From positions 333,111 through 397,110 of the forward strand of contig CATOSZ010000002.1 in assembly GCA_951812805.1 (NCBI GenBank): a stretch of 64,000 nucleotides of DNA, in the 5' to 3' direction. The number at the start of each line of letters is the position of its first letter. The first letter of the stretch is position 1. Below the pieces are notes generated by a model. That model was not told the DNA's origin. It worked only from the letters and a program-made list of their open reading frames with translations, and did not search any database. This DNA comes from an uncultured Alphaproteobacteria bacterium (GTDB taxonomy: Bacteria > Pseudomonadota > Alphaproteobacteria > GCA-2731375). A program made the position numbers and the translations under genes. Shown here in pieces: positions 1 through 64,000 of this stretch.

Positions 1-2
1 GG

Positions 3-257
3 ATCGAGGTTTTCGTCGACAGTGTCCGCGTCGCCGAGGGCTGTGGGCGCAACGTCGACGGCGGCCCCTTCGGCGCCACCGCGTGGCTGGCCAATACGCT
101 CGCCGCCGAGGGGCGCGGCCTCAGGGCCGGAGAGTTCGTCACCACGGGCACCACGACGCCGCCGATCCCGATTTCGGGCGACGGCACCGTGCGGGCGGAC
201 TTCGGTGCCCTCGGCCACGTCGAATTCACACTTCAGAACGGGGATCGCGCGTCATGA
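3..257 (+). CDS. 3' end of a 2-keto-4-pentenoate / 2-oxohept-3-enedioate hydratase-like (fumarylacetoacetate hydrolase superfamily) gene, truncated by the window edge
   Basis: Frame-3 translation reads ...GEFVTTGTTTPPIPISGDGTVRADFGALGHVEFTLQNGDRAS*, typical of MhpD/HpaH-type hydratase C-termini. Its stop overlaps the next start as ATGA. Confidence 0.5.
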   Translation: MEVFVDSVRVAEGCGRNVDGGPFGATAWLANTLAAEGRGLRAGEFVTTGTTTPPIPISGDGTVRADFGALGHVEFTLQNGDRAS

Positions 258-2032
258 CCACATCGGATAGCGAGGCCCGCTTTCCGCCCTACCTGATGGC
301 CGTGCTGGCCAGTCGGTTCGAGGCGATCATCCGCGAAATGACCAACACGGTCATGAAGGCGAGCCGTTCGGCCGTGATCAAGAACGCGCGGGACATGTCC
401 TGCGGCATCCTGACCTACGACCACCGCCTGCTGACGGTGGAAGAAGGGATCCCGATCCACATCACCGCCCTCGACCTGACGACGCGGCCAATCACCGAGT
501 ATTTCGACGACATCGCCGAGGGCGACGCCTTCCTCAACAACTGTCCCTATACCGGGGCGACGCATCATGCCGACCTCACGGTCTGCGTGCCCGTGTTCTG
601 GGAGGGGGAGCCGCTGTTCTGGGTGCTCGCGCGTTCCCACCACGCGGACATCGGCGCGCCGCTGCCGACCACCTACCTGCCCTACGCCGCCACCGTCTAC
701 GAGGAGGGGCTGCATTTCCCCTGCGTGCGCGTGCAGCGCGGGCACGAGGACCTGGCCGACATCATCCGCATGTGCCGGATGAAGATCCGCGTGCCGGACC
801 TCTGGTACGGCGATTACCGCGCCCAGGTCGGGGCCTGCCAGATCGGCGAACGGCGGATCGGCGAGCTGATCGCCCACCACGGCCTCGCGACGATCAAGGC
901 CTTCGTCGAGGAATGGATGGCCTATGGCGAGCGGCGCGCCATCGCCGCGATCTCCGAGCTGCCGGCCGGGACCTGGCGCTATGAGACCATGCACGATCCG
1001 GTGCCGGGCGTGGCCGAGGACGGCGTGCCGGTTCGCGTCACTGTCACCGTCGATCCCGAGGCGGGGCGGATTACCGTCGATGCCCGCGACAACATCGACT
1101 GCGTGCCGGGCGGCATCAACCTGACCGAGGCGACGGCGACCGGATCCTGCCGCATCGGCGTCTTCTACAATCTCGACCCCACGATCCCGCACAACGAGGG
1201 CAGCGCCAGCCGTATCGACGTGCTGCTGCGCGACGACTGTGTCGTCGGCCGGCCGAAGTATCCCGTCGGCACCTCCGTTGCCACCACCAACGTGAACGAG
1301 CGGCTGGTCATCGCCGTCGCCGCCTGCTTCGCCCAGATGGGCCCGCCGTACGGCATGGCCGAGGGCGGGCACATGATGGCGGCGGGCATGGCGGTGATTT
1401 CGGGCGTCGATTCCGCGCGGGACGACCGCGGCTACGTGAACCAGATGTTCATCGGCTATGCCAGCGGGCCCGGCATTCACGGCCACGACGGCTGGATCAC
1501 CTATCTCGCCTCGGAGAACGGCGGGATGATCGTGCTCGACTCGATCGAGATCGACGAGAGCATGTATCCGATCCTGGTCGAGGGCCGCTGGCTGGAGCCG
1601 GACACGCTCGGCCCCGGCGAGTTCGACGGCGCGCCCGGCATGAAGATGATCTACCGGCCGCTGCGCGACGAGATGACCGTGATCTACGCGAGCGACGGGG
1701 AGCAAAATCCAGGCCTCGGCGTGCTCGGCGGCGGTGCCGGCGCGCCCGCGGCGAACTGGAAGCGCCTGGCCGACGGCACGCTTCACCGGCTGCCGGCCTT
1801 CCATGGCGAGGTGGTGCGGCCGGGCGAGGCCGTAGTCTGCCTCGCCGGGGCCGGCGGCGGCTACGGCGATCCCCGCAAGCGGGCACCGAAACGGGTCGCG
1901 GCGAGCGCTGATCGCGGCTGGATCACGCCGGCGCGCGCCGAGGCGGTCTATGGCGTCGCCCTCGTGCCCGCGGCGGACGGCGTCGGCCACCGGGTCGACG
2001 AAGCGCGCACCCGTGCCTTGCGGGGAGGCTGA
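254..2032 (+). CDS. hyuB: Hydantoinase B / 5-oxoprolinase family protein (HyuB-like), 592 aa
   Basis: The ORF 83..2032 contains MTTSDSEARFPPYLMAVLASRFEAIIREMTNTVMKAS..., a HyuB N-terminal signature. The internal ATG at 254 is translationally coupled to the upstream stop (ATGA). Confidence 0.85.
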   Translation: MTTSDSEARFPPYLMAVLASRFEAIIREMTNTVMKASRSAVIKNARDMSCGILTYDHRLLTVEEGIPIHITALDLTTRPITEYFDDIAEGDAFLNNCPYTGATHHADLTVCVPVFWEGEPLFWVLARSHHADIGAPLPTTYLPYAATVYEEGLHFPCVRVQRGHEDLADIIRMCRMKIRVPDLWYGDYRAQVGACQIGERRIGELIAHHGLATIKAFVEEWMAYGERRAIAAISELPAGTWRYETMHDPVPGVAEDGVPVRVTVTVDPEAGRITVDARDNIDCVPGGINLTEATATGSCRIGVFYNLDPTIPHNEGSASRIDVLLRDDCVVGRPKYPVGTSVATTNVNERLVIAVAACFAQMGPPYGMAEGGHMMAAGMAVISGVDSARDDRGYVNQMFIGYASGPGIHGHDGWITYLASENGGMIVLDSIEIDESMYPILVEGRWLEPDTLGPGEFDGAPGMKMIYRPLRDEMTVIYASDGEQNPGLGVLGGGAGAPAANWKRLADGTLHRLPAFHGEVVRPGEAVVCLAGAGGGYGDPRKRAPKRVAASADRGWITPARAEAVYGVALVPAADGVGHRVDEARTRALRGG

Positions 2033-2034
2033 GC

Positions 2035-4119
2035 ATGGCCTTCGACATCTCGATCGATATCGGCGGCACCTTCACCGACTGCGTCGTCGCCGACGAGGCG
2101 GGCGACGTCCGCATCTACAAGGCCCGCTCGACCCCCGGCGCCTTCGAAGACGGGTTTCTGGAAGCGTTGCGCCTCGCCGCCGCCGACCGGGGCCTCGACC
2201 TCGCCGGGCTGTTGGCGGCGACGACGCGTATCGTGCACGGCACCACCGTCTCGACCAACGCGCTGGTCGAGGGCAAGGTCGCCCGTGTCGGCTTCATCGC
2301 CAATGCCGGCTTCCCCGATATCCTGACCTTGCGCGAGGGGCCGCGAAAGCGCGCCTTCGAATGGCGCCTGGATTTTCCCGCCCCCTTCGTGCCCCCGGAA
2401 CGCACGGCGACGGTCGGCGGACGCCTGGACGCCAGCGGCGCGGAGATCGAGCCGCTGGTCGAGGCGGACGTGCTGGCCGCGATCGGGCGCTTTCGCGCGA
2501 CCGGGGTCGAGGCGGTCGGCGTTTGCCTGTTGTGGTCCATCGTCGACGGCACCCACGAGCGTCGTGTGGCCGAGATCCTGGCGCGGGAATGGCCCGAGTT
2601 GCCGGTGACCCTGAGCCACGAGCTGAACCCGATACCCCGGGAATACCGCCGGGCCATCTCCACCGTGATCGATGCCAGCCTGGCGCGGATCGTCGGCGAT
2701 TACGTCACCGTCCTGCGCGAGGCGCTGGCGGCGAACGGCTATGCCCGCGAACTGCTGGTGGCGAACTCCGTCGGCGGCATGATGCCGCCGGACGAGATCG
2801 TCCGCCGGCCGATCTATTCGGTGATGTCCGGGCCGACCCTGGCGCCGATCGCCGCCCGCCACCTGAGCGACGCGGCCGACGTCATCGTCGTGGACATGGG
2901 CGGCACGACCTTCGACGTCTCCGCCATTCGCGGCGGCGAGGTGATCGTCACGCCGGAAGCCATGATCGGCCCCGACATGCTGGGGATCCCCAAGGTCGAC
3001 GTGCGCTCCATCGGCGCCGGCGGCGGCTCCATCGCCCGGGTCGACGCGGGCGGCCTGCTGCGCGTCGGGCCGGAGAGCGCGGGCGCGGTTCCGGGCCCCG
3101 CCTGCTACGCAATGGGCGGCGCGGCGGCGACGGTGACCGACGCCAACGTCGTGCTCGGCATTCTCGATCCCGACTTCTTCCTCGGCGGGCGGATCCGCCT
3201 CGACGCCGCGGCCGCTGAGCGTGCCGTCGACGCGGTGGCGGATGCGCTCGGCGTGACACGGATGGAGGCGGCGCATGCGATCCACACCACCTCCAACCAC
3301 AACATGATCACGGCGATCGAGGACATCACCGTGCGCGAGGGCATCAATCCGCGCGAGAGCTATCTGGTCTGCGGCGGCGGCGCGACCGCTTGTCACATCG
3401 GCGAGATGGCGGAGATCATCGGCATCGAGGGCTACATGATCCCGCGCTTCGCCGCCGGTCTGTCGGCCTATGGCGGTTTGATCTCCGATCTCAGATGGGC
3501 GGAGAGCGCGACGCTGGCCACGGACAGCCGGCGCTTCGATTTGGCGGCGGTGAACCGGGTGCTGGCCGCGCTGCGCGCGCGGGGCGAAGCCTTTTTGGAT
3601 CGGGCCGGCGTGCCGGCGGAAGACCGGGCCTACGAATACGCCTACCAGGGCCGCTACGAGTTCCAGTCCTGGGACATCGAGGTCGCCTTCACCCCGTCCG
3701 GCGAGGGGCTGGCACCGGGCGACATCGACACCCTGGTCGCCGCCTTCCATGCGACGCACGAGCGGATCTACACCATCTTCGACACCGACGACGTGGTGGA
3801 GATGACCAGCTGGCGGGTCCGCGCGGTCGGCCGCAACCATCTGGCCGATCGACTGGCGGCGGGTGAGACGGATACGCGCGAGGCCCCCGTGCCCAAGGCG
3901 CAGCGCGACGTCCATGTCCATGCGCTGGGCGGCCTGCAGCGGCTCGACGTGCACGACGGGGAGGCGCTACGCCCCGGGATGGAAATCCACGGCCCCGCGG
4001 TCGTCGAGGCGACGACCTTCACGACCCTGCTGCGACCCGGTCACGTCGCGCGGATCGACGGCCATGGCAACTATCTGGTGACGGTCGCCAGGTCGGGTGA
4101 TCCCGCGGCGGCTCAATAG
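2035..4119 (+). CDS. hyuA: Hydantoinase A / N-methylhydantoinase A family protein (HyuA-like), 694 aa
   Basis: MAFDISIDIGGTFTDCVV... is the ASKHA-fold hydantoinase A N-terminus. It starts 3 nt after the hyuB stop. Confidence 0.85.
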   Translation: MAFDISIDIGGTFTDCVVADEAGDVRIYKARSTPGAFEDGFLEALRLAAADRGLDLAGLLAATTRIVHGTTVSTNALVEGKVARVGFIANAGFPDILTLREGPRKRAFEWRLDFPAPFVPPERTATVGGRLDASGAEIEPLVEADVLAAIGRFRATGVEAVGVCLLWSIVDGTHERRVAEILAREWPELPVTLSHELNPIPREYRRAISTVIDASLARIVGDYVTVLREALAANGYARELLVANSVGGMMPPDEIVRRPIYSVMSGPTLAPIAARHLSDAADVIVVDMGGTTFDVSAIRGGEVIVTPEAMIGPDMLGIPKVDVRSIGAGGGSIARVDAGGLLRVGPESAGAVPGPACYAMGGAAATVTDANVVLGILDPDFFLGGRIRLDAAAAERAVDAVADALGVTRMEAAHAIHTTSNHNMITAIEDITVREGINPRESYLVCGGGATACHIGEMAEIIGIEGYMIPRFAAGLSAYGGLISDLRWAESATLATDSRRFDLAAVNRVLAALRARGEAFLDRAGVPAEDRAYEYAYQGRYEFQSWDIEVAFTPSGEGLAPGDIDTLVAAFHATHERIYTIFDTDDVVEMTSWRVRAVGRNHLADRLAAGETDTREAPVPKAQRDVHVHALGGLQRLDVHDGEALRPGMEIHGPAVVEATTFTTLLRPGHVARIDGHGNYLVTVARSGDPAAAQ

Positions 4120-4817
4120 GTGCCGCGCGGGCCGAAGATGGCGGTGCCGACGCGGACGAGCGTGGCGCCGAAGGGAATCGCGAGGGGGAAATCCGCGCTC
4201 ATGCCCATGGACAGGCCGTCGAGGCCGTTGCGCCGGGCGATTTCGCGCAGCAGGGCGAAATGCAGGCTCGGCTCCTCGTCGGCGGGCGGGATGCACATCA
4301 GGCCCCGCACGCTGAGCTGGAACTCGTCGCGGCATTGGGCGATGAGCGCGTCCGCTTCGTCCGGCGGGATCCCGGCCTTCTGCGCTTCGGCGCCGGTATT
4401 GACCTGGACGTAGCAGTCGACGGCGCGGCCGGCCTGCTGGATGGCCTCGGCGACCCGGCGCGCGATGCGGGGCCGGTCGATGGTCTCGATGCAATCGAAC
4501 AGCTCCACCGCGTCCCGCGTCTTGTTGCCCTGCAGGGGGCCGATCAGGTGCAGGCGCAAATCGGGAAAGGCCTCGCGAAGTTCCGGCCACTTGCGCTCCG
4601 CCTCCTGCACCCGGTTCTCGCCGAACAGGCGGTGGCCGGCCTCGAGCGCCGGGCGGATCCGATCCGGCCCGTGCGTCTTGGAGACGGCGACGAGGCCGAT
4701 GTCGCCGGCATCGCGCCCGGCCGCCGCCGCGGCCTCGGCGATTTCGGCCATGACGCCCGCCAGGTTGGCGGCGATGTCGATGTCGGGGTCGGAGGCTGGC
4801 GAGGGAACGGTGCTCAT
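4113..4817 (-). CDS. yggS: YggS-family pyridoxal-phosphate homeostasis protein
   Basis: 234 aa with ...GLVAVSKTHGPDRIRPALEAGHRLFGENRVQE...HLIGPLQGNKTR..., the classic YggS/PLPBP motifs. Confidence 0.85.
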   Translation of the reverse strand: MSTVPSPASDPDIDIAANLAGVMAEIAEAAAAAGRDAGDIGLVAVSKTHGPDRIRPALEAGHRLFGENRVQEAERKWPELREAFPDLRLHLIGPLQGNKTRDAVELFDCIETIDRPRIARRVAEAIQQAGRAVDCYVQVNTGAEAQKAGIPPDEADALIAQCRDEFQLSVRGLMCIPPADEEPSLHFALLREIARRNGLDGLSMGMSADFPLAIPFGATLVRVGTAIFGPRGTY

Positions 4818-4852
4818 GGCAGGGTCGCGCTTCGGTGGCTCGGAGTGGGTGA

Positions 4853-5467
4853 ATGACGACGGTAACAGAGGTCGCGGCCAGCCTCAATCGACGCCACCCG
4901 GCGGGCCGGCGGCTGCCGGCCGTACTGCTGCTGACGGACGCCCGGCGCCTGCCCGATCCGTTGGCCGCGGCGGCCTGCCTGCCCCCCGGCGCGATGATCA
5001 TCCTGCGGCACTACGAGGCACCGAACCGGGCCCGCCTGGCCGCCGACCTCGCCCGGCTCTGCCGCGCCCGCAGCGTCCTGCTCTCGATCGCCGGCGACGC
5101 CCGGCTGGCGCGGACCATCGGCGCCGACGGCGTGCACCTGCCCGAACACGCGTTGAAAGGCGGCCGGCGGGCCGACGCCGATCCGCGATTGCTGGTGACG
5201 GCGGCGGCGCATTCCCTGCCGGCGCTCCACCGCGCAGCGATGGCCGGCGCCGATGCCGCCCTGCTCTCCCCCGTCTTCGCCACCGCGAGCCATCCGGGCG
5301 CTCCGACGCTGGGCCCCGCCCGCTTCGCCCGCCTGATCGCCGCGGCCTCCCTGCCGGTCTATGCGCTCGGCGGCATCGAGGCCGCCAACGCAGGCCGGCT
5401 GCGGGCGAGCGGTGCCGTCGGCATCGCGGCGATCGGTGCCTATTTGCGCGAGTTCGGCGTCGGTTGA
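4853..5467 (+). CDS. Thiamine-phosphate synthase (ThiE/TenI) family protein
   Basis: 204 aa, TIM-barrel ThiE-like pattern (LLLTD..., ...VYALGGI...). No TPP riboswitch fits in the 35-bp upstream gap. Confidence 0.55.
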   Translation: MTTVTEVAASLNRRHPAGRRLPAVLLLTDARRLPDPLAAAACLPPGAMIILRHYEAPNRARLAADLARLCRARSVLLSIAGDARLARTIGADGVHLPEHALKGGRRADADPRLLVTAAAHSLPALHRAAMAGADAALLSPVFATASHPGAPTLGPARFARLIAAASLPVYALGGIEAANAGRLRASGAVGIAAIGAYLREFGVG

Positions 5468-6624
5468 TCTTTCGCTTTGGACATTTCTTCCAGCGCCAAG
5501 ATCATAGCTTTGAGAATGGCACGCCAAAGAGCGCTGGCGTCCGTCGATGCCGTGCTTGCGAAGTCACCCTCGGCATAACGCATGGTGAAGGCGATCAGAA
5601 CATCTTCGCGGCCGTTCATGTGCTTCGACATGGCGTTGACGGCTGCCCGCTCGATCAGGGAAGCGCCGGCCGGCGCCGAGACGCGCGGCTCGAGGAAGCG
5701 CAGGCGCCAGTCCATGTCGAACGTCGTCTCTTCATCATCGCGGCGCCAACGATCCTCGACCTCGATTTCGAGCACGCCGGCCTGGAGCCAGGTCGCAGGG
5801 GCCACGCCGACATAGTGACGCACTAGATCGACGGGCAGGGCATCGAACTTCCATTGTGTCTTTCGACCGGCGGCGCTGCCGCTCGTTGCAATGTCGATGC
5901 GGTGGCCGTCGATTTCACCGGAGATATTGGATCGGAAGAGCAGATCGAAAAGCGCCAGGTAGCCGCGGAACGGTGCAACGGCCAACCGCGTGAAGACATA
6001 GCGTACCGGTGGGCCGTCGGGCCGGCCCAGATGGATATCGACATCGGCGATTTGGAGGTCGCGAACGACGAAGTTCAATCGCCCTGCCGCCTTCACCAGA
6101 TTGAGCGGCGGGCCACCGCCCGCACGGCCGCCACCATCGGCGGTCACGACGCCACGCACGCCATCGATGCGCAGTCTCTCGACCTTGGACGCGCCGATCA
6201 GGGAGCCAACCAAGTCGACGTCGAGTATCACCTTTTCGAGGTCCAGGGCGAAACTGTCCGCCGCCAGCCCGGTTCTGCGGATCTCGACACGGTCAAGAGA
6301 CATTCGCCCGGTAAGAAGGTTCCCACTGGCGCCTTCGAAGGCGATTTCATAGCCCGTCGACGCGCCGACCCGGTCGGCGATCCAGCGACTGGTCGGCTCG
6401 AAGAAGAAGGCGCTCAGAACCGCGACGGCGGAGAGACAAAGAACCAAAAGTGAGAAAGCGAGCGCCGAAACCACCAGGGCGATACGCTTGAAGGACGGCG
6501 GGCTCCAGCCGAACAGCTGTGCGATCAACCCGACGAGCCCGGCCACGACATCGACGACGACCGCGACGATCCCAGCAGCGCAATGCACCAGGAGCTCGGC
6601 GACAATTCCAACCAGGGCCTCCAT
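5440..6624 (-). CDS. Hypothetical membrane protein (two N-terminal TM helices plus a periplasmic beta-rich domain, AsmA/DUF-like)
   Basis: ORF 5440..6660 with a hydrophobic N-terminus. The start was chosen at the internal MEALVG.... It overlaps the thiE-like gene convergently. Confidence 0.4.
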   Translation of the reverse strand: MEALVGIVAELLVHCAAGIVAVVVDVVAGLVGLIAQLFGWSPPSFKRIALVVSALAFSLLVLCLSAVAVLSAFFFEPTSRWIADRVGASTGYEIAFEGASGNLLTGRMSLDRVEIRRTGLAADSFALDLEKVILDVDLVGSLIGASKVERLRIDGVRGVVTADGGGRAGGGPPLNLVKAAGRLNFVVRDLQIADVDIHLGRPDGPPVRYVFTRLAVAPFRGYLALFDLLFRSNISGEIDGHRIDIATSGSAAGRKTQWKFDALPVDLVRHYVGVAPATWLQAGVLEIEVEDRWRRDDEETTFDMDWRLRFLEPRVSAPAGASLIERAAVNAMSKHMNGREDVLIAFTMRYAEGDFASTASTDASALWRAILKAMILALEEMSKAKDQPTPNSRK

Positions 6625-6924
6625 TTGCGCTCCCTCGATGTGCCGGTGCTTCGCCACCACATCAATAATTTCGAGAATCGATATGGTGTTAATCTATATA
6701 AATTCAATGCATACTAATGCGCCCTGCTGTTTCAGGCACGGCGAGACGAAAGTCGATTCCTCCTCACCGGTAAGCAAGGCGTCGATATTCCCCTAAGCGC
6801 CTCCAGCGCGTGCAGTCGTGATTGGCGCCCATTTCCGTGAGTTCGGCGTCAGCTGATCGGCGATTTCGCTGCACGTGAAGGGGACGTATGCGACACTCCC
6901 GGGGTTCGCAGGAAAGGGAGCGGG

Positions 6925-8139
6925 ATGGATCGACGGATCGTTGTCATCGGCGGCGGGGTCGTCGGCTGTAGCGTCGCCTGGCATCTGGCGAGCCGCCAAC
7001 TCGGCGCGGTGACGCTGGTCGAGAAGGAGAGCCTGGGGGCCGGGACGACCTGGCATTCGGCCGGCAACGTCACCTGGAAGCCCGGCGGCGACCGTGACGC
7101 GGAGGTGCTTTACCTGCTCGACACCGTCGAGGGGTTGGCGCGCGAGGGCGAGCAATCGATTGGCTGGTTGCGCACCGGGCGGATGTTCCTGGCCCGCGAC
7201 GAGGAGGTTCTCGCACCGCTCCGCGACATGGCCGACGCGGCGCGGGCGCGCGGGTTCGAGACCGAGATGTTGACGCCCGAGGCGGCGGCCGGGCGACATC
7301 CCTTGTTGAGCCCTGCGCACCTCGCCGGGGTCTGGCTCAACGGCACATCCGGGCGGCTCGACCCGGCCGGACTGACGGCGGCCTATGCCCGGGCCGCCCG
7401 CCGGCACGGCGTCGAGATCGTCGAAAACTGCCGCGTCGACGGTATCGCGGCCGAGGGTGGTCGCGTGCAGGCCGTCCGGACCGACGCCGGGGACCTGCCG
7501 GCGGACGTCGTGGTGGTCTGTTCGGGTCTCTGGTCGCGCGATCTGCTGGCCCCGCTCGACGTGGCGCTCGCGCAATGGGGCTGCGAGCATTTCTACGTCA
7601 TCGCCGAGCCGGGGGAGCGCATCGCGCGGGAGACGCCGTCCTTCGTCTCACCCGCGGACCTGCTCTATGGGCGCGAAGACGTCGGCAACTTCCTCTTCGG
7701 CTGCTTCGACGAGGCGGCGGTGACCCTGGAACCGGGCGCCTTGCCGGATCCCTTCGCCTTCACCCTGCTGGACGCCAACTGGGACAAGTTCGCGCCCTAC
7801 TTCGAGAAGATCCTCGATTTCTTCCCCGCGCTGGAGGAGGCGCCGATCCGCCGCTTCGTCAACGGCCCGGAAAGCTTCACGCCGGACGGCCATCCGCTCA
7901 TCGGCGGGGTCGGTTCGATCGACGGCCTCTATGTCGCGACGGGCATGAACTCCCACGGCGTCACGATCTCGGCGGCGGCGGGACACAACATCGCCGACCT
8001 CATCGCCGGGGTGCCGCCGCGCTTCGATGCCGTCGACTACGACCCCGGACGTTTCGGCGCGCGGGCCGGCGACGTTGCCTGGCTGCGCGCCACGGTCGCC
8101 GATGCGCCGAGCGGTTCCTACCGGGAGAGCAATCTTTAG
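6925..8139 (+). CDS. FAD-dependent oxidoreductase (DadA / glycine-sarcosine oxidase beta family)
   Basis: MDRRIVVIGGGVVGCSVAWHLA... Rossmann GxGxxG motif, 404 aa. Confidence 0.8.
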   Translation: MDRRIVVIGGGVVGCSVAWHLASRQLGAVTLVEKESLGAGTTWHSAGNVTWKPGGDRDAEVLYLLDTVEGLAREGEQSIGWLRTGRMFLARDEEVLAPLRDMADAARARGFETEMLTPEAAAGRHPLLSPAHLAGVWLNGTSGRLDPAGLTAAYARAARRHGVEIVENCRVDGIAAEGGRVQAVRTDAGDLPADVVVVCSGLWSRDLLAPLDVALAQWGCEHFYVIAEPGERIARETPSFVSPADLLYGREDVGNFLFGCFDEAAVTLEPGALPDPFAFTLLDANWDKFAPYFEKILDFFPALEEAPIRRFVNGPESFTPDGHPLIGGVGSIDGLYVATGMNSHGVTISAAAGHNIADLIAGVPPRFDAVDYDPGRFGARAGDVAWLRATVADAPSGSYRESNL

Positions 8140-8199
8140 TTCGGATCAAGTTTGATCCGAAGTGGCCGGGGATCAAGCCAAATAATCTTTAGCCGAACC

Positions 8200-8991
8200 T
8201 CACGCGTAGGCCAGCAGACAATCCTCCCCCAGCGCCTCCAGCGGCGTGAAGTCGCGGGCCGCGTGGTATTCGGCGCGGGCGAAGGTTTCGCCGCGGTTGT
8301 CGACGGTCGAGACGTTGATGTAGAGCAACAGGCGGCGGAGCGGTGAGATGTTCACGCTGGAGCCGTGCACCACCGTCATGTTCATGAACAGCAGCGCGCC
8401 CTTGCGGGCCTCGATCGCCTCCAGCCCGTGGTTGTCGACCAGGCGGCTCATGGTCTGGGGTGTGATGTCGTAGCGGTGCTTGGCGGCACGCTCGTGGTCC
8501 GCCACGCCCTCGTCGATCACCGCTTCGGACACCATGCCCTCGCGCTGGCTGCCCGGCACGGCGAGCACCGGCGCGTTCACCGCCGTGACGTCGTCGAGGA
8601 AGACGGCGATCATGATGCCGTGCGGGCGCGGAATGCCGTCGATGCGGTGATAGGTCCCGTAGTCCTGGTGCCATTCGACGATGGAACCGCCGGTCTGCTT
8701 CACGTTGATCCGGCTTTGATGCACGAACACCTTGTTGCCGAGCAGCTGTTCCGCCGGCCCCAGGATCGCCGGATGGCGGGTCAGCGTGCCGAGGCGTTCA
8801 TCGAAGAGATGCATGCCCCAGCAGACGTGCGGGGCGCCGTCGGTTTCCCGCGCGACCTCCGGCCCGGTGCGCTCCAGCACCTTGAAGGCGGCCGTCTCCA
8901 ACACCGCGCATTCTTCCGCGCGAAGCGCGTCCGGCACGACGGTCCAGCCCTTTTCCTCGTACTCGCGAACCCGGGCATCGTCCAACTGCAT
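8200..8991 (-). CDS. Phytanoyl-CoA dioxygenase (PhyH) family 2OG/Fe(II) oxygenase
   Basis: 263 aa with the HQD...H signature (EWHQDYGTYH ... VVHGSSVN). Confidence 0.75.
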   Translation of the reverse strand: MQLDDARVREYEEKGWTVVPDALRAEECAVLETAAFKVLERTGPEVARETDGAPHVCWGMHLFDERLGTLTRHPAILGPAEQLLGNKVFVHQSRINVKQTGGSIVEWHQDYGTYHRIDGIPRPHGIMIAVFLDDVTAVNAPVLAVPGSQREGMVSEAVIDEGVADHERAAKHRYDITPQTMSRLVDNHGLEAIEARKGALLFMNMTVVHGSSVNISPLRRLLLYINVSTVDNRGETFARAEYHAARDFTPLEALGEDCLLAYA

Positions 8992-8995
8992 GGTC

Positions 8996-9769
8996 TCAAC
9001 CCTCCCCCTTCATGCCCTGGATGCCGTTCGCCAGCGCGCTCTGGAAAATACCGATGTCGTAGAAGTAGGACAGCATGCGGAAGCCGCGACCATGCCATTC
9101 CCGGCCCTGCGCCGGCGTGCCGACGAGGCCGGCGGCGGTCTTGCCGTGCTTCTCGGCCGCCGCGGCGATTTTGTCGATCCCGGCCTGCAGGTCCGGATGG
9201 TCGAACTGCCCCGGAATACCCATGGAGAGGGAGAGATCGGCATGGCCGAGATGGGCGACGTCGACACCCGGCACGGCCAGGATCTCGTCGACGTTGGCCA
9301 GGCCCTTGGCCGTCTCGATCAGCACGCAGACCATGGTGCGTTCGTGCGCGGCGGCCTTGGTGTCGGCCATCGAGGCCGAGCCGTAGTCGTCGTGCGCACC
9401 GCCGAACATGGCGCCGCGCTGGCCTTCCAGCGGATAGCGGGTCCAGGAGACCAGCTCCGCCGCCTCTTCCGCGCTTTCGACCATCTGGAACAGCAGGCCC
9501 ATGGCGCCGAGGTCGAGCAGGCGGGCGGTGTACTGGTAGGACTTCCCCGGCGGGCGGACCAGCGGCACCAGGCCGAGGCCGCGACAGAGCGCCAGCTGGG
9601 TCTTCATCTCCGACAGCGTGAAGCCCGAATGCTCCATGTCGTAGAAGACGAAATCGCAGCCGGCGTTGACCAGGATCTGCGGCAGGCCGGGACTGGAAAA
9701 TTCGAAGATCATTGTGCCGTGGGCGCTGCCGCCCTCGGCCAGGGTCTTTTTCACCGGATTGGCACGCAT
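8996..9769 (-). CDS. HpcH/HpaI family aldolase (2,4-dihydroxyhept-2-enedioate / 2-keto-3-deoxy-sugar-acid aldolase)
   Basis: MRANPVKKTLAEGG...LIETAKGLANVDEILAVPGVD... The start is moved to the internal ATG, which has a GGGAGGA RBS. Confidence 0.8.
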   Translation of the reverse strand: MRANPVKKTLAEGGSAHGTMIFEFSSPGLPQILVNAGCDFVFYDMEHSGFTLSEMKTQLALCRGLGLVPLVRPPGKSYQYTARLLDLGAMGLLFQMVESAEEAAELVSWTRYPLEGQRGAMFGGAHDDYGSASMADTKAAAHERTMVCVLIETAKGLANVDEILAVPGVDVAHLGHADLSLSMGIPGQFDHPDLQAGIDKIAAAAEKHGKTAAGLVGTPAQGREWHGRGFRMLSYFYDIGIFQSALANGIQGMKGEG

Positions 9770-9951
9770 GGTTTCATCCTCCCTCGCCCCGAATGCGGCC
9801 GGATCTTGGCCCGGATGCCGTACGACGGCAAGGTGCCGGACGGCGATGCGACGATCAAGACCAGCGGCAAGCGGCCGAAGGGAAGCTGTTGATGTCATAG
9901 CCCCGTCTGGGTCATGAAGGGGATCGAACTCGATCCCGTGACGGAGTTTTC

Positions 9952-12024
9952 ATGACCGACCACGCAGCGGACATCCTGCTCGGCATCGATGTCGGGGGCA
10001 CCTTCACGGACGTGGTCGCGCTCGATGCGGGCGCCGGGCGTATCGTCGGGACCTTCAAGCTGCCGTCGACGCCGGCAGATCCCTCGGCGGGCGCGCTCGC
10101 GGGCGCGGCGCGATTTCTCGCCCGCACCGGTCTCGCCGCCGGCGCCGTCCATCACGGCACCACGGTCTGCACCAATGCGCTGATCGAGAAGCGGGGCGCC
10201 CGCACCGCCTTGGTGACGACCGAGGGCTTTCGCGACGTGCTGGCGCTGCGCCGCCAGGCCCGGCCCCGGCTCTACGATCTCGCACCGGAAATTTCGCCGC
10301 CTCTGGTGCCGCGCGCGCGTCGCCTGGAGGTGGCGGAGCGGACGGCGCACGACGGCGAAACTCTCGTCCCCCTGCACAAGGCGGAAATCGAGCGCATCGT
10401 CGGCGAACTCCGCGCCTTGGACGTCGAGGCCGTGGCGATCAGCCTGCTGCATGCTTACGCCGACGATGGCCACGAACGGGCCCTGGAAGCGGCGATCGCC
10501 GAGGCCCTGCCGGACGTCTTCGTCTCGCGCGCCAGCGACGTGACGGCCGAGTTTCGCGAGTTCGAGCGGACCAGCACCGTCGCTGTCAACGCCTATATCG
10601 GCCCCAGGGCCGCGGCCTACCTCGGCCGTCTCGGCGACGCGCTGGCGGCCCGCGACATTCCCCGGCTGGCGATCGTCAAGTCGAACGGCGGCCTGACCTC
10701 GGCCGCGAACGCACGGCGCTATCCGGTCCACCTCATCGAATCCGGTCCGGCCGCCGGCGTCATCGCCAGCGCCGCGCTCGGCCGGACGGAGGGCTTCGGG
10801 GACCTGATCGCCTTCGACATGGGCGGGACGACCGCCAAGGTCGGGGTCATCCAGGACGGACGGCCGCGGCTGGCGCCCGAGTTCCTGGCCGACCGCCTGG
10901 TCGACGGGCGCGATGTCGGCGGCTATCCGATCAAGAGCCCGGTGATCGACCTCATCGAGATCGGCGCCGGTGGCGGTTCGATCGCCCGGCTCGACAGCCT
11001 GGGCGTCCTGAAGGTCGGCCCGGAAAGCGCCGGCGCGGATCCGGGCCCGGCCTGCTGGGGCCGGGGCGGCGGGGCGGCGACGGTGACGGATGCCCATGTC
11101 GTCCTCGGACATATCGCCGCCGACGGCTACGGCGCCGAGGACCTGAGCATCGACGCGGAGGCCGCGCGCCGGGTGATCGCCCAGACCGTCGCCGATCCGC
11201 TGGGCTGGCCCCTCGAGCGGGCGGCGGCCGGCATTCTAACCCTGGCCGACGCCAACATGGCGGAGATGGTGCGCCTGGCGACCCTGCGCCGGGGCCTGGA
11301 TCCGCGCGACTTCGCCTTGCTGGCGTTCGGCGGCGGCGGCGCCCTGCACGGCCCGGCGATCGCCCGCGAGGTCGGCGTGCCGCGGATCGTCGTGCCCCCC
11401 GTCCCGGGCCTGTTCAGCGCTGTCGGCACCCTCCTCGGCGACGTGCGCCACGACCTGGTGCAGACCGTGCTGACCCGGGCGCAGGGCGTCGATGCGGCAG
11501 CCCTGACGGCGGGCTTCGCCGGCCTGGAGGATCGCGCACACGCCCTGCTGGCGGCCGAGGCGACGGCGGGGGAAAGCCGGTTCGAGCGTCAGGCCGACCT
11601 CCGCTTCGAAGGCCAGATGTTCGAAAAGACCCTGCCGCTCGGCCCGGAAGACCGGGACGGCGAGGCCCTCGAGCGCCTGTTCCGCCAGGCCTATGTCGCC
11701 GAATACGGCTACGACCTCCCCGGTCAGCCGGTCGAGCTGGTCAACCTGCGCCTGGTCGCCGGCTGCCCCGCCGCCGTCGCCTGGCCCGCGCCGGCCGCGG
11801 GTGAAGTGTCCGGTCCCGGCCGGCGCCGCCGCGCGGTCGCGGGCGCCGACGGGATCCGGCGCGAGATCGAGGTCGTTCCCCGGGCGACGATCCGGCCCGG
11901 CGAGCACTTCGCGGGGCCGCTGCTGATCGAGGATTTCGGCGCCACCATCCGGGTGCTGGCCGGGCAGCGAGTCACGGCCGGCACCTCCGGCGTGCTGGTG
12001 ATCGAGGAGGAGGACGCGCGATGA
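9952..12024 (+). CDS. hyuA: Hydantoinase A family protein (second copy)
   Basis: MTDHAADILLGIDVGGTFTDVVALD..., 690 aa. Confidence 0.85.
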   Translation: MTDHAADILLGIDVGGTFTDVVALDAGAGRIVGTFKLPSTPADPSAGALAGAARFLARTGLAAGAVHHGTTVCTNALIEKRGARTALVTTEGFRDVLALRRQARPRLYDLAPEISPPLVPRARRLEVAERTAHDGETLVPLHKAEIERIVGELRALDVEAVAISLLHAYADDGHERALEAAIAEALPDVFVSRASDVTAEFREFERTSTVAVNAYIGPRAAAYLGRLGDALAARDIPRLAIVKSNGGLTSAANARRYPVHLIESGPAAGVIASAALGRTEGFGDLIAFDMGGTTAKVGVIQDGRPRLAPEFLADRLVDGRDVGGYPIKSPVIDLIEIGAGGGSIARLDSLGVLKVGPESAGADPGPACWGRGGGAATVTDAHVVLGHIAADGYGAEDLSIDAEAARRVIAQTVADPLGWPLERAAAGILTLADANMAEMVRLATLRRGLDPRDFALLAFGGGGALHGPAIAREVGVPRIVVPPVPGLFSAVGTLLGDVRHDLVQTVLTRAQGVDAAALTAGFAGLEDRAHALLAAEATAGESRFERQADLRFEGQMFEKTLPLGPEDRDGEALERLFRQAYVAEYGYDLPGQPVELVNLRLVAGCPAAVAWPAPAAGEVSGPGRRRRAVAGADGIRREIEVVPRATIRPGEHFAGPLLIEDFGATIRVLAGQRVTAGTSGVLVIEEEDAR

Positions 12025-13628
12025 ACGACGCCCCGCTGGAACTGGAAAGCGACGCCGTCACCTTCGAGGTCGTGCGCGGCGGCCTCGTCGCCATCTGCGA
12101 GGAAATGCGCACGGTGATGACCAGCGCCGCCTTCTCGCCGCTGTTGAGCCTGTCCTCCGACCTCTCCTGCGCGCTGCTGGACCAGTACGGCGACGTCGTC
12201 GCCCAGGGCAACGACATCCCGGTGCATCTCGGCGCCATGCCGTTCTCCGCCAAGGGGATGCTCGCCCGCTTTCCCCTGGACGAATGGCGGCCGGGCGACG
12301 CCGTGCTCGCCAACGATCCCTATTCCGGCGGCTCGCACCTCCCCGACATGACCTTGATGACGCCGATCTTCGACGATGCCGGCGTGCTCGGCTTCGCCGC
12401 GAGCCGGGTGCATTGGCCGGACATCGGCGGCGCCTCGCCCGGCTCCTCCGCCGTCACCGACGAGATCGTCAAGGAAGGCCTGCGCATTCCACCGGTCCGC
12501 GTCCTGCGCGCGGGCGTGATGGACGAGGGCGTCGCTACCCTGCTGTTCGCGAACGTGCGCGTGGCCGAGGATCGGCGGGGCGACTTCCAGGCGCAGATCG
12601 CTTGCAACCGGCGCGGCGTCGAGCGGGTCGAGGCCCTGGTCGCGCGTTACGGCGGCCCGGCGATACGACGCATCCTGGCCGAGACCCAGACCTACAGCGA
12701 GCGGCTGGTCGAGGCGGCGCTGGCGCGCATCGCCGACGGCACCTATGCCGCGCGCCAGCATCTCGACGGCGACGGCTATATCGAGGATCGGGGGGACGGG
12801 CCGCTCGTCCTCGCCGTCGCCGTCACCAAGCGGGGCCGCCGGCTGGAGATCGACTTCGCCGGCACCGGGCCACAGGCGCGCGGGCCGATCAACGCGCCGA
12901 TCTCGGTCACCGCGTCGGCCTGCTATTACCTGGCGCTAGCGCTCGGCGGCGGCGACGTGCCGCCGAATTCCGGTGCCTACCGGCCGGTATTGGTCCATGC
13001 GCCCGCGGGAAGCCTGGTCAACTGCGTGCACCCCGCGCCCGTCGTCTCCGGCAACACGGAGATGTCGAACCGTCTGGTCGACCTGATGTTCGAGGCGCTG
13101 GCGCCGGCCATGGCGGCGGGCGGCATCGGCGGCAGCTACGGCACCGCCGGGGTCTTTGCGCTGGGCGGTCACGACACGCACCGGGACCGCCGCTTTGTCC
13201 ACCTGGAGACGATCGGCGGCGGCATGGGGGCGAGCGCCGCCGGCCCCGGCCTCGACGGCCATCGCACCCACATGGGCAACACCATGAACCTGCCGATCGA
13301 GGCGAGCGAGGCCGCCATGCCCCTGCTGATCGAGCGCTACGAGCTGGTCGAGGACAGCGGCGGCACCGGCCGGCACCGGGGCGGCCTCGGCGTGCGCCGG
13401 GTGCTGCGTGCGCTCGACGACGGGATCAGCTTCTCGCTGCTGTTCGAACGTGCCCTGCATGCTGCCCACGGCGCCGCCGGCGGCGCGCCCGGGCGCACCG
13501 CGCGCTTCCATGTCGAACGGGCGGACGGGCGGATCGAACCGCTGTCCTCCAAGACCGAAGCGGGACGCCTGGAAGCCGGCGATCGCCTTTGGCTGGAGAC
13601 GGCGGGCGGCGGTGGCTGGGGGCGATAA
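12021..13628 (+). CDS. hyuB: Hydantoinase B family protein (second copy)
   Basis: MNDAPLELESDAVTFEVVRGGLVAICEEMRTVMTSAAFSP... ATGA overlap with the upstream hyuA. Confidence 0.85.
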   Translation: MNDAPLELESDAVTFEVVRGGLVAICEEMRTVMTSAAFSPLLSLSSDLSCALLDQYGDVVAQGNDIPVHLGAMPFSAKGMLARFPLDEWRPGDAVLANDPYSGGSHLPDMTLMTPIFDDAGVLGFAASRVHWPDIGGASPGSSAVTDEIVKEGLRIPPVRVLRAGVMDEGVATLLFANVRVAEDRRGDFQAQIACNRRGVERVEALVARYGGPAIRRILAETQTYSERLVEAALARIADGTYAARQHLDGDGYIEDRGDGPLVLAVAVTKRGRRLEIDFAGTGPQARGPINAPISVTASACYYLALALGGGDVPPNSGAYRPVLVHAPAGSLVNCVHPAPVVSGNTEMSNRLVDLMFEALAPAMAAGGIGGSYGTAGVFALGGHDTHRDRRFVHLETIGGGMGASAAGPGLDGHRTHMGNTMNLPIEASEAAMPLLIERYELVEDSGGTGRHRGGLGVRRVLRALDDGISFSLLFERALHAAHGAAGGAPGRTARFHVERADGRIEPLSSKTEAGRLEAGDRLWLETAGGGGWGR

Positions 13629-13676
13629 ATCTCAACTTTGGTCCCCACACCGCCCAACGACGGTGTGTCGGCCGGC

Positions 13677-14018
13677 TCAGGCCACGGCGCGGAGTTCGTC
13701 GATGACGCCCAGAACCTCGTCGGCGAGTGCCAGCATCGCCGACAGGGCAAGCCTGTTGCGGGTCGCATCGCGCACTCTATTCCTCAATTCGATCATATTC
13801 GCCTTGTCCTGGGACGTCGGCCGGTTTACGACGACGAGCCTGGCGTCGATCACAATAATCTCACGCTGAAATTCGCCCGCCCGGTCCGTCAAGCGAGTTC
13901 GCTTGCGTCGAAGGCTTCCACGGCGCGTTGGCGGCAACTCGAGCTCTTCAAGACGAATCTCCAGGGCCATCTGCAGTGCATTGTCTCGGGCGGCTTCCAA
14001 GTATTCCGTACGATTCAT
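13677..14018 (-). CDS. Hypothetical 113-aa helical basic protein, last gene of the lower-GC islet operon
   Basis: The ORF sits in a compositionally distinct (~55% GC) stretch. No signal peptide and no recognisable domain. Confidence 0.4.
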   Translation of the reverse strand: MNRTEYLEAARDNALQMALEIRLEELELPPTRRGSLRRKRTRLTDRAGEFQREIIVIDARLVVVNRPTSQDKANMIELRNRVRDATRNRLALSAMLALADEVLGVIDELRAVA

Positions 14019-14095
14019 TCTATGCTCCCAATTGATATGCCATGACGAAGAACATCGTTACTGGGCAATTCGGGCCAACCTGACACTCACATAAC

Positions 14096-14686
14096 CTACT
14101 TCGACGCGGCCGCCGTCAATAACGATGCATTTGCAGCAGCAGCAGCTTCCGAGTTCGATGCAGCCTTCACAATAGTGCCGCTCACATCCTTGGCGATTGC
14201 GAGGTAGAGCGCGGCCCGGTCTGCAAACTCCTTCTCGTCCTGTAACTTGCCAAGCGATTTACTGACAGCCGACAGCGACTTGAACGTTGTCGGGACGGCC
14301 GGGTAGTCGGCGAGAATCGTTTCGGGCAGGTAGGCATCGTATTCGCGCGCCTTGGAGAGATCCGGCTGTCCGGTCAAGATCTTTTCGACGTTCTCGATAA
14401 TCTCGTATGTTCGCACCTTGGCTACGAGACCGGAACGCCTCAACAGCTCCAGGTCCAATGCATTCAGATCATGATCTTGGATCCGCGCGCCCAACAAGCT
14501 TGCGCGCAGCCGCTCGGTACGCTCATCGGCGAGGACGATGGCGTTCCCGTCGCGCTTCAATCTGTCAACGATACTCTTGGTTTCCTTCGCCAGTTCGCCA
14601 GCGGCCCTATCACTGGCGCATCCGGAGACGATCCCGGCCAACAACATTCCGGAGATCAGCAACTTTGTGAAGTCAGTCCGTAGCAT
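14096..14686 (-). CDS. Hypothetical lipoprotein (196 aa)
   Basis: N-terminal signal peptide with lipobox LAGIVSG|C. Overlaps the upstream gene by 14 nt. Confidence 0.5.
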   Translation of the reverse strand: MLRTDFTKLLISGMLLAGIVSGCASDRAAGELAKETKSIVDRLKRDGNAIVLADERTERLRASLLGARIQDHDLNALDLELLRRSGLVAKVRTYEIIENVEKILTGQPDLSKAREYDAYLPETILADYPAVPTTFKSLSAVSKSLGKLQDEKEFADRAALYLAIAKDVSGTIVKAASNSEAAAAANASLLTAAASK

Positions 14687-15486
14687 TTAAAATTCCTCCA
14701 AGAACACCCAGATTGGCCAGACGACCCACCAGGGCGATGATTTCCTCGCGCTTCAACCCGGTCTTGTGAAATGCCGCCAAATCATCGATCGCACCACTCG
14801 CGAGCACCAAGGTCTCGCCCAGCGCACGTTCGCGCTCGATGCCGATTTCCACATGGTTGAGATGACCTTTCTCCCAGGGAACCCGGTCAATTCGCGCCTG
14901 GGCCGGCCCCAAGGCCAACCACGCATAGGCCAGCGCCCAATAAAGGTTCTGCTTTTGCTCGCCTTGAAGCATGGCTTCCAGATCTGCCGGCGTTGCGGCA
15001 CAGTCATTCTTCTCGCAAACCACTGGCTTCGTCTGGTTGATCTGAGCAATCAGCCAAGCCTGAAGCATTCGTGCATCCAGCGCCTCGAGCGCGAGGCTGC
15101 GCCGTGCCTCAATCAAACCGATCTGTTTTTCGAGGTACTGTCGTTCCAAGGCAAGAAAATCGCGAGTGACGAGCAGGTCGGCGGGAACCGGGTCCGCCAG
15201 CGCACTGGCCAAACCGGCAGTCTTGCCGACGATACCTTTGAATGACGCGAACAGGATACGGGCGCGCTGCAATTCTCCGGCGTCACCGGCGTCTCCGGCC
15301 TCGACGGCAGTGATCAGCGATTCCACAGCTGCAAGCCACGTGGCGTTCTCGCCGTTACCGATGCCGAGACCCGAAGCCGCCTCGTTGGCAGTGGACAGGA
15401 TCTCCTTCACTTTTGCGGACGCCTTGTCTACCGCCTCGTCGAATTTGGCCTGATCGAACGACGTGCCCTCGGCTTGGGCAATTTCC
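14673..15486 (-). pseudogene. 3' portion (C-terminal ~271 aa) of a large lipoprotein gene interrupted by IS1182-family copy 1
   Basis: The ORF 14673..15515 draws its first 29 nt (the MHARVRQAA start) from IS sequence. Its reading frame continues that of 17038..17900 across the IS. Confidence 0.5.
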
Positions 15487-17037
15487 CTAGCAGCCTGTCG
15501 GACTCGGGCATGCAAGGATTGGTAAGATTGGCTTGGCGGGCGTCGATGTCATGGATTTACCCCCATGAAGTTGCGAACGCGGGTTGGCCCGCCCGTTCAG
15601 GCGTGGCTGAGGACGAACATCCGCTTGATGTTCCAGGAGAGCGTGGCCAAGGTCCATTCCCCCTTCGCCTTGTCGAGGCCGCGCAGGCTGAACTGACGCA
15701 AGCCCATCACCGATTTGATGATGCCGAACACCGGCTCCGGCGTCTGCTTGCGAAGCGCGTAGAGCGCCCGGCCCTCGGGTGTGGCCAGGCGATGGCACAT
15801 CGCCTCGAGCGGCGTCGGATCCTCGGGCGCTGGCGGCGCCTCGGCGAAGCGGTCCCGCCAGGAAAGATGGTGGTGCTCCCGGCCGAGCGCGATCAGCGGC
15901 GCGATCTCCGCTTCCCCGCAGGCCTCGACGTTGGCCTGGCTGAAGTAGCCGCTGTCCGCCAACAGGGTCTCGACCTCGCCAAGCCCGTCCGGCAGGCCGG
16001 CGAGTGCTTCGAGCGTCGGTTCGATCTGCTGCTTGTCGTTCGCCGCCTGCACCACGTCGGCGCTGACCACCAGCAGGCTGCCGGCGGCCACCGCAGCCTG
16101 GGCGTTGTAGCACTGCTCGAAGCCGCCGCCGGCCACCGGCATGATGCGCGAGTCCGGGTCCGTCAGGTTGACCTGGTCCTTCGCCCGTGGCCCCGGCTCC
16201 GGCGGCTTCGGTGGCCGCCCGCCCGGCTTGCGGCCGGTCCGCGTTTCCTTCGCCTCGCGGGCTGCCAGCTTCTCTTCGTACTCCGCCTGCTCCCGCGCAT
16301 GACGCTCGGCCGCCCGCGCCTCGATCTCCGCCTTCGCCGCGGCGATCGCCGCCAGCCGGTCCTCGCGCCGTGCCAGCTCCTCCGGCACGCTCATGCCGTC
16401 GGGAACCTCGGACCGGTCCGCCGCTTCCGCCAACGCCATCAACTCCGCCACCTCGGCCCGCAGCCGGGCTTCGATCTCGCCCGCACGCTGCCACGACAGG
16501 GCGCTGTGCCGGCTCGCGTCGGCATGGATCTTCGTCCCGTCCAGCGCCACCGTGCCCAGTTGCAGCATGCCGGCCTGCCGCGCCAGCAGCAGAACCTGCA
16601 CGAACAGCCCCTCGATCAGCGGCAGGAAGCGACGGCGGAACGTGGCGATCGTGTCGTGGTCGGGGTGGTCGTTTGCCGCGATGAAGCGGAAGGCCACCGA
16701 ATCATAGCTCGCCCGCTCCAGCTTCCGGCTGGAATGCACCCCCGTCGCGTAGCCGTAGATCAGCAGGCCCAGCAGGACGCTCGGGTGATGCGCCGCCGAG
16801 CCCGAACCACGATAGGCCTTCACGAACGCAGAGAGATCCAGCTGCTCCAGCACATCGACCACGAAGCGCGCCAGATGACGATCAGGCAGCCATTCGTCCA
16901 CCGAAGGCGGCAGAAGATAGCTGGTCTCCCGGTCAACCTGTCGAAAGTTGCTCATCACAAAATCACCGCGCAGGAGAGAATCAGACCGTGACAGTGAATC
17001 TCATCTCGAAACTCGGCTCAAGTCCGACAGGCTGCTA
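15487..17037 (-). mobile_element. IS1182-family insertion sequence, copy 1 (~1551 bp, transposase on minus strand)
   Basis: Identical to 59759..61310 in inverted orientation. Terminal inverted repeats CTAGCAGCCTGTCGGAC. CTAG at both junctions. Confidence 0.8.
15597..16958 (-). CDS. IS1182-family (DDE) transposase, 453 aa
   Basis: MMSNFRQVDRETSYLLPPSVDEWLPDRHLARFVVDVLEQLDLSAF... is the typical IS1182/IS5-superfamily N-terminus. It is 100% identical to ORF 59839..61200. Confidence 0.85.
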   Translation of the reverse strand: MMSNFRQVDRETSYLLPPSVDEWLPDRHLARFVVDVLEQLDLSAFVKAYRGSGSAAHHPSVLLGLLIYGYATGVHSSRKLERASYDSVAFRFIAANDHPDHDTIATFRRRFLPLIEGLFVQVLLLARQAGMLQLGTVALDGTKIHADASRHSALSWQRAGEIEARLRAEVAELMALAEAADRSEVPDGMSVPEELARREDRLAAIAAAKAEIEARAAERHAREQAEYEEKLAAREAKETRTGRKPGGRPPKPPEPGPRAKDQVNLTDPDSRIMPVAGGGFEQCYNAQAAVAAGSLLVVSADVVQAANDKQQIEPTLEALAGLPDGLGEVETLLADSGYFSQANVEACGEAEIAPLIALGREHHHLSWRDRFAEAPPAPEDPTPLEAMCHRLATPEGRALYALRKQTPEPVFGIIKSVMGLRQFSLRGLDKAKGEWTLATLSWNIKRMFVLSHA

Positions 17038-17900
17038 GAGAGGCGTTTAAGCTGCGTGGCGACCTCAGCCGCCGCAGCTTTGGCCGATACGACTTCGTCG
17101 TTCAGCCGCCACAAATCACAGAGCGCGGCCACGATCTCACCCAATCCGGTCGCCCTAGCCTTGCACGCGGTATCGCGGCGCATCGGGTTCCCGCCAGAAG
17201 ACGTCGTCAGCATCGCGTCGACGAAAACATCGAAATTTCTCGTCTGCAGACTGCACCCTTTCACGAGAGACTTCAGGCTTGTCCTGACCCTTACGCGTTG
17301 TTTTTCTGGCACGCTGCCAATCAAGGAGTTCTGGAGTTCGTCCCGCGCCGCATCGCTACGCAAGTGCCGAAAATCTTCGCAGGTCGGCGTACGGCCCCTT
17401 AGAATCGGCCGCAGATCCTCGAATGGTTTGTGCGCCGCAACTGCAAAAATCAACCGTGCCGATGCGATCGCCTTCGATAGCATCCTGACCTGCCCGACCC
17501 GAGAAATGCCCAGCTCGCTCAGGCGCGTTCGTAGAACGTCAAAGCTTCCGTGGCCCAGCACGGAACAGAGTTCATTTCCACGCGCGGTTGTCGAATCCTT
17601 GTAAAGATTGAAGAGTCCGCAGTCCGTTCTGGCCTCGCCGACCAAGGAAACGAAACTGTCCTTACCGCTGAGCAAGGCGATCTTGTCGACGGTATCCAGC
17701 TCGCTCTGCCGGAGTCGGCCCAAGCGTTCGCGTCTCGTCGCGGCGAAGACATCCAAGTCAACTTTCGCCAGTTCCGTCTTTGCCTTCGTGGCTTCTTCGT
17801 CCTTGGCCGCATCATACAGGATCGTGGATCCGCAGCCGGCCGTGAAAATCGTCAGCGCCATGCAGAACGCCAAGTTAAGTCTTCGCATCAGAACCCCCAC
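17038..17900 (-). pseudogene. 5' portion (N-terminal ~287 aa, with signal peptide and lipobox) of the IS-interrupted lipoprotein gene
   Basis: MGVLMRRLNLAFCMALTIFTAG|C lipobox. The ORF stop at 17001 lies inside the IS, so the last ~12 codons are IS-derived. Confidence 0.5.
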
Positions 17901-18103
17901 ATTTTATCAATTCCGCTATATAGATCAAGCCCTAGATAACACTCAACTACTCAATCCTAGCCGTTTGTTCCGTGATTGCAACCAAAATTATCCTATGTCG
18001 AAATCGAGATCTCGCTGCGGGTTGGACGCCGGTTCCGTGAATTCGGTGTTCCGTGGTGTCATGCGTGATATCGTTCATCGATCACGCGGGAGACGGCATC
18101 CTC

Positions 18104-19345
18104 ATGAACTCCACAACGCAGCTGTTCGACGAGCTCGATCCCGCCCCCCGGCTGTTGATGGGGCCGGGGCCGGTCGATGTCTACCCCCGGGTGTTGCGGG
18201 CGATGTCGACGCCGATGCTGGGGCAGTTCGACCCCCAGTTCACCGGCTACATGAACGAGGTCATGGCGCTCTACCGCCAGGTCTTTCGCACGGAGAACCA
18301 CTGGGCCCTGCTGGTCAACGGTACGGCGCGCGCGGGGATCGAGGCCTGCCTCGCCTCCCTAATCGCGCCGGGCGACAAGGTGCTGGTGCCGATCTTCGGC
18401 CGCTTCGGCCATCTGCTGACCGAGATCGCCGCGCGTTTCGGCGCCGAGGTGATCACGCTGGAGACCGAGTGGGGCGGCGTGTTCGAGGCGGACCGGATCG
18501 CCGACGCCGTTCGGACCCACACGCCGAGCCTGGTCGCCCTGGTGCATGGCGATACCTCGACGACCATGGCCCAGCCGCTCGACGAGATCGGCCGCATTTG
18601 CCGCGCGGCGGGCGTGCTGCTCTACGTCGACGCGACGGCGACGCTCGGCGGCAATCCGTTGGAGGTCGACGCCTGGCATATCGACGCGGTCAGTGCCGGC
18701 CTGCAAAAATGCCTCTCCGGCCCCCCCGGTTCGGCACCCGTGACCTTCAACGAACGTGTGGTCGAGCGGATTTCGAGCCGCAAGCACATCGAGGCGGGGA
18801 TCCGGCCCGAGGGCTATACCGCCGGCCCGGGGCCCAGGATTGCGTCCAACTATTTCGACCTGCCGATGCTGATGGACTATTGGAGCCCGGCACGCCTCAA
18901 CCACCACACCGAGGCCACGACCATGCTCTACGCGGCCCGGGAATGCGCCCGTATCGTCCTCGCCGAGGGGCTGGAGCACGGCTTCGCCCGCCACCGCCTG
19001 GCGAGCCGGGCGCTGCGGGCGGGGCTGGAGGCCATGGGACTGGAGCTGTTCGGCGACGCCGCACACCGTATGGCGAACGTCACCGGTGTGGTCATCCCCG
19101 CAGGCGTGGCCGGCGACAAGGCCAGGGGCGAACTTCTGGAGGATTTCGGCATCGAGATCGGCACCTCTTTCGGGCCGCTGCACGGCAAGATCTGGCGCCT
19201 GGGAACGATGGGCCATGTCTGCCGCAAGGCGAACATCCTGCGCTGCCTGAGCGCGTTGGACGCGGTGCTGCGGCGAAACGGCTTCGAGGCGCCGGTCAAC
19301 GCCGGCGTCGATGCCGCCTACGCCATCTATGATGGGGAGGGCTGA
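18104..19345 (+). CDS. Class V aminotransferase (serine-glyoxylate / alanine-glyoxylate aminotransferase-like)
   Basis: [34 protein letters not shown]... is the AGXT-family N-terminus. Confidence 0.8.
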
Positions 19346-19349
19346 CGAC

Positions 19350-20195
19350 ATGAGCCAGATGAACCCGCTTTGCATGCACGAGGACCCGGCCTCGGTCGCG
19401 ACGGGCGCGGCGGCCCGGCGCCTGTTCCGCGATCCAGCCTCGCCCGCCTTCCTGCAAACGACGGGCATGGCGCCCGGCTTCATGCAGGCGAGCCCGATCA
19501 TCCTGCCGGCCGAGCTGGCGCTGGACTTCGCCACCTTCTGCCAGCGCAATCCCAAGCCCTGCCCGCTGGTCGGCACCGGCAATCGGGGCGAGCCCACGAT
19601 CCCGACCCTGGGCCACGATCTCGACCTCCGCACCGACCTCGGCGGCTACCGGATCTGGCGCCATGGCGAGCTGGTGGACGAGGTCACCGACATCAGCGAT
19701 CTCTGGCGCGACGACTTCGTCGCCTTCGCCGTCGGCTGCTCCTATTCCTTCGAGGCGGCGCTGATGGCGGACGGGATCGAGCTGCGCCACATCACCCAGG
19801 ACGTCTGCGTGCCGATGTACATGACGGATATCCCGTTGCATCCCGCCGGCCCGTTCCGCGGCCACATGTGCGTGACCATGCGCCCCTTCGCACCGGCCGA
19901 CGCGATCCGCGCGATCGAGATCACCAGCCGCTTTCCGTTGACCCACGGCACCCCGGTGCATATCGGCGACCCCGCTCAGATCGGCATCGACGACCTGGCG
20001 ACGCCGCTGGTCGGCGATCCGGTCGAGGTCCGCAATGCCGAGATCTGCGTCTTCTGGGGCTGCGGCATCACCCCGCAATACGCCATGCTGCAGGCCCGCC
20101 CGGAAATCGCCATCACCCACAAGCCCGGCTGCCTGCTGGTAACCGACGTTCCCAGCCGGGCCGATGCGCTGGCCCTGCCCGGCCTCGCCGCCTGA
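19350..20195 (+). CDS. DUF1445/UPF0317 putative hydro-lyase (D-glutamate cyclase-like)
   Basis: [28 protein letters not shown]...[17 protein letters not shown]... Begins 5 nt after the aminotransferase stop. Confidence 0.65.
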
Positions 20196-20363
20196 AAAAC
20201 GCCGCCGAATTTTGCCCGCCGTCCAAGACCTGTTGCGCCGCGTCCAAAGCCGCGCGGCGGCGATTGAACCCGCCTCGCCCTCGTCCATCTTAGTCGCAGG
20301 CGGTATCGCCGCCCGGCCCGCGAGGCCAACCCGCGCAATACACAACGGACGAGGACGAGAGAC

Positions 20364-20891
20364 ATGTTTCGCAAACTTTCCCTGGCCGCGATGGCCCTGG
20401 CCGCCTTCACCACCACCGCCAGCGCCGGTGGTGCCATGAACGATCTGGAAATCGCGCATACCGCCTATACCGCCGGCAACCTGGATATCCGCTACGCTCA
20501 CCTGGCCTTGGCGATCTCCGAGAACGACAAGATCCGAGACTTCGCCAAGACGATGATCCGCGACCATGCGGCGGTAAACGACCAGGCCGTCGCCCTCATC
20601 ACCGAGCTGAAGGTGACGCCGCAGGACAACGACCTCAGCCGCGCGCTGGTCAAGGGCGCCGCCGCCAAGCGCGACGAACTCGCCGGCCTGCGCGGCAAGG
20701 CCTTCGACTGCGCCTATGCGACGAACGAGCTCGGCTACCACGAAGTGGTCAACAAGACGGTCGAGACCAGCTTCATCCCGGCCGTCACGGTACCGCCGCT
20801 GAAGACCCTGCTGCAGGGCGCACTCACCACCTTCAAGGTGCATGAGGGCCATGCCCGCAAGATGGTCGCCGGCCTGAACTGCGGCGCCTGA
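20364..20891 (+). CDS. DUF4142-domain periplasmic protein
   Basis: Signal peptide MFRKLSLAAMALAAFTTTASA followed by a DUF4142-like helical body. Confidence 0.65.
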   Translation: MFRKLSLAAMALAAFTTTASAGGAMNDLEIAHTAYTAGNLDIRYAHLALAISENDKIRDFAKTMIRDHAAVNDQAVALITELKVTPQDNDLSRALVKGAAAKRDELAGLRGKAFDCAYATNELGYHEVVNKTVETSFIPAVTVPPLKTLLQGALTTFKVHEGHARKMVAGLNCGA

Positions 20892-20910
20892 CGACGAAGA
20901 CATTTCCGGC

Positions 20911-20945
20911 GGCGGCGCTCTTCGGGGCGCCGCCGTTTTGCTGTC
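20911..20945 (+). terminator. Rho-independent terminator after the DUF4142 gene
   Basis: GGCGGCGGCGCTCTTCGGGGCGCCGCCG hairpin followed by TTTTGCTG. Confidence 0.5.
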
Positions 20946-21033
20946 CGGGTTTCCCCACGTCCACCTTTGCCGCGACCGAATTCGGTGTCATCGTGATCGG
21001 GGCGGCCTAATCCGGATTAGGAGTGGGGACGTG

Positions 21034-21894
21034 ATGTCATTTGTTTTTGCGGCCGTACGCCGGCCGGCGCGGGCGATCCTGCCGGCGATCGTGCTGCTGT
21101 TCGCCCTCGTCACGGCGCCCCTGGCCGCCGAGGTCGATTCGCGGCTCTTCAACGCCGCGCTCGCCGGCGACCTCGCCGGGGCGAAGCGCTTCCTGGAGAA
21201 CGGCGCCAAGGTCGACTTCGTGCATACGGGGCGCGGCACGGCGCTGATCGCCGCCGCCTACAAGGGGCATGACGATATCGTCGAGGTCCTGCTGGCCAAG
21301 GGCGCGTCGGTCGAGCTGACGGCGAAGAACCGCCTCAACGCCCTGGTCGTCGCCGCCGGCGGCGGCCATGTCGCCGTGGTCGAGCGGCTGCTGGCGGCGG
21401 GCGCCTCACCGGACGTCAAGGCCGCGCGTGGGGCGACCGCCCTCATCCTCGCCTCGGAAATCGGGCACGGCGCGGTGGTCGACGCCCTGCTGGCCGGGGG
21501 CGCGAACATCGAGGCCCGCGCCGAAGACGGCGCCACCGCCCTGCTGCAAGCCGCCTGGCACGGCCATCCGGGCATCGTCGCGGCCCTGCTCGCCAAAGGC
21601 TCGTCCCTCGACGTCGGCCTGAAGGACGGGACGGCACCGCTGGCCATGGCGGCGCAGCACGGCCGGGCCGGCATCGTCGACACCCTGCTGGCGGCGGGCG
21701 CGGCGATCGACGCGCAGAACAGCTTCGGCACCAGCGCGCTGATGTTCGCCGCGCAATCCGGCCACGTCGCCATCGTCGAAACGCTGCTGGCAAAAGGCGC
21801 GGACCCGAGCCTGTCGCTGAAGAACGGAACCACCGCGCACGGCCTGACAAAGGACGCGAAGATCAAGGCGCTGCTGGCGGCGGCGGGCGAGTAG
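21034..21894 (+). CDS. Secreted ankyrin-repeat protein (~7 repeats)
   Basis: MSFVFAAVRRPARAILPAIVLLFALVTAPLAA signal peptide, then tandem ...G.TALI.AA..GH..IVE.LL..GA... repeats. GGAG RBS before the ATG at 21034. Confidence 0.8.
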   Translation: MSFVFAAVRRPARAILPAIVLLFALVTAPLAAEVDSRLFNAALAGDLAGAKRFLENGAKVDFVHTGRGTALIAAAYKGHDDIVEVLLAKGASVELTAKNRLNALVVAAGGGHVAVVERLLAAGASPDVKAARGATALILASEIGHGAVVDALLAGGANIEARAEDGATALLQAAWHGHPGIVAALLAKGSSLDVGLKDGTAPLAMAAQHGRAGIVDTLLAAGAAIDAQNSFGTSALMFAAQSGHVAIVETLLAKGADPSLSLKNGTTAHGLTKDAKIKALLAAAGE

Positions 21895-21922
21895 GCGCCC
21901 GGGCCGAAACAAGGAGGGGACG

Positions 21923-22558
21923 ATGGCTATCGGCGGAAGTGAGCTGCTGCTGTTTCTCGGCGGTTGCGCGATCATCATCATCGCGCCGGGACCGGACATC
22001 CTGCTGGCGATCGCCCGGGGTCTCGGCCAGGGACGCCGGGCGGCGATCACCAGCGCATGGGCCTGCGGTGCCAGCATCTTCACCCATTCGGCGCTGGCCG
22101 CCTTCGGCCTCTCGCTGCTGCTGCAGACCTCCCTCTTCGCTTTCACGGTGATGAAGCTCGCTGGCGCGGCCTATCTGATCTATCTCGGCGTGCGTTGCAT
22201 CGTCTCGAAGACGTTGTTCCGGCCCGCCGCCGCGGCGCCGATCGCGCTCTCCCGGGTGTTCTGGACCGGCTTTCTCTCGAACTTCCTCAATCCGAAGGTG
22301 CTGCTCTTCACGCTTGCCTTCCTGCCGCAGTTCGTCGATGCGGGCAGTGCGACGGCGGCCAGCGAGATGCTGCTCCTGGGCGCCCTCTTCGCCATCCTCT
22401 GCGCAAGCGCCTTCAGCGTCTTCGGCTGCTTCGCCGCCACCCTGTCGGCCTGGCTGCTGGCGCGGCCCCGGGTGATCGCCGGCCTCAACTGGGGGGCGGG
22501 CGTCGCCCTCATCCTCTCGGGCCTGCGCATCGCCACCCTGAAGCCACAGGAGGCCTGA
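21923..22558 (+). CDS. LysE/RhtB family amino-acid exporter
   Basis: 211-aa six-TM protein with ...PGPDILLAIARGL... motif. Confidence 0.8.
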   Translation: MAIGGSELLLFLGGCAIIIIAPGPDILLAIARGLGQGRRAAITSAWACGASIFTHSALAAFGLSLLLQTSLFAFTVMKLAGAAYLIYLGVRCIVSKTLFRPAAAAPIALSRVFWTGFLSNFLNPKVLLFTLAFLPQFVDAGSATAASEMLLLGALFAILCASAFSVFGCFAATLSAWLLARPRVIAGLNWGAGVALILSGLRIATLKPQEA

Positions 22559-24643
22559 TCAGTCCAGCTTGCGGATCCAGATCGCGTTGTCGTGGAAGGC
22601 GCCGCCGCCGATAGGGGCGACGGGGTCCGCGCCGGTGAGCGCGTTGATGCCGATCCCCTCCTCGAAGGCGGCGTTGGGCCACACGCTCTCGACGATGACG
22701 ACGCCCGGGCGGGCGCCGGCTTCGACCTCGACGTGGATCGCGACGTTACCCCGGTCGTTGCCGAGGCGGACGCGGTCGCCGTCGCGGACGTCCAGTGCCG
22801 CGGCGTCCGCCGGCGTGAGCTTCACGGTCGGCCGGCCCTCGCGCCGGATCGAGGTCGGCGTCTCGGTGAAGGACGAGTTCAGGTAGCTCCGCGCCGGCGC
22901 GGTCACCAGGCGATAGGGCTTTTCGGCCGTCTGATCCTCGATCACGTTCCAATGGTCCGGCAGGCGGGGGCGGGCGTCCTGCCAGCCCTCGGGGCCGAAC
23001 CTGCCGAAGCTCCAGCGTTCCCACTTCGGCGCGAAGTGAAACTTGCGGTCCGGATTGGCGAAGCCGTTCAGGTAATGCGCCGTCTCGAAATCGGGCTGGC
23101 AGTCGATCCAGCGCTTCTCCACCAGCTCGTCGAAGCCCGGATAGCCCGACGCCTTCAGCGTCCAGTCGCAGAGTTCCGCCGCGGTCATCTCGAAGCCCGG
23201 ATGGTCGGCGCCGAGCCGGCGGGCCAGCGCCGTCACCACCTCGTGGTTGGAGCGGCAGCCCTCCGGCGGGTCGACGACCTTCGGGCCGGCGATGACGTAT
23301 TGGTGGCCGCCGCCGTGGTAGATGTCGTCGTGTTCCAGGAACATGGTGGCGGGCAGCACGATGTCGGCCATCTTCGCCGTCTCGGTCATGAACTGCTCGT
23401 GCACGACGGTGAACAGGTCGTCGCGGGCGAAGCCGGGATGCACCTTGTTCGATTCCGGCGCGATCATCATCGGGTTGGTGTTCTGGATGAAAAGGGCGGT
23501 GACCGGCGGCCCATCCCAGAGCGCGTCCCGCTCGCCCATCAGGATCGGCCCGATCCGGGTCTGGTCGAGCACGCGGATCTCGCGGTCGCGCGCGTCCAGC
23601 CCCTCGATCATCGACTTGTCCCAGGTGAAGATCGAGCCGTTGTTGTGAAAGGCACCGCCGCCCTCGTATTTCCAGGCGCCGGTGACGGCGGCGATGGAAA
23701 GGGCGGCGTGCATGTTGAAGGCGCCGTTGCGATTGCGCGCGAAGCCGTAGCCGAGGCGGAAGAAGGTCCGCTTGGTTTCGCCCACCAGCTTGGCGAAAGC
23801 CTCGATCTCGGCGACCGGCACGCCGGTGATGGCCTCGGCCCATTCGGGCGTGCGGCTTTGCAAGTGGGCCTCCAGCTCCGCCGGGCAGTCGGTGTATTCG
23901 GCGAGGTAGTCCCGGTCGGAATGGCCGTCGCGGAACAGCACGTGCATGACCGCGCAGGCGAAGGCCCCGTCGGTGCCGGGCTTCAGGCAGATGTGGATGT
24001 CCGCCTGTTCGGCCGAGCCGGTGCGGTAGACGTCGACGACGGCGATTTTGGCGCCACGTTCCTTGCGGGCCCGGGTCGCGTGGGTCATGACGTTGACCTG
24101 GGTGTTCACCGGATTGGTGCCCCAGATCACCACCAGGTCGGACTTCGCCATCTCCCGCGGGTCGGCGCCGGCGAGCTTGCCGGTACCGGCGATGAAGCCG
24201 TTCCAGGCGAGCGTCGTGCAGATCGTGTTGTGCTGGCCGGAGTATTTCTTGACGTTGCGCAGCCGGTGGATGCCGTCGCGCATCACCAGGCCCATGGTGC
24301 CCGCATAGTAATAGGGCCAGACCGTCTCGGAGCCGAGCGCCTGTTCCGCCTTCAGCAGGCCTTCCGCCGCCGCGTCGAGGGCCTCGTCCCAGCCGATCGG
24401 CTGGAATTCGCCGCTGCCCTTGGGGCCGACGCGGCGCATCGGCCGGGTCAGGCGGTCGGGGTGGTGGATCCGCTCGGCATAGCGCGCGACCTTGGCGCAG
24501 ACGACGCCCGCCGTATAGTCGTTGTCCGCCGCGCCGCGCACCCGCCCGATCGTCGTCGCGTTCAGCCGCTCGACGTCCAGCGCGCAGGTGGACGGGCAGT
24601 CGTGCGGGCAGGCGCTGTGGCGAATTTCGGGCAAGGCGTTCAT
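22559..24643 (-). CDS. Molybdopterin (bis-MGD) oxidoreductase, single-subunit, with N-terminal 4Fe-4S Cys cluster (FdhF/NasA/YdeP-like)
   Basis: MNALPEIRHSACPHDCPSTCAL... The start was mapped to the ATG at 24641-24643, which has a GGAGGA RBS. The 1264-aa ORF is an upstream read-through artefact. Also contains ...VIWGTNPV..., a Mo-enzyme signature. Confidence 0.8.
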   Translation of the reverse strand: MNALPEIRHSACPHDCPSTCALDVERLNATTIGRVRGAADNDYTAGVVCAKVARYAERIHHPDRLTRPMRRVGPKGSGEFQPIGWDEALDAAAEGLLKAEQALGSETVWPYYYAGTMGLVMRDGIHRLRNVKKYSGQHNTICTTLAWNGFIAGTGKLAGADPREMAKSDLVVIWGTNPVNTQVNVMTHATRARKERGAKIAVVDVYRTGSAEQADIHICLKPGTDGAFACAVMHVLFRDGHSDRDYLAEYTDCPAELEAHLQSRTPEWAEAITGVPVAEIEAFAKLVGETKRTFFRLGYGFARNRNGAFNMHAALSIAAVTGAWKYEGGGAFHNNGSIFTWDKSMIEGLDARDREIRVLDQTRIGPILMGERDALWDGPPVTALFIQNTNPMMIAPESNKVHPGFARDDLFTVVHEQFMTETAKMADIVLPATMFLEHDDIYHGGGHQYVIAGPKVVDPPEGCRSNHEVVTALARRLGADHPGFEMTAAELCDWTLKASGYPGFDELVEKRWIDCQPDFETAHYLNGFANPDRKFHFAPKWERWSFGRFGPEGWQDARPRLPDHWNVIEDQTAEKPYRLVTAPARSYLNSSFTETPTSIRREGRPTVKLTPADAAALDVRDGDRVRLGNDRGNVAIHVEVEAGARPGVVIVESVWPNAAFEEGIGINALTGADPVAPIGGGAFHDNAIWIRKLD

Positions 24644-24769
24644 GGCTCTCGTTCCTCCGGCAGGGCGCGAGCGACAACATGTCGCCGAATGCGGGTGGTG
24701 GCAAGGGCGACGATGGATCGGCTGCGGGGGGCGGGCTAATCTCGGGCGGCGAAACGTCGGGAGGGGAAG

Positions 24770-26380
24770 ATGGCGGACGTGGAGACCTACGATTTCATCG
24801 TCGTCGGCGCGGGCTCGGCCGGTGCCGCCGTGGCTTACCGCCTGTCGGCCGATCCGGGCCACCGGGTCCTGCTGCTGGAGGCCGGACGGGCGAGCCATCC
24901 CTGGTCGCCCATTCCGATCGGCTATGCCCGGCTGGTCAACAATCCGGCCGCCAACTGGTGCTATTCCGGCGAGCCGGAGGACAGCACCAACGGCCGCCGC
25001 CTGCATGTCCCGCGCGGCAAGCTGCTGGGCGGCTCCAGCGCGATCAACGGCCTGGTCTTCGTGCGCGGCCAGGCCCGCGACTACGACCATTGGGCACAGC
25101 TCGGCAACCAGGGCTGGAGCTACGCGGACGTCCTGCCGTTCTTCAAGAAGCTGGAAAGTTACGAGGGCGGCGAGGACGAGTTCCGCGGCCGCGACGGCCC
25201 GCTGAAGGTCACCGACCCGGACGAGCCGGGCCTGCTGTATGAATCGTTGATCAAGGCGGCGGGCGAGGTCGGCATCCCGCACAACCCGGACTACAACGGG
25301 GCGCGCCAGGAAGGCATCTCGATGAGCCAGGCGACGATCTCCGGCGGCCGGCGGATGAGCACAGCGCATTGCTATCTGACACCGGCCCGGGGCCGCGCCA
25401 ACCTGGAGATCCAAACCGAGGCGTTGAGCCACGGCGTGCTGCTCGACGACGAGAAACGCTGCGTCGGCGTGCGCTACGCGGTGCGCGGTGAAATCCGCGA
25501 GGCCCGGGTCCGGCGCGAGGTGGTGGTGAGCGCCGGCACCATCAACTCGCCCCAGGTGCTGGAACTCTCCGGCATCGGCGATCCCGAAACGCTGGCCGCC
25601 GCCGGCGTCGACGTGCGCCACGCGCTGCCGGGGGTGGGGCGGAACCTGCGCGACCATTACGCGCCGCGCACCCGCTGGGCGATCGACCAGCCGGGCGTCA
25701 CCTACAACAGCCGGGCCGGCGGCGTCCGCATCGTCGGCCAGGCCTTGAAGTATCTGTTCCTGCGCAAGGGCATGATGGGGATCCCCGCCGCGCCGATCCG
25801 CGCCTTCGTGCGCACGCGCGAGACGATCGACGTGCCGGACGGCCTGCTCGGCTGGGTGCCGCTGCTCTATGATCCGGGCTACAAGCTCAGCCGACAATCG
25901 GGCGTGACCTGCTATGCCCACGCCATGCGGCCGGAGAGTACCGGCCACATCCACATCACCTCGCCGGATCCCGGAACCGCGCCGGCGATCCGCTTCAACT
26001 TCCTGGATTCCCCCCTCGACATCGAGACGACCATCGCCGCCATCCGCAAGGCCCGCGCGGTGATGACCGCGCCGGCCATGCAGGCGATCGGCACCCGCGA
26101 GCTCGCCCCCGGGCCGGCGGTGACGACGGACGAGGCCATCCTCGAATGGGTCAAGGCGGCCGGCGAGACGACCTATCACCCGGTCGGCACCTGCAAGATG
26201 GGCCCCGACGGTGATCCCATGGCGGTGCTGGACGAGCGGCTTCGGGTCCGCGGCATCCGGGGCCTGCGGGTCGCCGACGTCTCGATCATGCCGACGCACA
26301 TCTCCGGCAACACCAACGCACCAGCGATCATGATCGGCGAGAAGGCAGCCCAAATGGTGTTGGAAGACAGCGCGGGATGA
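24770..26380 (+). CDS. GMC-family FAD oxidoreductase (choline dehydrogenase-like)
   Basis: MADVETYDFIVVGAGSAGAAVAYRLS...GGSSAINGLVFVRG... Ends GEKAAQMV..., the GMC C-terminal motif. Confidence 0.85.
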   Translation: MADVETYDFIVVGAGSAGAAVAYRLSADPGHRVLLLEAGRASHPWSPIPIGYARLVNNPAANWCYSGEPEDSTNGRRLHVPRGKLLGGSSAINGLVFVRGQARDYDHWAQLGNQGWSYADVLPFFKKLESYEGGEDEFRGRDGPLKVTDPDEPGLLYESLIKAAGEVGIPHNPDYNGARQEGISMSQATISGGRRMSTAHCYLTPARGRANLEIQTEALSHGVLLDDEKRCVGVRYAVRGEIREARVRREVVVSAGTINSPQVLELSGIGDPETLAAAGVDVRHALPGVGRNLRDHYAPRTRWAIDQPGVTYNSRAGGVRIVGQALKYLFLRKGMMGIPAAPIRAFVRTRETIDVPDGLLGWVPLLYDPGYKLSRQSGVTCYAHAMRPESTGHIHITSPDPGTAPAIRFNFLDSPLDIETTIAAIRKARAVMTAPAMQAIGTRELAPGPAVTTDEAILEWVKAAGETTYHPVGTCKMGPDGDPMAVLDERLRVRGIRGLRVADVSIMPTHISGNTNAPAIMIGEKAAQMVLEDSAG

Positions 26381-27210
26381 CGGCGATGGACCACCGCTTG
26401 AGCGCCGAGCGGCTCGCCGCCTGGACGCGCGACGGCTTCGTCGTGCCGGACTACCAGCTGCCCCCCGCCACGCTGGCGGCGTTGGCCGGCGCGCTCGAGG
26501 AGCTGCTGGCGACTTATCCGCGCATGCCGACGGAGGGGCTGGTTTCGCCGCATATCCGCTATCTCGGCGGGCCGGCGCCGGACCTGCACGACCGCTTTCT
26601 GGAACTTTGCCGCGTGCCCGAGGTCCTCGACATTGCCGAGCAGCTGATCGGGCCGGACATCATCCTCTGGGGCAGCCGGATCTTCTCCAAGTCCGCGCGC
26701 ACCGGCCGGGCGACGCCCTGGCACCAGGACGGCGAATACTGGCCGATCCGCCCGCTGGCGACCGTCACCGCCTGGATCGCCATCGACGCCACGACGCCGG
26801 CCAACGGCTGTCTGCGCCTTGTCGCCGGGTCGCATCAGGGTAAGCGGCTGATGCGCCACGAAAGTATCGCCGGCCGGGGCGCCGCCCTCGACAAGGAAAT
26901 CGCGCCGGGTGAGTTCGACGCGGGCGACGTGGTGGAGGTGCCCCTCGCGCCGGGGCAGATGGTGTTCTTCGACGTCTACACCGCGCACGGTGCCACGGCG
27001 AATACCAGCGGCGAGCGCCGGGCCGGCTTCGCCATCCGCTATATGCCGGGAAGCGCCCTCTACGACCGCGAGATGCGGGTCGGCAGCGGCCAGGACGACG
27101 TCCAGACCGACTTGAGCGAACGTGCCCTCTTCCTGTTGCGCGGCCAGGACCGCACGGGCCGGAACGATTTCGAGATCGGCCACGACGGCATGCGCGTCGA
27201 GGTCGCCTGA
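26377..27210 (+). CDS. Phytanoyl-CoA dioxygenase (PhyH) family protein, second paralogue
   Basis: 277 aa, WHQDGEYWP...H motif. ATGA overlap with the GMC gene. Confidence 0.75.
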   Translation: MTAMDHRLSAERLAAWTRDGFVVPDYQLPPATLAALAGALEELLATYPRMPTEGLVSPHIRYLGGPAPDLHDRFLELCRVPEVLDIAEQLIGPDIILWGSRIFSKSARTGRATPWHQDGEYWPIRPLATVTAWIAIDATTPANGCLRLVAGSHQGKRLMRHESIAGRGAALDKEIAPGEFDAGDVVEVPLAPGQMVFFDVYTAHGATANTSGERRAGFAIRYMPGSALYDREMRVGSGQDDVQTDLSERALFLLRGQDRTGRNDFEIGHDGMRVEVA

Positions 27211-27211
27211 T

Positions 27212-27916
27212 TCAGAGAATCGGATCCAAGCCCAACTCCCGCAGCAGCTCGCCCGCCAGGCACTGGTTGGAGGCGACGACGGGTTTGTCGGTCACCTCGC
27301 CCGCGCGAGCGAGCGCCGCCAGCGTCGGCAACCCGCTGCCGGAGAGCAGCACGGCGTCGACGTCGTCGAGCGGTACGGCGCGGAGCGCGGCGAACGCGTC
27401 CGCGGCACCCAAGCCGTAGATCGAGCGGGTATCCCGGCTGCCGGTCTCCAGCCTGTCGATGATCGGGATCTCGAAACCCCGCGTCTCCCAATAGGTTTTC
27501 GCCGCCGCGACCAGATCGGCGGGATAAGGCGATAGCAGGGCGAGGCGGCGGACCCCCAGCGCATCGAGGCGGCGCTGGATCGCCTCGCTCGCGGTCAGTA
27601 CGGGATAGCCGAAGCGGGCCTCGGCCCGGGCGACGATCTCCCGTTCCCGCGCCAGGCCGACGAGGTAGGCGGATCCGGTACAGGCGAAGGCAAAGCCGTC
27701 GAGGCGGAGCGTGTCGAATCGGGCGAGGTAGTTCTCCAGGTCCTCGATATAGGCGATGAGGCGGGTGGCGCTGTCGGCCGCGTCGCACGTCAGGCGGACC
27801 GTATAGGGCTCGACGCCGTCCGGCAGCAGACGGCGGAACTCCGGCTCCACCGTCGGGTTGGCCTGCGGCACGCCGAGGCCGAGGCGGGCGCGGGCGCCGT
27901 AGTCGGGCCCGCTCAT
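27212..27916 (-). CDS. Asp/Glu/hydantoin racemase superfamily protein (maleate isomerase / arylmalonate decarboxylase-like)
   Basis: 234 aa, ...AFACTGSAYL...LLSGSGLPT... pattern. Confidence 0.65.
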   Translation of the reverse strand: MSGPDYGARARLGLGVPQANPTVEPEFRRLLPDGVEPYTVRLTCDAADSATRLIAYIEDLENYLARFDTLRLDGFAFACTGSAYLVGLAREREIVARAEARFGYPVLTASEAIQRRLDALGVRRLALLSPYPADLVAAAKTYWETRGFEIPIIDRLETGSRDTRSIYGLGAADAFAALRAVPLDDVDAVLLSGSGLPTLAALARAGEVTDKPVVASNQCLAGELLRELGLDPIL

Positions 27917-29112
27917 GGTGCGGCCTCCGCCTGCCGCAAGCCCTCGAGCATGGAACTACGGCGGAGGTAGGCGCGGGCCCGCTCGGGGTCCCCGGTGATC
28001 GCCTGAAGGTCGCGCAACAGTTCGCGGCGGCGACCCGGGTCCGTCTCCAGCATCCGTTTCCGGTTGCGGTCCGCTTGGGCCAGGATCTCCCGCGCGGCGA
28101 CCGGCCGGCGCTGGCGCTCGTAGCGGTCGAGCAGGTCGGGATCCGCCCCCTCCCACACCGCTTTAAGTTTCTCCGTGAGGTTGAAGGCGTCGTGGATGCC
28201 GCCATTCATGCCCATGCCGCCCGACGGGCTGTTCAGGTGCGCCGCGTCGCCGGCCAGCAGCACCCGGCCCCGCCGCCAGGTCTCGGCCAGCCGTTGATGC
28301 ACCCGGTAGGGCCGCTTGTCGTGGATCTCGAACGGCGCCTCGCCCGGATGGATCCGACGCAGCTGCGCCTGCACGCGTTCCATTTCCACCGCCTCCTCCA
28401 GGCCGAGCGTGGGATCGAAATAAAGGCTGCAGCGCCACAGGCCCGGCAGCTGCAGCAGCGCGAAGTTGCCCTCGGCCGACCAGCAGTAGTTGACGACGGA
28501 AAGATCGTCCAGGACGTCGTGGAAGGCAAACGGCGTCGTCGCCAGCACCGTGGTTTCCGGATAGGTATCGCCCGCGAAGCCGATACCGGCAAGACGGCGC
28601 ACCGCACTCTGCCCGCCGTCGGCGCCGATCAGCCAGCGAGCCCCGAGCGGCACGTCCTCGCCGTCGCGGCGCAGAATCGCCGTAACGCCGTCCGCGTCCT
28701 GCGCCAGGTCGACCAGCTCGGTCTCGAAGAGGATCTCCACGCTGTTATCCCCGGCGAGCCGTTCGGCGATAACGGCGGCGAGATGGGCTTGTTCGCACTG
28801 CAGGCGATAGGGATGGTCCGTCTCGTCGGCGATGAGGGAGAGGTCGAAGACCGCCCGTTCCCCCGTCTCGTGCATGCGGATCTGCCAGGTCGGACAGCGC
28901 AGGCCGCGGGCCTCCAGGGCCGCGGTCAGGCCATAGGGCGCCAGCATGTCCAGGGTCGGCGGATGGAAGGTCGAGGCGCGGAGATCGTCGCTGACGCCCG
29001 CCGCCTTCTCGATCAGCGTCACCGGAATGCCAACGTCCGCCAGACGCAGCGCCGCGATCAGGCCGACCGGGCCGGCGCCGACGACGAGGACCCGATCCGT
29101 CGCCGCCCCCAT
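27913..29112 (-). CDS. FAD-dependent aromatic-ring monooxygenase (UbiH/salicylate hydroxylase family)
   Basis: MGAATDRVLVVGAGPVGLIAALRLA...LLAGDAAHLNSPSGGMGMN... ATGA overlap with the racemase gene. Confidence 0.8.
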   Translation of the reverse strand: MGAATDRVLVVGAGPVGLIAALRLADVGIPVTLIEKAAGVSDDLRASTFHPPTLDMLAPYGLTAALEARGLRCPTWQIRMHETGERAVFDLSLIADETDHPYRLQCEQAHLAAVIAERLAGDNSVEILFETELVDLAQDADGVTAILRRDGEDVPLGARWLIGADGGQSAVRRLAGIGFAGDTYPETTVLATTPFAFHDVLDDLSVVNYCWSAEGNFALLQLPGLWRCSLYFDPTLGLEEAVEMERVQAQLRRIHPGEAPFEIHDKRPYRVHQRLAETWRRGRVLLAGDAAHLNSPSGGMGMNGGIHDAFNLTEKLKAVWEGADPDLLDRYERQRRPVAAREILAQADRNRKRMLETDPGRRRELLRDLQAITGDPERARAYLRRSSMLEGLRQAEAAP

Positions 29113-29118
29113 GCCGCG

Positions 29119-30165
29119 TCAGGCCTTGCGGGCCGAGACGACGGCCCAGGGAAAGCGCCAGGCCGCACTGTCCACCGTATCGACGCCGTCGGCCTCGGCG
29201 AAAGGCTGGATCTCGATATCGCGGAAGCCGAGGCCGGCCAGCACCCCTTCGAGATCCATCTCGGCGAGGGGCCGCATGAACGGCTCGTTGTTACGCCGGC
29301 CGTGACCGTAGTGGATGAAGCGGGCGAAGGGCTCGGACGCGGGCAGGAAGTCGAGATGCGCCATGCGGCCGCCGGGCGCCAGCAGCCGGTGGGCTTCGGC
29401 GAAGCTCCGCTCGATCTCTTCCGGCGGCATCTCGTGAATCAGCATGGTCGAGGTGACGAGATCGAAACCCGCGTCGTCGTAGTCGGTGGCGAGCGCGTCC
29501 ATCTGCCGGTAGCGGACGTTTCGCGCCTGGTCCTCCGCGGCGATGGACGCGGCGAGCGCGAGGCAGGGGGCGGAGAGATCGATCGCCTCGATGCGCGCCT
29601 CGGGGAAGCTGTCGTAGAACGGCCGGGTGCTCTTGCCGAAGCCGCAGCCCATATCGAGGATGCGGGACGGCGCGCCCTCGGCGGCGAGGATGTCGGTGAA
29701 GCGCTGGTGCAGGTCGCGATGGCGCGCGCCCAGCATCGGCGTGGTCGAACGCGAGCCCCGCTCGTAGACGAAGCCGGCGATGTCCTCGCCGGAAACGCCG
29801 CCCGGATGCTGGTGGATGTCGACCGCCGAATAGTATTTCGGCACGTCGAGATCGGGGTCGAGCGCCAGCCGCCCGCCGGGATCCGCAAGGCCCGCAAGCA
29901 GGGCCTCGCGCCGTTCGCGGTGATAGGGGGCGAGGCCGTAGCGGCCGGAATACTTGAAGCGTTGCAGGTGGCGTTCCAGCCAGGCGTAGTAGCGATAGAG
30001 CACCGTTTCGCCGAGCATCGCCCGGACCTCCGCCGGCTCCCCGGGTGCCGCCTTGGCGGCCTTGTGCCGGTAATCGGCCTTCAGCGCGCCGTAGATCTCG
30101 GTCGTCCAGTATTTCTTGGCTTCCAGGAGAAAGTCCTGCGCCGCGACGAAGCTTCGCTCATCCAT
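29119..30165 (-). CDS. Class I SAM-dependent methyltransferase with N-terminal helical extension (349 aa)
   Basis: MDERSF... start mapped at 30165. ...ILDMGCGFGKST... is SAM-binding motif I. The upstream 126 codons of the ORF are Arg/Gly-rich read-through. Confidence 0.7.
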   Translation of the reverse strand: MDERSFVAAQDFLLEAKKYWTTEIYGALKADYRHKAAKAAPGEPAEVRAMLGETVLYRYYAWLERHLQRFKYSGRYGLAPYHRERREALLAGLADPGGRLALDPDLDVPKYYSAVDIHQHPGGVSGEDIAGFVYERGSRSTTPMLGARHRDLHQRFTDILAAEGAPSRILDMGCGFGKSTRPFYDSFPEARIEAIDLSAPCLALAASIAAEDQARNVRYRQMDALATDYDDAGFDLVTSTMLIHEMPPEEIERSFAEAHRLLAPGGRMAHLDFLPASEPFARFIHYGHGRRNNEPFMRPLAEMDLEGVLAGLGFRDIEIQPFAEADGVDTVDSAAWRFPWAVVSARKA

Positions 30166-30170
30166 CTCGC

Positions 30171-30443
30171 TCACCCCACGCTCTTGGAGGATTGTCGGCC
30201 CAGCAGCGGCTCCAGCAGGGCGGCGGCGAAGGCGCGGCGATCGGCCTCGCCCGCCGCGCGTTCCTCGTCGCCCGGCGCCGCGGCGAGCTCGCCCGCCTCG
30301 ACGAGGCCCGCCGCCGCCAGCCGGGCCTCCAGCGCGCCCAACCGGTCGCGCAGGACCTGGACTTCCGTCGCCAGCGCCATGACCACGCCGAAGGCCCGGT
30401 CGAGCGCCTCGTCCTCGAAAAAGGTCTGTTCGGATCGCGCCAC
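30171..30443 (-). CDS. Hypothetical 90-aa acidic/Ala-rich protein (GTG start) coupled to the methyltransferase
   Basis: GTG at 30443 preceded by GGGAGG. Its stop lies 5 nt before the methyltransferase start. There is no conserved-domain call, so confidence is low. Confidence 0.35.
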   Translation of the reverse strand: MARSEQTFFEDEALDRAFGVVMALATEVQVLRDRLGALEARLAAAGLVEAGELAAAPGDEERAAGEADRRAFAAALLEPLLGRQSSKSVG

Positions 30444-30828
30444 CGTTTCGCCTCCCTGCCGTTGCCCCGTCCAGCTGGCGCGAAGTGTTCCATGTCGGGG
30501 GACGCTTGCAAAGTTTCGCGAATCCATCCGCCACAGGCGGCATCGTTTCGCGAGCTCGGTATCGAGGCGAACGATTGCTGCTTTTTCGCTCGCGCCTCGG
30601 GTTTCCGCTTGCCTTCGCCGGGGCGGCGGACTAAACGTCGCCTCCCGCCCGATATCCGGGCGGCACCGCGAAACGGGAAGCGAAATGCAAGACCCATCCA
30701 GACAGGCCCCCGAAGACATGGGGTCGACCACCCCCCGGGCCTGACGGCTGTTTCGCGCACCCGTCCCGCCCGACCGATACAGCGGAAAGGCAGGACATAT
30801 GAAACCATCACATCACACCTAAACCTTG

Positions 30829-30865
30829 CTCCCCCGGCCCCGGGGGAGGTTGGTATTTGCTTTGG
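30829..30865 (+). terminator. Orphan intrinsic terminator-like hairpin in the 540-bp intergenic region
   Basis: Perfect 9-bp stem CTCCCCCGG-CC-CCGGGGGAG followed by GTTGGTATTTGCTTTGG. No annotated plus-strand gene lies upstream. Confidence 0.4.
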
Positions 30866-38760: not shown

Positions 38761-40230
38761 ATGCGTATCAAGGGCAAGCTTCGGCTGGCTGTCGGCACGG
38801 CGGCACTGCTGTTCATCACTTGCGCGGCCTTCACGGCCTGGACCTATCGCGAGCGCGTCGACGCGCGTGCGGTCTATGAGCAGGCGCGCGGGCTGGAGCA
38901 TGCGGTTTTCGAACTGAGTCTGCTGTCGACGGAGTTCATGCTGCATCCGGGTGCGCGCGTCCTCAATCAATGGAACCGACGGCATGCCTCGTTGCAAGAA
39001 GGCTTCCTCGTCGGCGAGGCGCGTCGCCTGCTCGATCCGGTGGTGGCGAGCCAGGTCGAGGATCGGCTGGCGGCAATGCACGGCGCGTTCGAAAAACTAT
39101 CGTCGATCCGTAGCAGCCTGCCCCCACGCGATCGCGCCCGCGCCCAGCGTATCCTGGCGGGACGCCTGTTGAGCGACGCAGAGTACGTCGCCACCCTGGC
39201 GGTCCGCTATGCCGATGGGGAGGAAGCACGGGCCCTGGCGCTGGAGCAGGCGCTGCGGCTCTACCTTTTTGCCACTGTCGCCCTTTTGCTCGGCGCTTAC
39301 GTCATTTCCAGCATCGTGATGTCGCGGGACGTGATCAAACCGTTGTTCGCGCTCGGCCGGGATATCGCCAGGCTCGGCCAAGGGGACTTCCAGACCCCCT
39401 TCGCCGCCACGTCGAGCAACGAAATCGGCGATCTTGTCAGACAGATCGAACGATCACGGGCCGAACTCGAGCAGATGCAGGAGCGCGATCGGCGGATCTC
39501 CGATGCATTGCGTGATCGCGAGGACGAGTTGCGCCGGCATGCCGACGAACTGAGCCGGTCCAACCGGGATCTCGAGGAATTCGCCTATGCCGCATCGCAC
39601 GACCTGAAGGCCCCGTTGAGAGCCATCGGCAACCTGGCCGCCTGGATCGAGGAAGATCTCGGCGAGGCGATGAACGGGGAGAGCCGGGAACATATGCAGC
39701 TGCTGAGGAACCGGGTCGACCGGCTCGAAGGGCTGTTGGGCGCGCTGCTGGATTATTCCCGGGTCGGACGCGCGGACGAGGTCTGCGAAACGGTGGACAC
39801 CGGCGCCTTGCTCGCCGAAGTCGTCGAAATCCTGGACATTCCCGAGACCGCGACGGTGCGTATCGGCGACGATCTACCCACCTTGACGACGGCGAAGGCC
39901 CCGTTGTTCCAGGTTCTCGTCAACCTGATCGCCAATGCGGTCAAGCACCACGACCGGGACGACATGCAGATCGAAGTTTCCGCCCGGGCGTGCGACGGCG
40001 CGGTGGAATTCTCCGTCACCGACGACGGGCCGGGCATCGCCGAGGAGTTTCACGAGCGCATTTTCGGCATGTTCCAGAAACTGCGCAGCCGCGACGAGGT
40101 CGAGGGCAGCGGCATCGGGCTGTCCCTGGTCGCGAAACAGGTCCAGCTGCACGGCGGCACCGTCGAAGTCCTCTCCGGCGCCGACAGCCGTGGTGCCACC
40201 TTCCGCTTCACCTGGAGCGAGGCCGCCTGA
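38761..40230 (+). CDS. Sensor histidine kinase (2 TM, periplasmic domain, HAMP, HisKA, HATPase_c)
   Basis: ...FAYAASHDLKAPLRAI... H-box. ...DDGPGIAEEFHERIFGMFQKL...GSGIGLSLV... G-boxes. It starts 15 nt after the SBP gene, and no response regulator is adjacent. Confidence 0.85.
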   Translation: MRIKGKLRLAVGTAALLFITCAAFTAWTYRERVDARAVYEQARGLEHAVFELSLLSTEFMLHPGARVLNQWNRRHASLQEGFLVGEARRLLDPVVASQVEDRLAAMHGAFEKLSSIRSSLPPRDRARAQRILAGRLLSDAEYVATLAVRYADGEEARALALEQALRLYLFATVALLLGAYVISSIVMSRDVIKPLFALGRDIARLGQGDFQTPFAATSSNEIGDLVRQIERSRAELEQMQERDRRISDALRDREDELRRHADELSRSNRDLEEFAYAASHDLKAPLRAIGNLAAWIEEDLGEAMNGESREHMQLLRNRVDRLEGLLGALLDYSRVGRADEVCETVDTGALLAEVVEILDIPETATVRIGDDLPTLTTAKAPLFQVLVNLIANAVKHHDRDDMQIEVSARACDGAVEFSVTDDGPGIAEEFHERIFGMFQKLRSRDEVEGSGIGLSLVAKQVQLHGGTVEVLSGADSRGATFRFTWSEAA

Positions 40231-40315
40231 CGTTCCGCCCACGCTTTCCTCGCCGCCACCGCCTCTCCTATAGTCGCGCAGGCCGAGGCGGTCGGCGAAG
40301 AAAAGGGAGAGGGAC

Positions 40316-40798
40316 ATGAGCACGCAATCGTTTTCACCCGACGACTACGAACTGGCGGAGAATCGCTGGTTCGAGGATTTCGAGGTCGGCATGCGCTTTC
40401 CGCTGCCCTCGCGGACCATGACGGATGCGCTCTTCGCGGCCTTTCAGTTGGCATCCGGCGACAATCATCCGATCCACTACGATATCGAATACTGTCGGCG
40501 GCGCGGCCATGACGGCCTGTTGGCGCACGGCTTCCAGGTGGTCAGCCAGACCGCGCCGGGGGCGGGCATGTTTCCCCACTACGTCGGCGAATCGATGATC
40601 GGCTTTCTCGAGCAGTCGAGCCGCTTCTTGAAGCCGGTCTATGCGGGCGACACGCTCTATTCCATGCTCGAGGTGGTGGAACTGGTCGAGCAGCGCTCGA
40701 CCGGCGTCTTGAAGATGCAGAGCACGGTTCACAACCAGCGGGGCGAGCTGGTAATGGATGGCGCGCAGAGTTTCCTTATCGCCAAGCGGCCGGCCTGA
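40316..40798 (+). CDS. MaoC-like (R)-specific enoyl-CoA hydratase/dehydratase, hotdog fold
   Basis: 160 aa with ...SGDNHPIHYD... hotdog motif. Confidence 0.8.
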   Translation: MSTQSFSPDDYELAENRWFEDFEVGMRFPLPSRTMTDALFAAFQLASGDNHPIHYDIEYCRRRGHDGLLAHGFQVVSQTAPGAGMFPHYVGESMIGFLEQSSRFLKPVYAGDTLYSMLEVVELVEQRSTGVLKMQSTVHNQRGELVMDGAQSFLIAKRPA

Positions 40799-40874
40799 AA
40801 CGTCGCAACTGGACAAGCGGGCCGCCGGGCGGGATAGTTCGCGCCCCAGGGTGGCACTTCGCGGGAGGTCAGCC

Positions 40875-41267
40875 ATGTATGTGGAAACGACCCGGGATAT
40901 CCGGATCCAGGTGCAGCCGATATACCTCGATGACCAGTCCGAGCCGGAGAACGGCCACTGGGTCTGGGCCTACTGCGTGCGCATCGAGAATCAAGGGGCG
41001 GAGACGGTGCAGCTGTTGAACCGCTACTGGCACATCACCGACGGTCATGGCCGCGTGCAAGAGGTGCGCGGCCCGGGTGTCGTCGGTGAACAGCCCGTAT
41101 TGGCCCCGGGGGAAAGCTTCGAATACACCAGCGGTACACCGCTCTCGTCGCCGTCGGGAATCATGGTGGGCAGCTACGAGATGGTGGGTGGCGACGGCAA
41201 CCGGTTCGACGTCTCGATTCCCGCATTCTCCCTCGATACGCCCGAAAGCGGGCAACGGTTGAACTGA
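40875..41267 (+). CDS. apaG: ApaG (DUF525) protein
   Basis: MYVETTRDIRIQVQPIYLDDQSEPENGHWVWAYCVRIENQG...WHITDGHG... is the ApaG signature. GGGAGG RBS. Confidence 0.85.
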   Translation: MYVETTRDIRIQVQPIYLDDQSEPENGHWVWAYCVRIENQGAETVQLLNRYWHITDGHGRVQEVRGPGVVGEQPVLAPGESFEYTSGTPLSSPSGIMVGSYEMVGGDGNRFDVSIPAFSLDTPESGQRLN

Positions 41268-41301
41268 GCCGGATGCGCCGGAACGGCGGTGGGCTGCGCG
41301 C

Positions 41302-42750
41302 GTGGTAACGCTTCGACCCATATTTCTCGTCAACGGGCTGATGCTGGCGACGCTCGGCCTGACCATGTTGATTCCCGCCTTGCTCGACGCGGTCGTCGGC
41401 AACAAGGACTGGGAAGTGTTTCTCGCCGGCGCCTTTCTCACGGGCTTCGTCGGCGCGGGCCTCGTGCTCTCGAGCCGGGGCGGCCAGCGGGCGATCAACC
41501 AACGCCAGGCCTTCCTGCTGACGACCTCGAGCTGGCTGGTGCTGCCGGCGTTCGGCGCCCTGCCCTTCGCCTTTTCCGCCCTCGATCTCAGCTATGGCGA
41601 CAGCTTCTTCGAGGCGATGAGCGGCCTGACCACGACCGGGTCGACGGTCATCGTCGGCCTCGACCGGGCGCCACCCGGGATTCTGATCTGGCGCGCCATC
41701 CTGCAATGGCTCGGCGGCATCGGTATCGTGGTCACGGCGATCGCTATCCTGCCGATGCTGCGCATTGGCGGCATGCAGCTCTTTCGCATGGAATCGGCGG
41801 ACCAGTCGGAAAAGATCCTGCCCCGCGCGGCACAGATTTCCGGTGTTATCGGTGCCATCTACCTCGGCCTGACTGCGCTCTGCGTGCTCGCCTACTGGCT
41901 TGCCGGCATGAACGGTTTCGAGGCGGTCGCCCACGCCATGACCACCATCGCCACCGGCGGCTTTTCGACCTCGGACGCTTCCTTCGGGCATTTCGACAGT
42001 GCCTGGATCGACTATTCGGCAGCCGTGTTCATGGTCATCGGCAGCTTGCCGTTCCTGCTCTATTTCCAGCTACTGCGCGGGCGGCCGCTGGCATTGTGGC
42101 GCGACAGCCAGGTCCGCGGCTTCCTCGTCCTGTTGTTCGCCGCCCTGGGCATGATCATCGGCTATAGAGTGCTGAGCGGGCAGGGCGCCTTCGACCAGGT
42201 CCTGCGTGAAACGGTGTTCAACGTCACCTCGATCCTGACCGGTACCGGCTATTCCACCGCCGATTACGGCGGCTGGGGCGACTTCGTCGTCGTCGTCTTT
42301 CTCTTCATCATGTTCGTCGGTGGCTGCGCGGGCTCGACATCCTGCGGGATCAAGATTTTCCGCTTCCAGGTGCTGCTGGCGACACTGCGTGTGCAGCTGG
42401 CGCTCCTGCTGCGTCCGCACGGCGTCACCATCGCCCGCTTCAATCGCGAGCCCATTCCCGAGCCGGTGATGCACGCGGTGACCAGTTTTTTCTTCGTGTT
42501 CGCCGCGTCGTTCGCCGTGCTGGCCGTTGCGCTCTCGGCCCAGGGACTCGACACCATGACGGCGATTTCGGGCGCCGCGACGGCGCTGGCCAACGTCGGG
42601 CCCGGCCTCGGCGAGGTGATCGGGCCCGCGGGCAGCTTCGCCGAACTGCCGCAATCGGCGAAATGGACCCTGGCCTTCGGCATGCTGCTCGGCCGGCTCG
42701 AACTTTTCACCGTGCTCGTACTGTTCACGCCGGCGTTCTGGCGCGCCTGA
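41302..42750 (+). CDS. trkH: TrkH-family potassium uptake protein
   Basis: 482-aa polytopic protein with ...TTTGSTV... and ...LTGTGYSTADY... selectivity-filter-like motifs. Confidence 0.85.
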   Translation: MVTLRPIFLVNGLMLATLGLTMLIPALLDAVVGNKDWEVFLAGAFLTGFVGAGLVLSSRGGQRAINQRQAFLLTTSSWLVLPAFGALPFAFSALDLSYGDSFFEAMSGLTTTGSTVIVGLDRAPPGILIWRAILQWLGGIGIVVTAIAILPMLRIGGMQLFRMESADQSEKILPRAAQISGVIGAIYLGLTALCVLAYWLAGMNGFEAVAHAMTTIATGGFSTSDASFGHFDSAWIDYSAAVFMVIGSLPFLLYFQLLRGRPLALWRDSQVRGFLVLLFAALGMIIGYRVLSGQGAFDQVLRETVFNVTSILTGTGYSTADYGGWGDFVVVVFLFIMFVGGCAGSTSCGIKIFRFQVLLATLRVQLALLLRPHGVTIARFNREPIPEPVMHAVTSFFFVFAASFAVLAVALSAQGLDTMTAISGAATALANVGPGLGEVIGPAGSFAELPQSAKWTLAFGMLLGRLELFTVLVLFTPAFWRA

Positions 42751-42940
42751 CGCCTTGCGCCGTCATATCGATCGGTTCGGGCGGTCGAAATCTGCCGCAA
42801 TCGACGGCTTTCGGGCATGGCAAAATTACCACCAATACCCAAGAGCGTTGCGGGAACGCCACGATTCGAGGAATGATAAGTAATCATCACCCCTGTTTAC
42901 TGGAAAATCCGGTCCTTCGAGTGTTAGGATCGGCGCGAAT

Positions 42941-43747
42941 ATGGCTTTTCAAAGGTGTGTCATGCGACGTCTTCTTGCGCTTGCCCTGACGATGATGGTC
43001 ACGACGCCGGCGTTGGCGAACTACAACGCCGGCCTCAAGGCGGTGGAACGGGGCGACTACGGTGCCGCCTACTCGGCCTTCAAGCCGCTCGCCGATCAAG
43101 GCGATGTCCGGGCGATTTCCAACATCGCGGTCATGCATGCCCAAGGGCATGGGATCGAGCAGAGTTTTCCAAAGGCCGCACGCTTGTTCCGCCAGGCGGC
43201 GGAAAAGGGTTATGCGCCGGCACAGCACAACCTGGCCTTCATGTTTGCGCAGGGTCACGGCGTGCTGCAGGATTACGCCGCCGCCGTGAAATGGTACGAG
43301 GCGTCCGCCAGGCAGGGTTACGCCGCCGCCTACAACCTCGGCTTTCTCTATGCCCACGGCAACGGCGTACAGCAGAATTACGGTGCCGCCGTCAGCTGGT
43401 TCCGGCGCGCCGCGGACAAGGGCTACGGTATCGCGCAGTATAATCTCGGCCGCCTGTTCCTGGACGGTCGCGGTGTACGCTCGGACGTCAAGGCGGCGGC
43501 CCAATGGTTCCGCCGTGCCGCCGATCAGGGCGACAGTGACGCCCAGTTCGAACTCGGCCGCCTGCACGCCGCCGGCGATGGTGTCGAAAAGAGCTCGGTG
43601 GACGCCTATGTCTGGACTGCACTGGCCGCCAACCAGGGCCATGCCGACGCCCGCGCCGCGCATGATACGATGGCCAAGGGGTTGAGCAAGGACGAACGGG
43701 TCGAGGCCGACAAGCGGATCGACGGTTGGAGCGCCACGGCCGAGTGA
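42941..43747 (+). CDS. Secreted Sel1-repeat (TPR-like) protein, ~7 repeats
   Basis: Signal peptide followed by reiterated ...A..W.R.AA.QG...AQ.NLG.... units. Confidence 0.8.
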   Translation: MAFQRCVMRRLLALALTMMVTTPALANYNAGLKAVERGDYGAAYSAFKPLADQGDVRAISNIAVMHAQGHGIEQSFPKAARLFRQAAEKGYAPAQHNLAFMFAQGHGVLQDYAAAVKWYEASARQGYAAAYNLGFLYAHGNGVQQNYGAAVSWFRRAADKGYGIAQYNLGRLFLDGRGVRSDVKAAAQWFRRAADQGDSDAQFELGRLHAAGDGVEKSSVDAYVWTALAANQGHADARAAHDTMAKGLSKDERVEADKRIDGWSATAE

Positions 43748-43831
43748 CGCGTCGCAACACGCGTGTCGGCTCTGTTATTTTCCTGGCCGGGCGGGTAGAA
43801 TGCCCTGAGATGTGAGGGGGAATGGACGGGC

Positions 43832-44107
43832 ATGAGCACGAAGGCCAAGCGACGGCACGATCCCAACGACCTGCCGATCTGGGCAAGCCTGATCGGCATT
43901 TTGCCGGCCCTGATCGTCAAGCACCTCGGCTTTTCTTTCGGCGAGAGCTTTCTGGTCTATCTCGCCGTCACATCGTGCGCCATCGGGATCTGGGTCGTCG
44001 ACCGCATCCTGCACGAACTCAGAGCCCTGCGTGGTGAGCTGAGCGACTTCATCGAGCGGGAACACGACCGCTCGTACGAGGAACGCGTGGGCAAATCCTC
44101 GGACTGA
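43832..44107 (+). CDS. Small hypothetical membrane protein (91 aa, 2 TM)
   Basis: The ORF has hydrophobic segments and a short basic N-terminus. No homology call is possible by eye. Confidence 0.3.
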   Translation: MSTKAKRRHDPNDLPIWASLIGILPALIVKHLGFSFGESFLVYLAVTSCAIGIWVVDRILHELRALRGELSDFIEREHDRSYEERVGKSSD

Positions 44108-44126
44108 GAACCTTCACGGATCTTCG

Positions 44127-45377
44127 CTAGAGAAACGCCTCCAGGTGCCAGGCCAGATCTTCGGGCGGCACCGGATAGTCGGTACCGTTGCGCGCCATCA
44201 GCACCTGAGGCGGGGGGATGCGGGCCGGGCCGGTCTGCAGCTGGATCGCCGAACGCATCGAGAAACCCGCTCGCCAGGCGAGCGCCGTGACCGCCTTGGC
44301 GCTTCCCGAACGCATCACCTTGTCGATCGTCGTCGTCTCGAGTGCGGTCTTGCGCGCCAACACCTCGACGACGAAATCGCGTCGGCCGCCGTCGATCGCC
44401 GCCTGCAGCGCCTCGTCGTCGACCAGGCCGGCGTCCGTCACCTCGTGGGTCCGCGCCGCCTCGGCATCACCCTCGGGGCCGCTCGACTCGCGCAGCCGCT
44501 GGCGCACCTTTTGGTCGAGGTCCTTGCGCGTCGCATCGTCCAGGTCGTTGCGCCGGGCGAGAATTTCGAGCAGCGAGGCGGCAACGAAGCCGGAGACGCG
44601 GCGCACCGCCCGGATCGACAGTTCCGGCCGCGCCACCAGACCCGGATGCCAGGTATCGACGTCGGCCGCGTTGTCGACCAGGGCATCCAGGGTGTCCTCG
44701 CGGATCTGTGCGCTTTCGTTGGCCAGCAAGGTGGCGACGGCGGCGACGTCGAGCGTCGCGGCGATGACGTCCGAAACCTCGGCCGCGAGCGAATCGCGCC
44801 GGGCGACGGCGTCCAGCGCGTCAGAGGCCATGCCGGCGGCCACCAGCTCGCGCAGATCGTCGTCGCCGAGCAGAGGCGAGTATTCCAGCACCGGCGCGGC
44901 GACGATGGATTCCGTATCCGCGGCGAGGCGGCGGATCAGCTCACGCGGCACACCGCGCGCCGACTTGACCTCCTCCGCGACGATCGCGCGCACGCGCGGC
45001 AGCTGGTCGCGAGCCAGCGTCTCGAGGGTTTCCAGGGCGAGGGCGCCGATCCGCTCCCGCTCCTCCGCATTCATGTCGGGCACCAGACGGGCGATCTTGT
45101 GCGCGAGCTGGGCGCGGACTTCCACGTCCACGTCGTCCGCCAAGAGGCGGTCCGCCTGTACCGGCGTCGCGCGATTGGTGGCGATGTCACGGCGGATCTC
45201 CGCATCGCCCTGTCCGGCGAGGTAGTACAACATCTCCGGGCGGGTATCGGTGGCGCGGGCCAACTTGCGCCGGCCGCCCGGATCACCGGCAGTGACCAAC
45301 GCGCGCTGCGCTTCATAGGAAAGACCGTGGCGTCCATGATCGCGGTCACGGCCACGACGGAACAAGCTCATCAACAT
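44127..45377 (-). CDS. DUF2336-domain protein
   Basis: Helical Ala/Asp-rich body typical of alphaproteobacterial DUF2336 proteins. The start was set at the internal MLMSLF..., 1 nt from the stop of the downstream GGDEF gene. Confidence 0.5.
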   Translation of the reverse strand: MLMSLFRRGRDRDHGRHGLSYEAQRALVTAGDPGGRRKLARATDTRPEMLYYLAGQGDAEIRRDIATNRATPVQADRLLADDVDVEVRAQLAHKIARLVPDMNAEERERIGALALETLETLARDQLPRVRAIVAEEVKSARGVPRELIRRLAADTESIVAAPVLEYSPLLGDDDLRELVAAGMASDALDAVARRDSLAAEVSDVIAATLDVAAVATLLANESAQIREDTLDALVDNAADVDTWHPGLVARPELSIRAVRRVSGFVAASLLEILARRNDLDDATRKDLDQKVRQRLRESSGPEGDAEAARTHEVTDAGLVDDEALQAAIDGGRRDFVVEVLARKTALETTTIDKVMRSGSAKAVTALAWRAGFSMRSAIQLQTGPARIPPPQVLMARNGTDYPVPPEDLAWHLEAFL

Positions 45378-45378
45378 G

Positions 45379-47019
45379 TCATGCGACCTCCCTCGCAGGC
45401 TCGTCCGAACGGGCGAGCGCAATGCGATTCTTGCCGCCGTGCTTGGCGGCATACATGGCCGCATCGGCACGGCCGATCATCATCTCGATTCCCCTCTCGC
45501 CGTCGACCGCCTCCTCGATCACGGCCAGGCCGATCGACAGGGACAACGGCCGCGCGTCGTCGGCCGAGAAATGGCGCAGCTCGCCGGCCATGGCCAGCAG
45601 CCCCCGGGCCTTGGCCAGACCGCCGGCCTCACCGGCACCGTCGAGCCAGAGGACGAACTCGTCACCGCCGAGCCGGGCTACCAGGTCGCCGCCGCGTACC
45701 AGGACTTCCAGGCGGCGGGCGAGCGCCATCAGCGCCTCGTCGCCCCGGGCATGGCCATGGGTGTCATTCACCGGCTTGAAGTTGTCGAGATCGAGGTAGA
45801 CCAGCACGCCGCTCGCCATGCCGCCGGTGCGAAACCGGGCCGCCAGCGCCCGCAGCATCCCCCGGCGATTGAGCAGGCCCGTCAATTCGTCGGTCGTCGA
45901 GAGGGCGTTCAATTTCTCATGGACGCCGGCCTGGGCCATGGCGACCGCGAGCTGGGCGGCGACGCCGTCGAGAAAGTCGGTCTCCTCCGCGCTCCACGGT
46001 CCGCGCGCGGCGGCACGGCGCACGACGAGACGGCCGAGGCTTTCACCCCGAAACGCGCAAGCTGCGGCCAGAACGCCGGCACCGTCCTCCACCGGTGGCG
46101 GACCTCTCTCGCCGTGGCGGGCCACCACCTGGCCGGTTCCGCGCACGACCCAGCAGGCCTCCGCGCCGAGCGCGCCCGCGGTCGAGCCGGCCGCCGCCTG
46201 GAACATCGCCTCGGGTGTCACCTCGTTGCGAATGGCATCGATCACCGAGCGCATCAGGCTTTCGCGCTGTTCGGCGCGGTGCAGTGCGGCCTGCTGATCG
46301 TGTTCCCGCGTCACGTCCCGGCAGACACCCCGGGCGCCGCGCCAGGCGCCCTCGCCGTCGGTCACCGGCAGACAGGAGATCTCGACGATCGCCACCGCGC
46401 CGTCGACCCCGCCGAGACGGACCTCGACCCCGCTGCGTGGCCAATGGCAGGCGAACGGGCTCTCCCCGTCACCGAGGACCGCCTCGCCGGTCAGTAGGGT
46501 GAAGGGGCGATCGACCAAATCCTCCGCCGCATGGCCCAACGCCCCGCTCGGCGAGATGAAGATGAAGCGCCCGTCGGCATCGGTCTCCCAGGCGAAGTCG
46601 GCGGAACAGGACACCAGATCGCGGTAGCGGGCCCGGCTGTCCGCCAAAGCACGAGCCAGGTTGTGTTCCAATGTCGCTTCGCGCCCGAGGATCAGCACAC
46701 CGTCTTCCGCCTCGCCCGCCAACGGCAGCAGCGTCAGGTCGAAGACCCGACGCTCGCCGCCGAACGCCGTCTCGATCCGCGTGGTCCAGGGCACATGGGC
46801 AATCAGCGTCCGGATCACCTGGTCGCGCAACCTCTCCGCGACGGCCGCCAGCAACAATCGTCCACCGGCGTTGGCCGCGCGGACGCCACCGTCGGCGGCG
46901 ATCAGCAGGGCCGGGCCGGCAAAGCGCGCGACCATCTGATCGGGCGAGAGCCAGGCCCGCCCGGTCGCCTCCGGCGCCTCCGGTGCCGCCTCCGTCCAGT
47001 CCCGCTCCACTCGCACCAC
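45379..47019 (-). CDS. Diguanylate cyclase (PAS-GAF-GGDEF)
   Basis: ...TGLLNRRGM...YLDLDNFKPVNDTHGHARGDEAL...RLGGDEFVLWL... is the GGDEF active site. N-terminal PAS/GAF-like regions. Confidence 0.85.
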   Translation of the reverse strand: MVRVERDWTEAAPEAPEATGRAWLSPDQMVARFAGPALLIAADGGVRAANAGGRLLLAAVAERLRDQVIRTLIAHVPWTTRIETAFGGERRVFDLTLLPLAGEAEDGVLILGREATLEHNLARALADSRARYRDLVSCSADFAWETDADGRFIFISPSGALGHAAEDLVDRPFTLLTGEAVLGDGESPFACHWPRSGVEVRLGGVDGAVAIVEISCLPVTDGEGAWRGARGVCRDVTREHDQQAALHRAEQRESLMRSVIDAIRNEVTPEAMFQAAAGSTAGALGAEACWVVRGTGQVVARHGERGPPPVEDGAGVLAAACAFRGESLGRLVVRRAAARGPWSAEETDFLDGVAAQLAVAMAQAGVHEKLNALSTTDELTGLLNRRGMLRALAARFRTGGMASGVLVYLDLDNFKPVNDTHGHARGDEALMALARRLEVLVRGGDLVARLGGDEFVLWLDGAGEAGGLAKARGLLAMAGELRHFSADDARPLSLSIGLAVIEEAVDGERGIEMMIGRADAAMYAAKHGGKNRIALARSDEPAREVA

Positions 47020-47107
47020 GGTGCCGCCTCGCTTCCACCCTCGAAGAGTCTCACCATGCTACGCAACGGGGGTTTAACGCGGTGTTAAGCGATCCGGATT
47101 CCGGTGC

Positions 47108-47719
47108 TCACGGCTCGCGGTAGAAGCGGTGGCGGCCGATCGTGCGGGTCGGATCGAGGACCTTGGACCAGGCGGGCGAGACGTAAAGCGCATGATAGTG
47201 CGTCGCGCCCTGGGTCAGGTCGCGGTGGCCGCCGGCGACCAGGGTACGGGCGAGGCGGACGGCACTTTCCCAGGCCGCCCGATCGCGCGGCCGGTCGGAG
47301 CGGCCGTCACAGGCGAAGGAGAACTGGCAGCGGTGGCGGCGATGGGCATTCTGGAAGACGACGGCGCAGATCTCGTCCGGATAGCGCGCGTCCCGCGTCC
47401 GGTTCATCACCACCTGGGCGACCGCCATGCGACCTTCCAGCGGCTCGCCCCGCGCCTCGAAGTAGATCGCCTGGGCCAGGCAGCGCTCCCCCGCATCGAG
47501 GGCGGCGAAGGCGGCGGCGTCGACGGGGGCCTCGGCCTCCTCGTACCAGCGGTCCGCCATCAGTAGCCAGACATAGCCCGTAACCACCACGGCAAGCGCC
47601 GCGCCGGCGACCGTCCAGGCGAGTTCTCGCCGCCGCCGATGGAAGAGGCGGGCGATACGACGCCAAGGCAAGGCGCGCCACACTCGGCGGATACGAGGCC
47701 ACATCGCGCCACTCTGCAT
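47108..47719 (-). CDS. sleB: SleB-family cell-wall hydrolase
   Basis: ...CLAQAIYFEARGEPLEGRMAVAQVVMNRTRDARYPDEICAVVFQ... is the Hydrolase_2/SleB signature. The upstream 180 codons of the ORF are Arg-rich read-through, so the start is approximate (47704 or 47719). Confidence 0.7.
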   Translation of the reverse strand: MQSGAMWPRIRRVWRALPWRRIARLFHRRRRELAWTVAGAALAVVVTGYVWLLMADRWYEEAEAPVDAAAFAALDAGERCLAQAIYFEARGEPLEGRMAVAQVVMNRTRDARYPDEICAVVFQNAHRRHRCQFSFACDGRSDRPRDRAAWESAVRLARTLVAGGHRDLTQGATHYHALYVSPAWSKVLDPTRTIGRHRFYREP

Positions 47720-47762
47720 CCCGAATGCGGCGAAATCCGGGCCGTGCGGCCGGCAGCCTATA

Positions 47763-48497
47763 ATGGCGGCGGCGAATCGACGGGGACGCGGAATGGCGCA
47801 GGGAGAGCGGATACGACTATCGCCGCCCAATGACGATCTGGAGCTGGTGCTGCGCGTCAATCCCCGCGCGCGACGGGTGCTGCTGAAGATCGACGCCATG
47901 GCGGGCGAAGCGGTCCTGGTCTGCCCGAACCGCACCAGCCGAAAGCGCGCCATCGCCTTCGCCGGCGACAACGCCACCTGGGTGCGCCGGCGCCTTGCCG
48001 CCGCGCCCGAGGCCGTCCCTTTCGCCGATGGGGTGGCGTTGCCACTACTCGGCCGCGCGACGACGATACGCCACGATCCGGCCGGCCGGCGCGGCGTGAT
48101 CCGCGACGGCGACGAGATCCGGGTGAGCGGCGAGGCGGCGCATCTGCCGCGCCGGCTGGCCGACTGGCTGCGCGGCGAAGCCCGCCGGGAATTCGCCGAT
48201 CGGGCCGGGGCGATGGCGGCCCGCCTGGGCGTCGCCCCTTCCCGCATCACCGTACGCGATCCCCGCAGTCGCTGGGGCAGCTGCGCGCCAAGCGGGGCGT
48301 TGTCGTTCTCCTGGCGGCTGGTCCTGGCGCCGGACTTCGTGCTCGACTACGTCGTGGCGCACGAGGTGGCACATCTGGTCGAGGCCAATCACGGCCCGGA
48401 CTTCTGGGCCCTGGTCGCGGAATTACACAGTGACGTTCCGGGCGCCCGTGCCTGGCTGAAGGCGAACGGCGCCGCGCTGCATCGCTACGGCCAGTGA
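47763..48497 (+). CDS. YgjP-like M48/DUF45 zinc metallopeptidase (HExxH)
   Basis: ...VVAHEVAHLVEANHGPDFWALV... The true start may be the internal MAQGERIRL. Confidence 0.75.
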   Translation: MAAANRRGRGMAQGERIRLSPPNDDLELVLRVNPRARRVLLKIDAMAGEAVLVCPNRTSRKRAIAFAGDNATWVRRRLAAAPEAVPFADGVALPLLGRATTIRHDPAGRRGVIRDGDEIRVSGEAAHLPRRLADWLRGEARREFADRAGAMAARLGVAPSRITVRDPRSRWGSCAPSGALSFSWRLVLAPDFVLDYVVAHEVAHLVEANHGPDFWALVAELHSDVPGARAWLKANGAALHRYGQ

Positions 48498-48500
48498 CGC

Positions 48501-49076
48501 TCAGGCGTGGCCCGCGTCCAGGGAGAGGAAGGAGGGGTCGATGCCCATCTTCTTGATCGAACGGGCCCATTTCCCTTCCAGGTCATCGTCGAACACCAAC
48601 TCGACGTCGGAATCGACGTGCAGCCAACCGTTCGCCTGGATCTCGGTGTCGAGCTGGCCGGGCGCCCAACCGGCATAGCCGAGCGCCAGCATGCTCTCCC
48701 GCGGCCCCTCGCCCGAGGTGATGGATTTCAGGATATCGGCCGTCGCGGTCAGGCCGAAGGCATCGTCCACCATCAAGGTCGATTCCTGGGAGTAGTCGGT
48801 GGTGTGCAGGACGAAGCCGCGCCCGGTTTCCACCGGTCCGCCGTTGTGCACGTTGATCTCGCGGCGCAGTTCCGGCACCTCGATCTGCAACTGCTGCAGC
48901 AGTTCGCGGAAATTCACCTGGTCGGCGATCTGGTTGACGATCAGCCCCATCGCGCCCTGCTCGGAATGGGCGCACATGTAGATGACGCTGCGCTGGAAAC
49001 GCTCGTCCCCCATCGACGGCATGGCGATCAGAAGCTGGCCGTCGAGATAGCCTGATGTGGTCTGGTAACTGCTCAT
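48501..49076 (-). CDS. yqgE: YqgE/AlgH family protein (UPF0301)
   Basis: [48 protein letters not shown]... is the canonical YqgE. Confidence 0.85.
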
Positions 49077-49259
49077 ATCGCCTCGCGATGCTTGCCGGGG
49101 ACGAGTCTACACCAAGGATAGGGCCCTGTTTCCGTTATTTTGTCGTGAACACACAAAATCAAGCCGTACCGCCTCACGACAAGTTTAGGCCCCGGTCCGC
49201 TTCTATCCGCTATAGCCTCCCCATATGATCGAGGGGAGCATCGGCGGTGGAGATGATGG

Positions 49260-50102
49260 ATGTGGATTAGACGGGCGATTACAGGCACTTGGGTGGCCCT
49301 GACCATGGCCGCCGCCGTCCCCGCCGCGGCGCAGCAATCGGAATGGATCGGCATCCAGGAAACCAAGGCCCGCCTGATCGCGGCCAGAAACGCCGTCGAC
49401 GGCGTCGGAACCCTGGACCTCGGCCTGCAATTCAAGCTCGAGCCCGGCTGGAAGACCTACTGGCGCAGCCCGGGCGAAGCCGGCATGCCGGCCCAGCTCG
49501 ACTGGTCGAAGTCCGAGAACGTGGCGGGCGCCGAGCTGCTCTGGCCCTTGCCGAAGCGCTTCACCGCCTTCGATCTCTCGACCTACGGCTACGGCGACGA
49601 GGTGATCCTGCCGATCCGCCTCGCCGTGGCGGAGCCGAGCCGAGCCGTCAGCGCTCGCCTGCGGGTGTTCTATCAGGTCTGCCGCGACATCTGCATTCCG
49701 GTCGAAGCGGACCTCGTCCTCAACCTGCCGGCCAAGGGCGGCGGCTCCAGCCCGCATGCCGGCGTCATCCGGCACTACCTGGCGCAGGTCCCGATGCCCG
49801 ACGGCGGGCCCTTCGAGATCCGCGAGCCGGCGATCACCGGGGCGCCCGGCGCCGAGGTGCTGCACTTCACCGTCGCCGCCACGACGCCTTTGAGCCGGCC
49901 GGACGTTTTGGTCGAGGCGCCCTGGCCCTTCGGCTTCGATGCCGCCGAGGTCACGCTGGCCGAGGATCGCCTGGGCGCCCGCGTGACCGTACCCGTACGC
50001 TCGCGCAAGGGCGACGGCAGCCTTGCCGCACACGCCGTCACGGTGACCTTCGTCGACGGCGCCCGCGCGGGGGAGAAGACCTTGGCACTCGCCGCGCAGT
50101 AG
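49260..50102 (+). CDS. Secreted DsbD/ScsB N-terminal (thiol:disulfide interchange alpha-domain)-like protein
   Basis: Signal peptide. ...VFYQVCRDICIPVEADLVLNL... matches the DsbD alpha-domain Cys motif. Confidence 0.6.
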   Translation: MWIRRAITGTWVALTMAAAVPAAAQQSEWIGIQETKARLIAARNAVDGVGTLDLGLQFKLEPGWKTYWRSPGEAGMPAQLDWSKSENVAGAELLWPLPKRFTAFDLSTYGYGDEVILPIRLAVAEPSRAVSARLRVFYQVCRDICIPVEADLVLNLPAKGGGSSPHAGVIRHYLAQVPMPDGGPFEIREPAITGAPGAEVLHFTVAATTPLSRPDVLVEAPWPFGFDAAEVTLAEDRLGARVTVPVRSRKGDGSLAAHAVTVTFVDGARAGEKTLALAAQ

Positions 50103-50213
50103 TGTCGGGCGGCCGGTTCTCAAGCCGTCGCCGAGCCGCTATAAGCAGTTCCGCCAATCGATGGAATTCCAGGCCGGGCAAACGGCATCGGCCGCAAACG
50201 GAGGGAACGCGAC

Positions 50214-50699
50214 ATGACGATCAAAGCCGGCGACACCATGCCCGAGGGGCAGTTCATGACGATGACCGACGAGGGACCGAAGCCGGTCACGTCCGCCGAG
50301 CTGTTCGGCGGCAAGACCGTCGTGCTGTTCGGCCTGCCGGGCGCCTTCACGCCGACCTGCTCGAACAGCCACCTGCCGGGCTATATCCAGAACGCCAGCG
50401 CCCTGAAGGGCAAGGGCGTCGACACCATCGCCTGCATGAGTGTCAACGACGCCTTCGTCATGGGCGCCTGGGGCAAGGACCAGGGTGCCGGCGACGCGGT
50501 GATGATGCTGGCCGACGGCAGCGCCGACTATGCGAGCGCGATGGGCCTGAACCTCGACCTGACGGCCCGCGGCATGGGCATGCGCGCCACCCGCTTCTCG
50601 ATCCTGGTCGAGAACGGCGTCGCCAAGGCGGTGAACGTCGAGGAAAACCCGGGCGTCGCCGAGGCCACCGGCGCCGACACGATGCTGGGCCAGGTCTGA
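50214..50699 (+). CDS. Peroxiredoxin, Prx5/type-II subfamily
   Basis: ...VVLFGLPGAFTPTCS... peroxidatic Cys motif, 161 aa. Confidence 0.85.
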   Translation: MTIKAGDTMPEGQFMTMTDEGPKPVTSAELFGGKTVVLFGLPGAFTPTCSNSHLPGYIQNASALKGKGVDTIACMSVNDAFVMGAWGKDQGAGDAVMMLADGSADYASAMGLNLDLTARGMGMRATRFSILVENGVAKAVNVEENPGVAEATGADTMLGQV

Positions 50700-50723
50700 C
50701 GCCGGACCCACGTTCGACGAGAA

Positions 50724-50752
50724 AGGGCGGCGCTGCGGCGCCGCCCTTTTTT
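50724..50752. terminator. Bidirectional Rho-independent terminator between the convergent peroxiredoxin and GMC genes
   Basis: GGGCGGCGCTGCGGCGCCGCCC hairpin with TTTTTTCG on the plus side and an A-run on the other side. Confidence 0.6.
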
Positions 50753-50757
50753 CGTCG

Positions 50758-52359
50758 CTACGCCGCGTCCTCGCGCATCATGTCCGAGCATTTCTCGCCG
50801 ATCATGATGCAGGGACCGTTGGTGTTGCCGGAGATCAGGGTCGGCATGATCGAGCCGTCGGCGACGCGAAGACCTTTCAGGCCGTGCACGCGGAGACGGT
50901 CGTCGACCACCGCCATCGGATCGTTGCCCATCTTGCAGGTGCCGACGGGGTGATAGGCCGTCTCGGAGCTGCGGCGGATGAAGTCGAGGATCTCGTCGTC
51001 GCTCTGTACTTCCGGGCCCGGCGCGATTTCCGGCCCGCGGAAGTCGTCCATCGCCTGCGTCTCGATCACCTCGCGGGTCTTGCGCACGCCGTCGATCAGG
51101 GTGCGCCGGTCATGCTCGTTCGAGAGGAAGTTGAAACGGATCTCCGGATGCACCATTGGATCGGCCGAAGCGATATGGATCGAGCCGAGGCTTTCCGGGC
51201 GCAGCATGTACATGGCGATGGTCATCCCGGGATCGGGGCCGAGCTCGCGCGTCTTGCGCAGGATCGCATGGAAGGGCACGAAATGCAGCTGGATGTCCGG
51301 TGTCGCCAGCTCCGGCCGGGTCTTCAGGAAACCCAGCACGGGCGCCGAGGGCAGGTTCAACAGGCCCTGGCGATTGATCGCATAGCGCAGAATTTGCAAT
51401 CCGAGCTTCCAGCCCCGCGCGGTGTCGTTGTAGACCACACCCCGCTTGGCGATCCGCCAGACTAGGCGCGGCGCCATGTGGTCGCGCAGGCTTTCGCCGA
51501 CGCCGGCGAGTTCGTGGCGCACCTCGATGCCGTGGCGTTGGAGGACCTCCGGCCGCCCGATGCCTGAAAGCTCCAGCAGCTGCGGCGAGGCGATGGCGCC
51601 CGCGCACAGCACCACCTCGCGCCCGGCCCGCGCCACCCGGGGCTGGCCGGCGACGTCGTATTCGATGCCGACGCAGCGCTTGCCCTCCAAGATCAGTTTG
51701 CGGCCGAGCGCCCGGGTTTCGATCGTCAGGTTCGAGCGATGGCGCGCCTCGCGCAGATAGCAGTAGTCGGCGCTCATCCGCCGGCCCTTGCGGATGGTCG
51801 TCTGGGTGCGGACGATGCCTTCCTGGGTGTCGCCGTTGTAGTCGTCGTTGGGGGCGAGGCCGATCTCCCGGCCGGCGGCGAAGAGGGCGTCGTAGAGCGG
51901 GCTCTGGTCGACGGCTTCGCTGACGTGCAACGGTCCACCCTGGGCGCGGAAATCGTCCGTGTGGTGTTCGTAGTTCTCCATGCGCCGGAAGACGGGCAGC
52001 ACGTCGTCGAAGCTCCAGCCCCGGTTGCCGAGCTGCGCCCAGGTGTCGTAGTCGAGCTGCTGGCCGCGCACGAAGACCAGGCCGTTGATCGAACTGGAGC
52101 CGCCGAGCACGCGGCCGCGCGGCACCGGGATCCCGCGCCCGTCGGTGCTCTCCTCGGCCTCCGCCCGGTAGCACCAGTTGGCGGCGGGATTGTCGATCAG
52201 CTTGGAATAGCTGATGGGAATGCGCGAGAGGGGGTGCTGCTCCGGCCCCGCCTCCAGCAGCAGAACGGAATACCGGCCGTCCTCGCTCAACCGGCTGGAG
52301 AGCGCGCAGCCAGCCGAACCGCCGCCGACCACGATGAAGTCATATTCACGACCATTCAT
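50758..52359 (-). CDS. GMC-family FAD oxidoreductase (choline/alcohol dehydrogenase-like), second paralogue
   Basis: MNGREYDFIVVGGGSAGCALSSRLSED... The start was chosen at the internal ATG. Confidence 0.85.
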   Translation of the reverse strand: MNGREYDFIVVGGGSAGCALSSRLSEDGRYSVLLLEAGPEQHPLSRIPISYSKLIDNPAANWCYRAEAEESTDGRGIPVPRGRVLGGSSSINGLVFVRGQQLDYDTWAQLGNRGWSFDDVLPVFRRMENYEHHTDDFRAQGGPLHVSEAVDQSPLYDALFAAGREIGLAPNDDYNGDTQEGIVRTQTTIRKGRRMSADYCYLREARHRSNLTIETRALGRKLILEGKRCVGIEYDVAGQPRVARAGREVVLCAGAIASPQLLELSGIGRPEVLQRHGIEVRHELAGVGESLRDHMAPRLVWRIAKRGVVYNDTARGWKLGLQILRYAINRQGLLNLPSAPVLGFLKTRPELATPDIQLHFVPFHAILRKTRELGPDPGMTIAMYMLRPESLGSIHIASADPMVHPEIRFNFLSNEHDRRTLIDGVRKTREVIETQAMDDFRGPEIAPGPEVQSDDEILDFIRRSSETAYHPVGTCKMGNDPMAVVDDRLRVHGLKGLRVADGSIMPTLISGNTNGPCIMIGEKCSDMMREDAA

Positions 52360-52436
52360 GCCATGGTTCCCCCCCACCCCGAATTCCGCCGTAATACTAC
52401 CAGCCCGTCGGAAGGGAGCCGAGGGGTGGCATGGGA

Positions 52437-55400
52437 TTATCCGCCCCATCGCAGGAGGGTCGTGTTGCCATATCCGATATCGCGCGCGATCAGACCCTCG
52501 AACCGGCCTGCCGGCAGCTCGACGATCCGGCCGAGATTTGGTTCGTAAAACCGGACATGTGTGATGATATCGTCCGCGTCGGCGACGATCTCTGTGACGG
52601 CGACGGCATGGTATTCACTTTCCAGTTTCAGAATCATCTTCACATCGTAGTCATTGCTCAGGGCCGTGCGGATGGCGCGCAGATTGATCCTTCCATTGTT
52701 CGACGGATCCAGCTCGGAGATCTTGGCCCCCAATGTCTGGGCGTATTCGCGCATTATCTTGTTGCTCGCCCCAAGCTCGGAAATGATTTCACCCAGTTCG
52801 GATGCGCTCAGCTGTTCATAGGGTGTGGCTTCGGCTTTCGTGCGAACCCCCTGCGTCACCTCGCGCCGTGCCTGTTTGAGCTTTATCCGCGCCGCGCGTC
52901 GGAGTCCGTCAACCTCGGAAATCAGGCGGCCGAGGCGTTTGTTCACGAGATAGTTGGTGGTCATGAGATTGCAGGTACCGCCCGCTTGGGGGCTGAAGAG
53001 CCTCGGGCCGCCTTCGTCGATGATCCGCACATTGTCGCCGTACAATGCCCGTGCCGTCGCCAGATCGCCCCCGGCGCCGGTGAGGTCGAGCTCATCGAGG
53101 AAGATGCCGTCTCCGGGCGCCGCCCGGCGGGGCGCGGCACAGACGGGGCTCCCCGTTCCCGGCGGGTCGCCCGCAAACCGCACGCGCGTCTGCGGCGCCT
53201 GACTGCTTTTCACCGAGCCGGGCAGGTCCGCCGTCACCCCCCCGGCCCCCTCGACCCCGGCCACGCGACGACCCTTGCCGGCGACATCGATCGTCTCGTT
53301 CGCGATCACCGGGGCACCGAGTCGATGGACGGCGGCGCGCGGGCCGCTGGCGCCGAAGCTGCGTGAAAGCCTGGCGCTGTTGAGATGGAGGAGCGTCTGT
53401 GATCCCAGGCCCACCGCAATCATCACGCGCCGCCATTTCGGTTGACGCTTGCCGAACTGATCCTTGCCGGTCAACAGCAGATAGAAATCGCCGGCCCCGG
53501 TGGCGCCGACATAGCCGTCGTACAATCCGAAGACGCCTTTCTCCGCTGCGATCCGAACGGCAGACGACGCCACGTCGGCGCTGGTATCGGCGATGACATA
53601 GCGCGCCAGCGCAGCCTCCGCCGGCGATGTCCAGGGGATCCGGTCCGCGGTCCCGATCGCATTGTTCCCGAGAGCTTCGCCGGTAATGCCTTCGAGGAAC
53701 GCCTGCATCAGCGGATTGAAGTAGCTGCCGTCGCGACGCGGTCGCGTGAGTGCGGTCGCCAGCGCCCTCATCTGCTCATCGGACATTTGCACGATCGAGG
53801 CTGCTCCGAGCACACTGCCGGCATAGCGCACCGGCGGCGCATCCTCGCCGAGATAAAGCTCACCGAGATTGTACTTGTGAAGGTCGGTGAGCTGCTCCGA
53901 TTGGCGCAGGCTCCAGTAGTTGGAGAGCTGCAGCCGCTTGCGATGCGCCGCCTCCTTCTGCGCCGGGGTGGGCGACGGCGAAGCGATAATGCCGGCATAA
54001 ATCGCCCCCAGTCGTTCAAAGCCCTGGCGATGGCGTACAAGGCCACGCTGAACCCAGGTGTCGTAGACGGGCAGGCGCTGGTAGGCGTCGCCAAAACGAA
54101 ACTCGACCACCTCGGCGTTATCGACGTCGATATCGAGCCGGGTTCCCTCGGCGCCGAAAATGCGCGCCAGCGAACCGAATGGCGGCGTCCGCTCACCCCC
54201 GGATCGTCGATCGGCGAGGCTTGCGGCCGCGACATGGGAATAGGTGACCGGGCGCAAGCCCACAGATCCAGCCGCCGTGAGCTCGAGCGTCGTCCCGTTG
54301 CCGGATCCAAGCGCCTTCACCTCCACCGTCAGGCTGGAGCCTTGTTCTTTCGCGACATCGTAGGGAAGGGTGACCTTCACCGTGAAGGTCTGATGCTTCA
54401 TCAGAGCTTCGAGCGGATGGGTCGCCGGATCGTGATCGGGGCGATTGAGGCCGACGCGAAGCACCGGCCGGGACCAGGTTTCGATGTCCAGACCCTCGTC
54501 CTTGGCCAGTTCGAAGCGAAGGGGCGTACCGTCACCATCGACCCAGGCCTCGCCCTCGCCCGCACCCCCATCGCCCTCACGCCAGCGCACCCGCCCGGGA
54601 TACCATTTCATCGAATAGCGCGGATCCGCCTCCGAACCGGCCTCGTCCAGCTCGATACGCCATTCGAGTTTGCCGTTTACCTGCTCGCGGGCCCATTGCG
54701 GGATGGCGCCGTTCATTTCATCGGGTATCGGTTTGTAGGTGAAGGTAACCCGGCCCTCGAGATTGCCGCGGCTCGGGTCGCCAACCTCGGAAGAGTGATA
54801 GTTGCCCTTCCAGACCCGGGTCTGCGTATGCGCCTCCAACCTGTTCGGGTAGGCCTCGAAATCAGGATCTTCCTGCACGATGACGAAGGGCCAGTCGCCG
54901 TCTTTCGTTGGTCGCCAAACACCGAGGGTTTTCGTCAACGACATCTTGAACGGCGCCGTTTCCTCCGGTTCCCCGACAGCCGTTTCGCGGTCGTCGGGGG
55001 GTGGCGGTGGCTTGTAGGCGATGATCGCCTTCAACCGGATTAACAAACCCTCGCCGTCCGCGAGTTTCGACGCGATCCGCTGGACGTCCGCCTCTTTCTC
55101 GCTTGCCGATGCGGCGTGCCGCTCGGCGCGGGCCGTACCGGCCGCGGCGTCACGGGCAAATTCCGCCGCCGATTTCGCGAACGTCGCCCGCGTGGCCTCG
55201 GCGTAGGTCCCGTTCCGCGCCTCGCGGCGCCAATGGTCCGCCCGCTCGCGGTTTGCCGCCGCATCGCTGCGCGCAGCGGCTTCGAGCGCGCGATAATCCT
55301 CCGCCTGCCTCCTGGCCGTCGCCAAGGCTGCGCGCTCATCGCCGAATTGCTCGTGCAGCCGGTCCCGTAGCGCCGCAGCCCGCGCTTTCGCCTGCCCCTG

Positions 55401-55559
55401 GTCGCGCCGCACTTCCGCTTCGAGGCGCGTAACCGCACGACTCTCCAATTCAAGCGACCGCGCGGTGGCGGCGTCGGGCAGCAACAACGTCAATAGGATG
55501 GCAAACGCCAGTTGACCGGCAGCCCGCGCCGTGGAGACGAGGCAACTGGTTGCGGTCAT
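52437..55559 (-). CDS. Large secreted hypothetical protein (1040 aa): signal peptide, ~150-aa Ala/Arg coiled-coil, poly-Pro linker, beta-rich core, C-terminal putative Cys/His module ending ...LLRWGG
   Basis: MTATSCLVSTARAAGQLAFAILLTLLLPDAATA signal. Arg/Ala/Glu heptad-like N-terminal region. ...PQAGGTCNLMTTNYLV... then ...EYHAVAVTEIVADADDIITHV... near the C-terminus. No recognisable family by eye. Confidence 0.55.
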   Translation of the reverse strand: MTATSCLVSTARAAGQLAFAILLTLLLPDAATARSLELESRAVTRLEAEVRRDQGQAKARAAALRDRLHEQFGDERAALATARRQAEDYRALEAAARSDAAANRERADHWRREARNGTYAEATRATFAKSAAEFARDAAAGTARAERHAASASEKEADVQRIASKLADGEGLLIRLKAIIAYKPPPPPDDRETAVGEPEETAPFKMSLTKTLGVWRPTKDGDWPFVIVQEDPDFEAYPNRLEAHTQTRVWKGNYHSSEVGDPSRGNLEGRVTFTYKPIPDEMNGAIPQWAREQVNGKLEWRIELDEAGSEADPRYSMKWYPGRVRWREGDGGAGEGEAWVDGDGTPLRFELAKDEGLDIETWSRPVLRVGLNRPDHDPATHPLEALMKHQTFTVKVTLPYDVAKEQGSSLTVEVKALGSGNGTTLELTAAGSVGLRPVTYSHVAAASLADRRSGGERTPPFGSLARIFGAEGTRLDIDVDNAEVVEFRFGDAYQRLPVYDTWVQRGLVRHRQGFERLGAIYAGIIASPSPTPAQKEAAHRKRLQLSNYWSLRQSEQLTDLHKYNLGELYLGEDAPPVRYAGSVLGAASIVQMSDEQMRALATALTRPRRDGSYFNPLMQAFLEGITGEALGNNAIGTADRIPWTSPAEAALARYVIADTSADVASSAVRIAAEKGVFGLYDGYVGATGAGDFYLLLTGKDQFGKRQPKWRRVMIAVGLGSQTLLHLNSARLSRSFGASGPRAAVHRLGAPVIANETIDVAGKGRRVAGVEGAGGVTADLPGSVKSSQAPQTRVRFAGDPPGTGSPVCAAPRRAAPGDGIFLDELDLTGAGGDLATARALYGDNVRIIDEGGPRLFSPQAGGTCNLMTTNYLVNKRLGRLISEVDGLRRAARIKLKQARREVTQGVRTKAEATPYEQLSASELGEIISELGASNKIMREYAQTLGAKISELDPSNNGRINLRAIRTALSNDYDVKMILKLESEYHAVAVTEIVADADDIITHVRFYEPNLGRIVELPAGRFEGLIARDIGYGNTTLLRWGG

Positions 55560-55583
55560 GACGCCTCCAAGGACGTGGCCCGC

Positions 55584-56954
55584 CTAGTCTTCGTCCGGCG
55601 CGGTCAATTCGACGGAATCGATAAAGAACAACGTCTCGCCGCTGGTCTTCTTGTTCTGGGCGACCGTCATGAAGATGCCGCCGGGAAGCCGGAGGGACGA
55701 AATGGCGTCGGTCTCATGAACGACCGGTTTGCCACTTTTATCCACAGCACCCTCGACCGTCAGCCGCGCGGAGAATTTGCGCCCGTCACGGACGAGGCTC
55801 AGCGTCATGGGACTGGTGATGGTTTGCGCAAAATTTGAAAATTGCCTATCCGGCGGGCAGACATTGCATTTCATGGCCCGGACTGTTTTTGAAAACTTCG
55901 TGGCTTTTCCCTTACTCGACTTTATGACTTGTAAAATTAGCTTGTGGCCATAATTCTTATTTCCCGAGGTGAAGAGGCGTGCGGCCAACCAGTTCTTGGC
56001 GTCCTTGCGCATGCCAAGCCAGATGCCTTCTTTCTGAGTCTGGTATTCTGCCTGAACCGTTGCCGATAACACCCAGTTGCTTTTTGGGGGCTTCACGTCG
56101 AGGCCAAAAAGGTTCGGTGTCTTCTTCCCATCGAAGCCGCCGGTTGTTCCAGCTACCATCAACAACTTATCATCCTCGACGATGAAGGCGTCGGGATCTG
56201 GATTGGTAACCGCCCATGCGCCGTTCAACTCGTCAACGGAGAAGTCGTCCTCGAATACGGTTTTGATCTTCGGCGCCGGCTTTGCGGCAACGACGGTTTC
56301 CTTTTTGACGGCCGCCAATGCCACTTCCAATGCGCCGGCATTCGCAGCGTCGTAATACTTTCCGTTCCCCCGCTCGGCGATGCATTCGAGTTGTGCGCGT
56401 TGATCCTTTCCGATGTCGAAGCCGACGACGTGAACCCGCGTATTGATATCGTCTTGCGCCAGTTTCGCCGCTTCCGCGCAAGGATCGCCACCACAGGTCT
56501 CGATACCGTCGGAAACCAGGACGATGCTGCGTGTGGTGTCGCTATCGGCGAGCATCGCGCCGGCGGCGGCGATCGCCGCGGCGATCGGTGTCTTTCCCAA
56601 AGGCGTGATAGCGCCGATCTTGCTCCGAATCGCATCTGTCGCATCGACGCCGATCGCGGAAAGAACTTCGATATCATCGCAGTCGGTCTTTGAGCGATGA
56701 CCATAAGCAACGATGCCGAGTTGCGTGCCGCCGGCGAGATCACCAACCAGGCCGGACAGCATTAATTTTGCCGTCTCAATCTTTGCGACGCCCTCGATTT
56801 GACCCCACATCGAGTTGGAACCGTCGACAATTAGAACGGTTTGAGCGGCGTTTGCCAGGACAGCCGCCGGTGCCGCCGTCGACAACAAGAGGGCGGCGGC
56901 AATCGTCCTGGTCATCACGCCGATACGTTTGTAATTCCTGGCCATCACACGCAT
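55584..56954 (-). CDS. Secreted von Willebrand factor type A (vWA) domain protein with MIDAS motif
   Basis: Signal peptide. ...VLIVDGSNSMWGQ... (DxSxS) ...IVLVSDGIETCGGDPC.... Its stop is 25 nt upstream of the 1040-aa gene start, in local ~50% GC sequence. Confidence 0.75.
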   Translation of the reverse strand: MRVMARNYKRIGVMTRTIAAALLLSTAAPAAVLANAAQTVLIVDGSNSMWGQIEGVAKIETAKLMLSGLVGDLAGGTQLGIVAYGHRSKTDCDDIEVLSAIGVDATDAIRSKIGAITPLGKTPIAAAIAAAGAMLADSDTTRSIVLVSDGIETCGGDPCAEAAKLAQDDINTRVHVVGFDIGKDQRAQLECIAERGNGKYYDAANAGALEVALAAVKKETVVAAKPAPKIKTVFEDDFSVDELNGAWAVTNPDPDAFIVEDDKLLMVAGTTGGFDGKKTPNLFGLDVKPPKSNWVLSATVQAEYQTQKEGIWLGMRKDAKNWLAARLFTSGNKNYGHKLILQVIKSSKGKATKFSKTVRAMKCNVCPPDRQFSNFAQTITSPMTLSLVRDGRKFSARLTVEGAVDKSGKPVVHETDAISSLRLPGGIFMTVAQNKKTSGETLFFIDSVELTAPDED

Positions 56955-57023
56955 CCCAGCCTATATTTCTTTCTAAGATAGCATTATCGAATGCTTCTGG
57001 AAGTTTACCCGCCAACCCGTTAC

Positions 57024-58254
57024 CCGGCAAGGCGCAGGGGAATCGCATTTGGAATTGCCTTGACGTGCGTGTTTGATCTTGAGGTATTGGCGCGAATCGA
57101 TTCTACCCGGTCTTTTCACGGGTGGAGGTTGCGATGGAAGGCTTTCTGGAGTGCTTTGAGGGTCTCGAGGATCCGCGGACTGGCAATGCCGGGCGTCACG
57201 ATCTGCTGGAGATCTTGACGATCGCCCTGTGCACGGTCCTCTCGGGCGGTCAGACGGCGGTCGACATGGCGATCTTCGCGCGTGAAAAGGAGGCGTTCCT
57301 GCGGGAATTTCTCGTACTCGAACATGGCGTGCCGAGCCACGACACCTTCAGCCGGGTGTTCCGGTTGCTGGATCCGGAGGCGTTCGGCGCCTGCTTCCAG
57401 CGCTTCATGGCGCGCTTTTCCGAGACCTGCCAAGGGGTCATTGCGATCGACGGCAAGGTGGTGCGGCGATCCTACGACAAGGCGAGCGGCACGTCGGCGC
57501 TGCATATGGTCTCGGCCTGGGGCTGTGATCAGCGGCTGGTGTTGGGGCAAGTCGCCACCGACGCCAAGTCCAACGAGATCACCGCCGTGCCGAAGCTGTT
57601 GAAACTATTGAGCCTCGAGGGGACGATCGTGACCGTGGACGCCCTCAATTGCCAGCGCGCCATCGCCAGCCAGATTATCGAGCAGGGGGGTGACTACGCC
57701 CTGGCGTTGAAGGGCAATCAAGGCACGCTGCATGACGACGTGAGAACCTTCCTCGACGATCCGAAAGCCGAAGCGACCACCACCGACACCACGGTCGATG
57801 GCGATCATGGCCGCATCGAGACCCGTGCCGCTCTCGTCTCCAGCCACGTCGAGTGGCTGCAAGAGCGCCATCATTGGCCGGGCCTGAAGGCGGTCGCCAA
57901 AGTCACCCGGACCCGCGAGTGCGCGGAGAAGACGTCGAGCGAAACCGCCTACTACCTGCTCAGCCAGCCGCTCGACGCCGAGCGCTTCAATCCCGTTGCC
58001 CGGGCGCACTGGGGGGTCGAAAACCGCCTGCACTGGTGCCTCGATGTCCAAATGAACGAAGACCAAGACAGAACCCGCAAGGACAATGGACCGCACAATC
58101 TCGCCGTCCTGCGCCACATGGCGCTCAATGTCATGCGAAAGGATCCACGAAAAGACTCGCTGCGCGCCAAGTTCAAAATCGCCGCTTGGAACAACGACTA
58201 TCTCCTGTCACTCCTCGGCAAATTCTGAAATGCGATTGCCCTGCGGCAAGGCGG
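57024..58254 (+). mobile_element. ISAs1-family insertion sequence (~1.23 kb)
   Basis: Imperfect ~27-bp terminal inverted repeats (CCGGCAAGGCGCAGGGGAATCGCATTT ... AAATGCGATTGCCCTGCGGCAAGGCGG) flank an ISAs1 transposase gene. Boundaries are approximate. Confidence 0.5.
57122..58228 (+). CDS. ISAs1-family transposase (H-repeat associated protein-like), 368 aa
   Basis: ...FLECFEGLEDPRTGNAGRHDLLEILTIALCTVLSGGQTAVDMAIFAR... and the DDE region ...TVDALNCQRAIASQIIEQGGDYALALKGNQ... are diagnostic of ISAs1 transposases. Confidence 0.85.
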   Translation: MEVAMEGFLECFEGLEDPRTGNAGRHDLLEILTIALCTVLSGGQTAVDMAIFAREKEAFLREFLVLEHGVPSHDTFSRVFRLLDPEAFGACFQRFMARFSETCQGVIAIDGKVVRRSYDKASGTSALHMVSAWGCDQRLVLGQVATDAKSNEITAVPKLLKLLSLEGTIVTVDALNCQRAIASQIIEQGGDYALALKGNQGTLHDDVRTFLDDPKAEATTTDTTVDGDHGRIETRAALVSSHVEWLQERHHWPGLKAVAKVTRTRECAEKTSSETAYYLLSQPLDAERFNPVARAHWGVENRLHWCLDVQMNEDQDRTRKDNGPHNLAVLRHMALNVMRKDPRKDSLRAKFKIAAWNNDYLLSLLGKF

Positions 58255-58286
58255 AATCGGTCGGACGATCAGGCGGGAGATACCCG

Positions 58287-59762
58287 ATGTTTGGGTTCAA
58301 GGGCGTGTGGCCATTGGCAATTTTGGCGATGTTCGCCTGGGACGTCGCGGCGGCGGAACAGGTTCCGCAGGATCTGGCGTCCCTGGCCGCGCGGCTTTAC
58401 CGGCTGTCGGGCGACGAGCTCGCCAAAGCCGGCGACGATGTCGAGAGCCACGCGGCGGCTCGGCTGGCCGGCGGCGCCATCCGGCGCGCCGGCGTGGGCT
58501 ATTGGGCCCGCGACAACGTGACGGTCGAAGGCGCCGGCGCCCGGGCAGCGAAGCTGTTGGGGCTCGACCTCGGCAAGCCCGGACACCGCGCCGAGCTCGC
58601 CCGATTGCTCAATCTATCGAGTGGCGAGCTGCGAGAGGCTTTGTCGGCGCGCCGACCGGAACTCGACGCGGCGTCGCTCGATGACCTGGCCAACAGCCTC
58701 GCCGCCACCCGCACGCCTGCGGACTTGGAAACCCGTCACACGATCGATCTTGGAGACGGCGAGACGGTGGAAATTTCCTGGGACACGGAGAGCGGAGAGG
58801 TTCTGGTTCGCGCGCGTTCGGATGGGACCGGCGAGACGCCGGCCTACGACGTCTCCCTGCTGGGCGGCGCGGAACTGCAAGTGGAACCCGATAGCGGGGA
58901 TCTACGCACAGCGCTGCGCAGCAACCCGGAAGAGGCGGTCCGCGTGCTTTCGGCCAGTGATCTCGAGCATTTACGCGGTTCCATTCTCGGCGATTGGCGG
59001 GCGGCAAACGGCGATGTCTATACGATTGGCGCCGGCGACGATGCGGCCGGTGACATCACGATCGCCGCGCAAGATTACAGCCAGCTGATCGAGGATGCCC
59101 AAGCGCAGCTCGAGACGCTCGAGCAGGCTATCGAGTATGTCTGGGAAAATTCGCAAACAGGCGGTATTCGCCGCCAGGAACGCTTTCGCCGGCTCGAAGA
59201 CCCATGGATCTACAAGGGCGAGGAGCAGCTCGGCGCGGCGGACATTGCACGTCTGGAGCAGCGAATAGCGGAACTCGAGGCGAAGCAGGCGGGCGCGGGC
59301 CTGCCACCGGTTCTCCGCCATGACCCGGTTGGACATGGCGAAAACCGCCAGGCGAATGGCGCGCGCGCCATTAGAATCGCGGTGCGCCGGTCCGACGGCT
59401 ACGGGTATTCCTATGATGATGCTTCCTTCAACGGCAGGACCGTCACGGCGCGGCGCACATACCGCGATGTCCGCGATATCGACCGGGATTTGCCGGAAAC
59501 GATAAAACAGCAGCTTATCGCCTCGTGGGCGCCGCCAAGCTGGCTGGAGCTGCAAGCGAGCTTCGATCCCACAACGGGGGAGGTACGAATGGTCGGCAAG
59601 AGATGGTTCTTGCACGTCACTTACGGCGGCGGTGGATTCTTCGGCGATGGCGCGGCGAAAGTTAAGAACCTGAATACGCCGTACGCCCGCCCTCTCAATC
59701 TTGGTAAGGACGGCGTGCGGACCCGCGTCGCCATGGGTGCCGCGGCCGATGCCGTTCCCTAG
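58287..59762 (+). CDS. Secreted acidic hypothetical protein (491 aa). Its stop codon lies in the CTAG junction of IS1182-family copy 2
   Basis: MFGFKGVWPLAILAMFAWDVAAA signal peptide. GGGAGA RBS. It ends ...AADAVP-TAG, where the TAG is part of the CTAG at the IS boundary. Confidence 0.5.
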   Translation: MFGFKGVWPLAILAMFAWDVAAAEQVPQDLASLAARLYRLSGDELAKAGDDVESHAAARLAGGAIRRAGVGYWARDNVTVEGAGARAAKLLGLDLGKPGHRAELARLLNLSSGELREALSARRPELDAASLDDLANSLAATRTPADLETRHTIDLGDGETVEISWDTESGEVLVRARSDGTGETPAYDVSLLGGAELQVEPDSGDLRTALRSNPEEAVRVLSASDLEHLRGSILGDWRAANGDVYTIGAGDDAAGDITIAAQDYSQLIEDAQAQLETLEQAIEYVWENSQTGGIRRQERFRRLEDPWIYKGEEQLGAADIARLEQRIAELEAKQAGAGLPPVLRHDPVGHGENRQANGARAIRIAVRRSDGYGYSYDDASFNGRTVTARRTYRDVRDIDRDLPETIKQQLIASWAPPSWLELQASFDPTTGEVRMVGKRWFLHVTYGGGGFFGDGAAKVKNLNTPYARPLNLGKDGVRTRVAMGAAADAVP

Positions 59763-61310
59763 CAGCCTGTCGGACTTGAGCCGAGTTTCGAGATGAGATT
59801 CACTGTCACGGTCTGATTCTCTCCTGCGCGGTGATTTTGTGATGAGCAACTTTCGACAGGTTGACCGGGAGACCAGCTATCTTCTGCCGCCTTCGGTGGA
59901 CGAATGGCTGCCTGATCGTCATCTGGCGCGCTTCGTGGTCGATGTGCTGGAGCAGCTGGATCTCTCTGCGTTCGTGAAGGCCTATCGTGGTTCGGGCTCG
60001 GCGGCGCATCACCCGAGCGTCCTGCTGGGCCTGCTGATCTACGGCTACGCGACGGGGGTGCATTCCAGCCGGAAGCTGGAGCGGGCGAGCTATGATTCGG
60101 TGGCCTTCCGCTTCATCGCGGCAAACGACCACCCCGACCACGACACGATCGCCACGTTCCGCCGTCGCTTCCTGCCGCTGATCGAGGGGCTGTTCGTGCA
60201 GGTTCTGCTGCTGGCGCGGCAGGCCGGCATGCTGCAACTGGGCACGGTGGCGCTGGACGGGACGAAGATCCATGCCGACGCGAGCCGGCACAGCGCCCTG
60301 TCGTGGCAGCGTGCGGGCGAGATCGAAGCCCGGCTGCGGGCCGAGGTGGCGGAGTTGATGGCGTTGGCGGAAGCGGCGGACCGGTCCGAGGTTCCCGACG
60401 GCATGAGCGTGCCGGAGGAGCTGGCACGGCGCGAGGACCGGCTGGCGGCGATCGCCGCGGCGAAGGCGGAGATCGAGGCGCGGGCGGCCGAGCGTCATGC
60501 GCGGGAGCAGGCGGAGTACGAAGAGAAGCTGGCAGCCCGCGAGGCGAAGGAAACGCGGACCGGCCGCAAGCCGGGCGGGCGGCCACCGAAGCCGCCGGAG
60601 CCGGGGCCACGGGCGAAGGACCAGGTCAACCTGACGGACCCGGACTCGCGCATCATGCCGGTGGCCGGCGGCGGCTTCGAGCAGTGCTACAACGCCCAGG
60701 CTGCGGTGGCCGCCGGCAGCCTGCTGGTGGTCAGCGCCGACGTGGTGCAGGCGGCGAACGACAAGCAGCAGATCGAACCGACGCTCGAAGCACTCGCCGG
60801 CCTGCCGGACGGGCTTGGCGAGGTCGAGACCCTGTTGGCGGACAGCGGCTACTTCAGCCAGGCCAACGTCGAGGCCTGCGGGGAAGCGGAGATCGCGCCG
60901 CTGATCGCGCTCGGCCGGGAGCACCACCATCTTTCCTGGCGGGACCGCTTCGCCGAGGCGCCGCCAGCGCCCGAGGATCCGACGCCGCTCGAGGCGATGT
61001 GCCATCGCCTGGCCACACCCGAGGGCCGGGCGCTCTACGCGCTTCGCAAGCAGACGCCGGAGCCGGTGTTCGGCATCATCAAATCGGTGATGGGCTTGCG
61101 TCAGTTCAGCCTGCGCGGCCTCGACAAGGCGAAGGGGGAATGGACCTTGGCCACGCTCTCCTGGAACATCAAGCGGATGTTCGTCCTCAGCCACGCCTGA
61201 ACGGGCGGGCCAACCCGCGTTCGCAACTTCATGGGGGTAAATCCATGACATCGACGCCCGCCAAGCCAATCTTACCAATCCTTGCATGCCCGAGTCCGAC
61301 AGGCTGCTAG
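59759..61310 (+). mobile_element. IS1182-family insertion sequence, copy 2 (~1552 bp), inverted relative to copy 1
   Basis: Same terminal inverted repeats (CTAGCAGCCTGTCGGAC...). Identical transposase and identical antisense ORFs. CTAG at both junctions. Confidence 0.8.
59839..61200 (+). CDS. IS1182-family transposase (identical to 15597..16958)
   Basis: 453 aa, 100% identical in sequence to the copy-1 transposase. Confidence 0.85.
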   Translation: MMSNFRQVDRETSYLLPPSVDEWLPDRHLARFVVDVLEQLDLSAFVKAYRGSGSAAHHPSVLLGLLIYGYATGVHSSRKLERASYDSVAFRFIAANDHPDHDTIATFRRRFLPLIEGLFVQVLLLARQAGMLQLGTVALDGTKIHADASRHSALSWQRAGEIEARLRAEVAELMALAEAADRSEVPDGMSVPEELARREDRLAAIAAAKAEIEARAAERHAREQAEYEEKLAAREAKETRTGRKPGGRPPKPPEPGPRAKDQVNLTDPDSRIMPVAGGGFEQCYNAQAAVAAGSLLVVSADVVQAANDKQQIEPTLEALAGLPDGLGEVETLLADSGYFSQANVEACGEAEIAPLIALGREHHHLSWRDRFAEAPPAPEDPTPLEAMCHRLATPEGRALYALRKQTPEPVFGIIKSVMGLRQFSLRGLDKAKGEWTLATLSWNIKRMFVLSHA

Positions 61311-61446
61311 CCGGTCGTGATGGCATGACGAAGAATGCCGCCTCGACCCTGCGTCCCGAATGCCACAGCGACACTAGGCCAATCTTGCCATTCGTGGTAT
61401 CTCCCCGGCACTTCATCCACGTTGGGCCAGGGACGGAATCGAAGCC

Positions 61447-62571
61447 ATGAGTGTCAGACCCTACCGCGATATCGACCGCCGGGTGAGCCGGCAGATCCAT
61501 GTCGGCAAGGTGCCGGTCGGCGGCGATGCGCCGATTACCGTGCAATCGATGACCAACACGCTGACCCACGACGTGGACGCCACCGTGCGGCAGATCCACG
61601 GGCTGGAGGAGGCCGGCGCCGACATCGTCCGCGTTTCCTGCCCGGACCAGGAATCGTCGCTCGCCCTGAAAGACATCGTCGCCCGGGTCGAGGTGCCGAT
61701 CGTCGCCGACATCCACTTCCACTACAAACGCGCCATCGAGGCGGCGGAGAGTGGGGCGGCTTGTCTGCGGATCAATCCGGGCAACATCGGCTCCGCCGAC
61801 CGGGTCCGCGAGGTGATCAAGGCGGCGCAGGACCACGGCTGTTCCATGCGCATCGGCGTCAATGCCGGCAGCCTGGAACGCCACCTGCTGGAGAAGTACG
61901 GCGAGCCCTGCCCGGAGGCCATGGTCGAAAGCGCGCTCGATCACGCCCGCATCCTGCAGGACAACGACTTCCACGAATTCAAGATCTCGGTGAAGGCCTC
62001 GGATGTCTTCCTCGCCGTTGCCGCCTATCAGCAGCTGGCCGACGCCATCGACTGTCCGCTGCACCTCGGCATCACCGAGGCGGGCGCGCTGCGTGGCGGC
62101 ACGATCAAGAGCTCGATCGGCCTCGGCATGCTGCTGTGGTCGGGGATCGGCGATACCATTCGGGTCTCACTCTCGGCCGAGCCGGTCGAGGAGATCCACG
62201 CCGGTTTCGACATCCTGAAGTCGCTCGGCCTGCGCCGGCGCGGCGTTACCATCATCTCCTGCCCGTCCTGCGCACGGCAGGCCTTCCCGGTCATCAAGGC
62301 CGTGGAAGTGCTGGAAGAACGGCTCGCCCATATCCAGACGGCGATGACCCTTTCGATCATCGGCTGCGTGGTGAACGGCCCGGGCGAGGCGCGCGAAACC
62401 GACGTCGGCCTCACCGGCGGCGGCAAGGGCAACCATCAGATCTATATCTCGGGCGTCACCGATCATCGGATCGACGACGACAACCTGGTCGACCATATCG
62501 TCGGCCTGGTGGAGAAGAAGGCGGCGGAGATCGAAACCGCCAACCAGGCCGCGAGCGTCGCTGCCGAATAG
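61447..62571 (+). CDS. ispG: 4-hydroxy-3-methylbut-2-en-1-yl diphosphate synthase (flavodoxin)
   Basis: ...ITVQSMTNT...VRVSCP... and CPSCAR motifs, 374 aa. Confidence 0.9.
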
Positions 62572-62650
62572 GTGGTTCAGTATTGGTCGACCCGGCCGGC
62601 CGGGCACACCGCCGACGGCGGTTTAGAGACACGAGTTCGGAGACAAACCG

Positions 62651-63907
62651 ATGGCGACGTTTCAGCCTGTGCGCGGAACCCATGACCTGGTGGGTGATAC
62701 CGCGCGGCGCCATGCCCATGTGATCGAGACCGCGCGCCGGCTGGCCCATCTCTACGGCATGGAAGACGTGGACACGCCGGTCTTCGAGTTCACGCCCGTC
62801 TTCGCCCGCACCCTCGGCGACGCGTCCGACGTCGTGCGCAAGGAGATGTACACCTTCGCCGACCGCGGCGGGGAGGAGATCACGCTCCGCCCTGAATTCA
62901 CCGCCGGTATCGCGCGCGCCTTCATTTCCGGTGGCATGCGGCAGAACCTGCCCCTGAAGTTCTTCGCGGCCGGCCCGGTGTTCCGTTACGAACGGCCGCA
63001 AAAGGGCCGCCAGCGTCAATTCCACCAGATCGATGCGGAAATCCTCGGCGTCGAGGGGCCGCAGGCCGACATCGAGGTGATCGCGCTCGGCCACGACATT
63101 CTGGCCGCGCTCGGCGTCGGGGCCAACTGCCGGCTGGAACTGAACAGCCTCGGCGACGCGGAAAGCCACGCCGCCTACCGCGAGGCGCTCATCGCCTATT
63201 TCTCCGGCCACAAGGACAAACTTTCGGCGGACAGCGTCGAGCGGCTGGAGCGCAATCCCCTGCGTATCCTCGATTCCAAGGACGAGGGCGACCGCGCCCT
63301 GCTGCCCGACGCGCCGCGCATCGAGGACTCGCTGAACGACCATTCGCGCGACTTCTTCCAGGCGGTCAAGGACGGGCTCGACGCGCTCGGTATCGCCTAC
63401 CAGCTCAATCCACGGCTGGTGCGCGGCCTCGACTATTACACCCACACCGCCTTCGAGTTCATCACCGAGGACCTGGGCGCCCAGGGTACCGTGCTCGGCG
63501 GCGGGCGTTACGACGGGCTGATCGAACTTCTGGGCGGGCCGGCGACGCCCGGCGTCGGCTGGGCCGCGGGCATCGAACGGCTGGCGATGCTGCTGGCCGC
63601 CGTGCCGGAACGGCCCCGGCCGGTGGCCCTTGTCCCCCTCGGCCCGGCGGCGGACGCGGAGGCCTTGCGTCTCGCCCACCAACTGAGGGCCGCCGGCGTC
63701 ACGGTCGAACACGGCTATCGCGGCAACCTCGGGCGGCGCCTGAAGCGGGCCGACAAGCTGGGCGCGCGCGCCGCAGTCATCCTCGGCGAGGACGAGCTGG
63801 CACGCGGCGTCGCGACGCTCCGCGATCTCGACGGCGGCGAACAGCGCGAGGTGCCGCTCGGCGATTTGGTCGCGACCCTGGCGCCCCCTGACGGAGCGGT
63901 CGGGTGA
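62651..63907 (+). CDS. hisS: Histidine--tRNA ligase
   Basis: [26 protein letters not shown]...[16 protein letters not shown]... are class-II aaRS motifs. C-terminal anticodon-binding domain. Confidence 0.9.
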
Positions 63908-64000
63908 TACGCGACGAGCAGATCGAACGCATCCTGGAGCGCCTGGAAGAGCTCGAACGCATGATGAGCGAAGGCGCCGGCGGCGAAGACTACGTTCGCC
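63904..64000 (+). CDS. 5' end of an unidentified gene translationally coupled to hisS (GTG start overlapping the hisS stop)
   Basis: The ORF begins [24 protein letters not shown]... and runs off the window. Confidence 0.25.

Follow-up and report, generated by a model that had tools for sequence, protein, structure and literature searches.

A three-gene lipoprotein operon with its first gene split by an IS1182-family element in a low-GC islet of an uncultured alphaproteobacterium

Insertion sequences (IS) of the IS1182 family, including the ISAzo1 group, carry a single DDE transposase in about 1.5 kb of DNA bounded by terminal inverted repeats, produce a short target duplication and can knock out a gene by insertion. 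The preference for CTAG/YTAR targets belongs to IS5 proper. The unimolecular spanins, such as gp11 of phage T1, combine a lipoprotein signal at the N-terminus with a hydrophobic segment at the C-terminus in one polypeptide. Multi-gene operons coding for long helical-bundle proteins are found among the bi- and tripartite alpha-pore-forming toxins of the ClyA superfamily (XaxAB, PaxAB, AhlABC), and the BAR-domain membrane-curvature proteins are also among the closest known systems to the cassette described here. In this work, we have analysed this cassette in a window (the whole stretch of DNA that was studied) of 64,000 nucleotides from an uncultured alphaproteobacterium.

We propose, with a probability of about 0.85, that the locus is explained by an IS event together with a horizontally acquired operon of conserved gene order (A-B-C). 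An IS1182-family element transposed into a CTAG of gene A, duplicating that CTAG, and the insertion cut the gene into two ORFs whose ends are supplied by the IS. The features, in window coordinates, are the following:

13629..18052, no strand: lower-GC islet, from the hyuB stop to the class-V aminotransferase start, with the three-gene cassette and the IS
13677..14018, minus strand: gene C (g3), coding for a helical protein of 113 aa and pI 10.1, with no signal peptide
14096..14686, minus strand: gene B (g2), a 196-aa predicted lipoprotein with lipobox IVSGC (Cys23), with a 14-nt overlap between its start and the end of g1
14673..15490, minus strand: gene A (g1), C-terminal portion (about residues 291-555 after reconstitution), with the left CTAG at its end
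15487..15490, no strand: left CTAG of the 4-bp target-site duplication; one CTAG kept restores the frame
15491..17034, minus strand: IS1182-family insertion sequence, 1544 bp, with terminal inverted repeats at 15491-15509 and 17016-17034
15597..16958, minus strand: DDE transposase of the IS1182 family, 453 aa, recognised by NF033551 and Pfam
17035..17038, no strand: right CTAG of the 4-bp target-site duplication, flanking the IS
17035..17888, minus strand: N-terminal part of gene A, from ATG 17888, with signal peptide MRRLNLAFCMALTIFTAGC and the lipobox Cys
17889..18052, minus strand: upstream region of the cassette, AT-rich (~45% GC), with one sigma-70-like match
59763..61306, plus strand: second IS copy in inverted orientation, 100% identical (0 mismatches over 1544 bp)

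The assignment of the insertion to the IS1182 family, made in the initial annotation from the letters of the DNA, was borne out, since the transposase scored 356.5 bits against the NCBIfam model NF033551 (transpos_IS1182, cutoff 270 bits), and it stayed under the cutoffs of the IS5 models of the same collection. It contains the Pfam domains DDE_Tnp_1_6, DUF772 and DDE_Tnp_1. The element also has the build of its family, being compact (the class spans about 1.3-2 kb), with one transposase ORF, a short target-site duplication and terminal inverted repeats that are perfect over CAGCCTGTCGGACT and agree at 17/19 positions overall. The second copy is flanked by CTAG at 59759-62 and 61307-10, and thus both copies lie in CTAG; a literature search on CTAG as an IS1182 target returned nothing relevant. 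Because the two copies are 100% identical, the insertion is considered recent. The closest plasmid-borne relatives, one of them an ISAzo1-family element, have 70-75% nucleotide identity, and the naming threshold of ISfinder is about 95%. Unlike the otherwise similar members of the ISAzo1 group and the IS1182 family, this would therefore be a new element, with no named one at that threshold among the plasmid-borne relatives compared.

Our results show that gene A is a pseudogene split by this element. On the minus strand its halves were called as ORFs 17001..17900 and 14673..15515, and public collections list them separately as P0002 (286 aa, with an IS-derived tail) and P0003 (280 aa). Excision of the IS plus one CTAG (15491-17038, 1548 bp) yielded a single 555-aa ORF from ATG 17888 with no stop; the frame was restored when exactly one CTAG was kept, and stops appeared when both or neither were removed. 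Counted from this ATG, which is likely the true start (MRRLNLAFCMALTIFTAGC) rather than GTG 17900, the CTAG that received the IS lies at codon 291/292. The separate records could suggest that the two ORFs are naturally separate genes with the IS merely between them, a reading that is effectively refuted and the least probable of all considered here: the P0002 tail (SSLSDLSRVSR) and the P0003 head (MHARVRQAA) are encoded by the IS ends, the 1548-bp excision joins the halves in frame, and 23 homologues of about 450-600 aa are colinear with both halves and ungapped at the junction (...QLKRLSREIAQAEG... in the reconstituted protein vs ...RLKALAKEIADAKG...). Among them, P0004 (567 aa, 46% identity) spans residues 10-557 including the junction, P0005 (586 aa) and P0006 (556 aa) are one gene each across it, and about 20 more distant proteins of 500-600 aa likewise span it. 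From these homologues, of <=46% identity, we infer the empty site, the genomes searched holding no IS-free allele of a close relative. With gene A broken in this way, the cassette very probably does not work in this genome.

Most of what had been noticed about the broken gene was upheld, with corrections to its borders that now define the limits of the IS and its target site in gene A. The break itself was right, relatives carry the halves as a single gene, and ORF 17001..17900 is as described, with a stop and tail from the IS. The continuity of the frames across the element also stood, its size being 1544 bp instead of ~1551 bp and the correct excision 1548 bp: the suggested deletion of 15487-17037 (1551 bp) does leave an uninterrupted frame, at the cost of one Arg codon. 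The right CTAG is at 17035-17038 rather than 17034-17037. The reconstituted ORF, expected at ~560 aa, is likely 555 aa from ATG 17888, and of the 29 nt of ORF 14673..15515 that had been credited to the IS, 25 come from it and the other 4 are the duplicated CTAG. Knockout of an accessory gene by an active IS is routine genome decay, and the two 'hypothetical proteins' P0002 and P0003 should be merged in the annotation as one pseudogene.

The reported drop in composition between the hyuB stop and the aminotransferase start is real, with a GC content of 57.7% for the islet without the IS vs 67.1% for the whole window. The islet neighbours match Hydantoinase_A, Hydantoinase_B and Aminotran_5. Because GC3 is 68-70% in the islet genes vs 88-90% in hyuA, hyuB, the aminotransferase and the transposase, the islet is foreign DNA of roughly 2.9 kb, horizontally acquired. 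Its import into the genome is recent. No tRNAs, Rfam families or flanking direct repeats were found at its borders, its DNA had no match among plasmids, and a scan of genome contigs with the neighbouring aminotransferase returned relatives of <=78% identity, none of them with hyuB synteny or islet genes. Upstream of gene A, the stretch 17901-18052 is AT-rich (44.7% GC), as had been stated; its promoter-like character is hinted at by a single match to the sigma-70 consensus only (TTGATC-16-TAAAAT, 17928..17901), and comparison of the upstream regions among homologous loci revealed no common ECF-, sigma-54-type or other motif.

Although the initial annotation implied that the three genes were specific to this genome, an exhaustive HMMER scan with locus look-ups found a conserved cassette in about 27 distinct metagenomic loci. 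The order is the same in all of them without exception, in a synteny table whose final B and C profiles were built partly from the same loci: the B profile places B after A in all loci, and wherever the DNA extends far enough, a C homologue comes directly after B. Sizes range over ~510-590 aa for the lipoprotein A, ~180-210 aa for the lipoprotein B and ~113-200 aa for C, which is helical and lacks a signal peptide in each locus, and the B start overlaps or abuts the A stop across loci. B is translationally coupled to A, the 14-nt overlap noted here being confirmed by the ORF coordinates 14673 and 14686; the B (196 aa) and C (113 aa, basic) ORFs are likewise as first described. By homology, then, the three genes have relatives and are not orphans of this genome. 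Rare and strictly conserved in its gene order, the A-B-C operon stands in no database under a name. In agreement with the early remark that none of the proteins could be named, A, B and C matched no family in Pfam, NCBIfam, PADLOC, PHROGs or PDB; in PADLOC-DB v2, the best E-values were 0.016-0.02 for A and B, with no match for C and no membership of a defence system. By word-indexed searching, A had no homologue and B recovered just the query (a singleton cluster), so that the family came to light only through the exhaustive HMMER scan; a metagenome scan with the close clade (A4) found nothing. A further candidate, P0008 (E 1.7e-21), was rejected as an insect-allergen repeat protein with a score inflated by repeats.

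Flanking genes vary from locus to locus. One locus has a GMC oxidoreductase and DctP, another ArdA, ParB_N and DUF736 (ICE-like), and elsewhere hem genes or an AlpA-family gene are found; cassette GC is below that of the flanks in 4/6 other loci. Because the flanks are unrelated, A-B-C is an accessory, mobile cassette moving among unrelated genomic contexts. The family was absent from 72,556 plasmids (tblastn with three family members), from 50,697 phage genomes (tblastn with reconstituted A) and from IMG/VR contigs, a result that speaks against a classic system borne on plasmids or phages. The neighbouring protease and mobile-element genes change from one locus to the next, none being conserved, and the flanks in this window are plain metabolic genes.

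What could the products of this cassette do? In both A and B the N-terminal signal peptide runs up to a lipobox whose Cys is invariant, so that lipidation is predicted for both. The lipoboxes first seen in g1 and g2 were confirmed across the family: the A signal ends in ...IFTAGC with the Cys invariant in 24/24 members, and that of B is invariant in 18/18 homologues. From these signals we infer that both proteins are exported and lipid-anchored. Under the E. coli rule, lipoproteins with no Asp at position +2 are sorted to the outer membrane, and since neither A nor B has Asp there, both are probably sorted to it. The AF2 model of A is all-alpha (pLDDT 74, pTM 0.66); Cys174 and Cys216 are conserved, and the protein is probably all-helical with conserved cysteines forming disulphides. 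In most members, no segment beyond the signal peptide is more hydrophobic than the C-terminal 18-mer (here with an Eisenberg mean hydrophobicity of 0.59 and a moment of 0.17). Because of this conserved, glycine-rich and non-amphipathic tail, A may be anchored at both ends, the lipid being the other anchor. A single-sequence model of B reached a pLDDT of 50, too low for use. C is basic in this lineage (pI 10.1). hhalign comparisons revealed no relationship of A with B beyond the signal peptide, and none of A with C. A and B are probably partners in a complex of the envelope, and C probably works in the cytoplasm, as an adaptor, chaperone or regulator.

A tentative role, to which we give well under even odds, is that of a self-contained, horizontally spreading accessory module that serves in genetic conflict or in defence of the envelope, rather than a housekeeping part of the envelope. 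This role is drawn from genomic context only, namely conflict-type neighbours: in one lineage a zincin peptidase carries a fused C-like domain and precedes a caspase-like protein, S8 subtilases lie upstream of the cassette in two unrelated loci, and other loci have an Endonuclease_NS gene and a faint patatin match (precomputed annotation only). PADLOC models applied to the neighbours in other loci recovered only the caspase (1.7e-11) and a marginal PycC (9.6e-4). That A-B-C is a previously undescribed envelope-anchored conflict system is somewhat more doubtful, perhaps one chance in four. In such a system A, as a doubly anchored helical lipoprotein, would with B sense or block threats arriving at the envelope, such as phages, DNA entering by conjugation or toxins from competitors, and the cytoplasmic C domain would couple them to effectors. 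The cassette could instead serve envelope maintenance or membrane shaping, with a helical, BAR-like scaffold of lipoproteins facing the periplasm that would act, for example, in stress protection or in vesicle or tubule formation, accessory yet unrelated to conflict; this we consider unlikely. Less likely again is an alpha-helical membrane-active or pore-forming complex working like the bi- and tripartite ClyA-superfamily toxins XaxAB and AhlABC, in which A and B would insert and C would be a cytoplasmic chaperone or immunity factor. Three co-transcribed all-helical proteins, the glycine-rich hydrophobic segment of A and the recurrence of XaxA, XaxB, PaxB and AhlB in the top 50 Foldseek matches to the A model would fit it, but these matches are not significant, neither the fold nor the sequence of A significantly resembles the tail-and-head helical bundle of that superfamily, and the cassette also departs from it in size and domain layout and in having lipoproteins as A and B.

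It is very improbable that the cassette is left over from a phage lysis or spanin-type module in which A would bridge both membranes like a unimolecular spanin. The lipobox and C-terminal hydrophobic segment of A do reproduce the topology of unimolecular spanins, which makes tethering at both ends possible; in two loci C is followed by small multi-TM proteins, and amidases are found in the vicinity of two loci. Unlike those proteins, however, A is about 555 aa long, four times the size of known unimolecular spanins, and it is all-helical, cysteine-rich and always accompanied by B and C; the 50,697 phage genomes, IMG/VR, BFVD and PHROGs gave no matches, and the islet contains no holin, endolysin or other phage gene and is flanked by hydantoinase and aminotransferase genes. 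As an operon of fixed gene order that has no relative in Pfam, NCBIfam, PADLOC, PHROGs or PDB, A-B-C can be put to the test as a candidate for a new accessory system of the envelope, and the cassette is intact at the loci L081 (the P0004 locus), L084 and L088.

Our results show that gene A, the first gene of a foreign three-gene operon, has been knocked out by an insertion sequence (IS). The operon lies in an islet of lower GC, with the following features:

12021-13628, Hydantoinase_B gene (hyuB; Pfam), whose stop borders the islet
13677..14018, minus strand, gene C (113 aa)
14096..14686, minus strand, gene B (196 aa)
14673..15515, minus strand, ORF for the C-terminal part of A
17001..17900, minus strand, ORF for the N-terminal part of A
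18053-19345, class-V aminotransferase gene (Pfam), whose start borders the islet

The initial annotation had described a drop in GC between hyuB and the aminotransferase gene, and this is borne out, with a fall from about 70% to 54-60%. It had also read A as broken by an IS1182-family insertion, which both the transposase and the in silico excision corroborate. The segment between the two A ORFs is high in GC and contains, on the minus strand, an ORF of 453 aa (15597..16958) that scores 356.5 bits (cutoff 270) against NCBIfam NF033551, 'IS1182 family transposase', and matches DDE_Tnp_1_6, DUF772 and DDE_Tnp_1 in Pfam. The terminal inverted repeats lie at 15491-15509 and 17016-17034, both beginning CAGCCTGTCGGACT, and the 14-mer pair of the IS ends is found again at 59763 and 61306; this second copy in the window is inverted and identical at 1544/1544 positions. 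CTAG is present on both sides of both copies, the outer sequence differing between them, and around the insertion in A it occupies 15487-15490 and 17035-17038. Excision of the IS with one CTAG (15491-17038, 1548 bp = 3 x 516) gives a single ORF without internal stop and with neither frameshift nor stop at the junction, whereas excision of the IS alone (1544 bp) or with both CTAGs (1552 bp) produces a frameshift and multiple stops. Since only the removal of the IS plus one CTAG restores the ORF, and CTAG flanks both copies, CTAG is a genuine 4-bp target-site duplication outside the IS. The pre-insertion site of A would be expected to read ...CAATTTCC-CTAG-AGAGGCG..., and the protein junction after excision is ...QLKRLS-REIAQAEG.... 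The ORF ends are IS-derived, as had been proposed: the stop of the upstream A ORF, and the TTG start and first 25 nt of the downstream one, are encoded by the IS. The borders first assigned to the element (15487-17037, 1551 bp) also allow an in-frame removal, but with the loss of one extra codon, and the right-hand CTAG had been placed one base too far left; apart from this 3-nt border error, both observation and interpretation were right.

The composition of the IS is host-like, unlike that of the islet, which together with the two identical copies suggests that the element is resident and active in this genome. It is a new member of the IS1182 family, and the inactivation of an accessory gene by it is an ordinary event. 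The transposase has the orientation of the operon, and at this locus B and C would be either silenced by polarity or expressed by read-through from the IS. The second copy spans 59759-61310 with its CTAGs; its left CTAG supplies the TAG stop codon of ORF 58086..59762, for which Pfam gives no match. The two IS copies, identical, inverted and about 42.7 kb apart, could bring about inversion of the segment that they enclose; the colinear halves of A show that the insertion has been followed by no net inversion.

No match to A came from a word-indexed search across 5.8 billion proteins. An exhaustive HMMER scan over 1.84 billion cluster representatives recovered each half of A under a public record of its own (P0002, 286 aa; P0003, 280 aa), and the full-length relatives P0004 (567 aa, 46% identity, residues 10-557 covered), P0005 (586 aa, 37%) and P0006 (556 aa, 33%), along with about 20 weaker A-like proteins of 450-600 aa. 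These full-length relatives do not encode the halves as two genes, and in an alignment of 24 A sequences the closest homologues run across the junction without a gap (KRLSREIAQAEG versus KALAKEIADAKG, for example). The public annotation as two separate hypothetical proteins is an artefact of the insertion, and P0002 and P0003 are best merged into a single pseudogene. A most likely starts at ATG 17888; its signal peptide is then canonical, MRRLNLAFCMALTIFTAGC, and the reconstituted protein has 555 aa. P0002 begins instead at an internal Met (MALTIFTAGC...), with almost no signal-peptide n-region left (window 17861-17900), and the ATG 17888 start (MRRLNLAFC...) agrees better with the homologues. 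One further match, P0008 (E 1.7e-21), is a 2694-aa insect-allergen-repeat protein with 14 repeated weak matches; we rejected it as a repeat-inflated false positive, to be left out of any family seed.

The islet is a relatively recent horizontal acquisition, since GC3, which is largely independent of amino-acid composition, is 68% in A, 71% in B and 70% in C but 88-90% in hyuA (Hydantoinase_A), hyuB, the aminotransferase and the transposase genes. Its borders carry no tRNA, integrase, Rfam family or flanking direct repeat. The flanks at 9952-13628 and 18053-20195 form a plausible small metabolic cluster of Hydantoinase_A, Hydantoinase_B, class-V aminotransferase and D-glutamate cyclase, the start of the latter overlapping the end of the aminotransferase, and the islet seems to have inserted between the genes of this cluster. 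The closest aminotransferase relatives in the searched genome set (78% identity) belong to Kiloniellaceae and Rhodospirillales MAGs; hyuB synteny or islet genes were found at 0/80 retrieved loci, in a set containing neither the source genome nor any close relative of it. The minus strand about 83 nt before ATG 17888 reads GGAAC-N18-AGTT (17950-17979), resembling an alphaproteobacterial ECF/EcfG-type promoter but with spacing 1-2 nt off; no counterpart was found upstream of homologous cassettes.

In the contigs encoding A homologues the order is each time A (518-586 aa), B (181-203 aa) and C (113-157 aa), and the B start overlaps or abuts the A stop where looked up. Scanning metagenomes with the 'GVNK' subclade brought in 25 more loci; in these, profile searches and blastp on the ORFs showed A immediately followed by B, and B by a C-type gene, as far as the contigs reach. 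The order thus holds at about 27 distinct loci with no exceptions, the final B and C profiles being partly trained on the loci that they scored. The flanks of these metagenomic cassettes are unrelated:

L081, GMC oxidoreductase and DctP
L084, ArdA, ParB_N and DUF736 (genes characteristic of integrative conjugative elements, ICEs); also Crp-like regulator, cyclase-TPR protein, PAP2 and S8 peptidase
L088, hem biosynthesis genes, YcaO and CpXC
L091, Endonuclease_NS
L093, faint patatin match and Amidase_3
L104, 1217-aa S8 subtilase
another cassette locus, AlpA-family gene
L098 (4573-8337) and L100 (4600-8364), A-B-C::protease-caspase arrangement

One lineage, represented by L098 and L100, has the C-type domain as the N-terminal part of a 405-aa protein that also contains a zincin (Matrixin/Astacin-like) domain; an 841-aa caspase-like (Peptidase_C14) protein comes immediately after it. 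Cassette GC is below that of the flanks in 4/6 loci. With its conserved order, unrelated flanks and lower GC, the triad behaves like a unit that is self-contained and horizontally mobile. The family is rare, in clusters of one to three members whose names, where given, are all 'hypothetical protein', and searches of 72,556 plasmids, 50,697 phage genomes and IMG/VR gave no match to it.

What could be the role of this cassette? That the three proteins belong to no nameable family, as initially stated, agrees with negative searches of Pfam, NCBIfam, PADLOC and PHROGs, and no A family member matches Pfam. In A, the lipobox Cys is invariant and followed by the motif LY.E.RDK.A..AK; Cys174 is near-invariant and Cys216 invariant (10 Cys in the window protein), which suggests periplasmic disulphides. 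In B, an invariant lipobox Cys precedes an ELA.ET motif, and the protein is predicted to be helical. In intact cassettes, A and B, both lacking Asp at +2, would be attached to the envelope by lipid anchors, presumably made in a coupled fashion because their genes overlap, and could form a helical complex. The conserved A C-terminus, GIK.E.I..L...LG.I.G(VNK), is glycine-rich and hydrophobic, not amphipathic (Eisenberg mean H 0.59, moment 0.17), and in most members is the most hydrophobic stretch besides the signal peptide; both ends of A may be anchored. C, helical and without signal peptide, would work on the cytoplasmic side; it has an invariant Pro in an (R/P)P(S/T/D) turn, and its basic character (pI 10.1 in the window) is not conserved, the L081 homologue having an acidic loop.

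The single most likely role is, in our estimate at only about 30%, a conflict or defence-type accessory function, to which the patchy, mobile, low-GC and self-contained nature of the cassette, the occasional ICE-gene and protease neighbours and the C-zincin fusion beside a caspase-like protein all point; support is weak because no neighbour is conserved and PADLOC was negative. The AlphaFold2 model of A from the 24-sequence alignment is all helical (pLDDT 74, pTM 0.66; low confidence at residues 318-387 and in the tail); PDB profile searches with A, B and C gave only coiled-coil noise. A BAR-like envelope-shaping module is a doubtful reading. An alpha-helical membrane-active complex seems less probable still. 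XaxA/B, PaxB and AhlB recur among the non-significant Foldseek matches of the A model, with nothing in the PDB at E below 0.1. A spanin-like lysis remnant is very improbable, and a fold search of the A model against BFVD found nothing. Whichever role applies, the islet carries a conserved lipoprotein cassette of three genes that has had no name until now, and whose intact copies in L081 (2143-4814), L084 (8001-10701) and L088 merit experiment. Downstream of C, some distant cassettes also encode one or two small multi-TM proteins in the same orientation (L090 3681-4076; L091 5640-6203; L104 10575-12096); these may be a fourth component, not present in the clade of the window.

Follow-up and report, generated by a model that had tools for sequence, protein, structure and literature searches.

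The two insertion sequence (IS) copies that lie in inverted orientation in the window, i.e. the whole stretch of 64,000 nucleotides analysed here, very probably represent one active IS1182-family element of the ISAzo1-like clade that targets CTAG and arrived in two separate, recent and simple insertions, with the interval between them left un-inverted. Copies A and B (Table 1) had been predicted to be identical and inverted, and a nucleotide-by-nucleotide alignment of the two as reverse complements indeed gave 1552 identical positions out of 1552, i.e. no differences at all. Homology ends exactly at the outer CTAGs, with zero extra matching bases beyond either end of both copies. Chance is of no concern here, because the identity extends over 1.55 kb. 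Of the coordinates originally proposed, 15487 for copy A and 59759-61310 for copy B were correct, and the other end of copy A had been placed one base short, at 17037 instead of 17038. Recent transposition had been deduced from the identity of the copies and gains support from a third copy, again identical at 1552/1552 positions, in another assembly (L086), as well as from the occurrence of the exact transposase on 18 public contigs. Gene conversion, or the polishing of repeats to a consensus in a metagenome assembly, may account for part of the perfect identity of the copies.

Table 1. Positions of the IS copies, their target sites and neighbouring genes in the window
Feature	Position	Strand	Remarks
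IS copy A	15487-17038	-	1552 bp with both flanking CTAGs, 1544 bp without; minus-strand transposase
Transposase gene, copy A	15597-16955	-	452 aa from ATG, or 453 aa from the preceding GTG at 16958
Left terminal inverted repeat, copy A	17021-17038		Adjoins transposase start; includes CTAG 17035-17038
Right terminal inverted repeat, copy A	15487-15504		18-bp perfect inverted-repeat partner of 17021-17038; includes CTAG 15487-15490
IS copy B	59759-61310	+	Reverse-complement identity to copy A
Transposase gene, copy B	59842-61200	+	452-aa form
Terminal repeats, copy B	59759-59776 and 61293-61310		Outer CTAGs at 59759-59762 and 61307-61310
Inter-copy interval	17039-59758		42,720 bp of chromosomal DNA between the inverted copies
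Host gene, N-terminal part	17039-17900	-	Joins in frame to 14673-15486 once 1548 bp are removed
Host gene, C-terminal part	14673-15486	-	Restored with 17039-17900
Gene downstream of broken gene	14096-14686		196 aa
Gene downstream of broken gene	13677-14018		113 aa
ApaG	40758-41267		Pfam
TrkH	41302-42750		Pfam
AlgH/YqgE-like	48501-49076		Pfam
Redoxin	50214-50699		Pfam
GMC oxidoreductase	50762-52361		Inside the interval
Hypothetical ORF	58287-59762	+	GC3 0.75; no Pfam match
Unoccupied CTAG	61374-61377		63 bp beyond copy B
ispG	61447-62571	+	Identical to P0002; Pfam GcpE

The element measures about 1544 bp and consists of a single DDE transposase gene between 14-bp terminal inverted repeats. These repeats are perfect over 14 bp without CTAG and over 18 bp when CTAG is counted (CTAGCAGCCTGTCGGACT), in agreement with the original prediction of at least 17 bp, and CTAG was found at all four outer ends, where the same prediction had placed it. 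A search for solo ends and transposase remnants elsewhere in the window returned only the four true ends and one degenerate end-like sequence (52397-52425). The transposase had been described as a 453-aa protein identical in both copies; the identity was verified, and translation is more likely to start at the ATG and to yield 452 aa than at the preceding GTG, since public protein collections contain only the 452-aa form.

Assignment to the IS1182 family, as proposed at the outset, was borne out by the NCBIfam IS1182 model NF033551, which the transposase matched with 356.5 bits against a cutoff of 270. The scores with three IS5 models of the same collection (64, 17 and 16 bits) stayed below the respective cutoffs of 140, 110 and 275, and the protein is therefore not a member of IS5. 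Pfam matches comprised DUF772, DDE_Tnp_1 and DDE_Tnp_1_6. Residues D139, D334, E407, Y399, R402 and K414 do not vary among 11 sequences with 65-81% identity and fall within the DDE_Tnp_1 and DDE_Tnp_1_6 regions; D139/D334/E407 and Y399-R402-E407-K414 are candidate catalytic residues, a role we infer for them. IS1182 elements are about 1.3-1.95 kb long (size range according to ISfinder) and contain a single ORF and terminal inverted repeats, a layout into which the single ORF, the 1544 bp and the 14-bp perfect repeats fit well.

Within the family, ISAzo1 from plasmid 2 of Aromatoleum aromaticum EbN1 (NC_006824.1, 83237-84789) resembles the window element in its single 452-aa transposase, which aligns with no gaps, in its about equal length, in its repeat core (CAGCGTGTCGGAC as compared to CAGCCTGTCGGAC) and in the presence of CTAG on both sides. 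It differs in sequence, with 65% aa identity and 72.5% nt identity over 81% of the length, and in its host, a betaproteobacterial plasmid instead of a chromosome. By ISfinder convention, copies of the same IS share roughly at least 95% aa or at least 90% nt identity, and the values found here lie far below; the clade is shared and the element is a different one. A literature search for the target of ISAzo1 returned no data on it, the matches being concerned with ISAzo11 and ISAzo13. An 'IS5/IS1182' element from a preprint was rejected as a match, as it is a different 1-kb element of E. coli. Terminal repeats, CTAG flanks and multi-copy expansion are shared with unnamed IS1182-family elements in alphaproteobacterial metagenome-assembled genomes (MAGs), which differ in aa identity (70-81%) and span 1500-1770 bp between the outer bases of their 14-nt end motifs; those in CBDDBU01, with 81% aa identity to the window transposase, occur in more than 20 copies. 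The relatives found stem mostly from alphaproteobacterial MAGs, and at one locus (L076) an IS-CTAG-IS arrangement is seen. Both copies represent an ordinary new, apparently unnamed member of a known IS clade. What is gained is annotation and little beyond it, in that ends, CTAG target and family are now fixed for this IS; its distribution over the 18 public contigs indicates an expanding element, and we infer that it is still active.

Two options had been left open for the flanking CTAGs, namely the terminal tetranucleotide of the element or a palindromic 4-bp target duplication. Our evidence favours a target duplication, because a single CTAG remains in empty sites. When 1548 bp are deleted from copy A, leaving one CTAG, a 555-aa host ORF is restored. 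The third copy (L086) resides inside an istB gene of IS21, and only excision down to one CTAG gives a full IstB, in which PF01695 is matched in one stretch (positions 3-237 of 238). A further locus, L074, offers the filled site together with an empty version of the target that is 100% identical; the overlap between the two is exactly CTAG. Among 67 relatives at 67 distinct sites, each site carries CTAG or a one-base variant of it and the core CAGCCTGTCGGAC is kept, with bases outside the CTAG being variable; CTAG itself is present on the right side in 66-67 and on the left side in 63-65 of the 67 cases, as tallies differ slightly. Such near-invariance at both ends is also what would be expected if CTAG were the terminus of an element that does not duplicate its target. 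This reading is nevertheless extremely improbable, as removal of the full 1552 bp disrupts the reading frame both at copy A and in L086, as the empty site in L074 keeps one CTAG, and as the CTAG at 61374 is empty in the window and in the relative L087 but occupied in L085. Metagenome scans that allowed gaps of 0-8 nt found no empty version of sites A and B in a near-identical genome, and the evidence for copy A therefore consists of frame restoration and a homologue with 45% identity.

As to the mechanism, the transposase would recognize the palindrome CTAG and most likely cut it with a 4-bp stagger, gap repair then leaving one CTAG on either side; a 2-bp stagger at the central TA would yield an identical sequence. 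In fact, with a palindromic target, a 4-bp stagger, a 2-bp TA stagger and a blunt cut are inseparable by sequence alone, and the 4 bp are put forward as the most likely size. IS630 elements target CTAG and duplicate TA, and likeness of the window element to IS630/Tc1-mariner is confined to the target; Pfam and NCBIfam match only DUF772, DDE_Tnp_1 and IS1182, and the transposase is not a member of that group. If only the TA were duplicated in the same manner, the outer G and C would be the true termini of the element and the 4-bp duplication would be only apparent. We consider this unlikely. Its outcome at CTAG is identical in sequence to that of a 4-bp duplication, and among the three relatives with a one-base variant on the left and CTAG on the right, L031 (TTAG) and L039 (ATAG) fit a G/C carried by the IS combined with an off-consensus target. 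The left CTAA of L001, on the other hand, is not predicted by it, and mutation or sequencing error may account for three variants in a set of 67 MAG-derived sites. Nor are variants confined to the left side expected from a strict 4-bp duplication, unless later mutation or errors in MAG sequences are assumed. The related IS5 makes genuine 4-bp duplications of the TA-centred target 5'-YTAR-3', which includes CTAG (PMC5009759).

IS5 resembles the window element in its related DDE transposase, to which the weak NCBIfam IS5 matches correspond, and differs in that the window transposase falls under all IS5 cutoffs, the element is longer and the target is essentially CTAG alone. Some members of the IS1182 family have been described as targeting palindromic sequences (PMC5678879), a trait that we find here with CTAG at 67/67 independent sites when one-base variants are allowed. 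ISPsy36, an IS1182 element of Pseudomonas syringae pv. actinidiae, has likewise been reported to use a palindromic tetranucleotide and to enter one site repeatedly (PMC8027508); the target given for it is GGCC instead of CTAG, and its length is 1666 bp. IS1272 from staphylococci belongs to the same family and has been reported to replace stem-loops without target duplication, whereas the window element appears to duplicate a short palindrome. The targeting of CTAG resembles known behaviour of IS5 and IS1182 elements and raises no new question. The strict requirement for CTAG provides a clean natural data set on sequence-specific DDE targeting.

Copy A landed in a CTAG within a hypothetical gene that heads a small operon of three genes, and the insertion broke this gene. 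The rejoined host protein (about 555 aa, hypothetical) is colinear with the 567-aa protein P0001 (45% identity, 99% coverage) with no gap at the junction, and the 196-aa and 113-aa genes downstream correspond in size and order to those next to P0001 in L081-L083 (195 aa and 115 aa). Copy A inactivates a rare hypothetical operon. The same locus bears on the origin of the whole arrangement. Two identical inverted IS copies that bracket a segment have the formal architecture of a compound transposon, and the 42.7-kb segment might accordingly have moved as a single unit in the manner of Tn5 or Tn10. This is hardly credible: copy A's own flanks rejoin as one gene, whereas in a composite the outer flanks of A and B would match each other and be contiguous in the empty site, with one duplication bracketing the unit. 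In addition, core chromosomal genes lie inside the interval, and its right end is syntenic with the outside gene ispG in IS-free relatives. An artefact of assembly, either a mis-join across a multi-copy IS or homogenization of the copies by polishing, might be suspected, because the contig seems to stem from a draft or metagenome assembly and the IS is multi-copy, with its exact transposase on 18 contigs. It is very improbable given that gene continuity validates both junctions of copy A, that the outer genes of the copy B locus are neighbours in relatives and that an independent assembly contains a 100% identical copy (L086). Copies A and B are independent, simple and recent insertions.

Copy B, in contrast to copy A, broke no coding sequence. 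Its landing site, 136 bp upstream of ispG, was the CTAG from which a hypothetical ORF takes its stop codon; the TAG stop of this ORF forms part of the left CTAG of copy B, and the ORF is therefore left intact. IspG is encoded co-directionally with the transposase of copy B. A terminator scan did not reveal any terminator-like site between the transposase stop and ispG and, around copy B, detected one terminator-like hairpin only, located within the transposase gene but on the other strand, and a promoter scan of the same surroundings did not detect a promoter-like site. The CTAG at 61374 is conserved and empty in the IS-free relatives L087 and L089. In L085, a relative with 97% identity in IspG, an IS end with 83% identity abuts the equivalent CTAG, and the region upstream of ispG appears to have been hit independently in two related genomes.

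The interval was correctly predicted to contain the housekeeping genes trkH, apaG and yqgE and a peroxiredoxin gene, for which Pfam finds TrkH, ApaG, AlgH/YqgE-like and redoxin. It is in its ancestral, un-inverted orientation, because the flanks of copy A are contiguous and because the adjacency of the GMC oxidoreductase gene (inside) and ispG (outside) matches IS-free relatives in order and orientation (L087, L089). The GC skew in the window gives too weak a signal to tell the orientation. Inversions classically involve inverted IS pairs, both as product and as substrate, and the window might hold a flipped isomer, either because the interval has already been turned around or because intramolecular replicative transposition gave rise to copy B and inverted the DNA in between. 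Either process would have parted the halves of the gene at copy A, yet both adjoin this copy, and the gene order and orientation next to ispG are kept in L087 and L089; we therefore regard a past flip as highly improbable. The 1.55-kb perfect inverted repeats offer a substrate for RecA-dependent homologous recombination and may, as suggested at the outset, mediate inversion of the 42.7-kb interval, of which only the un-inverted form was seen. Recombination between inverted IS copies is known to flip the segment and to leave one copy at each end (PMC5009759). The pair should be flagged in assemblies and genome comparisons, because it is a likely point of inversion or mis-assembly.

A more far-reaching proposal, which we regard as rather doubtful, is that the clade represents an essentially absolutely CTAG-specific DDE transposon in hosts in which CTAG is the rarest tetranucleotide. 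If this were true, each insertion would recreate two targets at its own ends and thereby drive nesting and tandem arrays, the few intergenic CTAGs, such as the one upstream of the essential ispG, would be recurrent hot spots, and the 42.7-kb segment could go on switching between two isomers in the source population by way of the 1.55-kb inverted pair. In the window, CTAG is the most depleted tetranucleotide, with 15 occurrences where base composition would predict 195 and a Markov model 54. Two additional CTAGs announced for the region around 17920-17990 are present at 17932 and 17957, in an intergenic stretch with 45% G+C, and further ones are located close to the elements at 17155 and 61374.

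A copy-to-copy comparison showed that 15487-17038 (copy A) and 59759-61310 (copy B) are perfect reverse complements across 1552 bp, with the identity stopping at the outer ends and not one further matching base on either side. The two identical inverted copies abutting CTAG of the original prediction are thus borne out, and both elements lie as described there, apart from a one-base slip at the end of copy A (17038). CTAG is found at both extremities of each copy, the terminal inverted repeat CTAGCAGCCTGTCGGACT is perfect over 18 bp with CTAG counted and over 14 bp without it, and the interval between the copies measures 42,720 bp.

Features in the window and their positions
Feature	Position	Strand	Remarks
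Three-gene operon	13677-17900	-	G+C about 0.60-0.63 vs 0.67 for the window
Copy A, long ORF	15597-16958	-	453 aa from GTG; only long ORF in the copy
Bacterial ankyrin-repeat protein	20938-21894	+	318 aa; 99-nt repeats appear as direct-repeat family
Strain-specific block, about 9 kb	52362-61373		1040-aa ORF, ISAs1-type transposase, 491-aa hypothetical ORF, IS copy B
Second, unrelated transposase gene	57122-58228	+	368 aa; Pfam DDE_Tnp_1_assoc and DDE_Tnp_1, ISAs1-type architecture; 1.5 kb from copy B
Hypothetical ORF (491 aa)	58287-59762	+	TAG stop codon within the CTAG that copy B occupies
Copy B, long ORF	59839-61200	+	453 aa from GTG; only long ORF in the copy

The transposase scored 356.5 bits with the NCBI curated IS1182 family model (cutoff 270) and stayed below every NCBI IS5 family model, which upholds the earlier family assignment; its Pfam matches were DUF772, DDE_Tnp_1 and DDE_Tnp_1_6. 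The enzyme looks intact because D139, D334 and E407 as well as the motif Y399-R402-E407-K414 are invariant in an alignment with ten relatives (65-81% identity). When one genome per species was scanned, at least 545 stretches proved to encode relatives; among the matches listed, identity reached 81%, and alphaproteobacterial MAGs were the main source. The closest named relative found, ISAzo1 from plasmid 2 of Aromatoleum aromaticum EbN1, is likewise CTAG-flanked on both sides, differs at one position of the terminal repeat core and encodes a transposase with 65% amino-acid identity, aligned without gaps; since the nearest named relative is this distant, the window element may be unnamed. The ATG one codon past the GTG is the likelier start (452 aa), because the public protein collection holds the 452-aa form only and ISAzo1 begins at the equivalent residue. 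The element behaves as expected for its IS family and clade, both of them known, and its target preference is of a kind already known. Palindromic targets have been noted for the IS1182 family (PMC5678879); the family member ISPsy36 uses GGCC (PMC8027508) and IS5 uses YTAR (PMC5009759).

The original prediction allowed CTAG to be either the terminal tetranucleotide or a palindromic 4-bp target duplication. Four lines of evidence agree in resolving this choice: CTAG is the duplicated target and not the element terminus. First, deletion of 1548 bp at copy A with one CTAG kept joins 17900-17039 to 15486-14673 in a single minus-strand ORF, whose sole homologue among 5.8 billion protein clusters, P0001 (567 aa, 45% identity, 99% coverage), aligns across the junction without a gap (LKRLSREIAQAEG vs LKALAKEIADAKG). 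Second, a copy in a different ENA assembly (L086), identical to the window element at 1552/1552 positions, breaks an IS21 istB gene; only one-CTAG excision restores the full IstB, with one continuous match to PF01695 profile positions 3-237 of 238, whereas removal of 1552 or 1544 bp leaves the frame broken. Third, a contig carrying a relative with 72% identity (L074) contains the target twice, once filled and once uninterrupted, with 100% identity between the two, and the homology arms overlap by exactly CTAG. Fourth, 67 relatives, each inserted at a site of its own, carry CTAG on the right-hand side in 66-67 cases and on the left-hand side in 63-65 (two slightly differing tallies); the left-side exceptions are the one-base variants CTAA, TTAG and ATAG, and the bases beyond CTAG are variable. 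For the cut itself, a 4-bp stagger is favoured because the related IS5 makes 4-bp duplications, at YTAR targets (PMC5009759). On a palindromic target, a TA stagger of 2 bp, with the G/C supplied by the IS, would yield an indistinguishable sequence, and we consider it rather unlikely; a blunt cut at CTAG would likewise look the same as a 4-bp stagger by sequence alone.

Two further arrangements were seen among the relatives. At three loci of one MAG (CAVOKY01; L027, L034 and L046), the IS occupies the repeated target CCCGTTCGGCTAC-CTAG-GCAGTAAC at separate places in the genome, and does so in both orientations; here, one CTAG-containing repeat was reused independently. On contig L076 (4483-4513), two head-to-tail copies of a relative with 72% amino-acid identity have a single common CTAG (GTCCGACAGGCTG-CTAG-CAGCCTGTCGGAC). 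The arrangement could have formed when an IS entered a CTAG that an earlier copy had regenerated at its edge, or it could be a tandem-dimer/circle-type junction; as the second copy is cut off by the end of the contig, it may also be an assembly artefact.

The leading gene of a very rare operon of three genes is inactivated by copy A. Its G+C content is 58-59%, lower than the 67% of the whole window. Among the 5.8 billion protein clusters, P0001 represents the single homologue family found, and the 195-aa and 115-aa genes downstream of P0001 match the 196-aa and 113-aa ORFs of the window in size and order. No Pfam hit is recorded for any of the three operon proteins. Copy A, copy B and the L086 copy agree at every base, and the exact 452-aa transposase occurs on 18 public contigs, the longest of 2.4 Mb; this fits a recent, ongoing expansion and lends support to the recent transposition proposed originally. 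Gene conversion or assembly polishing of repeats could contribute to the perfect identity.

How the inverted pair arose can be narrowed down, because a single gene, split in two, makes up the sequences on either side of copy A. Its halves would have been parted by a composite transposition, by an intramolecular replicative transposition with inversion, and equally by a net homologous inversion after insertion; all three are ruled out. When inverted IS copies recombine, the segment between them is flipped, a change that short read pairs fail to reveal (PMC5009759). The orientation was checked independently with two relatives lacking the IS at this place (L087 and L089; IspG 93% identical), in which some 130 bp separate ispG from a GMC oxidoreductase gene located upstream and read from the opposite strand. 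Its window orthologue (50762-52361, 85.6% nucleotide identity) is located inside the interval and ispG outside, and their relative orientation is the same; the window therefore carries the ancestral orientation.

Copy B breaks no coding sequence, since its CTAG supplies the stop codon of the 491-aa ORF. Downstream of it, ispG follows after 136 bp, and the transposase is directed towards this gene; no terminator-like sites occur between the two, and any influence on the expression of ispG is speculative. No tetranucleotide in the window is more depleted than CTAG, which occurs 15 times where base composition predicts 195 and a Markov model 54. The two copies account for four of these as flanking sites, two of them created by the insertions. 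Several of the others are intergenic, including 61374 and, at 17932 and 17957, the two further sites of the original prediction. The CTAG at 61374, 63 bp past copy B, is conserved and unoccupied in L087 and L089; in L085 (IspG 97% identical), a related IS with 83% nucleotide identity fills its equivalent and is oriented the other way. The region upstream of ispG was therefore hit independently in related genomes and is a recurrent hot spot. This hot spot, the third identical copy, the resolution of CTAG as a target duplication, the ancestral orientation and the exclusion of composite and inversion origins extend the original prediction.

Upstream of ispG in L085 (7008-9931), at least four transposase genes are crowded together, and two left ends of a related IS1182 element face each other (7008-7082 and 9425-9931) across another IS; this structure may be rearranged or mis-assembled. 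The strain-specific block of the window stands between the GMC oxidoreductase gene and ispG, which are only about 130 bp apart in L087 and L089, and similarity to these picks up again no more than 3 nt from the conserved CTAG at 61374. The 1040-aa ORF in the block has no Pfam match. At 52397-52425, about 40 bp from the L087 synteny break, a degenerate CTACCAGCCCGTCGGAAGGGAGCCGAG resembles the IS left end CTAGCAGCCTGTCGGACTTGAGCCGAG (21/27 bases alike) and may be what is left, at the block's left edge, of the end of an older related IS; no transposase remnant was found after it.

The interval otherwise holds ordinary chromosomal genes, among them the TrkH, ApaG, AlgH/YqgE and redoxin genes named in advance. 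It also contains two diverged GMC-oxidoreductase paralogues in inverted arrangement (24788-26344 and 50762-52361; 71-79% nucleotide identity), and the long ORF on the minus strand at 22559-26353 is probably an artificial fusion of a molybdopterin oxidoreductase gene with the antisense of the first paralogue.

Follow-up and report, generated by a model that had tools for sequence, protein, structure and literature searches.

A predicted papain-like, C39-like cysteine protease domain in an exported protein whose gene is linked to those of a vWA protein and a third exported protein in an accessory proteobacterial module

Introduction

Peptidases of family C39, present in ABC exporters of the PCAT1, ComA and LahT type, are bacteriocin-processing N-terminal domains that are fused to the ABC transporter and cleave after a Gly-Gly leader. 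A C39-like fold is also found in the papain-like toxins Cpe1 and CdiA-CT (PDB entries 9l5u and 8ssm), where it is located at the C terminus of a large carrier, is delivered by a T6SS or by CDI and is followed by a small immunity gene. Cpe1-type toxins are structurally close to the C39 domains of ComA and LahT (PMC12136450). Other secreted papain-like proteases, including staphopains (C47), IdeS, SpeB and xylellain, are produced as stand-alone zymogens that have an N-terminal prodomain, and some are paired with staphostatin inhibitors.

Exported vWA proteins are abundant in Proteobacteria and mostly unexplained. In the MoxR-vWA(DUF58)-transglutaminase (TgpA-type) and vWA-MoxR-VMAP ternary systems, which are cytoplasmic or membrane-anchored, a vWA protein is combined with a peptidase effector, of the papain superfamily or otherwise, and with a third protein. 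In complement factor B and C2, the MIDAS of the vWA domain docks onto the C-terminal carboxylate of a partner, positioning the protease. Here we describe a locus in a 64-kb stretch of DNA (the window) from an uncultured alphaproteobacterium, in which genes for a predicted cysteine protease, a vWA protein and a third protein are linked. A literature search gave no report of such a trio.

Results

Two open reading frames flagged by a sequence-only reading of the window were confirmed as real; both were on the minus strand, co-directional and closely spaced, with a gap of 24 nt rather than 25 nt. The ATG of the larger gene had a GGAGG sequence 5 nt upstream. This pair had been taken as a two-gene unit, but the conserved set comprises three genes, the third of which had been overlooked. 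The following features were assigned.

52437-55559, minus strand: gene for a 1040-aa multidomain exported protein (P0001); open reading frame with Shine-Dalgarno sequence GGAGG
55461-55559, minus strand: predicted Sec signal peptide of P0001, residues 1-33 (...PDAATA/RS), read from the sequence
54975-55460, minus strand: Ala/Arg/Glu-rich, probably coiled-coil region, residues ~34-195, ending in KPPPPPDD
53400-54962, minus strand: conserved core, residues 200-720
53109-53399, minus strand: Gly/Pro/Arg-rich, probably disordered linker, residues ~721-817, predicted to tether the peptidase domain
52440-53108, minus strand: predicted papain-like (C39-like) cysteine peptidase domain, residues 818-1040
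52986-52988, 52971-52973, 52608-52610 and 52542-52544, minus strand: predicted catalytic codons Q858, C863, H984 and E1006, respectively
55584-56954, minus strand: gene for a 456-aa exported vWA-MIDAS protein with a C-terminal ConA-like domain; Pfam VWA, VWA_2 and VWA_3
56310-56843, minus strand: vWA domain, residues ~38-215, with MIDAS residues D44, S46, S48, T122 and D149
55587-56282, minus strand: ConA-like jelly-roll domain, residues ~225-456, from Pfam matches of homologues and alignment
56955-57033: left part of the intergenic (promoter) region, ending in a target-site copy, GGCAAGGC (57026-57033)
57034-58244, plus strand: insertion sequence of the ISAs1 family, with its transposase at 57122-58228 and terminal inverted repeats at 57034-57050 and 58228-58244
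58245-58286: right part of the intergenic (promoter) region, with the second target-site copy (58245-58252) at its start
58287-59762, plus strand: third conserved gene, encoding a 491-aa exported protein (P0159); 72% identity to the neighbour in locus L001
59759-61310, plus strand: IS1182-family insertion sequence; transposase 59839-61200, 23-nt inverted repeats, CTAG at both ends

The features read earlier from P0001 were all present, namely a signal-peptide-like N terminus, an Ala/Arg/Glu-rich region extending to residue ~190, a PPPPP stretch and the strings GGTCNLMTT, EYHAVAVTEIV...DIITHV and terminal LRWGG. An N-terminal hydrophobic segment was detected by a Kyte-Doolittle heuristic in 51 of 58 full-length relatives; signal peptides of all three proteins were assigned by eye and with this type of heuristic. 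The Ala/Arg/Glu-rich region (residues ~34-195; fraction of A, E, R, K, Q and L, 0.65) was weakly conserved and of variable length among relatives. The core consists of a beta-rich part (residues 200-500), including an avidin/calycin-like 8-stranded barrel, and an all-helical domain (residues 500-720). Within the linker, pLDDT values were below 50 at model residues 521-576 and 599-618. No sequence match to the large protein was found in Pfam, NCBIfam, PADLOC, PHROG or PDB; in PDB, queries with single sequences or family profiles yielded matches at chance level only (e.g., IF-3 at an E value of 0.005). A word-index search recovered only 5 relatives, wrongly suggesting a tiny family, while an exhaustive profile search detected 241, counted as representatives of 50%-identity clusters. 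For scans of genome contigs, an alignment of 65 sequences was too diverse to yield search patterns and one of 12 sequences was effective. Some relatives extend C-terminally by 150 to 370 extra residues, and these tails fall into two families; assignment of the type 2 tail as a kinase was rejected, as matches were below threshold (YrbL, 0.002 to 0.058; CDK7, E value of ~1). The terminal Gly-Gly, to which significance had been attached, is incidental: relatives end in FDGK, KF, FSWA and similar residues, and its interpretation as a ubiquitin-like or C39-substrate feature was discarded.

The C-terminal Cys and His had previously been likened to the layout of a papain-like thiol peptidase or transglutaminase. 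Consistent with this proposal, the last ~220 residues were modeled with high confidence (pLDDT of 90.7) as a papain-like alpha+beta fold of clan CA, C39-like in type, and every top Foldseek match of the model was a papain-like protease (E values from 9e-5). The two residues picked out earlier, C863 and H984, correspond to a conserved catalytic pair and are joined by Q858, the putative oxyanion-hole Gln 5 residues ahead of C863, and by E1006. In the predicted model C863 (model residue 46) is the first residue of helix 46-59, H984 (model residue 167) is within strand 166-176 and E1006 (model residue 189) is at the end of the adjacent strand, 182-189; together with the conservation, this is the catalytic layout of clan CA. 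Among representatives of the family, Q858 was conserved in 61/80, C863 in 66/82, H984 in 71/84 and D/E1006 in 81/83. All four positions were kept in 55/84 representatives, 8 of these 55 having, like P0001, a Glu instead of the usual Asp as the third acid. Retention of these residues over such a deep divergence (20 to 40% identity) indicates selection for catalysis. In 12 representatives the Cys was lost together with a change of His to Arg, as expected for a functional dyad. One subclade (L010) had kept the trio with a dead protease, indicating that proteolysis is not essential to the role of the trio. The fold and the conserved residues were consistent with a predicted cysteine endopeptidase, and this papain/C39-like domain is previously unclassified.

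The vWA/MIDAS identity of the 456-aa protein was confirmed (Pfam VWA, 1.2e-11), with a full MIDAS (D44-x-S46-x-S48, T122 and D149) that was invariant across the aligned vWA partners. The D-x-S-x-S and SDG segments recurred in each vWA partner found, and the Cys pairs were conserved in all of them, in keeping with export. Three of nine homologues matched Pfam GH43_C2 (ConA-like; best E value, 6.4e-6), with DUF1349 at 0.029; the corresponding region of the copy in the window had no Pfam match. The ConA-like domain is probably glycan binding. The 491-aa protein had a signal-like N terminus and a conserved C-terminal motif, A-x-G-A-x-x-D/E-x-x-P-COOH; no match was found in Pfam, NCBIfam, PADLOC, PHROG or PDB. 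It was also considered as a paralogue of the large protein and rejected as such (hhalign probability, 0.2%).

Linkage of the large and vWA genes, for which a neighborhood check had been proposed, recurred across genomes and extended to the third gene. Of 13 independent loci having enough flanking sequence, 11 contained all three genes (the window, L001, L003, L008, L010, L012, L015, L023, L025, L026 and L027), and homologues of the gene for the 491-aa protein adjoined the large gene in nearly all loci. Four different gene orders were observed across alpha- and gammaproteobacterial metagenome-assembled genomes; only in L014 and L020 was the large gene present without partners. Flanking genes were unrelated at every locus, and no orthologue was detected in the closest sequenced relative (IspG 97% identical). 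Mean GC content of the window was 67.1%. The vWA gene had been put at ~50% GC; the measured value was 56.5% (53 to 60% in 500-nt windows). At third codon positions, GC content was 68 to 76% in the cluster and 87 to 95% in flanking genes. This low GC3, the differing flanks in every relative and the absence from the closest relative indicate an accessory, transferred module, and the suggestion of horizontal acquisition was thereby upheld. The genes are not core genes, and no adhesin or S-layer family was matched. A scan of the region for promoters and terminators found sites no more commonly than in shuffled sequence, and an Rfam search gave no match there.

The pair had also been described as an operon bounded by insertion sequences. 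Both elements are present, but they interrupt or abut the module and do not delimit it. The transposase of the ISAs1-family element matched Pfam DDE_Tnp_1_assoc and DDE_Tnp_1, and the element is flanked by an 8-bp direct duplication of GGCAAGGC (57026-57033 and 58245-58252). After in silico removal of the element, the region aligned with an uninterrupted 143-nt intergenic region of L001. The insertion site is in the divergent promoter region between the vWA gene and the third gene; as this shared region is split, expression may be altered in this genome. The IS1182-family element (transposase matching Pfam DUF772 and DDE_Tnp_1_6) is inserted exactly at the stop codon of the third gene, and a second, inverted copy is located 42 kb away at 15487-17038. 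A composite transposon around the operon was rejected: the elements are from two families, the one inside the module (ISAs1) is a simple insertion with its own 8-bp duplication, and the partner of the IS1182 copy is 42 kb distant.

Discussion

The P0001 domain and family C39 share the order Gln, Cys, His, Asp/Glu, and the domain contains a local signature, H-A-V-x-V followed after ~17 residues by [FY]-[DE]-P-x-x-G, which we take to be C39-like. The P0001 domain differs, however, in being C-terminal, predicted to be Sec exported and unfused, and in being ~90 residues larger through helical insertions. No match to the C39-type Pfam families (PF03412, PF13529 and PF11814; C39, C39_2 and C70) was obtained at an E value of ≤1 with 36 diverse members, and no gene for an ABC exporter, leader peptide or double-glycine peptide was linked at any locus examined. 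By sequence and by the lack of an N-terminal exporter fusion, the domain falls outside C39. Staphopains and other secreted papain-like proteases, unlike P0001, have neither a vWA partner nor an 800-residue N-terminal scaffold.

The trio resembles the MoxR-vWA ternary systems in the genomic pairing of a vWA protein, a peptidase and a third protein but differs in that all components carry predicted export signals; no MoxR/AAA+ ATPase was found in the window region or in the Pfam-annotated loci examined. Complement factor B and C2 also invite comparison, since the trio too combines a MIDAS with a protease and with a partner whose extreme C terminus is conserved. In contrast to these serine enzymes, the trio has a cysteine protease, on a polypeptide separate from the vWA domain, and homology is limited to the vWA fold. 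A complement-like assembly of the trio is purely an analogy.

On balance, we favor the reading that this accessory, horizontally transferred module encodes three exported proteins with a probable joint function in the periplasm or at the cell surface. The linkage of the genes suggests that the proteins may interact physically; the role proposed here for the trio is an inference. The first protein would be a scaffold, built from a coiled coil, a region with an avidin-like beta-barrel and a helical domain, and would bear an active papain/C39-like cysteine endopeptidase on a flexible linker of ~100 residues. In the second, a vWA-MIDAS domain for metal-dependent binding would be joined to a ConA-like domain that probably binds glycan, and the third would be a partner with a conserved C-terminal tail. 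Positioning or gating of the complex may fall to the vWA/lectin protein through binding of an envelope glycan and of an acidic ligand, for which the tail of the third protein is a candidate; the tethered protease could then cleave an extracytoplasmic protein or peptide. A more elaborate version, which we regard as speculative, sees in the trio an undescribed proteolytic machine that works outside the cytoplasm, a bacterial, cysteine-protease counterpart of convertase-type assemblies. Docking of the vWA/lectin protein on the ...GAxxDxxP-COOH tail and on envelope or target glycan would assemble or activate the protease, with a kinase-like domain replacing the protease in one subclade. If true, the machine would serve either a new Sec-dependent route of antagonism or surface processing.

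A role in conflict or defense had been raised for the pair and was not supported. One possibility, which we consider rather unlikely, is that the large protein acts as a toxin against other bacteria or eukaryotes, with a protease warhead as in Cpe1 and CdiA-CT, the vWA protein and/or the third protein being a delivery adaptor or immunity factor. The closeness of Cpe1-type toxins to the ComA and LahT domains, the position of the protease at the C terminus after a disordered linker, the variable C termini of relatives with their two families of extra tails, and the mobility and patchy distribution of the module are all consistent with such a toxin. However, identity between the P0001 domain and the Cpe1/CdiA-CT toxins is only 12 to 13%, all three proteins have predicted Sec-type signals, and no T6SS, CDI/TPS, Rhs, PAAR or T7SS marker was found in the protein or nearby at any locus. 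Nor does a small conserved gene follow the large gene; next are genes for a GMC oxidoreductase (window), a cupin (L001) and PfkB (L003) or the convergent third gene (L008), and neighbors have unrelated functions in metabolism or regulation. Orthologous protease domains are present throughout the family, without the swapping seen in polymorphic toxins, and the putative immunity proteins would be 450 to 500 aa with binding domains of their own. PADLOC and PHROG searches were without a match, including PADLOC-DB at an E value of ≤0.1 with all three proteins.

Less probable still is envelope remodeling by an endopeptidase associated with peptidoglycan, lipoprotein or exopolysaccharide and targeted to the wall or capsule by the ConA-like lectin and vWA protein. 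The ConA-like, glycan-binding type of domain in the partner and the predicted export of all the proteins would fit this explanation, but no peptidoglycan-binding domain (LysM, SPOR, PG_binding or SH3b) was recognized in the three proteins, the accessory status and patchy distribution of the module set it apart from housekeeping wall enzymes, and likeness to PeiR and Alr0975 did not exceed that to C39 leader peptidases. It is also improbable that the proteins form a surface structure without enzymatic activity, akin to an adhesin or S-layer, with the Cys/His arrangement as a relic: one subclade without the Cys and His retains the trio and vWA domains are common in adhesins, but the four residues persist in most representatives at 20 to 40% identity, no adhesin or S-layer family was matched in Pfam or NCBIfam, and the S-layer match spans only a generic barrel of ~100 residues.

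The findings have several implications. A confident enzymatic fold and predicted catalytic residues can now be assigned to a family of at least 241 cluster representatives without a sequence match in Pfam, NCBIfam or PDB, and this family travels as a trio with a vWA/lectin protein and a second orphan protein. In annotation, the three genes can carry domain labels instead of being termed hypothetical. Partnership with a tethered cysteine protease provides a testable hypothesis for one group of exported vWA proteins, and should the protease turn out to act as a toxin or in surface processing, the trio would represent a new Sec-dependent effector architecture.

Organization of the gene module

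Open reading frame (ORF) calling confirmed the two minus-strand genes, encoding the vWA protein and the large protein, at the positions proposed in the sequence-only reading. The genes are co-directional as described, although the gap between them is 24 nt rather than 25 nt. This short gap and a GGAGG motif located 5 nt upstream of the ATG of the large gene make it plausible that both proteins are translated from a single transcript. All of the sequence strings quoted from the large protein were found, including its LRWGG end. The unit had been considered to consist of two genes bounded by IS elements. Comparison with a metagenome contig encoding P0002, a protein with 75% identity to the large protein, indicated otherwise, as the vWA gene of this contig is preceded by a divergent gene for a 492-aa protein with no Pfam match. 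A counterpart is present in the window, separated from the vWA gene by the ISAs1 element alone; hence, there are three genes, one IS element interrupts the module and the other abuts the third gene. The features are as follows.

52437-55559, minus strand: ORF for the large protein (1040 aa)
55584-56954, minus strand: ORF for the vWA protein (456 aa)
57034-58244: ISAs1 element; its terminal inverted repeats occupy 57034-57050 and 58228-58244, and it is flanked by 8-bp direct copies of GGCAAGGC (57026-57033 and 58245-58252)
58287-59762, plus strand: third gene (491 aa), 72% identical to the 492-aa gene of the P0002 locus
59759-61310: IS1182-family element with 23-nt inverted repeats, starting within the stop codon of the third gene
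15487-17038: second IS1182-family copy, inverted

Once the ISAs1 element and one copy of the duplication were removed, the rest of the sequence aligned with the 143-nt intergenic region of the relative, which has no insertion; ISAs1 is thus a simple insertion in the divergent promoter region of the trio. The vWA gene retains ∼80 nt of this region on its upstream side and the third gene ∼42 nt, and this split may alter expression of one or both units. CTAG occurs at both ends of the IS1182 element adjoining the third gene, whose reading frame is therefore intact. The two IS1182 copies are 42.7 kb apart in opposite orientations and together could bring about an inversion of the DNA between them. 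Elsewhere in the window, ARAGORN detected tRNA-Phe (30991-31066; low Rfam score of 39.7 bits) and tRNA-Ser(CGA) (31064-31137), which overlap by 3 nt. In the neighboring GMC oxidoreductase gene, the longest ORF (50758-52449) shares 13 nt (52437-52449) with the end of the large gene; as the Rossmann motif begins ∼30 residues into this ORF, the true start is probably further downstream and the overlap an ORF-calling artifact.

Conservation of the trio and family size

HMMs for the three proteins were run on stop-to-stop ORFs from all fetched loci. All three genes were adjacent in the window and in L001, L003, L008, L010, L012, L015, L023, L025, L026 and L027, while two of the three were present at a contig end in L007, L011, L013 and L024. 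Only L014 and L020 had the large gene alone despite adequate flanks. Gene order was either vWA, third, large, in an overlapping operon, or vWA, large, third, and divergent and convergent layouts were also observed. Retention of adjacency while order shuffles is a classical sign of functional coupling. The named genomes are metagenome-assembled genomes (MAGs) of Rhodospirillaceae, Dongiaceae, Kordiimonadales, other Alphaproteobacteria and one gammaproteobacterium. A word-index search with the large protein detected five homologues, while an exhaustive profile search with residues 200 to 1040 detected 241 representatives of 50%-identity clusters at an E value of ≤0.001 (112 at ≤1e-30). Neither the large nor the third protein was matched in Pfam, NCBIfam, PADLOC, PHROGs or PDB sequence searches, and the large-protein family is thus moderately large but unannotated.

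The peptidase domain and other regions of the large protein

A model of residues 818 to 1040 was obtained from a 36-sequence alignment (pLDDT, 90.7; pTM, 0.87). Foldseek searches of the PDB with this model detected only papain-like cysteine proteases and relatives of the same fold, including a papain-like protease toxin/immunity pair (9l5u; E = 9e-5), Staphopain C (2e-4), Citrobacter rodentium CdiA-CT (7e-4), IdeS, Josephins, PCAT1, calpains and AvrRpt2. C863, with Q858 five residues ahead of it, opens the central helix of the model, while H984 is part of a beta-strand and E1006 is the last residue of the following strand, a predicted layout with canonical papain topology. Among relatives with the domain, Q was conserved in 61/80, C in 66/82, H in 71/84 and D/E in 81/83, and 55 had the complete set. 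In 12 representatives, loss of the Cys was accompanied by a His-to-Arg change, as predicted for a working dyad, and all 12 carried the same extra tail of ∼310 residues. These results agree with the sequence-only reading of a papain-like Cys/His arrangement; the terminal Gly-Gly that it remarked upon is not conserved among relatives. C39-type Pfam models matched none of the members searched, and the domain is therefore termed C39-like by modeled fold rather than a member of family C39. Toxin domains of the Cpe1 type are stated to resemble ComA and LahT (PMC12136450), which places the domain described here in the same structural neighborhood.

The large protein starts with a signal-peptide-like segment, after which 100 to 200 residues are rich in AERKQL; a hydrophobicity heuristic scored an N-terminal hydrophobic segment in 51 of the 58 relatives that are full length. 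The model of residues 200 to 817 (pLDDT, 82.4) contains a beta-rich part (200 to 500) and a helical domain (500 to 720), and a Gly/Pro/Arg-rich linker of low model confidence precedes the peptidase domain. The tail of the dead-protease subclade (P0066, P0067, P0074 to P0076, P0078, P0080, P0082, P0096, P0118, P0132 and P0136; e.g., L010:3670-7629) contains kinase-like motifs (LGxGxxNxVF, DGHxxNF and FDPGG), and its database matches, to YrbL and the CDK7 N-lobe, were all subthreshold. A second tail family of ∼170 to 250 residues, with no Pfam match, follows the active-type protease domain in 16 representatives, including P0004, P0005, P0019 and P0021.

The partner proteins

The proposed vWA/MIDAS assignment was borne out by a Pfam VWA match (1.2e-11) and a complete MIDAS (D44-x-S46-x-S48, T122 and D149), which, with several Cys pairs, is kept in every locus, including the dead-protease locus. 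The last 230 residues of the vWA protein make up a distinct conserved domain, for which the window copy had no Pfam match; 3 of 9 homologues matched the ConA-like GH43_C2 (best E value, 6.4e-6), and there was a weak match to DUF1349. A stand-alone paralogue of the ConA-like domain adjoins the trio in several loci (L008:5647-6366, L012:1093-1842, L013:4951-5826, L019:4019-4768 and L023:2636-4012), which extends the module to four genes there.

The third protein has a signal-like N terminus and short coiled-coil-like stretches. Profile comparison rejected the possibility that it is a paralogue of the large protein. Its extreme C terminus is strikingly conserved as A-x-G-A-x-x-[DE]-x-x-P (59700-59762; read in the window, L001, L003, L007, L008, L012, L015 and L024 to L027), and 14 of the 17 distinct homologues end in this Pro; the tail may serve in docking or recognition.

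Accessory status

The host belongs to the Alphaproteobacteria, and its IspG is 81 to 86% identical to proteins of MAGs labeled by NCBI as Rhodospirillales, Stellaceae or Alphaproteobacteria. The 4.6-Mb contig of a relative with a 97% identical IspG (L029) shares synteny with the window (93% DNA identity) that starts a short way upstream of ispG and continues from there. Upstream of this break is a transposase gene cluster (L029:4000-9900; Y2_Tnp, DDE_5, DDE_Tnp_1_4 and an IS1182-like fragment), suggesting an insertion hot spot common to both genomes, and no trio was present within 10 kb of the break. No protein 76 to 99% identical to the large protein was found in a collection of 5.8 billion sequences that includes the proteins of this relative. 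The vWA gene had been described as low in GC, and it is below the window (56.5% versus 67.1%; 53 to 60% in 500-nt windows) but not as low as the ∼50% proposed. GC at third codon positions (GC3) is the more telling measure: the vWA, large and third genes have 68%, 76% and 75%, respectively, compared to 87 to 95% in the GMC oxidoreductase, peroxiredoxin and ispG genes that flank them. As genes flanking the trio are also unrelated between loci, these data support either transfer, in line with the suggested horizontal acquisition, or recent gain and loss.

Potential function

The module encodes an exported-looking scaffold with a tethered papain/C39-like peptidase, by its modeled fold, that carries the catalytic residue set, an exported-looking vWA-MIDAS protein with a ConA-like domain and a third exported-looking protein genetically locked to both. 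We consider it reasonably probable that the three proteins would assemble outside the cytoplasm, where the MIDAS would bind an acidic ligand (the conserved tail of the third protein being one candidate), the ConA-like lectin domain a glycan, and the tethered protease would cleave an extracytoplasmic substrate. The best structural neighbors of the peptidase domain suggest that the large protein could instead be a toxin, but neither a delivery-system marker nor a small immunity gene accompanies it, making this unlikely. Envelope remodeling is less probable still, as the trio is without wall-binding domains and its patchy distribution fits poorly. A purely structural role, at odds with the conserved catalytic set, is very improbable, and a defense system is unsupported, there being no PADLOC match and all components looking exported.

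The sequence-only reading thus largely held, including its central structural guess, and was revised as to the extent of the operon, the part played by the IS elements and the Gly-Gly. No prior description of the trio was found in the sources searched, and the large protein represents a known kind of enzyme in a new sequence family, encoded within a conserved gene trio.
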